Shown here piece after piece: positions 1 through 64,000 of a DNA stretch of 64,000 bases. A program made the position numbers and the translations under genes. Source of the stretch: Antedon mediterranea (taxonomy: Eukaryota > Animalia > Echinodermata); contig NC_092671.1 in assembly GCF_964355755.1 (NCBI RefSeq), positions 34,296,304 through 34,360,303 of the forward strand, in the 5' to 3' direction. Under the pieces are notes generated by a model. That model did not search any database and was not told where the DNA came from. It saw only the letters and a list, made by a program, of their open reading frames with translations. Numbering within the stretch: the stretch's first letter is position 1; each line of letters begins with the position of its first letter.

Positions 1-469
1 AGGTCTAAAGAAGTGGTCATGTCGATGCCGGCATGATGCCAAGACGACCCGTTCTCACAGAAAACCATACCGGCATGGTAATGGTATATTCCCGCAATAT
101 TCCTGGCACACAACTCTGTGAGAAAGGGGCTTTAGTAATGTACAAATTGGTCCTCCTCCGCCAGTCAAAAATAACACATTAAATAATAATGTTCACACCT
201 TGCTACTTACTAAAGAACATCATCGTGAGGTTGTTTATTGAGGTTACTAACGAAGCCAAACAATGTAACCTACAAAGCCAACAACGTAGCCTGTTTTATC
301 TACGAAGCTACTTCGTAGGAAAAGTTGCGGTATTTTCTCTGATATATAATTTTCGATAATCAGAATCTGGAATAAAGTATTAAATCTACTGATAAACAAT
401 ACTGCTGTTTAATCTATATAATGAATAGATATTATATATATCATTAATTACATTATTTAGTAATCATGA

Positions 470-982
470 TAACCATACTGCCTAAAAAATGCTGATGGCT
501 GCGCGGCGACAATCCTTTGTTTTCTGCCGCGCCCGCCCTGGCTAACTTCTGTGTACGGCGGTACAATTGTTTTTATATTCCTTCTTTAAAACGGAGGTGA
601 TTTTCCACGAGGTTTGTGTCGTCCGCGCGTCACACTGTGCTGTGTGTTTGGTGTCCTTTTGTGTGATTGTGTAAGGCAGCATGCAATAAATGGACGAACT
701 TCCAATCACAACGAGTGTAAAATGTTTAGGGGCTTTGTACGCTTGAATGAACCTGACTCCTTTGCGGCGGCAGCGGTGACTAGTGGAAACTCCTGAGCCT
801 TCCGTAGTAGAGAGATTAAATTACAACACAGTGTTTGAAATAGGGAAAACACACCTGACTTCAATTTGAAACAACTCGCACAAGCAGACGATCTTGTCTT
901 GACGACCTATTCTGTTTCTTTAGTTGCAAACAGAAAAATCAGGTCGCAAATGCGACCAAATACCCCTTAATTTGCAGCCCTG
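470..982. mobile_element. Probable hAT-like DNA element end
   Basis: Ends ...ttaatttgcagccctg (reverse complement CAGGGCTGCAAATT, hAT-like CAG terminus). The other end was not identified. Confidence 0.35.
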
Positions 983-1749
983 CGTTGCTTTCTAAAAATA
1001 TAATATTTATTTGAAAGAAATTAAAAGTAAAGTAGTATTAATAGTTATAATAAAATATAAATTCATTAATGGAATTAATTATTATTGTCAATTAAAAGCA
1101 TAACCAAATACAAATTTAAACTTCCTACACCTCAAGAATTGTGTATTGAATTTCATGTACGTTATTATTAATTGAAATCTCTCAAATAATTATGATAATT
1201 TTAAAATACATTCACATAGATTGTTATTCATATTATATTATGTAAACAAAAAGATTTATAAATAAATGATTATGATTGTACAGAATTTAGTGTGAATAAA
1301 TAATGGTTACCACAAATCATAACAAACATCAACATTGCATTTACACATACTTCCTACACATTATTTAAATATAAAAATCAATCTTACAACTTTTGAATGT
1401 CTTTTTGAATATTTTAGATAATTGTCCAATTTGTAAAATAAGTTAATACAGTACTATAGTATCATGTACCTATAAAATGTATAGGTCCATGATAGTAATA
1501 CAAAACAGGTACAGGTACTGTAACTTGTTAAAACATAAGATAATCAAAATGCTTTTGACCTTTAACTTGCTATTGCAAATGTAATAACAAAATCAAGTTT
1601 AAGCTAACTATAATATAGTATGTTAAAACAATGACAGTACATAGCAATCTGGTTGTCAATAAATAACAAAGCTGGTAATTAAACAATGCATTAATATTCA
1701 GACATTATTTATGTAAATTTACTAATGAATCTTAATACTTTTTTTACAG

Positions 1750-1761
1750 AAAAAGGCGAAT
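1750..1761 (+). CDS. Putative 12-nt microexon (aaaaaggcgaat)
   Basis: tactaat branch point, T-tract, acag acceptor ending 1749, gtaagt donor at 1762. Confidence 0.6.
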
Positions 1762-2329
1762 GTAAGTATAAACTTTCATTGTCTAATTGTTTACTAAATT
1801 AAAAATGCAAAATGTATTACAAAGTAAAAGTAGTATAATGAAATAAATGAATGAATCAACTTGCAAATTATGGTAAAAACAAAGCATAATAAAAACAAAA
1901 TTTCATTTAGACACTTCCTATAACTCAGGAAGTGTGTATTGCATGTACTGTATTAATCTTTCAAATAATTATAATTATAAAAATGAATTCATAATTCATA
2001 ATTTAAAAAAATATATATACAAACAAAAATTATACTACAACTTTTAACTGTTTTATTTTTGGTATTTGAAATAATAGTATACATTAATGTTTACAAAGTG
2101 AATTAATATATAGATTTTTTTCCAAATAAAAACATTTTTTTTTAAATTGCTACTTTACATTTTTAAATTATAAGAGAATCAAACGATTTTAGCATAGTGA
2201 AAGAAAAAAAGACAATAAATAGCAGTCTAGTTGTCAATAAATAATAGAGCAGGTAGTTAAAAAATGCAAAACTATTCAAACATTATTTATGTAAACATAC
2301 TAATGAATCTAAAGAGAAAGAGAGTAACT

Positions 2330-4763
2330 TTCCAATACAGCGGTTGATCGAACGTTATTAATGGTAACATACCATGTTACCAGTACCAAAACGTATTTGC
2401 CCCAACTTATTTTAAACTCCTTATTTATGTGTCCAGTGTCTGATACTGAAATTATAGATTTTGTCAAATGCTTTGAAACTAATAAAGCGCAAGGACTTGA
2501 TGAATTCAGTCCAAAAGTTATTAAACAATCAATTTCCTTTTTGGTTAAACCTCTATGTCACATATTTAATCTATCTTTAACAAAAGGAGTTTTTCCAGAT
2601 AAATTGAGATAAAAAGAGTTACTGCCATCTTTGAAGCAGGTAAAAAGGACACTTTATCTAATTGCCGACCGATTTCAGTCCTTTCGGTATTTTCTAAAAT
2701 ATTAAAAAGAAATATCTATAATAGAACCTATGCCTTTATGAAAAAAAAACATATTCTATTCAATAGGCAATTTGGATTTCGCAAAAATGTTGATACCGCA
2801 ACCCGCAATGGCCTTAATTAATTGATTTGTCCAATGAAATAATAGATGCATTTGAAGATGATAAGTTTGCAGTTCAAAACTATAACCATTATGGTATTCG
2901 CGGTGTTTCTCTCAATTTATTTAAGAGCTATTTATCCAACCGCTACCAATATACCAAGTTTTTTTACTCCCAATCTGACTATTTGCCTATTAGCTGTGGA
3001 GTACCACAAGGTTCATTACTAGGTCCTCTTCTGTTTCTTTTATATGTGAATGATATTTACAATTCGTCAGTATCTTTATCTTATTTTTTTATATGCAGAT
3101 GACACAACACTAATATGTTAAAATCGACACTTAGAGTCGCTGTTTAACACTGTAAATACAAGTTTAACTAGAGGGTACTCCGAGAGTACAAACCTCCGCC
3201 TACTGTAAAATTCCTCTACATAAAATGCCCCCTGAATATTTTTTTTTAACATTTTTTTTTATTAGCTCTAAGTGTAAATATGTTAACTGCACACTACAAA
3301 GTTGTGGATGACAGTGTGGTGCAATGGTTATGTATCCAGCCTCTCACAGTTGAGGTCGCTGGTTCAAGCCCCACTGAGGGTTTTTTTTTTTATTATTTTT
3401 TTATTTTTTATTTTTTTTTTTTTGGTGGACCTTGATCTTTGACCCTGACCCTTCAAAATGTAACCACAATTATATGATGTGTCATTGATCATTGTGGCTA
3501 AGTTTGGTGAGAATCGGATCAAAACTGTGGTCTCTAGACAGTAAAATAGTTTTTTGTTAGTTGTGACCTTGACCTATGACCTTTCCCCTCAAATTCGAAC
3601 TCGTCCGAGCTTTTTGGGCATAGATCATTGTGTCCAAATTTGGTTAGAATCGGATAAAAACTGTGGCCTCCAGGCTGTTCACAGACACACACACAAACAC
3701 ACAAACACACACACAAACACACAAACAAACACACACACAAACATACAGGGGTGAAAACATAACCTCCTTGGCGGAGGTAATTAATGTATCCGAATGGTTT
3801 CTGGCAAATTTCCTTTCTGTAAATTTAAAAAAGTGCAGCTGTGTTTTGTTTAGAAGTAGTCCGATGCCGGTTAAATTAGGTCCATTGCAAATTAAACTAA
3901 ACGGTTTTGTTCTCCCCATGGTCAATCATGTTAAATGTTTGGGTGTATCCATTGATAGTCGTCTGACATGAAAACCTCATAATTATTATTGAGACAGAAA
4001 ACAAAATCTTGATTTAAATTAATTAAATTATTGATATAATTTGTAGACTGGCATCTTTTCTTCCACATAACATTCCCATACAATTTAAATAAACTTCAAA
4101 TACTAAAACAAAAAAATCATCATACGAATTATTTCGAATGTTTCACCTAGAACTAATACAGATCCTTTATTTCGGTCTCTTAAATTATTAAAATTGACAG
4201 ATATTAATATTTGTCAACAATGTTTATTTATTTACAAAAGCCAAAATGCTCTTCTTCCATCTCATTTGCGCGATATGTTTTCACCCAATTATGAATTTCA
4301 CGGCTATTCTAAAGGAATCCTCAATAACCTTCATATTCCTAAATACAAAAAGACTGGACTCAAGATATGGAACTCACTTCCTAACATAATTACAACTTCT
4401 GCTAATAAACATAGCTTCATCCTTAACACTAAACATATTTAACACAAAAGTAATTTAATAACTAGTTATATTCTAGGTATCAGTTTTTATTGTTTTCATA
4501 TTCTTTTACGGTAAATACTTTATCCCTATCTATTATTTACTAATTTGATTTTAATTATTTTTTTGTTTTTGTTCAGGCACTTTCAACACAAGCTTTTGCT
4601 TTCCGAAATTGTGCCTCCTTCATAATATTGTTTTATTCATTTTAAGTATTGTATTGTTTTAACTACCTTACTTCTCGTTATAAATTTTGTATTGTATTAT
4701 TTATATTTTGTATATTATGAAGGAAATAAATGTTACTATGAAATGTAATGAAATGAAATGAAA
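2330..4763 (+). mobile_element. Decayed 5'-truncated L2/CR1-type LINE (RT pseudogene)
   Basis: Fragments LVKPLCHIFNLSL..GVFPD, GVPQGSLLGPLLFLLYVND, frameshifted YADD, GLKIWNSLP; 3' (gaaat)n tail. Confidence 0.9.
3166..3780. mobile_element. Non-autonomous Helentron/HINE-like element with internal tRNA-like segment, inserted in the LINE
   Basis: Subterminal inverted motif cctccgcc (3194) / ggcggagg (3770), terminal hairpin acctccttggcggaggt, (CA)-rich microsatellite. The LINE frame resumes on both sides. A-box and B-box-like motifs lie at 3317-3370. Confidence 0.6.
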
Positions 4764-6534
4764 ATCTTTTGCTGTAAGACTGCAAACTTACTCCAAGGTT
4801 GAAAGAATGTATGTTTTATCTCCAGAATAAATGTCAATCATTGGCAAAAATACTATTGACGATTGGTTTGGGTATTTCATTTCTCAGTGAAAAGTGTACA
4901 TCATACCTTGCCAATTGGGTGTTGTCTGATTACATTTTAGTGAAAGTTCACATAAAATATCAAATCCCCCATAATAGTCGGCATTTGTTGGAAGGTCTTC
5001 AAATACCACATTGCGATGAGCATTGCTTAGAGACCGGTATACAAACATTGAGATTTTTGTCTTCTCAATGATATTTAAATCTGATAATTTTTGTCAAATT
5101 GGATACAAAAATCATATAAAAAGAGTGCGATCTTATCTCAACCAATTGGCATGATATGATAAGTGCTGCATAGTTAAAGGTCAATAACATGTTTTTCCTT
5201 CCGTGTTGTGAAAAATTTTTCATTATACTAAATACAAATATTTTTGAATTCAAACAATTTGAGCCATAAAATATATTTTTAAGACCTGCCGTTGAGATAT
5301 AGCACATCGAGGTCTACGGTCAAATTGTCAGAAATTGTATTTCCGATCATTTTTGGTCAAAATGTTCCATTATAACAAATATAAATATGTATCTACTGAG
5401 TATTTTGGTACTAAAATCATATCAATAGACCAAGTAGTTTAGGAAGAATGGCCATTTACAAAAAAAACACTTTCTGGTGGTCGAAATTCTTTAGACTTTT
5501 TTTCTGTTATTTAGTACACCCAATACTACCAAAATCTGTTGAAAAACCTTTTGTTGCAATTTTTTGAGGTGAAACCTTATTTCTACTCTACTAAGAACGA
5601 ATGATAGACATCAGCGTATTCTGAAAATTGTGCTTATAAATCTTTTCTTGGGATATAGCATCTGTCTCATTTAATGATAACTGTGTGCATAGCCTAATTG
5701 TTAGACATTCGTAACAGTTTCCAGAATTCCGAATAACCTTTAATTATTTTGTTTGTCCATTATTCAACAGTCACAAGACAAAAGCCGTTTAAAACAAAGT
5801 GATTAGTGACGATATAGTGTTCACGTTTAATTTATTTTTCAAAAATTAAAAAGGTGTTTAATCAAATCGGTATTCCGACACTGTCAAAAGACATTAGTGA
5901 AGTTCCAGTTAACCCAATCACCTAAATTGTCCTCATCATCAAAGTAAAAAAAAAAGAAACATACTTTTGTTTTCAATCATTGTCCGTGGTGGTAAATACA
6001 AAGAGGGACAGTACTCTCCTTTATTAAGTGATGGTGAATTTGTATTGGGCCTAATTTTCTATCTCCCGGGCTTGTGATGAGACAACTATTCAACTGTCTA
6101 GTCTCCTGATTTTCAACAGATTGTCGACGTCAAGCTTCTAAATAAATCACTTTTCAGTCTGGAGTACGCCCTCTAGCCTTCAGCTTATACAAACTCTCTC
6201 TGCTTTCATTCGACCACCACCACCAAAGATCTTATAATAACTTTTATAAGTTCTTTGATTCGGCACATACTACAGTATACACCACCATACTTTCCGTAGG
6301 AACTATCTTTGGTAGGAACCAAAGATACTAGGCCTAGGCCTATAGCTGGAGGTAGGTCCTGCATTTTTAGCCGGTTGGAATTTGATGTTTATTTTAATGT
6401 TTTAATTACATCTGAACAATATAAATAAATAATCGAGGATTGTAAATGTTTCAAGGAATACACAATTAAAAGTTTATCGAAACTATTTTATTTAAATTTT
6501 GTCTATAGCCTAGCTTTTAGATACAGTAGAGTAG

Positions 6535-7613
6535 GGGTGTCACGAAACCTAAGACCACGAAAGCGAAGACCCCATAAGACCTAAGATCACGAAAGCTAAG
6601 ACCCAACACCTAAGATTACAAATATTTATCTTTCGCACCTGCCTTGTATTTTAACTCCCAACATTTATTCTGAATACCACACCTTAGAATTGGCACTTTC
6701 ATGAAAAAGAATCACATAAAAAGTAACAAATACATTTTTAAATTGATGATTTTACAGACGTTTTTCTCGCACACAAAATGACTAGCCTACAGTACAGTAG
6801 GCCTACCCCATGGGCCATGTTCAATGTTTTTGTTTCTATGGAACGTCAAAAGAGCAAAAATTATATAGAGGGCTGAAAACTCTGTGGAGTCCATCTGCAG
6901 TGTGGATGGAACAATGTAAAATTAAAATTGTAATGATAATAGTATAATCATGCAAGTACGAAGAAATAAATACTGGCAAATAAATTTTAATTTAAAAATC
7001 ATGATAAGTTTTTTTGTTTCGTTTTCTTTCTGTTTTTATACTTGTACTATTATTGTTGCTCTTTTGGCGCTCCATAGAAACAAAAACATTGAGCATGGGG
7101 AGCTCGAGGAGTTACATTACAGTATACAAAGAAACACATCTGTAAAATCATCAATTTAAAGGATTTATTTATTTGTTATTATGTGTTTCTCCTTCTGAAA
7201 GTACTTATAAGTCCTAATTTTAAAGTGTGGTGTTCAGGATAAAGTTAGTCAACAAATTTGGAGTCAAAATACAAGAAAGGCAGGTGCGTAAGAAAAACAT
7301 CCTCTGAACCAACACAATGGAGTAAATATATACCAACAAACAACCCGTCAAGTTTGTTTGTTGTAAAGAAAAAATATACATTTACTCAACGGGCGAAAAT
7401 AATGTGAGTTTATCTATGTTTTGCGGTAGTATTAAATTATAATTATGGTAATAAATGAAACCTACTGTGTTTAAAATTATGTATGGATAAACAAGTATTG
7501 TTTTTAAGCTGTAGTATATCTTAGTATTTGTAATCTTAGTGTTGGGTCTTAGCTTTCGTGATCTTAGGTCTTAGGGGGTCGGAGCTTTCGTGATCTTAGG
7601 TTTCGTGACACCC
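6535..7613. mobile_element. MITE, Mutator-like non-autonomous element
   Basis: ~90-bp TIR gggtgtcacgaaacctaaga... and 10-bp TSD agtagagtag (6525-6534 / 7614-7623). A second partial inverted copy lies at 50150-52690. Confidence 0.85.
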
Positions 7614-8677
7614 AGTAGAGTAGGCCTAATTAGCCTACTCTAAGGGCCTCCTAGCCTAGCCTACCCTGGGCCTAGAGGCTAGGTAGGCCTTCCCTAGGCC
7701 TAGCCTAGTAAGTAATAATAGGCCTATAGGCCCTAGTACCTTGATATCTAAAAACTAAGCCTAGAATAGGCATCATCCCAATTGACATTGTAAAATAAAT
7801 TCATGAATTATTAAATATTATCTTTTTAAATCATAACAATCAAGGGTACAACAAGTAGTAATAGTATTATAATGAAATATAATTACAGGTATATAAAATT
7901 AAGATTTTTATAATAGTGAATAAACTTTGTTACTTACTAAAAATATAATATTTATTTGAAAGAATTTAAAAGTACAAGTAGTATTATAATGAAATATAAA
8001 TTCATGAATGGACTAAATGTTATTATTATTGTCAAAGCATAAACCAAATACAAATTTAGACTTCCTACACCTCAAGAATTGTGTATTGAATTTCATGTAC
8101 GTTATTAATAATTGAAATCTCTCAAATAATTATGATAATTTTAAAATACATTCACATAGATTGTTATTAATATTATGTAAACAAAAAATATTTTTCAAGA
8201 AATTATTGTACAGCAAGTGTGAATAAAGAATGGTTACCACAAAGCATAACAAACATCAACATTGCATTTACACATACTTCCTACACATTATTTGAATAGA
8301 ACTTAATCAATCTTACAACTTTTGAATGTATTTTTGAATATTTTAGATAATTGTCCAATTTGTAAAATAAGTTAATACAGTACTATAGTAGCATGTACCT
8401 ATAAAATGTATAGGTCCATGATAGTAATACAAAACAGGTACAGGTACTGTAACTTGTTAAAACATAAGATAATCAAAATGCTTTTTACCTTTAACTTGCT
8501 CTTGCAAATTAATAACAAAATCAAGTTTAAACTAACTATAATAAAAAATGTTAAAACAATGACAATAAATAGCAATCTGGTTTTCAATAAATAACAGAGC
8601 TGGTGATTTAAACAATGCATTAATATTAAGACATTATTTATGTAAACTTACTAATGAATCTTACTACTTTTTTTCAG

Positions 8678-8689
8678 CAAATGGTATGA
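8678..8689 (+). CDS. Putative 12-nt microexon (caaatggtatga)
   Basis: tactaat, T-tract, tcag acceptor ending 8677, gtaagt donor at 8690. Confidence 0.6.
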   Translation, partial: QMV

Positions 8690-8864
8690 GTAAGTATAAA
8701 CTTTAATTGTCTAAATTAAAAATGCAAAATGTATTTCAAAGTAAAAGTAGTATAATGAAATAAATGAATGAATCAACTTACAAATTATAGTTAAAACAAA
8801 GCATAATAAAAACAAAATTTCATTTACACACTTCCTATAACTCAGGAAGTGTGTATTGAATTGC

Positions 8865-9829
8865 TAGACTTGCCCCAAGTCTGTATTGTTTTTTTTTATA
8901 ATTTATTTGTTTTTATTTCGACCGCGATTTTTGTCTGAAATACAGACTTGTGAAACACGTATAGAAATCGATTTGCAGACCGCAAACATCTGATAAGAAT
9001 GACGTAGGTTATCATACCGTATTTGGCTATATGGGGCGGGCGGTATGTAAATATGGATTTCAAATCAACCAATGATCATTTTGTTTCAAAATGAAAAAGA
9101 TCGAGTACGTACAGTGCTGAATGTACGATCGAGACTGTTGAAATATGAAATCGTGTTGCCAAGTTGTTTTGTTTTATTGTTTAGTCCTTAGCCTAGGCCT
9201 CCTTCGTAGGTCGTACTCAACTCGCACGTATGATCTGCCAAATAAAACGCCAATAAGAGGTAGGCCTACATACCACCACCGGCACACAACAGGATTCACA
9301 CACAACAGACAGGGCTACGACACCACTACACAGAACAGGATAGAGTCTGGGTGGGAATTAAATCAAATTATCTCCGCGTAATATTAAATGATCCATTCAA
9401 TGTTTGATTTGCGGAGAAGCAAGACGAGTTTTCATGTTCTTCTTGGGAAAAATCCCATCAAATGTTTACCAGACTACTACTAGGCATATAAAATCATTTC
9501 TAGCCTTCAGAAACGTTCATCAATGTACCCAAGTACATTGTCTAAACGTAAAATAGCGCATGCGTACCATCTTAGTTGTTGAGTCTTTGAAATTCTGAAA
9601 TATGAATATTAAAACGGTGTACGAGTGAGTAGCCAATCGCATGCAGCTGAAACTAGTCAACCGGATAATCTATGCACCAAGAATTCTTGGTGTCAAACCA
9701 CGTGACTTTTGCGTGTTTCCCCAGACGGAGTATCCAAACTCAAGTAATACAGGTATGAAACGCCATATGTGCAAAAATATTTATATTTTTACTAATATTA
9801 AGAAAAAACTCCGTCTGGAGCCCAGACTA
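8865..9829. mobile_element. Non-autonomous DNA transposon with TAG...CTA ends (Academ-like)
   Basis: 9-bp TSD ttgaattgc (8856-8864 / 9830-9838); an empty-site version of the host repeat is at ~13530. Confidence 0.7.
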
Positions 9830-10877
9830 TTGAATTGCATGTACTGTATTAATCTTTCAAATAATTATATTGTAAAAAAAAAATATATATATAAACAAAA
9901 GTTATACTACAACTTGTTACTGTTTTATTTTATGTCTTTGGAATAATTGACTGTATACAATACAAAGTGAACTAATATAGATTTTTGTCTAAAGAAAAAA
10001 AAAAAAATTTAAATTGCTATTATACATTTTTAAATTATAAGAGAATCAAAAGAGTTTAGCATAGTGAAAGAAAAAATGACAATAAATAGCAGTCTAGTTG
10101 TCAATATAGCAGGTAGTTAAACAATGCATAACTATTCAGACATTATTTAGATAAACATACTAATGAATCTAAAGAGAAACAGAGGAAGTATAAACTTGAA
10201 CTATCTATTGTTAACTAAAGTGTGACATTTATTACAAAACAATTGAAAGTACAAGTAGTATAATGAAATAGAAATTCATAAATGGACTTGCATATTTTGC
10301 TCAAGAAGAAGCATATAAAATCAAATTTTCATTTCCTACACCTCAAGAACTGTGTATTGAATTTCGTGTAACTGTTTTATTGCTAATTTTATAATGAAAT
10401 GCAAAATTATGGACATAATTAATTATTAATGGTCAAGACAAATCATAACAAAATCAAAATTGATTTTAGACATTACACCTCAAGAATTGTGTATTGATTT
10501 TTATGTAACTTTATTAATGTTAATCTTTTAAATAGTTGTAATAATTTTTTAAAAAATTCATAAATTAATAGTTATCAATGGCCTTGCAATTATGGTTACC
10601 ACAAAGCAATAACAACATCAAAATTTAATCTTTTAAATAATTGTAAAATAAATATATTATTATTTATTTATTCTATTTTTAAGTCATAAAAAATCAAAAA
10701 CATGAAATAAAGATTAAATTTACTAAAATATAATAAGTGAAACAAAAAAATTGACAATACATAAGCAGTCAGATTGTCAATAAATAACAGATCAGGTAAT
10801 TTAAACAATGCAGAGCTATTCACAGGCATTATTTATTTAAACATACTAATGAATCTTAAAATACTTTTATTTTACAG

Positions 10878-10892
10878 TGAACTGTTATTATA
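10878..10892 (+). CDS. Putative 15-nt microexon (tgaactgttattata)
   Basis: catactaat, T-tract, acag acceptor ending 10877, weaker gtaaag donor at 10893. Confidence 0.45.
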
Positions 10893-12141
10893 GTAAAGTA
10901 TAAACTTAAAATGTGAAACCAAATAAAAAATACAACTATTATAATGAATTGTAAATTTAAAAAATATTATTATGGTTAGGACAAAGCATAACAAATCAGG
11001 ATTGCATTTAGACTCTACTTTACACTACACTAAGGAAATGTGTATTGAATTAATATACTACTGTATCTGAGTTTGAATATTTTTTTTAATTAAAAAATAA
11101 GTTATTTTAATAGATTTATGCTTTGAAAATTATTGTTTGAATGGTACTGAATTGAAACTTATTAAATCAAAGGAAAATCAAATGGTTTTCAGTCTGTCTG
11201 ACTCACTATTGCCAAAATAAATTGTGTATTTAAGTTTATGTTAACTGTATTAATTTGAGTCTTTCAAATGTCATAATTGAAAAAATAAATGAATCATTAT
11301 TTTAACAAAAAATATTTAAAAAAATGAAAACTTCTGTTGGCTAAAAGTACGGTAAAATTGCATTTAGTCAAAATCAGACAATGTGATGCTGGTATGTGTG
11401 TGATGTCATCATAAGGAGTTTGGATTTTTTTTTTCATATTGCGAACAGGAATAATTATATAATGAGTAAGAGAAGAAAATAACAATTCACAAACCGTCTG
11501 ATTGACAATAAATAATAGAGCAGATAATTTAAACAATGCAGAAACTATTCAGACATTATTTATGTAAACTAATGAATATTTAATACTTTTTTTTTCCGAA
11601 AAATGAAAGTACAAGTAGTAATGAATAAATTGATGAATGGAATTGCATATTATGATCAACACAAGCATATCAACATTGATTTTAGACACTTACTATACCT
11701 CAAGAATTGTGTATTGAATTTCATGTAACTTTATTAATTTGAATTTTTAAATAATTGTAAAATAAATTCAATAAATTATTATTTAATATTTTCTTTTTAA
11801 ATCATAAAAATCAAGGGTTTTTGACTAATGACACTATTGCAAAAATAATAAGAACCAATTTTAATATTTATCCCAATGTATAATACATTTTAGAAATTAA
11901 CAGAACATAATTCATCTAAGAAAACAATATCAAACATTTAAATAGTAAGATGATAATTTAGAGACAATGCCTAATCGTCAATAAACAAAATAGGAAGAAA
12001 TAAAAAAAAAAACACTAATGACAATATAAACTATTCTGGCAGAACTTATTTGTATATATACTAATGACAATGTCAAAGGTTAATAAGTAAAATAATAATA
12101 TACCAGTACCATTTAATAGTAAATATGGTACTGTATATAGT

Positions 12142-12578
12142 AAATGGAAACTGGCCGTTAATGTTGATAAAACAAAAATCATAATATTTAATAAGAGGGG
12201 AAAAGTTCTAAATTATAAATTTTATTTCGGGACCGTTAACATAGAAATCACAAATGAATACAGTTATCTTGGTATAACGTTCATCCCATCTGGTTCCTTT
12301 AACAGAGCAATGAATAAATTAAAAGACAAAGCCCTTACAAGTTTTTTCAGAATTAGAAATACTTTGTCGTTCGCATCCGTCAATAGGGCATTTCAACTGT
12401 CAAGAAGTTTAATTAATCCTATTGTGAGTTACGGAAGTGAAGTATGGGCTCCTTATTTATTAAGAAATGTAAATGAAAATAATTTTATCGATCAATGTGA
12501 TAAATATTCTGGATAATCGATTAATATTAAAATATGCAAAAATATTCTTGGAGTAAACAAAAAAGCATCCAACCATCC
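12142..12578 (+). mobile_element. LINE RT C-terminal fragment
   Basis: WKLAVNVDKTKIIIF...YSYLGITF...PIVSYGSEVW. Confidence 0.75.
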
Positions 12579-13757
12579 AAACAAAATCAAAATTGCATTT
12601 ACACATACTTCATGCACCCCAGGAATTGTGGATGAAATTTCATGTTCTGTATTATATTAAATCTTTCAAATAATTGTACTAATTGTAAAATAAGTTCATA
12701 GATTAATAATTAAACAATAGCAAAATTATTAAAAATATTTATTTACAAAAAAATAAATCTTACAACTTTTGACTGTATTTTGGATCTTTTAGCTAATTTT
12801 CCAAATTGTAAAATTAGTTTACTATATTATATGTATTATTTAAAAGTTCCATGTAAAGCAGTATGATGAAATATAAATTGAATGATGAATAACTTCAATA
12901 TTATTACTATTACTGTTTCCTTTAGACACTTCCTACACCTGTGAAATTTATTACAACAAGATTGAAATATATTATAATTAAATGTAAATTGAATGGACTT
13001 TATCCACTTATTAAAGCAAAACAGAATCAAAATTGCATTTAGACACATTCTACACCCCAGAAAGTGTGTATTGAATGTCATGTACTGTATTAATTTGAAT
13101 ATCTTTCAAATAGTTGTAAAATAAATTCATGATACAACTTTTTACTCTATTTATTTGGTTATTTTAAATTATTGTCTAAATTACAGAATAAGTTAATTCA
13201 ATAGATCTTTGTTTATATTGTTATTATATTCAGAATCAAAATAAATGTTATTACTGTTAATTATAACTTTTTAAATGATAAGAATATCAAGATATTTTAG
13301 ACTAAATGACCTGCTATTGCAAAATAATAACAAAAATAAAGATTAAACTTACTATAATTAGCAGTATGGTTGTTAATTATATAGAGCAAGTAATTGAAAC
13401 AATGCAACTATTCATTCAGACATTATTCATGTAAACATACTAATGAATTAATATAAAATGCAAATTATAGTAATAAAACAAATAATAAAAACAAAATTTC
13501 ATTTAGACACTTCAATAACTCAGGAAATGTGTATTGAATTGCATGTACTGTATTAATCTTTCAAATAATTATAATTGTAAAAATAAATTCATAATTCATA
13601 ATTTAAAAAAAAATATATAAAAATAAAACTTTTTACTGTTTTATTTTGGGTATTTGGGATAATTGACTGTATACATTACAAAGTAAATTAATATATAGAT
13701 TGTTGTCTAAATAAAAATATTTTTTTAAAAAATTGCTATTACTAGATGGTACGCGAG

Positions 13758-13759
<2 letters not shown>

Positions 13760-13838
<79 letters not shown>
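13760..13838. repeat. (TA)n microsatellite
   Basis: ~40 TA units, flanking the Penelope cluster. Confidence 0.95.
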
Positions 13839-13839
<1 letters not shown>

Positions 13840-13841
<2 letters not shown>

Positions 13842-15476
13842 AAAAAACAAAAGTATTGCAACAAAATTGAACATCGCTGACAGAGTGGATACAACTGCAA
13901 ATAAAGATGCTTTCATAACCCTCAAAGACCACAAACCGAACTTCACTAACAAACCTACTTGCCGATTAATAAACCCGACCAAATCCGAGATAGGCAAGAT
14001 AAGCAAAACTATACTCGATCGTATTAACAGCAAAATTACATCAAAACTTCGCACCAATCAATGGAAAAATACCTCATCGGTCATCGAATGGTTTAAGAGC
14101 ATCGACAAGAAACAACAACACAACTTTATATGCTTCGACATCGTAGAATTTTACCCCTCTATCAGCAATGACCTGCTGAATAAAGCACTAGACTCTCCTA
14201 AAAGATACGATGATATTACCAACGACGAAAGAGACATCAACGTACATACCAAAAAATCAGTACTATCATACAAACAGTAACCATGGCTAAAGAAAGGCCC
14301 CACAGCATTCGATGTGACTATGGGTAGTTATGACGGCGCAGAAACATGTGAACTTGTTGGAAGCTTCCTGTTACACCAATTACAACAGAAACTAGGAATC
14401 AACATAGGACTTTACAGAGACGACCTTGCAGTCACAGACACCACACCTAAAAGCACAGAAAATATTAAAAAAGACATATGCCAAATATTAAAAGATAACG
14501 GCCTACGCATTACCATAGAAGCAAACAAACAAGTCATCAACTTCTTAGACGTCACACTCAACCTAGCGAAGAACACATACCAGCCCTACACCAAACCAAA
14601 CGCCACGTTACAGTATATCCATCAACAAAGTAACCACCCACCGACCATCCTAAAGAATATACCCGCCGGAATAAACAGGTGACTCTCGTCCTTGTCATCC
14701 GACAAGAATTCATTCGACCAAGCCGCCCCTGTATACCAGAAAACTCTCAACGACAGTCAGTACACACTAAAATACGAGCCGGTAACCCAGACAAGACGAA
14801 AAAACAGACAACGAAAAGACATTCTGTGGTACAACCCACCGTTCAGCAAAAACGTCAGCACAAACATTGGACAGAAATTCCTATCCCTAGTAGACAAACA
14901 TTTTCCAAAAGATAACAAACTAAGAAAAATCTTCAACCGAAACACTATCAAGATTAGCTACAGTTGTATGAACAATATGAAACAGATAATAGACAGTCAC
15001 AACAAGAGAATACTCAACCAGCCCGAAACAACATCCGTGGAAAACACGCAAGAAAACAAAACATGCAACTGCCGACAGAAAAACACATGCCCGCTAAACG
15101 GAAATTGCTTACAATCATCTGTAATATACCAAGCCACAGTTACACGCAAAGACAAATCCACCTCGGAAACTTATTTCGGACTAACTGAAAATGATTTTAA
15201 AACACGATACAGAAATCACACCTCATCATTCCGTAATTCACGTTCTAGAAACTCAACTGAACTCAGTAAACATATTTGGACACTCAAGGACAATAACACA
15301 GACTATACAATCTCATGGCGCATCTTGACATTTACTAAAGCATATAGTAGCGCAAACAAACAATGCAATCTCTGCCTCAAAGAGAAATTATTTATCATCC
15401 GCCACCCTGAATTATCGACATTAAACAAACGTAACGAACTTGTGTCCGCCTGCCGGCACAGAAAGAAAGCATTGTT

Positions 15477-15515
<39 letters not shown>

Positions 15516-15640
15516 AGCTGACATTCCAAAACATATCACCTGTAAATGCTAATTCTACAAGTAAATGTGCTTATAAGCAGCGTTGTAATTGATTCTTCTC
15601 ATTATAGTCTCCTGATGAGTGAGTTGCACGACGACGAAAA
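13840..15640 (+). mobile_element. 5'-truncated Penelope-like element (Naiad-like), RT + GIY-YIG, with stop codons
   Basis: CRLINPTKSEIG, FDIVEFYPSI, MGSYDGAETCEL, LYRDD, CNCxxxxxCPLxGxC linker, VIY...YFG..RY.NH GIY-YIG; stops at 14278 and 14680; CTGATGA...GAAA remnant at 15612. Confidence 0.9.
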
Positions 15641-15690
15641 TAAAAAGCGAAAAGCTAAATCAAAACGATAAAGTAAACAGCCAGAAAAGT

Positions 15691-15731
15691 TAGCAGAGCT
15701 TTCGGGCAACTCTAGCCCTTCATCAGTGCAA
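15691..15731 (-). ncRNA. Minimal hammerhead ribozyme (inverted copy)
   Basis: Reverse complement of 15773-15813 with one loop mismatch. Confidence 0.8.
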
Positions 15732-15772
15732 GTGAAGGAATTTGGATAATGACGTTATCCAAATTCCTTCAC

Positions 15773-15813
15773 TTGCACTGATGAAGGGCTAGTGTTGCCC
15801 GAAAGCTCTGCTA
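15773..15813 (+). ncRNA. Minimal type I hammerhead ribozyme of a Penelope-like 3' end
   Basis: ttgca CTGATGA a gggc-tagtgtt-gccc GAAA gc TC tgcta: core boxes, stem II, palindromic AGCT stem III. Confidence 0.85.
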
Positions 15814-15930
15814 ACTTTTCTGGCTGTTTACTTTATCGTTTTGATTTAGCTTTTCGCTATATATATATATATATATATATATTTTTTTAAAGATTATACA
15901 TTTTCATCTGAGAGTGCTTATCTTTTTACA

Positions 15931-17298
15931 ATGGATGGTACGGCCTTATACACATCAATTCCTATTCAAGATGGACTTAACGCAATGAGACATTTTATTG
16001 AACTAGATAATTCAATTAAATATCCCGCATCGACAATACTACGTCTCGCTGAACTTGTACTTAATACTACAGCCTTCAACTTCAATGGAAAGTTTTTTCG
16101 GCAAGTTTCTGGGATAAGCATGGGTACAAAAATGGGACCTAACTTTGCTTGCCCCTTTATGGGGTATTTTGAGCAGAATGTGTTACGAGATTTTAAGGGA
16201 AAGAAACCAGATTTATTCAAACGGTATATTGATGATTGTGTTGGTGTTATGTTGGGAACTTTAGATGAACTTAATGAGTTCATTAACTTCGTGAACAATT
16301 TTCATCCTGCTATAAAGTTTACTCATGAAATTTCTGACAAGTGTGTGCCTTTCCTTGATATTAGTTTATCTATTGATAAACCTGGTCTTTCTACATCCGT
16401 CCACTACAAAGATACTGACGCGCACACTTATCTAAATTACAACTCTTCGCATCCTCCAGCTTGTAAGAATGCTATACCGTATTCGCAACTTGTTAGACTT
16501 CGACGTTTATGTAGCGATGATGATGACTTTAACATCAAAGCATCTGAGATGATCGATTTTTTCAATGCACGCGAATATCCATCTGACATTACTGTGAAAT
16601 CTCTAAGAAAAGTTTGCCAGTTAATGCACGAGGACACATTGCAACCTACACATAATACAAATGCTTGTGACCGCATACCTCTAGTCCTCACGTATCATCC
16701 TATGAATAAGAAGGTTATTAACATTGTCCGCGATAACTTTTCAATTTTGACTGAAGAAAAATCCGCTACAAAAGATATTTTTCAAGAACCACCCATGATA
16801 GCTTACAGACGTGATCAAAGCATTAAAGACACTTTAGTTGAATCTAAATTACAAAACAAAGGTAATGAATCAACTGGAACATTCAAATGTAATAGAAATA
16901 GATGTTCGACATGTAATTACGTTTCATGTTCAAACCAAATAGTAGGACCTTCTGGTAATTATGTTATCACAGATCGTATTACGTGCACCACTAGAAATCT
17001 AGTTTATTGTATTTCGTGTACTAAATGTAATATGCTTTATATTGGTGAAACTAAACGCAGGTTAGGTGATAGGTTTGTAGAACATTTAAGGTCTATTAAA
17101 CTAAAGACTCCCGGATTGCCTGTAGCCACCCATTTTTGTAATAATGAGCATTCCCTTTCGGATATTACAATTTCTGGTGTTAAAGTATGTAATGGTTCTG
17201 AGACATCTCGTAGAATTATAGAAGAAAGAATAATTGTAAAGCTTGGCACTCTTGCCCCTATCGGCATAAATGTACAATTTAGATCCTTTAAACATTAA
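15931..17298 (+). CDS. Penelope RT C-half + GIY-YIG endonuclease (in 5' pLTR copy)
   Basis: 455-aa ORF with GTKMGP, YIDD, YIGETKR, APIGIN. Confidence 0.85.
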   Translation: MDGTALYTSIPIQDGLNAMRHFIELDNSIKYPASTILRLAELVLNTTAFNFNGKFFRQVSGISMGTKMGPNFACPFMGYFEQNVLRDFKGKKPDLFKRYIDDCVGVMLGTLDELNEFINFVNNFHPAIKFTHEISDKCVPFLDISLSIDKPGLSTSVHYKDTDAHTYLNYNSSHPPACKNAIPYSQLVRLRRLCSDDDDFNIKASEMIDFFNAREYPSDITVKSLRKVCQLMHEDTLQPTHNTNACDRIPLVLTYHPMNKKVINIVRDNFSILTEEKSATKDIFQEPPMIAYRRDQSIKDTLVESKLQNKGNESTGTFKCNRNRCSTCNYVSCSNQIVGPSGNYVITDRITCTTRNLVYCISCTKCNMLYIGETKRRLGDRFVEHLRSIKLKTPGLPVATHFCNNEHSLSDITISGVKVCNGSETSRRIIEERIIVKLGTLAPIGINVQFRSFKH

Positions 17299-17519
17299 TT
17301 TTGCCAGAGACATTCACATATTAACAATTATTTACACTTGAAGCTTTTGTCTTTGTTTTAAATTTCCTGCTTTATAAGCAACCATTCCTGCTTTGTACAC
17401 CATAGCTTTTGGAGGCGTGCCTTTATAACTATGCCTTTTGTTTGTTAACATCTTTGATTGGCTGATTTGTTTTATTATGTAATTTTGTGACTTATATATG
17501 TTATCCTTTGTTACAATTC

Positions 17520-17559
17520 TTTTCACCTGATGATGGGCTATGCCCGAAACATGTTAAAA
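17520..17559 (+). ncRNA. Hammerhead ribozyme, 5' pLTR copy lacking the GTC triplet
   Basis: ttttcac CTGATGA t gggc-tat-gccc GAAAC at [gtc missing] gttaaaa. Confidence 0.7.
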
Positions 17560-17741
17560 TAAATCTATATTGAGGCAGTTTTAACTTATTTGATCTTGAT
17601 TTTTTTCTATATCCTGCCTATGCAGCTCTTTGATTTATATATATATACAGTACTACTACTCTGCTGCATCCACCGGTTTTATATATATCTTTTGTTATCA
17701 CCATCGTTTTTTGTTGTGTACCTGTTTGTTTTATAACAAGT

Positions 17742-20464
17742 ATGGCCAATTCCAAGCAAGTTTTACAACAAGCGCGTCGGATTCTCAACAACGACTTAAG
17801 CCTGTATTCTCCATGTGTGAGGACATTTGGTTTTTGCTTTGGAACCTCAACGTTCAGTAAGGCAAGATGTTCTAGTAATGTTTATTTTCTGTCCACATGT
17901 CTAAGACGGAACGTCATACCCAAGTCATTTAGATCTACCTGGTCACCGTCCTTTGCTTATGTTGGTAAGAAGTTCATATCTGATAGTATCAATGCTGTTT
18001 CCAGACGGTTTATGCGTATGAGCATTCAGATGAACTTAAAGAAAGTTGCGTATCATGATGAACAAATGGTACATCATAAGACCAACCTACGAGCAGCTTG
18101 TACCAACTACGAATTTGACAAAATACGAAGTATCGTCCATGGATTAAACAAATGGTATTACAAGTCATTGACAGAAGCTAAATTATTTAAAGCTAATCGT
18201 GTTTGTAGAGAGTATTCCATTGACGAGGTAGGACCAACGAGAGCACACCCTGATAGGTCTAAACTAGTTGTGACTATACCTGATGATTTGCCTCTTAAAG
18301 ATGAAGAACGCTCTGTTCTTTCTAAGGGTCTGTCTTTTATTCCTATTAGGAAAGAGATTGATGAATTCCAGCTTAAACAAGACATGGATTAATATTACAG
18401 ACATTTACGACTCAAAGCAAACTTTCACGGCAAGAATCAGACAAATGTAACAACAAAAGATGAATTCCAGTTGCTGAATAAGAAGCCATCTAGCTGGACA
18501 CCGCCACAAGGTATGTTCGCTGAACTTGATCTGTATGCCAATACTTGCAAACGAGAGATTAACAAGCTTAAGTTAAAACAACCAAAGAATATTTGTAATT
18601 TGTCAAAAGGAGAGCAAGCTGCCATTAGATCGCTTAAAGGTAATCATGACTACATTATTAAACGAGCAGATAAAGGTGGTGCTACTGTGGTTTGGAGAAG
18701 TGACCTATATATTACAGAGGGAGAAAGACAACTTTCTAATCTTGACGTATATCAGCCACTTGATGCCGACCCTACTGATTCTGATATTGGTATTGTTAAG
18801 AAGACTGTAAATAGTATGATTAAGAAGAAAGACCTTCCTTCTACAGCCCATATATTGATTAATTCTGACGCCACATGTTCTAGCTTTTACATGTTACCTA
18901 AAATACACAAGACTAACAGTCCTGGTAGACCTATTGTTTCCGCTTGTAACGCGCCTACAGTTCTTATTAGCGAGTTCTTGGATGGAATCTTGAAGCCAAT
19001 TGTACAAAATCTGCCAACCTACATCAAAGATAGCAAAGAAGCTGTAGTTTTGTTTAAAGATTATACATTTTCATCTGAGAGTGCTTATCTTTTTACAATG
19101 GATGTTACGGCCTTATACACATCAATTCCTATTCAAGATGGACTTAACGCAATGAGACATTTTATTGAACTAGATAATTCAATTAAATATCCCGCATCGA
19201 CAATACTACGTCTCGCTGAACTTGTACTTAATACTACGTCAGCCTTCAACTTCAATGGAAAGTTTTTTCGGCAAGTTTCTGGGATAAGCATGGGTACAAA
19301 AATGGGACCTAACTTTGCTTGCCTCTTTATGGGGTATTTTGAGCAGAATGTGTTACGAGATTTTAAGGGAAAGAAACCAGATTTATTCAAACGGTATATT
19401 GATGATTGTGTTGGTGTTATGTTGGGAACTTTAGATGAACTTAATGAGTTCATTAACTTCGTGAACAATTTTCATCCTGCTATAAAGTTTACTCATAAAA
19501 TTTCTGACAAGTGTGTGCCTTTCCTTGATATTAGTTTATCTATTGATAAACCTGGTCTTTCTACATCCGTCCACTACAAAGATACTGACGCGCACACTTA
19601 TCTAAATTACAACTCTTCGCATCCTCCAGCTTGTAAGAATGCTATACCGTATTCGCAACTTGTTAGACTTCGACGTTTATGTAGCGATGATGATGACTTT
19701 AACATCAAAGCATCTGAGATGATCGATTTTTTCAATGCACGCGAATATCCATCTGACATTACTGTGAAATCTCTAAGAAAAGTTTGCCAGTTAATGCACG
19801 AGGACACATTGCAACCTACACATAATACAAATGCTTGTGACCACATACCTCTAGTCCTCACGTATCATCCTATGAATAAGAAGGTTATTAACATTGTCCG
19901 CGATAACTTTTCAATTTTGACTGAAGAAAAATCCGCTACAAAAGATATTTTTCAAGAACCACCCATGATAGCTTACAGACGTGATCAAAGCATTAAAGAC
20001 ACTTTAGTTAAATCTAAATTACAAAACAAAGGTAATGAATCAACTGGAACATTCAAATGTAATAGAAATAGATGTTCGACATGTAATTACGTTTCATGTT
20101 CAAACCAAATAGTAGGATCTTCTGGTAATTATGTTATCACAGATCGTATTACGTGCACCACTAGAAATCTAGTTTATTGTATTTCGTGTACTAAATGTAA
20201 TATGCTTTATATTGGTGAAACTAAACGCAGGTTAGGTGATAGGTTTATTATTAAATTATCTATTAAACTAAAGACTCCCGGATTACCTGTAGCCACCCAT
20301 TTTTGTAATAATGAGCATTCCCTTTCGGATATTACAATTTCTGGTGTTAAAGTATGTAATGGTTCTGAGACATCTCGTAGAATTATAGAAGAAAGAATAA
20401 TTGTATAGCTTGGCACTCTTGCCCCTACCGGCATAAATGTACAATTTAGAACCTTTAAACATTA
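17742..20464 (+). pseudogene. Full-length Penelope polyprotein (N-term + RT + GIY-YIG) with in-frame stops
   Basis: ORFs 17742-18392 and 18471-20408 are in the same frame, separated by TAA; a further TAG lies at 20406. Confidence 0.85.
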
Positions 20465-20673
20465 ATTTTGCCAGAGACATTCACATATTAACAATTATTT
20501 ACACTTGAAGCTTTTGTCTTTGTTTTAAATTTCCTGCTTTATAAGCAACCATTCCTGCTTTGTACACCATAGCTTTTGGAGGCGTGCCTTTTGTTTGTTA
20601 ACATCTTTGATTGGCTGATTTGTTTTATTATGTAATTTTGTGACTTATATAATGTTATCCTTTGTTACAATTC

Positions 20674-20716
20674 TTTTCACCTGATGATGGGCTATGCCCG
20701 AAACATGTCGTTAAAA
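20674..20716 (+). ncRNA. Minimal type I hammerhead ribozyme, 3' pLTR copy
   Basis: ttttcac CTGATGA t gggc-tat-gccc GAAAC at GTC gttaaaa; palindromic CATG stem III. Confidence 0.9.
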
Positions 20717-20789
20717 TAAATCTATATTGAGGCAGTTTTAACTTATTTGATCTTGATTTTTTTCTATATCCTGCCTATGCAGCTCTTTG

Positions 20790-20831
<42 letters not shown>

Positions 20832-22910
20832 TTGCTCTAATACAACAGAAATACACAAAATGTTAAGAAACACCTTATTTTGACATTTAACCTATAGCTG
20901 GTACAAACATTTTTGCGTGGAGCACACGTACAGTTTTAATAACTAGCGAATATTGTCTTGCTTAATCAGTGACTGTTGAGTATGGTAAAGTAAATATTCT
21001 AATTGTAACCCTTGGTTATTATTCTTTGATTGCTTTTTAGGGTGGGTTACTATTAGAAGTTGGGTAACTATTAGAGTAGTGGGTTACTATTACTAATCTT
21101 AAATTAGGCACCTGAAAATAGTAACCCATCCCCAACTTTTCCGGTCTAATAGCAAAATAATAAAACAGTACGAATAAACAAATTAAGTTGAACTCCAACT
21201 TATTTTATAAACTCAAAAACACTCAATCCTCGCCCCCACTCCCGAGATCAACATGCATTATCTCCTTATTTTCAAAATACGACTGCGTCATAAGTTTTTG
21301 TGATTCTAATAGTAACCCCCATTATGGTTACTATTACTAGAGTAGTGGGGTACTAATCTTAAATTATTAGAGTGTGGGTTACTATTACAGGATTTACAGT
21401 ATATATACTATGGATACTTTGTATCGGAAGTCATAAGTAGATACATACTTCATTCTAATGAATAACATCACAGTTAAATCACCAAGATAATTATTAATAT
21501 TTAGTATTATAATTACAATCAAACTAATCACTGTTTAGCAATGTTTAACTCCGGTAAATGCTATACAGTAATACTGTTACATATTTTTAAACCATAGTTG
21601 AACAATAAAAACAAATCAAAGTAACTGTAGTATGACTATATATTATGTTATAAAGAAAATTGTTTATTTTCTCGTCCTCCTTTTTATTGAAATCACTAAC
21701 TTATAATAATTTTAACTAATATTAATTAAAAAGGTTACCATGTTTGTTATGACATTGTACAGTTAACCATTTTAACCATACTACTCAGTATATGTGATTT
21801 TAATTAAAACTAAACATTAATAATTTAACAATTCTAAAGAACTTATTGTTTTGTTCAGATGTTCCAAAAATTGATTTGTATTGATATAAGGAAGCAAAAA
21901 AACATTAACATAGTTTGCTAGAGGGTGCAGATGAACCCTTTCTGGCTCCCCAACTAGTGGGGCATTTCGTATTTAAAAGAACACTGAAAATGTTACCATT
22001 ACCATACAATGGTTATGCTGACTGAACCAACCACTGTTCAAGTTGAATAAGCCATTATTTTCCAATGCTCGATATGAGAAAGGGCACATCATTCAATGTT
22101 TTGAAATGTACGTAAAAGAAATGAAAGTAATAAAAGTAAATCTGTTAATTACGTTAAAACAGCTCATCAAAACGTTATGTTGCACAAGCCAAGAGTCGTT
22201 GCCAATTCCAATATAACAACAATTTAAAATTCATGAATCAACCAAAAATCAAGTAAAAGGCCAATAATGAAAAAAGAGGATATTAAGGTGTGTCATGGCA
22301 TGAGTAACACAACTGTTAGTGTTACTACTCATCTAATCGCGTCCAGATGACGATTTTAAATAAAACAACCTTTGAGAACCGCAAAGTTTGGTGGACCAAG
22401 GTCTGGATAAAAATATATTCTTCAGTTGTGGTTCGCAATATGGCAAGTATGGTAGTCTCGTTATTATATTGTGCACCCTCCGAAAATGTCCATACTTTCA
22501 ATTAGTAGGTTGATATACCCCAGTTTAAAGGCCCTTTAAAGAAAGATGATACTCAGCAATATAGGACAAATACCACGTCAACCCAATAATGAGATATGGT
22601 AATTTGCCTGAAAAACAGGTCAAAGGTCAAATATGATATTTCTGGTCATTATTTGAGAAAAAACTTCCCATAACAAAAAGTCTTAGTAGTTATAGCTCTA
22701 TAGCGGTTAGCCTTATAGTCTATCCGGCTTAGTAGATATAGAGCTGTCGCCTATTTATCACCTACTAGTAGATAGATATTTGATAGATTTTTTATAGTCG
22801 TTAGTAGATTTTTGCCTCATTAGCATATTTCGCGATGATATTAGTAGGCGACACCTACTAAATACAACTATTATTAGACTACCAATAATCTATCTAGAAT
22901 GGAGTCTTAA

Positions 22911-24010
22911 TTGGCTATTATTTGGCTTTTAAAAATCTACATTAATTTGCTATTTATGGGCTATTAAAAATCTACTAATTAAATGACTATTATTGGGCTA
23001 TTAAAAATCTGTATAAATTGGCTATTATTTGGCAATTAAAAATCTACATAAAATGGCTATAATTTGTCTACTTAAAATCTACATTATTTGGCTATTAATA
23101 TACTATTAAAAATCTACTAAATAATTGGCTATTATTCAGCTACTAAAAATCTACATTATTTTGCTATTATTGGGCTATTAAAAATCTACTTAAAAATGGC
23201 TATTATTTGTCTACTAAAAATCTACATTATTTGGCTATTATTGGGCTATTAAAAATCTACATAAAAATGGCTATTATTTGTCTACTAAAAATCTACATTA
23301 TTTGGCTATTATTGGGCTATTAAAAATCTACATAAAAATGGCTATTATTTGTCTACTAAAAATCTACATTATTTGGCTATTATTGGGCTATTAAAAATCT
23401 ACCTAAAAATGGCTATTATTTGTCTACTAAAAATCTACATTATGTGGATATTATTGGTCTATTAAAAATCTACTTTAAAATGGCTATTATTTGTCTATTA
23501 AAAATCTACATTATTTGGCTATTTTTGGGCTATTAAAAATCTAATTAAAAATGGCTATTATTTGTCTACTAAAAATCTACATTATTTGGCTATTATTGGG
23601 CTATTCAAAATCTACACTATTTGGCTATTATTGGGCTGTTAAAAATCTACTTAAAAATGGCTATTATTTGTCTACTAAAAATCTACATTATTTGGCTATT
23701 ATTGGGCTATTAAAAATCTACATTATTTGGCTATTATTGGGCTATTAAAAATCTACATTATTTGGCTATTATTGGACTATTAAAAATCTAAATAAATTGG
23801 CGACTATTGGGATATTAAAAATCTACATTATTTGGCTATTAAAAATCTACATAAATTGGCTATTAAAAATCGACTAAATAATTGGCTATTAAAAATCTAC
23901 ATTTAACTATTATTGGGCTATTAACAATCTACATATAGATATTATTGGGCTATTAAAAATCTACATATAAATTGGCTATTAAAAATCTACATAAATTAAC
24001 TACTGTTAAT
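22911..24010. repeat. Minisatellite, ~29-30-bp unit (ggctattattgggctattaaaaatctacattattt) with ~59-bp dimer
   Basis: Direct inspection of tandem copies. Confidence 0.95.
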
Positions 24011-25779
24011 TTAGATACTTAAAATCTACAGAAATAAAAAATCTAATCTTTTCTGGCTATAATACAGATACAGAACAATAATTCATCTTATTGGCAAATA
24101 ACAAATGTATAATTAAAAAAATAACAAATTAATTTTTTTCCCGTATTTGTAAACCTTAATTTTGTCCATACATATGCGAGTCCGAAAACTTTAAGCACAT
24201 ATTTTAACTCAGTTGGACATGTAAAAGGAAGAATACCAAACAACAACAGTTACTTTTGTAACAATTTAGACTTATTAAGTGAAACAAGACATTAGTAACC
24301 AAATATACAGTATACATTTTATAAATTTATTTAACAAAAAATTAAGATAGTACAGTATTTGTAAACCTAATATCTTAACCATAACATTGCACATGTTTTA
24401 ACTCAGTTGGACATGTGACAGGAAGAATACCGAGCAACAGAGCAACACTCATCACTTTTGTAACAATCTAGACTTATCAAATGAAATAAGACACAGTATC
24501 CAAATATACAGTATACATTTTATTTAAACTTCAAAATTCAAAACAATTCCTGAATGGAATTAGACCAGACAATAAGAAATGCACCAAATAATGTCACTAT
24601 TGACATGAAAAATTAATTACGCAAAAGCACACTTCACCATAAATTAATCATCTTTGCACTTGACCATCAAATTTGTACTAGTATAGGTTAAAGATCGTCT
24701 CTCTGAAAAAAATAAACATTTTTTTGTTGAATATGCCATTTGAATTTTGCTATAAAAGGGCTACCTACCAGTAACCTATTAACAGACTATAAACAAACTG
24801 ATAATAGCCAGTAACTATTAATAAACTATTTATTTTACATACTTAGGCCTACTAAGAATTATTACAAATAGATACAGTAGATATAGCTAGATGACCTAGG
24901 CCTCTAGGCCTAGATACTGCATTAGAAATCTATTATTAATATCACAGTTGTAATATACATCAACTGCTTACTTACAATAGCTATACTAGGGCTACCAATA
25001 ATAACCTATTAATAGACTAGGATTAGGCCTATTAACAAACTGATAATAGGCCTAGGCAGCCCAGTATAACTATTTAGTATTAATATTATAAACTAAAAAA
25101 TCTATTTTATAATTGAACCCTGGGAAGTAGGCCTACAAAAAAGAAACTAGTAGTAGGCCTATAAGCCTAGGCCTAGGCTATAAAGTATATTAGGCCTAGG
25201 CTAGGCTATTATAATTATAACTTGAATGAAAAATGCCTAGTGCAATTTAAAAAAGACTAGGCCTAGGCTAGGGCCTACCTAGCTTAGTAGCCTAGCCTAC
25301 TAATACAGGCCTGGCTAGGTTATAGAGCCTACTAGAGATCCAGGATCTATTAGAGCCTTAAATATGATGTAGACACTTTTTTTTTGTAATGTTTTTGTTT
25401 TTGAGTTCGTGTTGTGTCCGTTGGATATTGTGCTCCGCCAACAGAGCAAACAGAATTTCTATGTTTTTCCTAAAACAAATGATAATAAATGATACTTGAC
25501 TTGACTTGACTTGACTTGACTAGAGGCCTACTAGCCTAGCTTCTAACTAGCCTATCAAAAAGGAACACTTTAACAAATAAAATGTAAAGATATGGATTGA
25601 TTCACTTACCACTAAACTGACATTGTGGTTGGAATAAAAATAAACATTCATGGTCTGATCGAAAAGGCCTACAACAAGCGAATGCTCCTTTTTTTCTCTG
25701 ATCATCTGCATCGTGCATGCTGCTGCTGCAAAAAAAGAAGCGGGAATTTGGGTGTAACTGTTATAAACACGCACTAATA

Positions 25780-26548
25780 TATAGACAACGGCTATCTATA
25801 ACCTATTAACAAACTACATTTTACATTTTACATTTAACTTATATTCCATACCTACTAAATATCTATTATATATAGATAGATGGAGGCTACTACAAGTCTA
25901 TTAGAAATCTATGAGTAACACCGTTTTGTATTATCTATCAACTGTCTACTTATAATAGATAGACAACAGCTATCTATAACCTATTAACAAACTACATTTA
26001 ACTTATATTCCATACCTACTAAATATCTATTATATATAGATAGATGGAGACTACTACAAGTCTATTAGAAATCTATGAGTAACACAGTTTTGTATTATCT
26101 ATCGACTGTCTACTTGTAATAGATAGACAACAGCTATCTATAACCTATTAACAAACTACGTTTAACATATATTCCATACACTACTAAATATCTATTATAT
26201 ATAGATAGATGGAGACTACTACAAGTCTATTAGAAATCTATGAGTAACACAGTTTTGTATTATCTATCAACTGTCTACTTATAATAGATAGACAACAGCT
26301 ATCTATAACCTATTAACAAACTATATTTAACTTTTTTTTCATACCTACTAAATATCTATTATATATAGATAGATGGAGACTACTACAAGTCTATTAGAAA
26401 TCTATGAGTAACACAGTTTTGTATTATCTATCAACTGTCTACTTATAATAGATAGACAACAGCTATCTATAACCTATTAACAAACTACATTTAACTTTTT
26501 TTTCATACCTACTAAATATCTATTATATATAGATAGATGGAGACTACT
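25780..26548. repeat. Tandem repeat, ~164-165-bp unit, ~4.5 copies
   Basis: agacaac(a/g)gctatctataacc recurs at 25783, 25961, 26125, 26290 and 26454. Confidence 0.95.
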
Positions 26549-28502
26549 CCCTGTCTACATAAAAACTCTTAAGGTGAAAAATATCTATTAAAAACTACTA
26601 ACAATGGTGTAGCTTAAAGACCTACTTTAAATAGTGCTACATCAACTATGATACAACTGCTTACTGTGTACTTTTAATAGGTAGTACCTATTATGTCACC
26701 TATCTATTTTATGTAGTCAGAAAGTAGTCAAAGAAATTATGATAAAATCCTTAGTAGCCAAGAGAAAAAACTACTAACGGCCTATTAAGCCTACTAAGGA
26801 TTGAGCTATTTCTATTAAAGACTATCTAAATATACTTAGTTATTTCGTTATGAGTTTACATGGTCAAGTTTGTCATTAATAAAATGCAGTAGAAGTAAAA
26901 TTGAGAAACATTACAAATGAATCAATTCTTTGTATTTATAAAAACGCAATTTTTTACGTTTAAAAAAAAATTACTTTCCTTAGTTACACATAGAAATGGT
27001 TGCTAAGGTAACACTATAAGTAAAAAATGAAAATTGTTGAGAATTTTTATGAACTATCTTGTAAATTTTGATCAAACATTAATAGTTGTAGTAAAAAGGT
27101 CAGATTTTTTTGGGAGGTCTTTCTGTATCTCTTTAAACAAAATAGATTTAAAAATTTATAAAAACCCTTGACGCTATTATTTCAAAGTTTAACATTATTT
27201 TCCATCAACTAAATATTTCAATGCAAAATACTGTTTTTCTGGCAATTAATTGAAATAAACCTGGCAACACATTCTCCTATTTTATCTAAACTATTCGTAT
27301 GACTCTAGTAGCATTATGACAAGCCACATATACCTTTTATTATTGGGTTAGCCATATTAAATTGTGTTTCATGTGTTTTGTTTGTTGATATTTTGCTAGT
27401 ATTTTTTTGTATTTTTCGTATTTTCCTGGCAACACAAAACCTATGTACGAAATTTACCCCAGTGTTTTCTTCGTGATTATTGTTGACAAACCTATTGACT
27501 ATCAAATTAAAAAACCTCATTGATTTAAAAACACCACTTTAGAAGTTATAGGTACGTTTATGAGGTATACTTTTATAAAAAAAATATTTTTTAAAAACAC
27601 CCCTTTTTAAAATAATGGTATCAACCAAACTCCATTTTGTAATCTTTTTTTTTCTACATTAAATGGAACTCAATAAATTTTGTTTACACTGCTATAAACA
27701 AAAACTGTATACTGTAAGTATTTTTGGTTAAAATAAGTATACAAGTTTGTACTTTTTCACTATTGAAAATCTGTAAAAAATGGCAAAAACATCAACATTT
27801 GGATAATTGACCGTTGTCATGGCAACGGAGGCTAAAAATTAAAATGAATGCTGTAGATATGCTTTTTATTGAAATGTCTATTCATGGTAAAAATTTGAGA
27901 GAAATCCATTTTTTTACATCTGCCACCAAATCTTTGATTTTTACAGACAATGGCTCTTAAATACAATGTTCAACCTTAATACCTTAGTTTTTTGGAAATA
28001 ATTACAAAATGTACTGTATATTGTATGCAGTGTCAGAAAACATTTTATTATATATCACTTCAAAGTTCAGTAGTGTAATGTAATGTGCATAATGAATGAA
28101 CTAATACAAACCAAAGAATACCTAAAGTAAACAATTATTAAAAATAACCAAGAACAATATTTATATTTTAAATATAATATAAAATAATTAACTGACGGTG
28201 GCCATCATAGATTTGTTTGAAATCAGGTGAACACCGACAGCTGAATGGAGTTGTTGAGTTGCTGGCAGGTTTTAACAGGTTGCACGGTAACCGCAGGTGT
28301 GCCGCCGGGACCCGGGATGCATTTATCACAAATATTGATTTCGCGTGAAAATTTGCTCCCAAATACTTCCCACGATGCTTCGCGCACACTATTTGAGATA
28401 AACCATATTGGCCCATGTTGCAAGACGTTAAAATGTCTTGCTGAATGTCATTGTGTGGTGTTTGCTGAATGTTTAAAAGATTTGAAATAAATACTGTATT
28501 TA

Positions 28503-29886
28503 TCTACATATAAATTTACGTTAGGGCAAAATTCGGTAAATCGCGCGTTATTTCTAGAATGTTTACTCGATGGTATATAAAGTTGGTTCGTACTTTCGGT
28601 ACTGATTTTAACCACCTGATGTAACCCTGTTTACTAATTAAATTGAGTTCGATAATTAGTTATTGACGATTAAAACGAATTTAGGTTCAACGATTTTCCC
28701 CAAATAGGGGTGTTTTTCGATCGTGGTATACACTGTCTAATGGATGTCCGTCTTGAAAAATACCCGCAGACAATAATACGAGGATGCTTCGCATTTTCCT
28801 ATCTCCTCCTACGATAATTGTTTTAATGGCTGAAAACCGGTTGAACAGCTCGAGTACAGCATCATAATGTTGAAGACAGGCCGATTTTCTTAAAAAAATA
28901 CTATTTTCATAGATTTAATATACGTATACAAATGTATTGATTTGCGATGAATGGAACATTCCAATCTCTGTTCCACAAGTGTCTATTCCCTCAGGCGTCG
29001 TAAAGGCAAGTACTGTATACTCATAACAGAAATTCGATCCATTTTTTTTCAACCAACCCCACCATTTCAATCTGTGCTGCAGAGGTTGGATAAACATTTT
29101 TTTTTAACTGATAATGAGCTAGCGTTTTCACTCGCCGTATATTATGTACACATCTTTATTATTGCAGTTAAACCACCCACATCACCACCCTTCCCTCACT
29201 GGCATGAGTAGCGTTGGTGGGTAGGGTAGGAACCAACTTAAGTATGAATTGGCTCTAAGAAACAATTGAAAACCATTAGGCCTACTAATTAAGTTGAGTT
29301 AGATAATTTAATATTTATTGACGATTAAATCGAATTTATGATTTTCCCCGAATAGAGGTGGTTTTCACAAATTGTGATATATTATATAAACATAATACAC
29401 GTCGTAGTGATGTATCGTTACATGTACTGTACTATTTCAATCGGTGATAGTTTCAACAAAGTATTAAATGGCAATGTTTTACTGTGTGTAGTGGTATATT
29501 ATTTGTAAAACATGAAAACAATTACTATTTCGTTACTAAATGGATAAAGAATATATTTAAAAATTGTTCCTCTTTGCACCCATCCTCTTCCCCATCCCTC
29601 AACCCTAATGTTACATACAAAACACAAATTAAGTTTGTTTAAATTTAAACAATTGGTCTCATTTTGTGACAAGTTTCTCTTTTGGAAGTAATTCCCAGGG
29701 TGCTAAATTTAGTTGAGTACATAAATCAGTGTCTATTTATTCGTTCCTGTAAACGACATGTATTATTGTCCTGCGGTACGTACATTTGAAATCGCCAGTT
29801 TTTTAACGCTGAAATTATTATGTATTCGAGAACCATCTGTGGGCACGACCTAGATGGTACGCGAGCGAAGCGAGCGTACCATCTAG
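28503..29886 (+). mobile_element. Non-autonomous Helitron (family A)
   Basis: 5' TC, 3' hairpin ctagatggtacgc-gagcgaagcga-gcgtaccatCTAG, inserted A|T with no TSD. The empty site is at ~38340-38360. Confidence 0.9.
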
Positions 29887-30814
29887 TTATACCAATTAAG
29901 CCTACCGCATTTATTTGAATAAACATTATTTTAAATCTGCACCTTCTAATACACCCCACCACATATATTTATACACACAATATTGTATAATAACACAAAC
30001 AAAATTCTATTTGTATTAGAATTCATTGACTGCTATATCTTCAATTTACCAAGCATTTTGATAAAATTGTTTACAGTATTTATCACTTTTTGATTAATTA
30101 TAGTCTTGTATTTCTTCATATCTAGGGGAATTTATTTTACTATGAAATGTTACCATATTACAAACAAACGCCTCCATCGAACTCCCCACCCTATAACACC
30201 CACCCCGCCTCAACAACAAATATGTACAAGGAAATGATTTTACACAATTTTACTGTGTTAACATATTTTAAGAAATTAAACAAATTAAAAGAACATAATT
30301 CATCTAAAAAAATAATATAAAACATTAAATAGTAAGATGATAATTTAAAGAGAATGTCTAATTGTCAATAAACAATAGAGCAAGAAATTACTAAAAAAAA
30401 AACCACAAATATAATCTATTCTGCCAGAAATTATTTATGTTATACTAATGAAGCTTATTTTATCTGATGATGAATAAACTTGCATACCAAGACAAAGTAT
30501 TTACAAAATCAAAATTCATTCAAATACCTTATAGTGCCTCACTATTACATCTCTGTCACAGTTTGTTTTAACTCATTCATTGCGTATATAAATATTTTTT
30601 TTAATATTTCAAGTTTTGTTTAAATTAAATTACTTTAAAGATGCAAGACATAACTTTTGTATACAGTAATAATAATGGTATGATGAGTAAGAGAAGAACA
30701 ATACACAAACCATCTGATTGACAATAAATATTAGAGCAGATAATTTAAACAATGCAGAAACTATTCAAAGATTATGTAGACATACTATTGAATCTATAAT
30801 ATTTTTTTTTACAG

Positions 30815-30832
30815 ACAAAATATATGGTCATC
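30815..30832 (+). CDS. Putative 18-nt microexon (acaaaatatatggtcatc)
   Basis: Variant branch point (catactatt), T9 tract, acag acceptor ending 30814, gtaagt donor at 30833. Confidence 0.6.
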
Positions 30833-31952
30833 GTAAGTATAAACTTAAATTGTTTACTAAATTAAAAATGCAAAATGTATTACAAAACAATTGAAAGTAA
30901 AAGTAGTATAATGAAATAAATGAATGAATCGACTTGCAAATTATAGGAAAGAGTGAAATTAAATTGTATTTTCACTTTTTCCTGGTTAAAACAAAGTATA
31001 CCAAAATCAAATTTGCATTTAGACAATTCCTACACCTCAGGAATTGTGTATTGAATTTCATATACTGTACTAATCTTTCAAATAATTGTAACAATAGACT
31101 AAATTCATAATTATTATTTCAACAAAAAAATGTTTACAAATTATAGTACAACTTTGTTACTGTGTTATTTTGGGTATTTAAATTACTGTAGTTGTGTAAA
31201 TTACAAAATTAGGCTAGACAAAGCATAACAAAATGAACAATTTAATTTAGACACTTCCTACCTACACATCGGTAAAAAAAAATATTGTACATCATTTTAC
31301 TGTATTAATTACGATATTTTAAACAATTGTCTAGATTACAAAAATAGTTAATATAGGCCTATTGTAAAATCACAATTAAACTTGCTTGGTTAAAATAATG
31401 AGTACAATTTAAATTGTAAAATAAATTTGTAGATTGTTATAAAACTAACTCCAAATAATGAGAGGCAAGCCATGATTCAACATTTTGATCTTTATTTGAT
31501 CATCATCAGATATCATCATGATGATGATATAAATAATAAATTTTGAAACAATGAATCTTGATAATGATTGTTTAAACAAAACATATTTACACTAAACAAA
31601 TGATTTTACACAATTTTACTGTGTTACCATATTTTAAACAATTTTCTAGATTACAAAAAAGTTAATATAGACCTAATAGTTTCAAGAACAAACAAAATAG
31701 TTTATAGATTTATTACTAAAACTTTTTTAAATCGTAAGAGAATATACAATATTAAGCCTATATGACTCACTATTGAAACAATAAGAAATCAAGATTAAAC
31801 TTGCTATTACAAAAATTTAATAAAATAAAACAAATGCAATACATAGCAGTCTGATTGTCAATAGATAATAAGAGCAGGTAATGAAAACAATGCAAAACTA
31901 TTCATACATTATTTATGTAAACATACTAATGAATATTAATACTTCTTTACAG

Positions 31953-31973
31953 AAAACTGGACATACTGGAGGA
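31953..31973 (+). CDS. Putative 21-nt microexon (aaaactggacatactggagga)
   Basis: catactaat, pyrimidine tract, acag acceptor ending 31952, gtaagt donor at 31974. Confidence 0.6.
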
Positions 31974-33828
31974 GTAAGTATCAGCTTAATATCTAATTGT
32001 TAGATAAAGCATGGAGTAATTATTACTCCATGGATAAAGTGTGAAATGTATTACATAACACTTAGCACAATGAATGGCCAATTATGATTAGCACAAAGCA
32101 TGAACAAAATTTCATTTATACAGTATTAATAATTTAAATCTATCAAATAATTATAATTGTAAAATACCTTCATAGATTGTTATTATTTAAACAAAATATA
32201 TTTACAAAGGAATGATTTTACAGCATTTTACTGTGTTATGATATTTTAGGCCTAATATTTGTCTAAACAAACAAAATATTTGTAAAGATTTTATACTAAA
32301 ACTCTTTTAACTTTTTTATTCTCTTTATTAAACTTGCTATACAAACATTTAGTAAAATAACACAAATGCAATACATAGCAGTCTGATTGTCAATAGATAA
32401 TAAGAGCAGGTAATGAAAACAATGCAAAACTATTCATACATTATTTATATTAACATACTAATGAATATAAATACTACTTTACAGACAGCGAGAGTATAAC
32501 CTTAATATAATTATGATTAGATAAAGTGTGAAATTTATTATGTAACACTTAAAATTGCAAGTAATAATTAAAGGCCTTTTATGGTTACCACAACGCATAA
32601 CAAAATCAAAATTACATTTACACATACTTCATGCACCCCAGGAATTGTGGGTGAAATTTCATGTTCTGTATTATATTAAATCTTTCAAATAATTGTACTA
32701 ATTCTAAAATAAGTTCATAGATTAATAATTAAACAATAACAAAATGATTAAAAATATTTATTTACAAAAAAAAATTAATCTTACAACTTTTGACTGTGTT
32801 TTTGGATCTTTTAGCTAATTTTCCAAATTGTATAATAAGTAATTCACTATATTATATGTATTATTTAAAAGTTCCATGTAAAGCAGTATGATGAAATATA
32901 AATTGAATGATGAATAACTCCAATATTATTACTATTACTGTTTCCTTTAGACACTTCCTACACCTGTGAAATTTATTACAACAAGATTGAAATCTTTTAT
33001 AATTAAATGTAAATTGAATGGACTTTATCCACTTATTAAAGCAAAACAGAATCAAAATTACATTTAAACACATTCTACACCCCAGAAAGTGTGTATTGAA
33101 TGTCATGTACTGTGTTAATTTGAATCTTTCAAATAGTTGTAAAATAAATTCATGATACAACTTTTTACTCTATTTTTTTTTTGGTTATATTAAATTATTG
33201 TCTAAATTACAAAATAAGTTAATATAATAGATCTTTGTTTATATATATATATATATATATATATTGTAATATTTGTGGCAAACAGTAGGCTACGTCGGGG
33301 AAACAAAAAACACTCTCCGTATGAGAATGACACAACTCAGATCAGCTATCACAACATTAAAGCTTGATCAACCTGTAGCCGAACGAACATTTTAATTCAG
33401 CTGGTCACTCGATTGCAAATTTCAGAGTTATTGCAATAGACCACGATGTCAAATGTAGCGACAACATTTGCAAAGACAAAGAAAACCACTGGGAATTACA
33501 ACTTAAAACCACAAAAACTTTTGGACTTAACATTAGGAACATACTAGATCGGTAAAGTCATTCCATTTACTACCAACATTTAAGTTTCAATATTAACCAC
33601 CATTTAAGCTGTTTTTTAGTTTCATTCCAAAGTTGTTTATATCTCTACCAAACTACCTTCTTTGTTTTCTACTCTTATTCAGTCTCCACCCACCATTCAA
33701 CAGGCTGTTTCTATTGTTATATTTCTTTTATTCCTGTCCACCCAGGCAGCACTTGCCAGTTCTTATGCTATGACGTTATCCAAATTCCTTCACTTGCACT
33801 GATGAAGGGCTTTTCAGGGTTCAGGGCT

Positions 33829-36247
33829 GAAAGTAAGAAAAAAGCCACCCCTGTAAAAAGCCACCATTGTTAAAAGCCACCCAACAATGGACTATACCAT
33901 TTCAAAATGGGGGTGCTATGTAATCAACTTGTATTTAATTGTGTGTTATGAATAGGAATGTAGCATGAATTACATGTACAACATTTTATTAAATATAAAT
34001 TTGGAATACTTAGGACTGACAAATGTAAACAAACGACACAAAAATAAGAATCAATTTTTAATAAACATGTATTCAATTTAATTTGAAATCTCCAAATAAA
34101 AAATATCACATAGTCCTTATACAATGAAAAAGTATTGATATTATAAACATTCTGTCTAATTAAAAACATTACATTAAATTGAATGAATAAATAAATAAAG
34201 TACACAAAATTATATTTAATTATATCAGTTTAACATTTTTGAGAGATAATAATTGTTTTATATTTGCAAACACTGTACATTAAATACAAGACGTGGCATT
34301 GGTTGCAAGTTACTTTAATCGTATGGCATAACCTAGTGCAGTCATAGTTTGATATAATGCTTTGGCCTGTCGGTTGTACTTAGAAATTATGTTATAGAGT
34401 TGCTCCTGGTGTTTAACTGTTGATTTGGTAATGCGTTTAGATGGCACTGGTTGTCCTCGCCTTACAAGTTCAATTAAAGTCGCTGAAGATGCTTCATCTC
34501 TTTTGACTGCATTGATTGATGACCAGATAGATGGGTTTGTATGACCAGTGTTGTTAAGATGCTTTCTATTCCAGGATTCACAAATGTTGTTTGTCCTTGG
34601 TTCACAGTTTAATGTCAGGTGATAAACGTTCCATAGGTCTATGTCAAACATTGGTGGGATCCTTCTGAATATGTGTTGTTTGCCTGGTTGTGCCATGTGA
34701 TGCGAATATGTTCCGTTGACATAAGTTGTATCAAAGTAGTCAAGAAAGTCCTCTAATACTATACTTCAGGTGAATTTTCCCGTAGGTGCTGCATACCTTC
34801 TTTGACCTAGATAAAACAAAGATTATTTATGAGTAAAGTAGAATGATCAATGTTCCAGATAATTCTTAATTTGAAATCATGTAGGCCTAAGAGTCATTTT
34901 TATGTTTTAAAGTTATGGTGCTACAGTACGAATAAATGTTCAAATTAAATTGATAAAAGAAATCAAATAAAGGGACATGACAACATAGCTTGTAGAACAA
35001 TTAGATAGAAAAAAGTTATTAAATCAATTATTAAAGCAGTAAAATTATAAAGAACAAGTAAAAAATCACCATCTTGAAATGCATAATTCTATGTGAACGG
35101 AAGGTGGAAATTAAACAAATAAATATAAATAAAATATATTGTAAAGATAACATACCTTATCTGGAGGCAGGAAAGCGAGACCATCTACCATTCCACAGAT
35201 GGTACATAACCTAGTAGTCTACATTGATCAACAATGGCAGTAAGAAATTGTTTGTAATGTTCTTGCAATTTTGATGCAAGTAGCACATATACAGTTGTTA
35301 TCGAATTGTCTTCTAACTCAACGTGAATCACATACAATTGCTCATAGAGTTTTGGGCTGGTTTTAAATGTTCCATCCATAAACCAGGTTGTTGAATTGCA
35401 TAGGTGACGCAAACCATCCGAAGTTGCAAAAACTGTGACACGGTCATTATTACCAATCATAGCATCATGGATTAGAAAGTCTCTGTGATCAACAGTTTTC
35501 ATCCATTCACCATCAATGACTAGGTCTTCCAGCGATTGTGGCTGACCAGGATGACTTTTACTTCTTTTGATTCTGATGTTTCTTTTTAGACTTTCTGCAC
35601 AAGTCATAGTAACACGAACATTGAGCGGTTGTTTGGCCATCTCATCAATGACTATCTGAGCTGGAGTTGCTCTACAAGTTGTGCCTTTATCCATAATACT
35701 ATGTCTTGCTTTCTCTGCATGAGCCTTCATGATGTTAACTGCATGATTGTGTTCCGATACATACTGCACTTCGGCCATATCGATGTCTGTCCGTAGTACA
35801 CCTTTGCAAGCAAACTTTCTATGTGAAGAACACTCCCAAATTATCGAACTTCTGTTAGACTTACGTTTAGTATAAAGATAACCATCATAGCATAATTTGC
35901 GACCTCCCTTATTATTTGTAATGAACTCCATTTTGAAATGATTTGTATTTTGATAACGTGCCTTAACATTACAATGGCATAACATGTATTATGAATCTTA
36001 ACTAAGTAGGAAGTGTTTGATGTTTTGGCAGTGGCATTTGGAAGAGGTAACATGAAAAGTGTAGGCATCCCTTTGATTAGCTTTGATATTGTTTCTAAAT
36101 AACACCTACACCCAAATTGCTATTCACAATAACACAATTAAATAAAAATTGATTGTCCAGCACTCCCACTTTACAATGGTATAGTCCATTGTTGGGTGGC
36201 TTTTTAAAATGGTGGCTTTTTACAGGGGTGGCTTTTTTCCGATTTCC
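33829..36247 (-). mobile_element. Mutator (MULE) DNA transposon
   Basis: ~90-bp TIRs (gaaaaaagccacccctgtaaaaagccacc...) at 33829-33918 and 36158-36247; target duplication approximately gaagggct. Confidence 0.9.
34310..35931 (-). pseudogene. FLYWCH + MULE transposase, internally deleted, with one intron (~34807-35155)
   Basis: GGRKLCYDGYLY...WEC...CKG...HNH (FLYWCH), WFMDGTFK..P.LYEQLY, RTNNICESWN. Confidence 0.85.
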
Positions 36248-37254
36248 GAAGGGGCTAGTGTTGCCCGAAAGCTCTGCTAACTTTTCTGGCTGTTTTACTT
36301 TATCGTTTTGATTTAGCTTTTCGCTTTTTTTTTTTATCTCCATTGAGATCCAGCCACTGATACCCACAGCGTTGTCATTTTTTCAGTAATTTGCCTTTGG
36401 ATTTATATATATTGTTATTATATTCAGAATCAAAATAAATATTATTACTGTTAATTATAACTTTTTAAATGATAAGAATATCAAGAGATTTTAGACTAAA
36501 TGACCTGCTATTGCAAAATAATAACACAAATAAAGATTAAACATACTATAATTAGCAGTATGGTTGTTAATTATATAGAGCAAGTAATTGAAACAATGCA
36601 TAACTATTAATTCATACATTATTCATGTAAACATACTAATGAATTAATACTTGTTGTAAAGAAAAAACATAAACTATCTAATTATTTACTAAAATGTGAA
36701 ATATATTCCAAAATACAATTGAGAGTACAAGTAGCACATACAGTACTAGCATATTACTGTTTGGTCAAAGTGGCAAATACTTCCTACTTTTAGGCAATTT
36801 TTTTTTTAATTTGGATATTTTATTTAGATATTTCTTCAAAATATAAAATAATTTGTATTATATATTTCAATTATTTTTAAATTTAAATAAGTTTATAATT
36901 ATACATTATCATTTAAGCCACAAATAATATGTATACTACAAAAATGGTAGTCCTAGTCTACTACAACTTTTCTAATATTTCAAATACAGTAATTGTCTAA
37001 ATTGTCATATTATAGATTTGTCTTTAAACACATTTTCCTAAACCTTCTTTTAAAAACAATGTTCAACCTTAATACCTTAGTTTTTGGAAATAATTGCCAA
37101 ATGTATATTGTATGCAGTGTCAGAAAATATTTTATTACATATCACTTCAAAGTACAGTAGTATAATGTAATGTGCATTATAATGAATGAACTAATACAAA
37201 CCAAAGCATAACATAAAGTAAACAATTATTAAAAATAACCAAGAACAATATTTA

Positions 37255-38720
37255 TCTATATATAAATTAAGGTTAATTCTGACATAGGCGAGCACAATGC
37301 AAAAACTTCGGTACAAATCTCCGCCTTGGATACCTACCTTATCTATCTCAGATGTACCGCGAAACGTAGATTTGATAACATTAGTGTTCAGTTCGACGCT
37401 ATTGTTCCATATTTCTAGCGCAGGAAGATATTATAAAGAGTTCTTTAACAAAATTTATGATTTCAACAGTAGATTTTCAATTCTTCGCGGTCAAAGTAAT
37501 TTCCGGGTTTACGATAAGTTCACCTTGCAACAACCTGGTTTCAACTATTTTCTCTCTTTTATACAAAAGGAAGCAGTTAAAATATTAGATTTGACACTAA
37601 AGGTGACTGGAAACAGGCACTTTCCATCAATCAATACAGTGTCCCTTTGGAAGACGAAAAAAAAATCAGATAGTAGGACTGGAGCTTAAGTTAATAGAAA
37701 TTATACTGCAAATTAATAAAGATCAAATTAAATATACGCCATAAAGAATCCGAATATATTGTGGGGAATAGTATTATAACATAGGGAGATTTGATGATAA
37801 GACATTTTGTTTAAAATCGAGTGAAATCCCGGTAGCTGAGTTTTATTTAAAAAGCTGGCAGGAATAACTGTAGGCTCTCCTGTGTCCCGTTAGGACCGAG
37901 ATGTCTGTCCATGTTGCAAGCTGTTATGTCTTCTTTCTTGAGCCCAATCTGTCACGGCAGTTAGTTTCAAAAGATGTTTGAATGAAATAATGTATTATTA
38001 ATTATTAGGATGGTATTTATTTGAACAAATGCCTCTCCAATAAAACATCACTTTGAATAATAATCCCACAAAAACACCGACAGCCGAATGGAGTTTTTGA
38101 GTTGCTGGCAGGTTTTAACAGGTTGCACGGTAACCGCAGGTGTGCCGCCGGGACCCGGGATGCATTTATCACAAATAGCTTGATTTCGTGAGAAAATTTG
38201 CTTCCAAATACTTCCCACGATGCTTCGCGCACATTATTTGAGATAAACCATATTGGCACATGTTGCAAGACGTTAAAATGTCTTGCTGGAATGTCATTGT
38301 GTGGTGTTTGCTGAATGTTTACAAGATTTGAACTAAATACTGTATTTATTATACCAATTAAGCCTACCGCATTTATTTGAATAAACATTATTTTAAATCT
38401 GCACCTTCTAATACACCCCACCACATATATTTATACACACAATATTGTATAATAACACAAACACAATTCTATTTGTATTAGAATTCATTGACTGATATAT
38501 CTACAATTTACCAAGCATTTTGATACGATTGTTTACAGTATTTATCACTTGATTATATTAATTATCGTGTTGTATTGTTCATATCAAGGGGAATTTATTT
38601 TATTATGAAGTCTTACCATATTACAAAACAAACGCCTCCCTCGAATTAACTCCCTACCCTCTAACATCCTTCTGGTTTTTATCCTAGGTACCAAAATCTG
38701 ACCATGTGAGTGTGTAGGTG
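37255..38720 (+). mobile_element. Helitron family B, longer 3'-incomplete copy
   Basis: The 5' ~340 bp match 39016-39352 and start with A|TC. The internal part is shared with 28230-28500 and 29887-30200. Confidence 0.6.
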
Positions 38721-39015
38721 GTTACCTGAAGTCAAAGTGTGACATTTATTACAAAACAATTGAAAGTACAAGTAGTATTAATGAAATAGAAATTCATGAA
38801 AATGGACATATTTTGGTCAAGTTGTAGCATATCAAAATCAAAATTTCATTGAATCTTTTAAATAATTGTAAAATAAATTCATATTATCTTTTTAAATCAT
38901 AAAAAATCAAGGAATTTTGACTAAAAGATTCACTACTGCAAAAATAATAAGAATCAATGCTAATTACAATGTTTAATACATTTTGTAAATAAACAGAACT
39001 TAAATTAATAAAGCA

Positions 39016-39700
39016 TCTATATTTAAATTATGGTTAATTCTGACATAGGCGAGCACAATGCAAAAACTTCGGTACAAATCTCCGCCTTGGATACCTACCT
39101 TATCTATCTCAGATGTACCGCGAAACATAGATTTGATAACATTAGTGTTCAGTTCGACGCTATTGTTCCATATTTCTAGCGCAGGAAGATATTATAAAGA
39201 GTTCTTTAACAAAATTTATGATTTCAACAGTGGATTTTCAATTCTTCGCGGTCAAAGTAATTTCCGGGTTTACGATAAGTTCACCTTGCAACAACCTGGT
39301 TTCAACTATTTTCTCTCTTTTATACAAAAGGAAGCAGTTAAAATATTAGATTTTGTTATTCTTTTTTACTCCTTTTCATATCTTTTAGAGGATTTCATTT
39401 GATTATAAATGTTACCATATTAATAAAACTAAACAAATTAACATATATCCCTTGAATAAGCACCTCTCTCAAATGAATTCCGCCTCCCCAAAGGGCCCTA
39501 CAAAAAAATAAACACTATACTTTAAAATATTATTAATCATCTAAAACACTGTGAAACAGAGTAGTTTAGTTTTACGAATGTCAAGCATTTTCCATAATGG
39601 TAACCGACAGAAAACGTACAAGGAGAACATTTTTATCATTCCGAGAACCATCGTCTACACCTCCTAGAGGGGGAGCGAGCGAAGCGAGCTCACCCTCTAG
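39016..39700 (+). mobile_element. Non-autonomous Helitron (family B)
   Basis: A|TC start; 3' hairpin ctagaggg-gagc...gctcaccctCTAG|T. Confidence 0.85.
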
Positions 39701-39812
39701 TATCACATAATTATAATAGTATGATGATAATTCACAGACAATGCCTAATTTTCAATAAATAATAGAATTATTTGTGTTAAACATACCAATGAAGCTTATA
39801 TCTTGTTTACAG

Positions 39813-39827
39813 AGACACTTCACAAAA
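39813..39827 (+). CDS. Putative 15-nt microexon (agacacttcacaaaa)
   Basis: cataccaat variant branch point, acag acceptor ending 39812, gtaaat donor at 39828. Confidence 0.5.
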
Positions 39828-40264
39828 GTAAATACAAACAGTTAAAAGGTTAATATTATTGAAATCATAATATACCAGTACCATGTACTATATTAGTAAA
39901 TATGGTATGTAGTATAATAAGATGATGAATAAAGTTGCATGTTATGGCCAAGACAAAGCATTAACAAAATGCATTTAGACCTTAGTGCCTCACTATTACG
40001 TCTCTGTAACAGTTTGTCACCATTTGTCACCACTCATCCATTGCATATGTAGAATTTTTGTAATACAAGTTTGCATAAATGAAAATGACTTTAAAGATGC
40101 AACACATAACTTTTGTATACAGTAATAATAATTATATAATGAGTAAGAGAAGAAAAGAACAATACACAAACCATCTGATTATCAATAAATAATAGAGCAG
40201 ATATTTAAACAATGGAGAAATATATATCACATACTAATGAATCTATAATACTTTTTTTTTACAG

Positions 40265-40279
40265 AAAACGGCTAAAAAT
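40265..40279 (+). CDS. Possible 15-nt microexon (aaaacggctaaaaat)
   Basis: catactaat, T9 tract, acag acceptor ending 40264. The donor gtaata is weak and may be a by-product of a deletion in this unit. Confidence 0.35.
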
Positions 40280-41391
40280 GTAATATTTATTTCAAAGCAA
40301 TTAAAAGTACGAGTACGGTAGTATAATGAAATATAAATTCATGAATAGACTTATATATTATTATTGTCAAGACAAAGCAAATCCAAATAAAAATTGCATT
40401 TAGATACTGTCCTACACCTCAAGAATATTTGAATTGAAATTCATTAATAATTCAAATCTATCAAATAATTATGATAATTTATTACATTCATAGATCCTTA
40501 TTATTTAAACAAAAAATATTTACAAAAGAAATTATTGTACAGCATTTTACTGTGTTACGATATTTTAAACAATGGTTTAAATTACAAAAAAAGTTAATAT
40601 ATCATGTCCATAAGGAATTACGAATTTGTAAGTTACATCCTCCGAAAATTAAATATGCTCGCCGCGCCATGTTATGTATGTTGGTTACACTTCAATGCAC
40701 ATCATTGTTTGTCATCGATCGATGAATGTATTCCCCGCCATATCGTTAAGAAGAACTAATAAATAAAAACTGCGTGAAATTTATGTACTGTATTAATTTG
40801 AATCATTGTATTAATATTAATAATAAATACATAAATTATTATTTATACAAAAAATATTTTCCAAAAAAATTATACTACAACTGTGTTAATTTGGTTAAAA
40901 TTTTAGGCCTATAAATTAAAATAATAAGTTAATATAATAGATTTTTGTCCAAACACATTTTTTTTAAAGATTGATACTATAAGTTTTTAAATCATAATAA
41001 AATCAAGAGCGTTCAGCATTAATAACTCACTATTGCCAACATAACAAGAAAAAAGATTAAACGTTAATAATATAATAATGTTTCCTTTAGACACTTTCTA
41101 CATCTGTGAATTTTATTACAACAAACTATTATAATGAAATATATATTGAATGGACTTGCATATTATAATCAACACAAAGCATAACAGAATCAAAATTGCA
41201 TTTCGTACTCCTCAGGAATTATGTACTGAATTTCATGGACTGTAATAGTTTGAATCTTTCAAATACTTATGAAATATATTATTTAAATTTAGTTATTATT
41301 TAAGCAAAAATATTTATTTACCCCAAAAAATGATAACATTTTAAATTACAAAATAGAGTTAATATAATAGATCTTTTTTTCACATATTTTG

Positions 41392-42308
41392 TTTTATATA
41401 ACACCTAAATAAATTCCTGTCATTTGATTGGACGATTGTGGGACACATGGCGTGCAATAGTACGCACTATTAAACGATCGTTTAATAGTACTTTTTGAAA
41501 CATTTTTGTGTACGAAAAAAAAAAACGTCTCGCGGATGAAAAAAAATCTAGTACACAAATTATCCTATGATATGGCTATGTACTGTGAAATACAACAGCG
41601 CCACCTGTCGTCTGGTCTCAGTTTCATTTGTAAACACCACCGTGAGATATGCAACAGCAGCAGATATTTGTGTACGATTTGGACATTATGTACTAATTTC
41701 ATTCAAAAAGGCATTTAAATTAGCTTTAGATCGTTTTTAGGATTTTGATTAATTAATGGGGACATCCCTACAAGACGTGGAATTGTTGGAAAAACCATAA
41801 TTAGCTTAGATAAGTTCCAATTGTCTGTCGAAGTTTTGCCTTTCAGCCAAGCTAGTACTAGGCTACTAGGTCTAGCCTAGGCCATGCTAGTATTAGGCTA
41901 GGCCTAGCCTAGGCGTTTTAGCCTTGCTAGGCCTAGGATTGTTTGGTCGTTTGTTGACATAATTAACACAAAAGTAGGTGTGTTTACGAAATCCATATAA
42001 ATATAACATTTAATATAACATTATTAAAAACCAAATGTTACTGTTTTTAATCAAATGTGTGTGAATGAAATGTAGTAAGCTTTGGCTAGGGCTACCTTTT
42101 ATTTGATTCAAATAACTAGAATTTATTTAGATGTTATATAAAACAAATAATGAATGTTTTGTATTCGTGTAATGGTACAAATAATGGCACTTGGTGAATG
42201 ATGAAAGGTTATATCAACTCGGCTTTGCCTCGTTGATATAACCTTTCATCATTCACCTCGTGCCATTATTTGTACCATTACACTCATAAACATTCATTAT
42301 TTGTATAA
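41392..42308. mobile_element. Non-autonomous element with long terminal hairpin (Crypton-like)
   Basis: ~70-bp-arm inverted repeat 42145-42302 around loop tcggctttgcctc. No TSD or TIR found; family assignment tentative. Confidence 0.5.
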
Positions 42309-43296
42309 TAGTTATTACTATAACTGTTTAAATCAAGAGATTTTAGCCTGAATGACTCACTATTACAAAAATATTAACAAAATAAAAGCTTAAACTTACT
42401 ATAATGTGAGTGAAAAAAGTAACAATAAATAACATTCTGGTCGTCAATAAATAGAGAAGATAAGTTTAACATTGGAGAACTATTCATACATCATTTATGT
42501 AAATATACTATTGTTAGGAGATACATTTATACTATTATATTATTATCACTTTACCATAGTATTGTACTGTATATATTATATTGGTTGTAGACTAGACCAA
42601 AGTTCAGTAACCAGGTTGTTAGTAATTGTACCTAGGAGACTGCTCATAACTCAAGTTGTCAGAGACACTTGTTTGATATTCCATATAAGGAAATCGTTAC
42701 AACAACTTCATACTAAAGATGATGATGTCATTTGAATTTCATCTTAAAACCAATTTCATCATCTTTAAGTTATTTGATGAGATCATAATGATCACCCCAC
42801 ATATCCTGCATAAGAATATAAATAGTAGTACATTAACCATATTTAATCAGTCCTAATACGAATACTGACATAGCTAAATTAAATGCTGTTAAGTCTATTG
42901 AAGTATCTAGAAGTCTGTTTGACTGTTTTGAACAACTGAAGTAAAGCTTTATATTAGCCTTGGGCTCAGCTATATTTGTCTTGAATCTTGAATTTCTTTA
43001 TGTATTTTGATTGTGTGTTACCACCATCTTATACTTTGATAATTATTCCATATTGTTAATTAATCTTTATCTTTATAACCATTTTAATTGATTTTGTTAT
43101 CTTTTGCTTTTCTGTTTGAAGAATAAAACGTAGATTAGATTATATAACTTATCTTTTGTATTGCCTATCTTCTGTTTGTGCCTAGCATGTAACAGAAAGT
43201 GGGGGGTCATCCGGGAATCGATAGGTTTATAGTTTTATACCTAGTTAAATTTGTTTTATTTTCAAACATTTGTTTGTGAAATTAGTAACTGTTACA

Positions 43297-44821
43297 ATGG
43301 TCTTTGAACCAGAAACATTTTTTGCCGACCCTACCCAAGAGGTATTTAATAGTTTGAAAAAAGATGATTAGCTTAAACTAGCTACGCACCTAGGTCTAAA
43401 GGACGTTGAATCCTCTATGCGAAAGAATGATATTAAGAGTCGTTTATTAACTTATTTGGTTGAGGAAGACATTTTTGATAGTAGTGTTATGTCTTCCCAA
43501 GTTGATTCAAGCATTGATGCTAAATTAAGAGAAATTGAATTACAAAATATGAAAGAAATTGAAATTCGAAGAATGGAATTGGAATTCAAAAGAGAGGAAA
43601 GAGATTTTAAATTAAAATTACGCGAATTAGAGCTAGCTAGTGGGATTAGTCAATCTATTTCCAATCCAAAATTTGATGTAACTAAACATATTAGACTAGT
43701 GCCACCTTTTCAGGAGAAGGAAGTAGATATTCTTTTTACATTTCGAGAAAATTGCCGAAAATCTTAAATGGCCTAAACAACACTGGACCTTGCTTTTACA
43801 AAGTGTACTAACTGGTAAAGCTAGAGAAATTGATACTGATTTATCAATTGAGCAAAGTTCATCATATGATGTAGTTAAAGAACTCATCGTAAAGGGGTAT
43901 GAATTAGTCCCAGAGGCCTATAGGCAACAATTCCGAAATAAACAACGGCAAACTAACCAAACACACCTTGAATTCGCACAAACCAAAGAACGTTTCTTTG
44001 ATCGTTGGTGTGCATCTAAACAAACAAATAAAGATTATGATAGGCTTAGACAACTAATTTTGATAGAAGAGTTTAAATCATGTATTACTCCTGATGTGAG
44101 GACTTATCTAGATGAGCAAAAAGCTGAGACCTTAAGTCAAGCTGCTCGACTGGCTGATGACTATGCCTTAACGCATAAACAAGCATTTACTCAAAAACCT
44201 CAGGCACAGTCAGCCACATCTTCTGGAAAGAAATTCCAAACAAATGATAGTTCCAAAAGTGAAGCGACTTTTACCTCGCCTAAACCAACCCACACTTCTA
44301 ACAAATCAAATCAAAACTCTCCTACTATTACTTGCAATTATTGTAAAAAACCAGGACATCTTATGTCCAATTGTTTTGCCTTGAAACGAAAAGAAGCAAA
44401 CAGTAAGAAACCATCTGGGTTGCTCTCTGCTAAAAATCCGAAAAAAGATTTTTTGGCAACTAAGATAACAAAAGTAGAACCAGAACTTCAAAATTTGGTA
44501 TCGGACTCTGTTCTTGATGGGTATTCTCCCTTCATGTCCGATGGTTTTGTGTCTCTAATTGGAGATAATATAAACTCTAAGCCTGTTAAAATCCTTAGGG
44601 ATACAGGTGCTTCTCAATCCTTGCTTTTGGAGGGTGTTTTACCCCTATCTGATAGGTCATCCACCGGGGATCATGTCTTGTTGCAAGGAGTCGAATTGGG
44701 ATACCTTAATGTGCCCCTACATAAAATTCGTATTAAGTTCAATTTTATAAACGGACCTGTAATAGTTGGGGTTCGACATGAACTTCCATTTGAGGGCGTC
44801 ACCTTTTTGTTAGGAAACTAA
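43297..44821 (+). pseudogene. Gypsy gag (SCAN-like capsid, CCHC knuckle) + protease
   Basis: PEAYRQQFR...LILIEEF, CNYCKKPGHLMSNC, LRDTGA; stop and frameshift present. Confidence 0.85.
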
Positions 44822-45273
44822 GGTGAAAGCAGACCCAATTGTCTGTGAGATTCCTTCCGAGGAAGACACCACCCCTGAGCATATGTTCCCTGTGTGCGCT
44901 GTTACGCGTTCTATGAGCAAGCAATATGATGAGGTTATTTTAGGGGATACATTCCTTGCCTCTGAGTTTGATTCTCCCACTGTTGATACTTTGGTTACTG
45001 GCGCTAAGCCTCGTGTATCACTCTTGACTAGGGAGCAATTAATTGCTGAGCAGGCTGACGACCCTGAACTTGTTGAATTTTTTAAGAATGTAATATCAGA
45101 AGATAATTTGACTTCTGTAATGGTTGGCTTTTTAAAAAAACAAGGGGTGTTGATGAGAAAATGGCAGCCTTTAGATACCTCTTCCAACGAAGAGTGGAGG
45201 ATAGTGTCCCAAATTGTGGTTCCAAAACCATATCGTCCGAAAATTTTAAGTCTTGCCCATGATGGTTCATTAG

Positions 45274-46095
45274 GTGGACACAATAGGGATAAATAAAACG
45301 TACCAAAAGGTACTCGATCATTTTTATTGGCCAAAGCTAAAACAGGATGTAATAAAATATTGTCAAACCTGCCATTCCTGCCAGTTAGTTGGTAAACCAA
45401 ACCAACAGATTCCACCTGCACCATTAAAACCTATCCCAGCCTTTGAAGAACCATTTAGTAGAATACTTATTGATTGTATTGGGCCCCTTCCCAAAACTAA
45501 ATCTGGGAATCAGTATCTATTAACAATTGTGTGCACCTCTACCAGATTTCCGGAGGCAATACCTCTCAGAAACCAAAAGGCTAAAACCATAATTAAGGCT
45601 TTAGTTAAATTTTTTACTTGGGTTGGTCTACCTACCACAATTCAATCTGATCAAGGGTCAAACTTTATGTCAGGAGTATTTCAACAGGTAATGCATGAAC
45701 TAAAGATAACCCAGTTAAAATCCAGTGCGTATCACCCCCAATCCCAAGGCGCCATTGAGCGTTTCCACCAATCTTTAAAAAATATGATGCGAATTTACTG
45801 TACTGAGAATGGGAAAGATTGGGATGAAGGAGTGCCTTTACTCTTATTTGCTATTCGAGAGTCGGTACAAGATTCTCTGGGTTTTAGCCCATTTGACCTT
45901 GTTTTTGGACACTCTGTACGAGGCCCACTCCGAGCTCTTAAAGAGTCCTTAATTGACGGTCCATCTGTAGTGAATCTACTTGATTATGTTACTAGTTTTA
46001 GAACGAGGCTTAGTCAGGCATGTGAGCTTGCGCAGAAAAATTTATCTGCTGCTCAAACTAAAATGAAATCATATTTCGATACTAAATCATACTGA
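45274..46095 (+). CDS. Gypsy integrase (RT/RNase H deleted downstream)
   Basis: HHCC remnants, SDQGSNF, YHPQSQGAIERFH. Confidence 0.9.
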   Translation: MDTIGINKTYQKVLDHFYWPKLKQDVIKYCQTCHSCQLVGKPNQQIPPAPLKPIPAFEEPFSRILIDCIGPLPKTKSGNQYLLTIVCTSTRFPEAIPLRNQKAKTIIKALVKFFTWVGLPTTIQSDQGSNFMSGVFQQVMHELKITQLKSSAYHPQSQGAIERFHQSLKNMMRIYCTENGKDWDEGVPLLLFAIRESVQDSLGFSPFDLVFGHSVRGPLRALKESLIDGPSVVNLLDYVTSFRTRLSQACELAQKNLSAAQTKMKSYFDTKSY

Positions 46096-46755
46096 CATAG
46101 CTAAAGTATCTAGAAGTCTGTTTGACTGTTTTGAACAACTGAAGTAAAGCTTTATATTAGCCTTGAGCTCAGCTATATTTGTGAGTCTTGAATTTCTTTA
46201 TGTATTTTGATTGTGTGTTACCACCATCTTATACTTTGATAATTATTCCATATTGTTAATTAATCTTTATCTTTATAACCATTTTAATTGATTTTGTTAT
46301 CTTTTGCTTTTCTGTTTGAAGAATAAAATGTAGATTAGATTATATAACTTATCCTTTGTATTGCATATCTTCTGTTTGTGCCTAGCATGTAACACTATTT
46401 TAACAAACAATATTTGAAAAATGATACTATACTACTGTGTGGTGATTTGGTTATTTGAAATAATTGTATAAATTTCTAAAATATAATAGATTATTGTCCA
46501 AACACATTTGTTTTAGATTGTTACTAAAGTGCTTAAATCATATCATATAATGTAATGTGCATAATGAATGTGCAAATTAATACATTTAAGACCAAACCAT
46601 AACATAAAGTAAACAATTTTGTTAAAAATACGCATTAAGAACAATATTTATATTTTAAATATATGAAATAATTTAAAACAGAAAGCAAAAGTATTTTTAA
46701 TATTGTTTTTAGTTGAAAATAAAATTGAATATTTACACATTACCTTATCTCTTTT

Positions 46756-47287
46756 ATGAGCAGGGCTGGGTTTTCCCAATTGATAGATGAACTTTCAAGT
46801 AGAATTGAAGTGAATGATGTACAGATGCTGAAGGTCGCCCTCTATGACATAATCCACGATAAACAGGCATTAGAAGCAGCATCAGCTAATAGTTTGTTTA
46901 GACTATTATATTCAGAAGGTCACATTAAAATTGATGGGTTTTTTCTTGATTGTGATCTGTTATTTGAAGTATTTGAGTTAACAGGACTTCAAAGACTATC
47001 TCAAATATTATCCAAGAAATATCGTAGACCGAGGAATCAACGAAAAAACATCACAGGTTACAGACGAATGCTAGTTAAACTTGGCAAATCATTAAATACT
47101 CAACAAGTTGAAATACTTGCGAAGCTCTACAATATTGAAAAGAGTGATTCTGAAAATGTGTGGAATTTTATTAGCAGATTGAATCAAGGCAAAATTGAAG
47201 ACACTATAGAATCTTTGACGGAATTTGAAGCGCTTCTAAAGGACCAACAAGATTTGAATCATGTACTTACTATTGTAAGATCATTTG
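46756..47287 (+). CDS. Exon encoding tandem death-effector-domain-like (death-fold) helices of a Roco-family protein
   Basis: ORF MSRAGFSQLIDELSSRI...MLKVAL...LFRLL...DLLFEVFELTG and YRRMLVKLGKSL...WNFISRL shows two DED-like motifs. It ends at phase-1 donor G|gtaagt (47288). The start is either ATG 46756 or acceptor CAG ending 46763. Confidence 0.75.
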
Positions 47288-47545
47288 GTAAGTACCGGTG
47301 TCATTTGTAGCATCATTATAATTTAGCCAGAAATAAGTCTTATTTTGTTACCGGTTTCAGTCACAATATTCTTTTTATTTTGTTTATCGAATATTTAAAA
47401 AATATAAAGTAATTACCATGAACCATGAGAGTATACAATGTACACAATTGCATGTAGCTAATTGGCTCTACACTAAAATGTCAATGGTGGTGATATTTAA
47501 TTGTTATATACACCATCAATTATAATATTTATTTTTATTTTCCAG

Positions 47546-47569
47546 TGCAGCAGAAGAAACTGAATGATG
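47546..47569 (+). CDS. 24-nt linker exon of DED-Roco gene (VQQKKLND)
   Basis: tttttattttccag acceptor, gtgagt donor; phase 1-1 and open in frame with neighbouring exons. Confidence 0.7.
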
Positions 47570-47737
47570 GTGAGTGAACAATTGGTTATGAAATAGTAGT
47601 AAATGTTTATATTGATAAAGAAATAGAAAGAAATAGGTCCTAATTTGGGTTTAATATGTATAATTGTTTTAAAAATTATATGGTGATCGATTTTATTGCT
47701 ATAATAGTTTTTTTGTTTGGGCATTAATATTACAAAG

Positions 47738-47770
47738 CGAAACATGTTCTCTTTCTCTCAAAATCGCCAG
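47738..47770 (+). CDS. 33-nt linker exon of DED-Roco gene (AKHVLFLSKSP)
   Basis: ttacaaag acceptor (weak tract), cag|gtaaga donor; phase 1-1 and open in frame. Confidence 0.5.
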
Positions 47771-47990
47771 GTAAGACATCTAAGTAATTTATCATCACGG
47801 ACAGATAATACAATTTAAATAAACTATATTTGTGTATTGGCTGACTGTATTTTATATTCTGCTTTACTAACAGTATCGCTTTACAGCAAAATATCTGCCT
47901 TAGACTTTTATCTCTCAAAATTCAAAACCAAAAATATCATACCTATAATCCAGTACTAAATGTGTGTTTTCATTATTTGTGTCTTTAAAG

Positions 47991-48147
47991 TTCCTCTTGA
48001 GGTGTTGGCAAGAGGTCAGGAGGCTAATGATGCATTTCTTGATGCCATACAAGAAGGCAGCAAACCTATATACCAAACACGTCTGATGCTTGTAGGACAA
48101 GAACGTGTTGGGAAAACGAGTCTAACCAAAGCACTCACTGGTCAACC
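47991..48147 (+). CDS. Roc GTPase exon with P-loop (VPLEVLARG...RLMLVGQERVGKTSLTKALTGQP)
   Basis: GxxxxGKT P-loop in the typical Roc context; tttaaag acceptor and gtaatt donor (phase 2). Confidence 0.9.
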
Positions 48148-48313
48148 GTAATTAGGCTAATCATTCTGTGCTTTTATGAGTTCGAGGCAATCAAAACGTC
48201 AATTTTATTAAATCAAATACAAATACAGCTGGTACATTATTGCGCAGTACAATTTAAAATAACACTGTATACTTAATATTTGTGTACAGTCAGAATATTA
48301 TAAATGTATGTAA

Positions 48314-48695
48314 TCTATATATACATTTACGTAAGGGCAGAAGTTGGTAAATCGTAAATAAATTTTGGTTACTTCTAGAATGTTTGCTCGATGGTACTGT
48401 AAAGTTGGTTCGTACTTTCGGTACTGATTTTAACCACCTGATGTAACCCTGTTTCCTAATTAAATTGAGTTAGATAATTAGTTATTGACAATTAAAACGA
48501 GTTTAGGTTCAACGATTTGCCACAAATAGAAGTGTTTTCAGATCGTGGACATACACTGTCTAATGGAGTTCCATCTTGAAAAATACCTGCACACAATAAT
48601 ACTGTACGAGGATGCTTCGAATTTCCTCAATAATTGTTTTGAAAACCGGTTGAACAGCTTGAGTACAGCATCTTAATGTTGAAGACGGGCCCATT
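48314..48695 (+). mobile_element. 5' fragment of Helitron family A in a Roco intron
   Basis: Aligns with 28503-28885. Confidence 0.75.
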
Positions 48696-49017
48696 TCCAG
48701 TTACTTAAACTTAAAAGGCAGTTTCCTCAAAACACTGATTGTAACAGCCAAAATTTTAGACTTAGATATATCTGGAAGTAGTCATGGTATCAATATAATT
48801 TTTCAGCATTTTAAATCTTGGATTATGTAGTTGTAGTTTTTGTGAAAATCTCAATTTTAAAAATTCCGACTTATGTCCCTTGCATGTACCACATTTACTA
48901 AAACCTATATACTATAAAATATTATTCTTTGAGTGATTTTACTAATCATTGTTACAGCTTGTTGTATAACATTTGTTTAAGGTGTGATAACATACAATAC
49001 TTCCAACATTTATTTAG

Positions 49018-49118
49018 ATTCAATGTTACTGAGGAAGTGACTGATGGAATTGAAGCATCACTGTCATGTACAATTAGTGTTAAGCATACTACTAACTGGA
49101 AACCAAATCAAAATAAAG
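49018..49118 (+). CDS. Roc GTPase exon with switch I (FNVTEEVTDGIE...)
   Basis: In phase with the previous exon (CC|A); TDGI switch-I motif typical of Roc; tttag acceptor, gtatgt donor. Later exons were not seen in this window. Confidence 0.85.
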
Positions 49119-50440
49119 GTATGTTATGCTGTACTTTTATATTTTTCATAAACATTAAATTTCAAATACAATTTGAAGATCCAGATAAGGCTTTAAAATG
49201 TACCAGTAATAATTAATAAGTAAAACAATTTTTTATTTTTTAATTGTTTATTTTTAAACATTATCAATTCAATTCAATTCAACTTTATTTCAGACAAACT
49301 GTCCATATGAAACACATAAAGTTTACAAAAACAACACATTATTATGGCTATACTGATACTAGTTAACACACGTAAAAGTATACATGAGATTAAATATCTA
49401 CAAGATAATAATTAAGGTGCAATACTTGGCCTCTTGTTATAATATAAAATAATTAATCTTAAAGAAAAATCAAAGAGAGAGACTGAACTACAGAAAAATA
49501 AATTTAAATATAAAAATTGCAAGAAAAAAAAGAAAACGCTTCTTTTATAATATATAAAGTTGTTGTTAAATTTGTATAGCCATTGTATTTCTGAAGTCTA
49601 TATATGGAAGAACTAGAATAAATTCAAAATTGTTAATTAAAGATCACATGACACTGAAATCACATATTGTAGATTTTTGTACTTATATGCTAGATAATAA
49701 TTACTAGAATAAGAATAAAGTGTTTGTAATTAGTAATTCGGTCGAATTCATATTTTAAAAATATTTTGTAATTACGTTGTTCAAAATTGGGACAAATTGT
49801 CATAAAAAAGCGGCAACCCTATAGGTCATCACTGCTACGTCACAAGTTGGAGTCAAAAGGCCGGAAAGGTTACACGCTGGGCCGGCGGCGATTTTTTTTT
49901 TCGTACATAAGTTGGGGACACCTCATGAAACGTCACAAAATAAACATGAATAATTCATCAGTTAAATTTGTTGTTCCGTGTGCACCTAAGCGTATAGCAA
50001 CACGAAGTGATTACACAACTGCGATACTATTCTTTCTACAATAATATGCCTAGGATTCTAGGTCAATTCACGTGATTGCCTTCGCGCACTCTTCTTCACA
50101 CACACGTCCACTATGCAAAATGTGTCGAGGCTAATCGACAGCTAGGCAAGGGGTGTCACGAAACCTAAGACCATGAAAGCTAAGACCCCCTAAGACCTAA
50201 GATCACGAAAGCTAAGACCCAAGACCTAAGATTACAAATTCTAAGATATACTACAGCTTAAAAACAATACTTGTTTATCCATACATAATTTTAAACACAG
50301 TAGGTTTCATTTATTACCATAAATATAATTTAATACCACCGCAAAACATAGAGAAACTCACATTATTTTCGCCCGTTGAGTAAATGTATATTTTTTCTTT
50401 ACAACAAACAAACTTGACGGGGTGTTTGTTTGTATATTTA

Positions 50441-52397
50441 TTTTATTTTATTTTATTAATTTTAGCAATTAAAACAATACATAGACTTTGAGTGTGCCAA
50501 GGAGTGGCAAAAGAGGTCGAAGGACCACTGTCGCCATAAGGCGTGCCACACCAGCACTCAAAGCATACAATAAAACATAAAACAATAAGTAATATAAATA
50601 CTATGATTATATACATTAAAGAGGCATACGCCCGTATTCTTAAACCGGACTTTAGTCGTAGTTCGAAGTTCGACTTGGAAAAGTCGTAGTTCGAGCTATT
50701 ACTTCAAATTCGATTCAAAAACGAAGTAGTCGAAGTTTGCAGTTCGACTTAATGAAGTCGAGCTTTTAGTCGAGTTTCACACGTCTGGGTACTAAAGGCT
50801 ATACATTGGCCAATGACAAGAGAGTATTTGTGGAGAAGACGAAATTTTGCGCATTGATATCACTTTCCATTTTCTTACAAAACTTTTTACGCATCAGGAC
50901 TATACACAAGAAAAATAATTTTAATCGTTAATTATTAGAACAAGATCAGTATTAATTTAACAGTGAAGTACTTTTGGTTAACAACAAACAAAATCTACAA
51001 AATATATTTAGGAACCATGGCGGTACGGTAACTTTTATATTTTCTAGGCCCCCAACAAAGTATGATCGCGACGAACCACGCACTTCATAGCGTGACAAGA
51101 AAGCGCTAGGCCCCCTAAACCTTCCATCGCGTGGTGAATTGCCGCATCTCCCATTGTCGCTATGGCGTGACGTAGCTCAAGTCGGACTTGCGCGAAGAAA
51201 ATAATGTAATTTGTATACAGTTGTAAATAAAGATGATTTTCATTATTATAATTTATACCAATGTATATTTAATTAAGCTAATATAAATATAGATATTTCA
51301 TTCTTCAATATCTGGCCAATATAACAACTCAATGACTGTTACGTTTTTTATAAACATCGTTTAAAAACCATTTAGTCGACCATTTAGTCTGCCCCCTCCA
51401 GGACTAAAAAAATCGATCAAAATCCGTCTCGATTTAGTCGAGGTTGGCCTGATTTAGTCGGTGATTTAGTTGAAGTTCGGTTTATGAATTAAAATGACGT
51501 CATTTTTTTAGTTTTAGCTTGAACTACGACTAAAGTCCGGTTTAAGAATACGGGCGATAGTGTTTTTAAAGTGGTCCATTAACATGTTTTTAAATTGTAC
51601 CCAACTTCCGCAAACAAAGGCGTCTGTAATATTGACCGGTAGTGCATTCCACAGACGAATAAATCTGGTTGGGATACAATACTTTCCACTATCAATTTTG
51701 GATGCAAGATGTTTAAAAGTCAGAACATCCAAATGCCTACAATTGATAATCAACATATTTAAAATAAAACTATTCTGTAATTTATATAATATATTTGTAA
51801 CAAAAATAACGGTAAAATAATCTCGATTTGATTCGGCTGTCATCAAATTCAATCTAGTTAATTGGTCAGAATATGGCTGATCTAAGATTCGTTGATGAAG
51901 GATAAATCGACTTGCCCTTCTTTGAATTTTCTCTATCTTATTAATATGACATTGACGATAAGGATACCAAACAGGGGAGCAATATTGAATATGGGGAAGA
52001 ACAAGACATTTATAAAGTTTAAGTAAAACAGATGTAGAACAACCTGTGTCAATTGACCGTATAAAACCTAACATCCTATTGCATTTCAAAGTTACATTAT
52101 CTACCTGATGTGCCCATGACAAATTATGGGATATTACCACACCAAGTAACGTAATGTCATTAACGTTCATGAGTTCATGTCCATTTAGATTGTAAGATGG
52201 AACAACGGGATCTCGTTTTCTGGACAATGACAGCACTTGACATTTATTAGGGTTAAGGGAAAGTGAATTAAGTGCTGACCACCAGGAGATCGTGTCAATG
52301 TCCTGTTGCAGAGATAAACTATCTTCCTCCGTCATTATACATTTAGCAATGCAAGTGTCGTCTGCATATTGATATGGTTTTGCATGTAGGTGCATAT
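50441..52397 (-). mobile_element. 5'-truncated CR1/L2-type LINE
   Basis: Minus-strand ORF with YADD, LNPNKC, LLKLYKCLVLPHIQYCSPVW, IEKIQRRA, RLWNALP; A-rich tail at ~50441. Confidence 0.88.
50629..51556. mobile_element. MITE with 3-bp TSD (PIF/Harbinger-like)
   Basis: Perfect 36-bp TIR cgcccgtattcttaaaccggactttagtcgtagttc; TSD ata. Confidence 0.85.
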
Positions 52398-52961
52398 ATA
52401 TATTTACTCCATTGTGTTGGTTCAGAGGATGTTTTTCTTACGCACCTGCCTTTCTTGTATTTTGACTCCAAATTTGTTGACTAACTTTATCCTGAACACC
52501 ACACTTTAAAATTAGGACTTATAAGTACTTTCAGAAGGAGAAACACATAATAACAAATAAATAAATCCTTAAAATTTATGATTTTACAGATGTGTTTCTT
52601 TGAGACTTTGTATCCTGTAATGTAACTCCTCGAGCTCCCCCCCCCCCATGCTCAATGTTTTTGTTTCTATGGAGCGCCAAAAGAGCAAACATTTATTTAT
52701 TTATAGTTATGCAATTATATTATATTATATTTAGTATACAGTAGGCCTATGCTGTAGTTTAAAGGTCAATAACCATACTATCGGCCATTCTTGTACAAAA
52801 TGTGTCATTAGACTGGATAGAAACACACATGTTTTAAACAATTTAAAAAGAAAAAAAAATTCATAAGACCACAATTTTCAAAGTTATAATTATTATTAGT
52901 ATATTATTATAAGAGTAAAAAAGTAATTGAAACACGCAACAAAGAACTTGATCAGAAAAGT

Positions 52962-54728
52962 TTGGATATCGACAAAGCGATAGGGGGCGCCCAAATGTTT
53001 AAAGCAGTGAAAGATCTTAATAGAAAACCATTCGAAAATCCAAAAGTGTTTGATGCTAACAAAAAGTTTATTGCCTCACCAAATGGAATAGCGAAAGTAA
53101 TTGGCAATCACTTCGAAAATAAATTTTACGACGGAAGCAAACGAAATATAGATTCATTTGAGGGAAATCCTAGGCCATTAAATAAAGAAATCAGTGAAGA
53201 GGAAGTAACCAAGAGTCTTAAACGCCTAAACAACAGTCGAGCAACAGGTGAGGATGGTATCCCAGGAGAACTACTAAAATACGGTTCCCCTGTTCTAGCT
53301 CCAATGATTTCAGACTTTTTAAATCAAATATTTACAAAACATGAATTCGTGGATATTAATAAAGGAACACTCATAGCACTACCAAAACCGGGTAAGGAAA
53401 AGGGTCCAACTAAGAATTTACGACCTGTTATTCTACTTAACACCATACGCAAGTGCCTATCGCTTATAACACTGGATAGAATTACATCGAAAGTAGACGC
53501 ATTCTTACCACAAAGCCAAAGTGGGTTTCGCAAAGGCAGAAGCACAAGTGATATAGTTTTTACACATAGATGGCTTATAGCTAAAGCACAAAAAGAAAAA
53601 ATAAATATTTACATAACCGGTATAGATATGTCCAGCGCGTTTGACACAGTGGATAGAAACAAACTCCTCGACATACTCAAACATATTATAGACGAAGATG
53701 AACTTAGGATCGTTAGATTTCTGCTGAGTGAAACCGGACTAAATCTAAAAATAAAAGGTGCAAAAGAACAGCCAATATTCCTAACCAACATCGGCACCCC
53801 TCAAGGAGACAGCTTAAGCCCGGTCTTATTCACTGTTTACCTTGAGTCTGCGCTACGAGGAATCAGAACAATTATCCAAACAGAAATACCTCAAGAGATA
53901 TCATATGCTGATGATGTAGATTTTTTGAGTCTAAATAGCAAGCATAATGTAAACGAATTAGAACGCCATTTATCAACTTTCAACTTAAATGTAAATAAAG
54001 AAAAAACAGAACACACTATCGTAAGACGAGAAAAAGAGGACATACAAGAACAATGGAGAAACACGAAAAAAGTAGGATCGCTCCTTGGGGACAGACAAGA
54101 CATAATTAGAAGAAAACAACTAGCGCGTGTAGCAATGACCAAACTAAACTCGATGTGGCTTCGAAAAGATAAAATCAAATTAAAAATACGTATCAAGCTG
54201 TACAACTCACTAGTTAAAAGTATATTACTCTACAACTCTGAAACATGGGGACTCACAAAAGAAGAAGCACATAAACTCGACACATTTCACAGACAGCAAC
54301 TTCGCAAAATCATAGGTATCAGGTTCCCAGACAGGATATCGAACATAAATTTATACAGGAGGACAGGAACAAAACCGATTTCATTAGAAATAGTCGACGC
54401 AAGATGGAGACTATTGGGTCACATACTTAGACAAGACCCATGTACACCAGCCAACACAGCAATAAGCTATTATTTCAGAAACACTACCAATATAAAATTT
54501 CGAGGAAGACCGAGAACCACCCTACCAATAACTCTCAGCAACGACCTACTCACCCTTTATAAGCATAATACAGACATTAAGTATCCCGGACAATTGAAAA
54601 CAAAGAAAGACATGAAACAACTTAAAGAACTAGCCAATGAAAGATCAGACTGGAAGAAACTAGTAAAAGAGATTTACGGAGCAGCCCAAGCGGAAATGTC
54701 GGCAGACTTTTCAGCGGAAAGGCAGTAA
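52962..54728 (+). CDS. RTE-type LINE reverse transcriptase (5'-truncated, open frame)
   Basis: GEDGIPGELLK, QSGFRKGRST, DMSSAFD, QGDSLSP, YADD, GHILR, RGRPRTT; (taa)n tail; probable TSD atattattata. Confidence 0.92.
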   Translation: MDIDKAIGGAQMFKAVKDLNRKPFENPKVFDANKKFIASPNGIAKVIGNHFENKFYDGSKRNIDSFEGNPRPLNKEISEEEVTKSLKRLNNSRATGEDGIPGELLKYGSPVLAPMISDFLNQIFTKHEFVDINKGTLIALPKPGKEKGPTKNLRPVILLNTIRKCLSLITLDRITSKVDAFLPQSQSGFRKGRSTSDIVFTHRWLIAKAQKEKINIYITGIDMSSAFDTVDRNKLLDILKHIIDEDELRIVRFLLSETGLNLKIKGAKEQPIFLTNIGTPQGDSLSPVLFTVYLESALRGIRTIIQTEIPQEISYADDVDFLSLNSKHNVNELERHLSTFNLNVNKEKTEHTIVRREKEDIQEQWRNTKKVGSLLGDRQDIIRRKQLARVAMTKLNSMWLRKDKIKLKIRIKLYNSLVKSILLYNSETWGLTKEEAHKLDTFHRQQLRKIIGIRFPDRISNINLYRRTGTKPISLEIVDARWRLLGHILRQDPCTPANTAISYYFRNTTNIKFRGRPRTTLPITLSNDLLTLYKHNTDIKYPGQLKTKKDMKQLKELANERSDWKKLVKEIYGAAQAEMSADFSAERQ

Positions 54729-56017
54729 TAATAATATATTATTATATTTGACTAATAGTTCAAAGGTCAATAGTTGTAGAATCGGCCATTTTTTTTAAAA
54801 ACATTTCATTATAATAAATATGAATGTATAGTTTTTGAACAATTTGAGCCCTATTTCGTGTCTCTCCGATTATTGGTTACTGAGATACGATAAATAAAGG
54901 TCAAAGGTCAAAATGTCAGAAATAAAACTTGCATCCATTTTTTGAGAAAATGTGTCATTAAAGTGAATATAAAAACATATATTTAAAACATTTTGAGACC
55001 AAAATTAATTATCTGTGACTAGTGGTTCTCGAGATATAGGGTAATTATAAAAAATGGCCGCCATTTTTAATTATGCAAATTAAGGGCTTAGATGGCCGAA
55101 TTTCGCTTGGGATCCGCCATATTCGTAATCAGCGAGGTCGAAATATCCTAAATCAAGTGGATCCCAGCTTCTACCCAAAAATGCTTCTTGATTCGTTTTC
55201 TAGGCCGTTTTTTGAGAAATGGAACCTGTACGGTGGCCTGTAAGTGTCACGGCAACTTTCAAAAAATATCACGACAATTTTTTCAAAAAAAGCCACGGCA
55301 ATTTGAAAAAAGCCACGGCAATTTGAAAAAAGCCACGGCAAATTAAAAATAAAACATCACGGCAAATTAAAAATAAAACATCGCGGCAATTTAACAAAAA
55401 TACCACGGCAACTTAAAAATGAAACACCACGGCAAATTAGTATTGAAACACCACGGCAATTAATAGTGAAACACCACGGCAAATTACAGAAATGCCACGG
55501 CGGAAGCGAGTTACCACGGCGGAAGTGAAACCTTTGGAATCTTCGATTTTTTCTGAGGTAAGTAATAGTTTGTGCATTGATGTAAATATTATATTAATTT
55601 ATTAAACTGCAGCAGTTTACGTGTTTATTGCACTCTTCTTGAACTTTCTAGGCCGGGCTAGACCATAGGCCTTATTACAAGGTAGGCCTATAGGCCCTAT
55701 AACATTCTACAATGTTTTAATATATTTACAGTAATCTGTTTTTTATATAACAAGTTGTTTTTACAGTAGACCTAGCTACTACTGTAGGCCTAAGGCCTAG
55801 GGCTAGTAGTAGGCATAGCTAGGCCTAGTGCAATAAACACGTAAATGCAGCAGTTAAATATAATAAATTAATATAATAATATTTACTTCAATGCACAAAT
55901 AATTACTTACCTCAGAAAAAATCGAAGATTCCAAAGGTTTCACTTCCGCCGTGGTAACTCACTTCCGCCGTGGCATTCTGTAATTTGCCGTGGTGTTTCA
56001 TTACTAATTTGCCGTGG

Positions 56018-59000
56018 TGTTGTAAAGATTTATGTCGTCCGTTGAGGGCGCATATTATAATATGCTTCGAATATCGGACGATGGTGTGCGCGCACCGGTT
56101 CGCAGTTAATGTCATATAAACATGCCTGAAGCGTTCCAATCACCATATTATTATGTAAATTATAGTGTTTTGTGATGAATGAACACACGCACACGCACAC
56201 GCACACGCACACACCCACATTGCCAAATAGCCACATTGACACCTTGTCAATTTGCAACCTCATCACCTATACTGTGGAGGATTACCTATTAAAAGTTACC
56301 TTGAGTTTTACACGCCGACTACTTTGTTTCATTCTGTCTGTCATTCTACCCACTTACTACCGAACCAGATAAAACAGTACATACATTTCTACATGGTCCC
56401 TCGAGCCGGATAAAAATGGCGGAGGAATTGAAACAACTGAAAATCAACAGACGTAATGCTAAAGGAAATTTAACCAGACAAGGCAACGCACTGAGGAGGA
56501 TGCTTGCATTGGAGAACCCAGATTTGGAAGAGATTAAAAGGAAGGCAGATTTATTAGAGGACCTCTTCGCCGTAGTAGAACTAAAGCATAACGAATTGGT
56601 CGAACATGTGGAGGGCGAGGAAGACTACAACACAGAAGAGAAATGGATGCAGGATTTCCAGGACCAGTTCTTGATTGAAAAGGAACAGACAAGAAATAGT
56701 ATTAGATCTTTAGAAAAGAAACTAAATGAGACTGTTGTTTTAGTAAATGACAGTAATGTAAATAATAGTAATGTTATTAATGATTAAATTTCAAGTAATC
56801 AAAATGATATCCATGATGATAATGTTAGTGATGTTAATTTAAGTGATCCCGCTATTGATGTTGATAATGTGAACGATAATAATGTCATTAACCCTAATTT
56901 ATCCACAGCCAGTAGTAGTTCATTGGACACAAACGCCTTCAACTGGGAAGGCTTGTTGCGGGCAATTGCTCTACCCCGCAGCCAACCGAAAAAATTCAGA
57001 GGAGACCCGCTACGGTACCATGCATTCATTACAGCATACAAGAGCACCGTTTCTCAAGTCCCAGATGATGGTGTCAAGTTACAACATCTACTCTCATTAT
57101 GTGAGGGTGCTGCATATTCTTCGATACAGTATTGTGTCCTTAAACCAGCCGAAGAAGGCTACATAGCAGCCATTAAAAAGCTAAAAGAGAAGTTTGGGGA
57201 CCCCAACATAATAACCAAGGCCTGGACTGATAAAATACTGAAGCGAGAGATAGTTACCCTCGATACACTCGGAGATTTTGCAGATGACCTAGGAAACTGC
57301 TACGGAACCCTAGAAGCTTTGGGGAAACTCTCGGAACTGGATACCATGGAGGGATTATCCAAAGTTGTGCAGATTTTACCGACATTCCTCCGAAACAAGT
57401 GGAAAGACGTCAATTTCAAGTTGAAAGAGAACCATACCACCGCTACACTCAAGCATCTACTTGAATTTGTTCAGAAGGCTAGGGACAAAGAGGAAGATCC
57501 AGTATTTGGAAGGGTGCTAACCGCTAAGAAACCAGAAAAGGATAAACCTAACCAAAGGGATCACCAAAGAAATCACCGACCACCAAGAACTATGACCCTT
57601 ACAGATATGAAAGACAGCAAGAAACTACCTCGGATGTTCTGTCCTTACTGTAACGGAAACGAGCATTTCCTTGGGGGCTGCAAAAGCTTTAGAGAACTAA
57701 GCAAATCCCAGATGAATGATTGGATCACTAATAACAATCGCTGTAAACATTGCGCTAGAAAACATGTTACCACCGAATGTACTCTTCGGAAGGGTTGTAA
57801 GATGTGCTCTGAACTTCATCTTACAGTTTTGCACGACACCTCACCGGCATCTCAATAGTCCACTCCTTCCAATCCAGCAGCGGCAACCAACCAACTCTAC
57901 AGTCTGTGTTAACAGTACAAGCCCAGAGACGTATTCCTGAAAATCGTCCCGGTAACATTATACAGTCCTCCCAGCCAAGTTGATACCTACGCTGTTTTAG
58001 ATGATGGGTCGATGAGAACCATGCTGCTCACTGATGGAATGAATAAACTACACATACAGGGCCATGAAGACAGCATTGTTCTGAAAACTGTGGAACACGG
58101 AACAACCACTGTTCCTGGACGGAGTGTAAACGTACAAATATCGGCAAGAGGTGAGACTCACAACAGATATAACCTTGACGATGCGTTTTCTTCGACCTTG
58201 TTAACACTGGGGACCTACTCGTACCCAACAAGAGAGATCAAAGAGAACTACAATTACCTGAAAGATGTCCCTTTACCAGAAATAACTGACGCACTTCCTT
58301 TAGTCATGATCGGAGCTGACAACGTACATTTGCTTACGCATAGAAGCCCGATGATACAGCTAGGCATTAACTCTCCAGCAGCAGTGCATACAGTGTTTGG
58401 ATGGACATTGCATGGCCCAGTTCCTATGCCTTTGACCAAGCCACCGGTCACTGTAACAACCTTCACCCTATGCGAGTCATCACAACTGAAGTCTGATGTT
58501 AGAAGGCTTTGGCAGGTGGAAGAACTTCCTCCTAGTAAGGCAGCAACTCGTTCTCGACTCGACCAAATGGCAGTGAACAATCTCGAACATTCCACACACC
58601 TGATTCAAGTAGATGGAGTGAACCGTTATGAGGTTCCTCTGTTGCGTGATAACAGCGGTACACGATTCCGAGCTGGTGTTGAGTCGGTGATTCCACACAT
58701 GAGGAGAACGGAGAGGTGCTACAACAAGAAGCCTGAAAGACGTGAGAAACACAACCAATTAATCCAGAAGCTAGTCGACGATAAACTAGTGAAGATTATT
58801 ACAGCCGAAGAAGCCGAGAAGTCTGAGGAATCTTGGTTCGTCCCTCACTATGTTATCGAACAGAAAGGTAAACATAGATTAGTGTTCAATTGCTCCCACG
58901 AATTCCAGGGTCTGAACTTGAATAAGCATCTGCTAGCCGGACCTAATTTGGGTTCATCTCTCATCGGAGTAATCCTGAGGTTTCGCCAAAATGAAGTAGC

Positions 59001-61369
59001 GATATCTGGCGACATTAAAGCCATATTCCACCAGGTACGACTAAAACCAGAAGACCAATCCCTGTTCCGCTTCATCTGGAGGGATTGTGATGAAACTAAA
59101 CAACCTACCATCTACCAATGGTTATCTCTGTTATTTGGATCTACCTGTAGCCCGTGCTGCGCTACTTATCCACTCCAGAAACTAGCTATAGAGCATGGTG
59201 AACAATATCCAGAAGTTAAAAAATCCGTCATGGAGGCCTTTTATGTAGACAACTGTTTGGATAGCACGAAATCTACAGAAGAAGCTGAAATCCTTGTGCA
59301 TGACATCAGGACTGTACTGAGCATGGCTGGCTTCAACGTCAGACAGTGGGCTAGCAATAAACCGGAGGTTTTGAAGGGATTGCCTGAAGAAGCACTCTCA
59401 TCCTGCACTATATTAGAGTTCCAACAAGACACTAATGAAGCAGAACCTATGTTGGGTATGCGCTGGGATACTGGATCTGACTCACTTACATACCGCCAGA
59501 ATCACGATCATCAAGATGTTGTAACAATGCGATATATTTACCGGACACTGGCAAGACAATACGACCCCATTGGCTTCTTGGTTCCATTCCTTATTAGGGG
59601 CAAGCTTATAGTCCAAGACTTGTGGAATATGGATAACATCGATTGGGACAGAGAAATAACTAACTCCGAGATTCGAGCCTCCTGGGTCCAATGGGAAGAC
59701 GAACTTAAGTACATCGATCAGGTCAACATCTCGAGACGATATCTCACACTTAAGGATGCCACTCACCAGTTACATGTCTTCTGCGATTCTTCCGAAAGAG
59801 CTTATGGTGCAGTCGGCTACATCCGCGGAGAGCGAGATGGGAAAGTGGAAACCGCATTCGTTATAGCCAAATCCAAGGTTGCTCCTAAGAAACAGTTAAG
59901 CATGCCAAGATTGGAACTCTGCGCCGCACTGGTTGGTGCGAGACTGATGGACTTCATGGAGCAAACTTTGAAGATTCCTATTAGTACGAAGCACCTGTGG
60001 AGCGATTCCACAACGGTACTGACGTGGCTCACTTCAGAAACCTGTAGATTCAAGGTCTTCGTCGGAACTCGAGTAACAGAAATAAACCACTTAACCAAAG
60101 ACATGACCTGGCACTATGTGCCCACAAAGCAGAATGTAGCAGATGATATCACAAGAGGTATGTCCTTAGAGGAAGTCGCAAGTGACCACAGGTGGAAATA
60201 TGGACCGTCCTTTCTAGCTCAGGCTACAGACCACTGGCCAGTGATGCCCAAACTCCAAGATCAACCTGGTGACACAGAAGTCAAGAAAAGTGTTTTCTGT
60301 GGGCTAGTCAATGTTGATGCTACAGATGAGATCAGCCACCTAAAGGACTTTGATGCACTCGGCCGGAAGTTTGATGGGGCGGCCCCTCAACAAATTGAGA
60401 ATGAAGCCTGGAGAGTGGTACAACGATGCTGTTTCACAGAAGACGTTACAGCACTGAAAACTGGAACCTGACTACCTACAGGTAGTAGACTGAAGCAATT
60501 AAGTCCAGAATGGGACAATGACGCTGGTCTTATAAGAGTAGGTGGACGATTGAGTGAAGCAAATGCTATACAAGAGCAATTGAAGCACCCAATCATTCTT
60601 GATCCAAAGCACTACATCACAAAACTCATAATCCGACATACCGACGCTAAGTTGCTACATCCTGGACCAGAACGTGTTCTAGCAGACCTGAGAAGGAGAT
60701 ACTGGATTCTCAGAGGCAGAGAAGCTGTTAATGGACAACCTACTTCCCCGAGGCCAATGGATAATAGGACGTATAACCAAAGTTGTCCCCGGAGAGGATG
60801 GTAGAGTGCGCTCGGCCGAAGTACTCGTTAAGGGCAAGACATATGTACGCCCTGTTGTAAAACTGATCAAACTCCCAGAGCTTCAGTAACCGTTCCAAGA
60901 GTTTATTTATTTATTTTTTTTTATTAGATACCTTGTATTTACATGTCTTTATATGATAGTTTACTTTAAATTTAGTGCCTAAATTTAGGGGCGGCTGTTG
61001 TAAAGATTTATGTCGTCCGTTGAGGGCGCATATTATAATATGCTTCGAATATCGGACGATGGTGTGCGCGCACACCTTCGCAGTTAATGTCATATAAACA
61101 TGCCTGAAGCGTTCCAATCACCATATTATTATGTAAATTATAGTGTTTTGTGATGAATGAACACACGCACACGCACACGCACACGCACACCCACATTGCC
61201 AAATAGCCACATTGACACCTTGTCAATTTGCAACCTCATCACCTATACTGTGGAGGATTACCTATTAAAAGTTACCTTGAGTTTTACACGCCGACTACTT
61301 TGTTTCATTCTGTCTGTCATTCTATCCACTTACTACCGAACCAGATAAAACAGTACATACATTTCTACA
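56018..61369 (+). mobile_element. BEL/Pao LTR retrotransposon, integrase core deleted
   Basis: LTRs 56018-56393 and 60996-61369 (TG...CA), 5-bp TSD cgtgg, tRNA-Tyr-like PBS tggtccctcgagccgg, PPT aggggcggc. Confidence 0.95.
56416..60889 (+). pseudogene. BEL/Pao gag-pol (gag, 3 zinc knuckles, protease LDDGS, RT YVDN, Pao RNase H), broken by stops and deletion
   Basis: ORFs 56416-56787, 56869-57858, 58012-60471 and 60550-; motifs HVFCDSSERAYG, PRLELCAA, WSDSTTVL. Confidence 0.9.
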
Positions 61370-61836
61370 CGTGGTGTTTCAATACTAATTTGCCGTGGTG
61401 TTTCATTTTTAAGTTGCCGTGGTATTTTTGTTAAATTGCCGCGATGTTTTATTTTTAATTTGCTGTGATGTTTTATTTTTAATTTGCCGTGGCTTTTTTC
61501 AAATTGCTGTGGCATTTTTCAAATTGCCGTAGCTTTTTTTGAAAGTTGCCGTGATATTTTTTGAAAGTTGCCGTGACACTTATAGGCCACCGTAAACCTG
61601 TCTATAGAATCGTACCGCACTCTTGTGTAATCGCTTCTTGTTGCTATACGCTTGGGTGCACACGGAACAAGAAAATTTAACTGATGAATTATTCATGTAT
61701 ATTTTGTGACGTTTCATGAGGGGGTCCCCAACTTATGTACGAAAAAAAAAATCGCGGCCCGGCGCGCGCCACACAACAAACACACTGAAAGCCTCCGTGT
61801 TGTTTATATACAGTAATATCAAAGACAACAGTATTA

Positions 61837-63051
61837 TGGAATCTGATTCCGAAGAAAACATTAGTTTGAATCTCGATTACAATTCTTCATCATTTGATGA
61901 TGATGATAATGATGAAGAAGAAGATATAGAAATATAAAATGACGATGGTGATGTAGGCCTAGCCTAGGCCTAGCGCACAAGCATGTTCGAGACTGAGTAC
62001 GAAGGAGGAGAGGTTGAAGACTTGGAGGACCACGAAGAGAACGCTAACGACGAAAGGGCCATGCTGTTGAATACAGAGTGGTACGTACAATATAGCTTAT
62101 AATGATGATGAATGAAGTAAAGTTGTAGTAATAATATAGGCTGCGCTAAACTAGGCCTATTTTTTTTTTTATTATACTGTATTATTAATATCATTAATTT
62201 AATTAATTAATATAATTTATAGGCCTCTATCTCGCTAAGGCTAGTACTAGTAGAGGCCTACACTTATCCCACTTAGTAGACCTAGCTAGGCCCTAGTAGT
62301 AGTACTACTAGGCCTAGGCTACACTGCAGAGTACTAGCTTTAGTCTAATAGGCCTAGGTTTATTTATTTGCTATTGATTCGCCTTTATCATTCATAATTG
62401 ATTCAATGTTGTAAAAAAATCTTCATACAGTAATTAATAAATAGTAATGGCAATGCTGCAACCCCTGTCACATCATATATAACTGTAAAAACAGTGTATC
62501 TGACATTCCTTGTCATTCAGGTGTATGTGTAAAAATTGTGTACCAATGCCAACAGCACGAGAGTCCATTTGCTGCCAGGAAATCGCAAAAACCAGAGAGA
62601 AAATGGAGAAAGTGGAGATGAATGAAGAGTGTTTAACACGCCATCCAGGATTCAGAGAAGTCTGTTTAAATGAGTGGTGCTACAAGTAGCATACCTTTCA
62701 TATAAACAGCAGTATGGCGCAATGGCTGCTTTACCCCACACTAATGAAGAGTAAGTTGAGCTGTTCTATGCATACGAATACTAGGTGCAATATGCTTTCA
62801 TTCCATTTTCTTGTATCTTGTTGAACATATTGTATTTTCACAGGTAATTTGTTATAACCTGTAATTTTTAACAATGCTTTCACAGGCAGTATAGACATGT
62901 TGCATACAGGAACCTGGTGAGATTCTGTTGGGGCTACCTTGGTAGGGAAAATAGAGTTGTTCTCCCGTCATGTGCAGTGAAGAAGAACCTTCCCAAACCC
63001 AGAAGAAGATGGCTACACAGGCTTTAAATTAGGCAATATTGCAGATATTTA
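61837..63051 (+). pseudogene. KolX (P2X7 C-terminal ballast-like Cys-rich protein) of Kolobok, 3 exons, frameshifted
   Basis: Spliced NTEW|CMCKNCVPMPTARESICCQEI...CLTRHPGFREVCLN...|YRHVAYRNLVRFCWGYLGRENRVVLPSCAV; GT-AG introns 62081-62520 and 62751-62885. Confidence 0.85.
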
Positions 63052-63359
63052 ATTTTTTTTCAAGTTGTTTATATGCTGTTTATATACGTTTTACACTACA
63101 TTACTGTATATGAAAGAAGTAAAAAAGTAACGGAAGACAATGCTATCCCTTGTTTATAATACGTTTTACAGAACATTACTGTATAATATGAAAGTAATAA
63201 AAAAGTAACAGAAGACAATGCTATCCCCTGTTTATACTGTATATATTTATAAATTAAAATGAAAAAAAAAGTAAAAAAGACAATGCTATCTCTTGTTTAT
63301 ATATGTGCTACAGTAAATTATGGAAGTAAATTGAAAAAAATTGTGGCTCTTGCTCTTGA

Positions 63360-63900
63360 GTCTTGCTCTACTTTGCAAACCATTAATCTGAAATTGCAAC
63401 ATCTTTATCTGGCCGAACGAAGGTTGAGCACACGGGTGGTGGTGGTGAACTTAATTCAGGAATTGAATCTGAAGAATTTTTCTTGCTACTACTGCACAAG
63501 TATAATGGTTCTGAAATAAGCACGTCAACATAAGCTGTGGTTACAAAATAAATGCAATTGTCAATAAATGAACAAAGTCATTAAACAAAATAGTATACAG
63601 CTTATCAATCAAATTTGTTTGGCTTACCAAATGTTGCATCTGTCAATAATCTTTTAAGTGTGTAGCCACCACTTTTTGCTCTTGGAAACACCAGCGAGAA
63701 CCGTTCATTTCCATCTCTATCTTTTGCTGCTGCCCTGCCAGAATGTTCATTGTAGTGTAATACAGCGAGTATTACCTAAGATACAAAATTGGATATTTGA
63801 TATTTTTATGTAAACTTTTAATATGCTACACCAATAGTAAGTGTAAGGATAAATGACAATTATAGTAGTAAGTACCTGCTTAACATGCCATTGTAGTCTA
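63360..63900 (-). pseudogene. Kolobok transposase C-terminal exons
   Basis: DYNGMLSR|VILAVLHYNEHSGR...FPRAKSGGYTLK...TF|AYVDVL...PPPVCS..RPDK, with GT-AG introns. Confidence 0.75.
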
Positions 63901-64000
63901 GTAGGAAGGAGGGGTTACCGTGCACCCCCATGATGTATTTTTTTAATGTACATTTTTGTATTCCTGAAGATATGTAATTAACATTTTTTGATGTTCCCAA

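Follow-up and report, generated by a model that had tools for sequence, protein, structure and literature searches.

The window, a stretch of 64,000 nucleotides from the feather star Antedon mediterranea, holds a tandem array of repeat units with short inserts and, downstream of it, the first annotated exons of a Roco gene (Table 1). The open reading frame at 46756-47286 matches, with 100% identity, the beginning of P0001, an A. mediterranea RefSeq protein of 1081 residues, and the first 271 residues of P0001 are given exactly by four exons, 46756-47287 and the 24-nt and two Roc exons of Table 1; the remaining P0001 exons were not found within the window. The exons that follow the array are of 524 nt (DED) and then 157 and 101 nt (Roc). 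P0001 scores above the Pfam cut-offs for Roc (54.9 bits) and COR-A (56.8 bits), which places it in the Roco family, and a C-terminal Death domain was scored in its paralogs P0004 and P0005; no LRR was found in a scan of P0001 to P0005.

The Pfam DED match in the reading frame of the window is weak (E 2.6e-4, below cut-off). A model of the N-terminal 204 residues of P0005 (mean pLDDT 74) has the tandem DEDs of caspase-8 as its best Foldseek matches (probability 1.00, TM about 0.4), with a best E of 3.2e-3 and none at E ≤ 0.001, and as judged from this model the protein belongs with the tandem-DED death-fold proteins. A profile of the DED region found 35 proteins; the 10 of these that were examined are all from two feather stars and all have DEDs (9 of 10 above cut-off), joined to NACHT in four and to Roc in two. 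Short DED relatives were also sought, and none turned up. The existence of DED-bearing relatives with NACHT or Roc indicates that the gene belongs to a set of death-fold switches in crinoids.

Organization of the Repeat Array

The first-pass annotation of this DNA had proposed about 16 copies of one repeat unit. A profile of the unit, which was derived from the same 16 anchors and so tests for further copies and strand but not for independence, gave 16 matches with nhmmer, all on the + strand, spanning 1617-42607 and with none beyond, which bears out that count and, for the window, a single orientation upstream of the DED exon. A 28-nt core motif of the unit occurs 9 times at ≤3 mismatches, as compared with 0 across 100 shuffles. 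The full unit, at 0.5-1 kb, exceeds the core of ∼200 bp; a second module of it has 18 recurrences, all on the + strand, and multi-unit blocks have also been duplicated (for example, 984-1944/7929-8861 and 12580-13218/32599-33244). The gaps between units are occupied by transposons. Decay, through loss of the tract, acceptor, donor, or entire exon segment, has affected 9 of the 16 units. The unit motif had 0 exact matches in metagenome contigs.

Table 1. Features of the array and of the gene that follows it (window positions)
Feature	Position	Strand	Remarks
Duplicated unit block	984-1944	+	Second copy 7929-8861; 44/910 mismatches outside insert
Candidate microexon A, 12 nt	1750-1761	+	Canonical donor; phase 2 open
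Decayed unit	2196-2419	+	T-tract gone
Candidate microexon B, 12 nt	8678-8689	+	Canonical donor, alternative donor after 6 nt
Decayed unit	10064-10276	+	T-tract gone
Insert C, 15 nt	10878-10892	+	Weakened donor (one extra A); ends in TA
Decayed unit	11463-11619	+	Acceptor AG gone
Decayed unit	11938-12170	+	Neither tract nor acceptor
Decayed unit	13337-13457	+	Exon segment deleted
Decayed unit	30326-30563	+	Without acceptor
Candidate microexon D, 18 nt	30815-30832	+	Canonical donor
Candidate microexon E, 21 nt	31953-31973	+	Canonical donor; internal 9-nt near-duplication (by eye)
Unit with broken donor	32349-32566	+	Acceptor intact; upstream flank 95% identical to that of unit E
Decayed unit	36531-36750	+	Donor gone
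Candidate microexon F, 15 nt	39813-39827	+	GTAAAT donor
Insert G, 15 nt to cryptic GT	40265-40279	+	Own donor of unit deleted
Last unit	42404-42511	+	Without exon segment; broken by LTR retrotransposon at 42512-46394
Intron directly before DED exon	46396-46673	+	Homologous to array intron at 40840-40996, 37161-37255, 28076-28189
Tandem-DED exon	46764-47287	+	Pyrimidine tract, AG 46762-46763; second AG 46759-46760; both phase 2
24-nt phase-1 exon	47546-47569	+	Homologous exon spliced in RNA contigs
Roc exon with P-loop	47991-48147	+
Next Roc exon	49018-49118	+	Last P0001 exon found in window

Length and Reading Phase of the Inserts

Seven inserts had been described as intact, with lengths that are all multiples of three. 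Their starts and lengths are as described, but inserts C and G are compromised. Insert G lacks the donor of its unit because of a deletion of ∼42 nt, seen in alignment to the unit of A, and its length is set by a cryptic GT, so that the length regularity applies to the six inserts with homologous boundaries, which fall in four length classes, all 3n. The chance of this is ∼1/27, calculated by hand on the assumption of three independent length changes; background candidates on the minus strand are spread evenly over the residues mod 3 (16/16/14). Phase 2, the phase of the DED exon acceptor, is internally open in all seven inserts, whereas B and C are closed in phase 0 and G alone in phase 1; stop-free frames by themselves are weak evidence (P = 0.11). 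Subsets of inserts are free of stops in 32 of 64 cases. Every subset that contains C has a stop when C is joined in phase 2 to downstream inserts or to the DED exon; therefore C is likely to be a decayed or poison exon, and five clean candidate microexons (A, B, D, E, and F) remain. The inserts are richer in GC than their flanks (30/93 versus 170/780, p = 0.027).

Divergence of Inserts and Flanks

The unit of B is a recent duplicate of the unit of A and this pair, part of a duplication of ∼950 bp, is the youngest in the array. Its flanks are mismatched at 44 of 910 positions but its inserts at 7 of 12, an excess with a binomial probability of 4e-7 that corresponds to an insert diverging about 10-12-fold faster than the flanks. 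In permutations, any 12-column window reached 7 mismatches in 4 of 20,000 trials, and windows of this size away from the insert never have more than 4. Two of the seven changes fall at one CpG. Among the six inserts with homologous donors the mean mismatch is 0.525, compared with 0.219 in the flanks with splice signals excluded, and insert divergence exceeds flank divergence in 15 of 15 pairs, although the pairs are not independent. The reversal of the usual exon/intron pattern of conservation reported in the first-pass annotation thus holds across these six. A neutral insert would match its flanks in divergence, and the excess therefore requires that selection or recombination has acted specifically on the insert.

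The view that the inserts are largely unrelated needs to be modified. Shuffled inserts have a mismatch of 0.606, significantly above the 0.525 of the real ones (p = 0.004), and hence the inserts are nearly saturated yet mutually homologous; the first 8 nt of A and G, for example, have 7 matches. Similarly, the likeness to conserved repeats with variable spacers extends to the architecture but not to the origin of the variable parts, and the homology that the inserts keep to each other led us to reject a CRISPR-like reading with acquired spacers. In public runs, copies related to the F unit differ at 39819, 39823, and 39826 (among the 40 of 1011 differences listed for 39600-49200); by hand translation in phase 2, one of these listed changes is silent and two alter the amino acid.

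Relationship of the Array to the Downstream Gene

The intron immediately before the DED exon matches array sequence at 86/92, 102/111, and 122/140 positions, and the ATG at 46756 used in the RefSeq model sits within the pyrimidine tract that precedes two AGs. The paralogs P0002 to P0005 have 20-28 additional residues ahead of the position aligned to this acceptor; these extensions are unlike one another and charged and, as judged by eye, have no hydrophobic run. In the model of P0005 a single helix at residues 3-37 (pLDDT 80-89 at 11-30) comprises the extension together with DED helix 1, and the extension is thus predicted to lengthen that helix. The match in phase, the unit-bearing last intron, and the paralog extensions support the earlier proposal that the array is tied to a death-fold Roco gene. 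Comparison of the window inserts with the paralog N termini gave scores no better than shuffles in all three phases (phase 2: 91 versus 91.7); a resemblance of F to the ETSR of the paralogs, noted by eye, is not claimed because of this null result. Of the 3 GTRAG donors present in positions 1-1750, none could be assigned to a phase-2 first exon that carries an ATG.

Two public runs, X9 and X10, were recognized as containing spliced RNA from the joining of 47568 to 47990 at GT..AG. Between the DED and Roc exons, X10 also contains a counterpart homologous to the 24-nt exon. Positions 47302-47505 are covered by neither run; zero RNA cover at 46690-46740 was not counted as evidence. Read placement is insensitive to exons of 12-21 nt and only contigs were considered; among those listed, none joins a window insert to another insert or to the DED exon. 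Among the 12 of 22 loose ends listed, two X10 contigs have loose letters before 46781, and by eye the first 12 of 30 such letters encode RRWT, the sequence found in P0005. The presence of RRWT in a spliced contig indicates that an extension is transcribed in at least one paralog. Among the 16 of 82 pieces listed, four begin at 46781 and none at 46764, and two of the four differ at no more than 4 and 7 of 118 nt; therefore variation among expressed relatives also extends to the opening 17 nt of the DED exon. Both RNA-type runs also contain a contig that is unspliced through an F-like unit, but these are related copies and may represent pre-mRNA or DNA.

Discussion

The reading that we regard as probable, although by no means assured, is that the intact inserts are phase-2 coding microexons placed before a gene for a tandem-DED/Roc/COR/Death protein and subject to diversifying selection with birth-and-death of units. 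That they are coding in some form, with the variant in which recombination is the main source of their divergence included, can be said with greater confidence. The first-pass annotation had pictured a peptide-diversifying cassette, and its central elements, duplication of units and inserts that diverge faster than their flanks, are upheld, but the set of intact inserts is smaller than supposed by two of seven.

The alternative of most weight, which we nevertheless think unlikely, is that the array is the relic of a coding microexon cassette and that this copy of the gene now starts at the ATG at 46756 or is itself decaying. The RefSeq start at that position would then be correct, and the condition of the array is in keeping with such a history: 9 of 16 units are broken and two more compromised, the 45 kb are full of transposons, F-like units are unspliced in the RNA-type runs, and the closest expressed pieces, among those listed, begin at 46781 rather than at 46764. 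However, the splice signals of A and B are perfect even though their inserts have come to differ at 7 of 12 positions since a duplication whose flanks have diverged by 4.8%, which argues that the inserts were under selection during that interval, and the ATG at 46756 lies in what has the form of a pyrimidine-tract/AG acceptor.

Improbable, in our estimation, is a scheme that retains coding microexons but ascribes the inverted divergence mainly to recombination, with gene conversion making flanks uniform or exchanging inserts between units and paralogs, and not to successive point substitutions fixed by selection. Recombined arrays of LRR exons are known in the ROCO genes of Ectocarpus (PMC3341825), and in the present array the E and 32349 units are 95% identical across 160 bp upstream with a sharp drop at the insert. 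Several paralogs, moreover, map to a contig of identical length. For A and B, on the other hand, the flanks have the same young age over 770 bp upstream and 180 bp downstream, so that a swap, had there been one, must have been limited to ∼12 nt, and the window contains no donor copy of either insert. A role as spliced, noncoding 5' UTR microexons before the ATG at 46756 is very unlikely; although it would fit the RefSeq start codon and the failure to find an upstream start exon in positions 1-1750, use of an acceptor located at or after the ATG would remove that codon, UTR exons would need neither lengths of 3n nor divergence above that of introns, and the paralogs have coding extensions. Least credible of all is an origin of the unit as a dispersed transposon, or as another noncoding repeat, with splice-like motifs by chance, since, in spite of the abundance of transposons in the region, the unit lacks the either-orientation, high-copy, gene-independent distribution of such elements, all 16 copies in the window being on the + strand and on one side of the gene, it has no match in an Rfam search, and its summed contig depth in the DNA of run X1, which is a guide to order of magnitude only and not to copy number, is 1.5-2.8 thousand, similar to that of the DED and Roc exons (1.9-2.8 thousand), versus 0.18-1.1 million over neighboring dispersed repeats.

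The array arose by tandem duplication of intron-plus-insert units, 9 of 16 of which have decayed. If the inserts are indeed coding microexons under diversifying selection, the five clean ones, which would encode 20-30 residues, would be joined by splicing to the DED exon and, on their 5' side, to a putative start exon upstream of the window. Since the lengths are all 3n and the phase is the same, any insert could be gained, lost, or skipped without a frameshift. The variable peptide would, by prediction, add a helix continuing DED helix 1. In such a protein the variable N terminus might act as a sensing or bait end, Roc-COR as the switch, and the death folds as the output, with pathogen pressure diversifying the variable end of an immune or cell-death switch. 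The domain context, taken together with the general background of DED and NLR signaling, makes an immune or cell-death role for the variable N terminus likely. More tentatively, we suggest as a possibility that feather stars have a cluster of tandem-DED Roco genes in which the N-terminal helix is built from a cassette of rapidly evolving, skippable microexons, which would place a different peptide on a death-fold protein for each gene, allele, and splice form and so constitute a combinatorial intracellular immune sensor, pathogen bait, or self/non-self code. A combinatorial code of this kind would be one undescribed in animals. Were such a cassette present on a cytosolic Roco protein with death folds in a deuterostome, invertebrate immunity would have one more route to receptor diversity, and there would be a starting point for finding out what is sensed by the expanded Roc-COR proteins of marine invertebrates. 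Current gene models would truncate these proteins because annotation misses exons of 12-21 nt.

Comparison with Known Systems

Microexon cassettes in secreted effectors of parasites and insects and exon arrays on brown-algal Roco genes are already known. A literature search largely limited to openly accessible journals returned no report of the present arrangement in crinoids. The nearest counterparts in domain content are the LRR-ROCO genes of Ectocarpus and other brown algae, candidate immune receptors in which Roc-COR is combined with an N-terminal array of repeated exons under diversifying selection (PMC3341825, PMC11378527). As in the present case, a repeated-exon array is part of a Roc-COR gene and includes inactivated copies (here 9 of 16 units). 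As these reports describe them, the algal exons are of 72 nt and encode 24-residue LRRs with a conserved scaffold, some lie in the opposite orientation, and alternatively spliced forms have been reported (PMC3341825, PMC11378527), whereas the candidate exons described here are of 12-21 nt, have no repeat fold, lie in units that are all (16/16) on the + strand, and precede tandem DEDs in an animal. The crinoid Macro proteins P0007 to P0010 have the same Roc-COR(-Death) core, with an identity of 66-72% in the part in common, but Macro domains (with a DED also in one of them) precede Roc in place of the tandem DEDs and variable peptide.

The schistosome micro-exon genes (MEGs) have very short and mostly symmetrical exons of 3n, 15 nt being typical, separated by long transposon-rich introns, and their coding sequence evolves rapidly (PMC4350168, PMC10526429). 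Alternative splicing through the skipping of exons is a further feature of MEGs. The 3n lengths of the six inserts with homologous boundaries are a likeness to these genes, insofar as the inserts are exons. However, MEG products are characterized in these accounts as short secreted proteins of parasitic flatworms, encoded mostly by microexons and having a signal peptide (PMC4350168, PMC10526429), whereas here inserts of ≤108 nt would contribute about 3% of a cytosolic GTPase of 1081 residues in a free-living deuterostome. The bicycle genes of aphids contain many microexons, nearly all of phase 2, and are under strong positive selection (PMC9168663), and the common phase of the seven inserts and the DED acceptor, deduced from genomic DNA and not from mRNA, recalls them. 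They are putative salivary effectors composed of microexons throughout and, in the published description, are without Roco or death domains (PMC9168663), but the gene considered here continues with DED and Roc exons of 524, 157, and 101 nt. Exons that diverge more than adjacent introns are found in conotoxins and snake PLA2 and were interpreted as products of positive selection, mature conotoxin exons having on average 2.9-fold the divergence of introns (10.1101/107672). As reported there, those comparisons are between paralogous genes, whereas the present one is among tandem candidate microexons of one gene. The array thus resembles those of the MEG, bicycle, and brown-algal LRR-ROCO genes but belongs to none of these groups; each element of the arrangement has a precedent, and it is their combination on a cytosolic death-fold protein of an animal that differs.

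Additional Candidate Exons and a Variable Region in the Roc Domain

A candidate exon of 18 nt within the array of intronic repeat units is flanked on its 3' side by the downstream sequence of the unit and on its 5' side by DNA unrelated to the unit; it is possibly an eighth microexon of the array. The 33-nt segment near the death effector domain (DED) and Roc exons is a possible optional exon, which is missing in the RefSeq protein (P0001) and is skipped by the RNA joints from 47568 to 47990 in spliced contigs of the public runs X9 and X10.

Residues ∼300–450 of P0001, which lie inside the Roc domain and are coded by exons outside the window, have 29–58% identity with the paralogs, as compared with 82–96% on both sides; judged from these identities, this is a second highly variable region. 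The isoforms P0005 and P0006 have a two-residue difference within it.

Candidate exons, repeat tracts and mobile elements in the window
Feature	Position	Strand	Characteristics
Retroelements	13843–20804		RT and GIY-YIG matches, weak
Tandem-repeat tracts (two)	∼22900–24000 and 25770–26560		seen by eye
FLYWCH-containing DNA transposon	33837–36239	−	inverted ends of 124 bp
Candidate exon, 18 nt	38688–38705	+	branch motif, tract, AG, GTGAGT donor; phase 2 open
Gypsy-type LTR retrotransposon	42512–46394	+	integrase, 4-nt target duplication
33-nt segment	47738–47770	+	bounded by AG and GTAAGA
LINE RT ORF	52890–54728		
Pao/BEL LTR retrotransposon	56018–61369	+	376-bp LTRs, 98.4% alike

Repeats and Transposons

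The last array intron hosts the Gypsy-type element, whose LTR copies are 97% alike across 294 bp and whose ORFs are broken. The FLYWCH transposon interrupts a block that has an uninterrupted copy at 12580–13453, and within the weakly matched retroelements, which we take to be Penelope-like, 15882–17647 recurs at 19049–20804 with 97.6% identity. The tandem-repeat tracts separate two halves of the array. Beyond the array, the Pao/BEL element is nested in a long inverted-repeat element (55229–61594).

Relationship to Other Crinoid Roc-COR Proteins

In the crinoid Roc-COR proteins P0007–P0010, Macro domains are N-terminal to the same core, which suggests that N-terminal sensor modules can be swapped.
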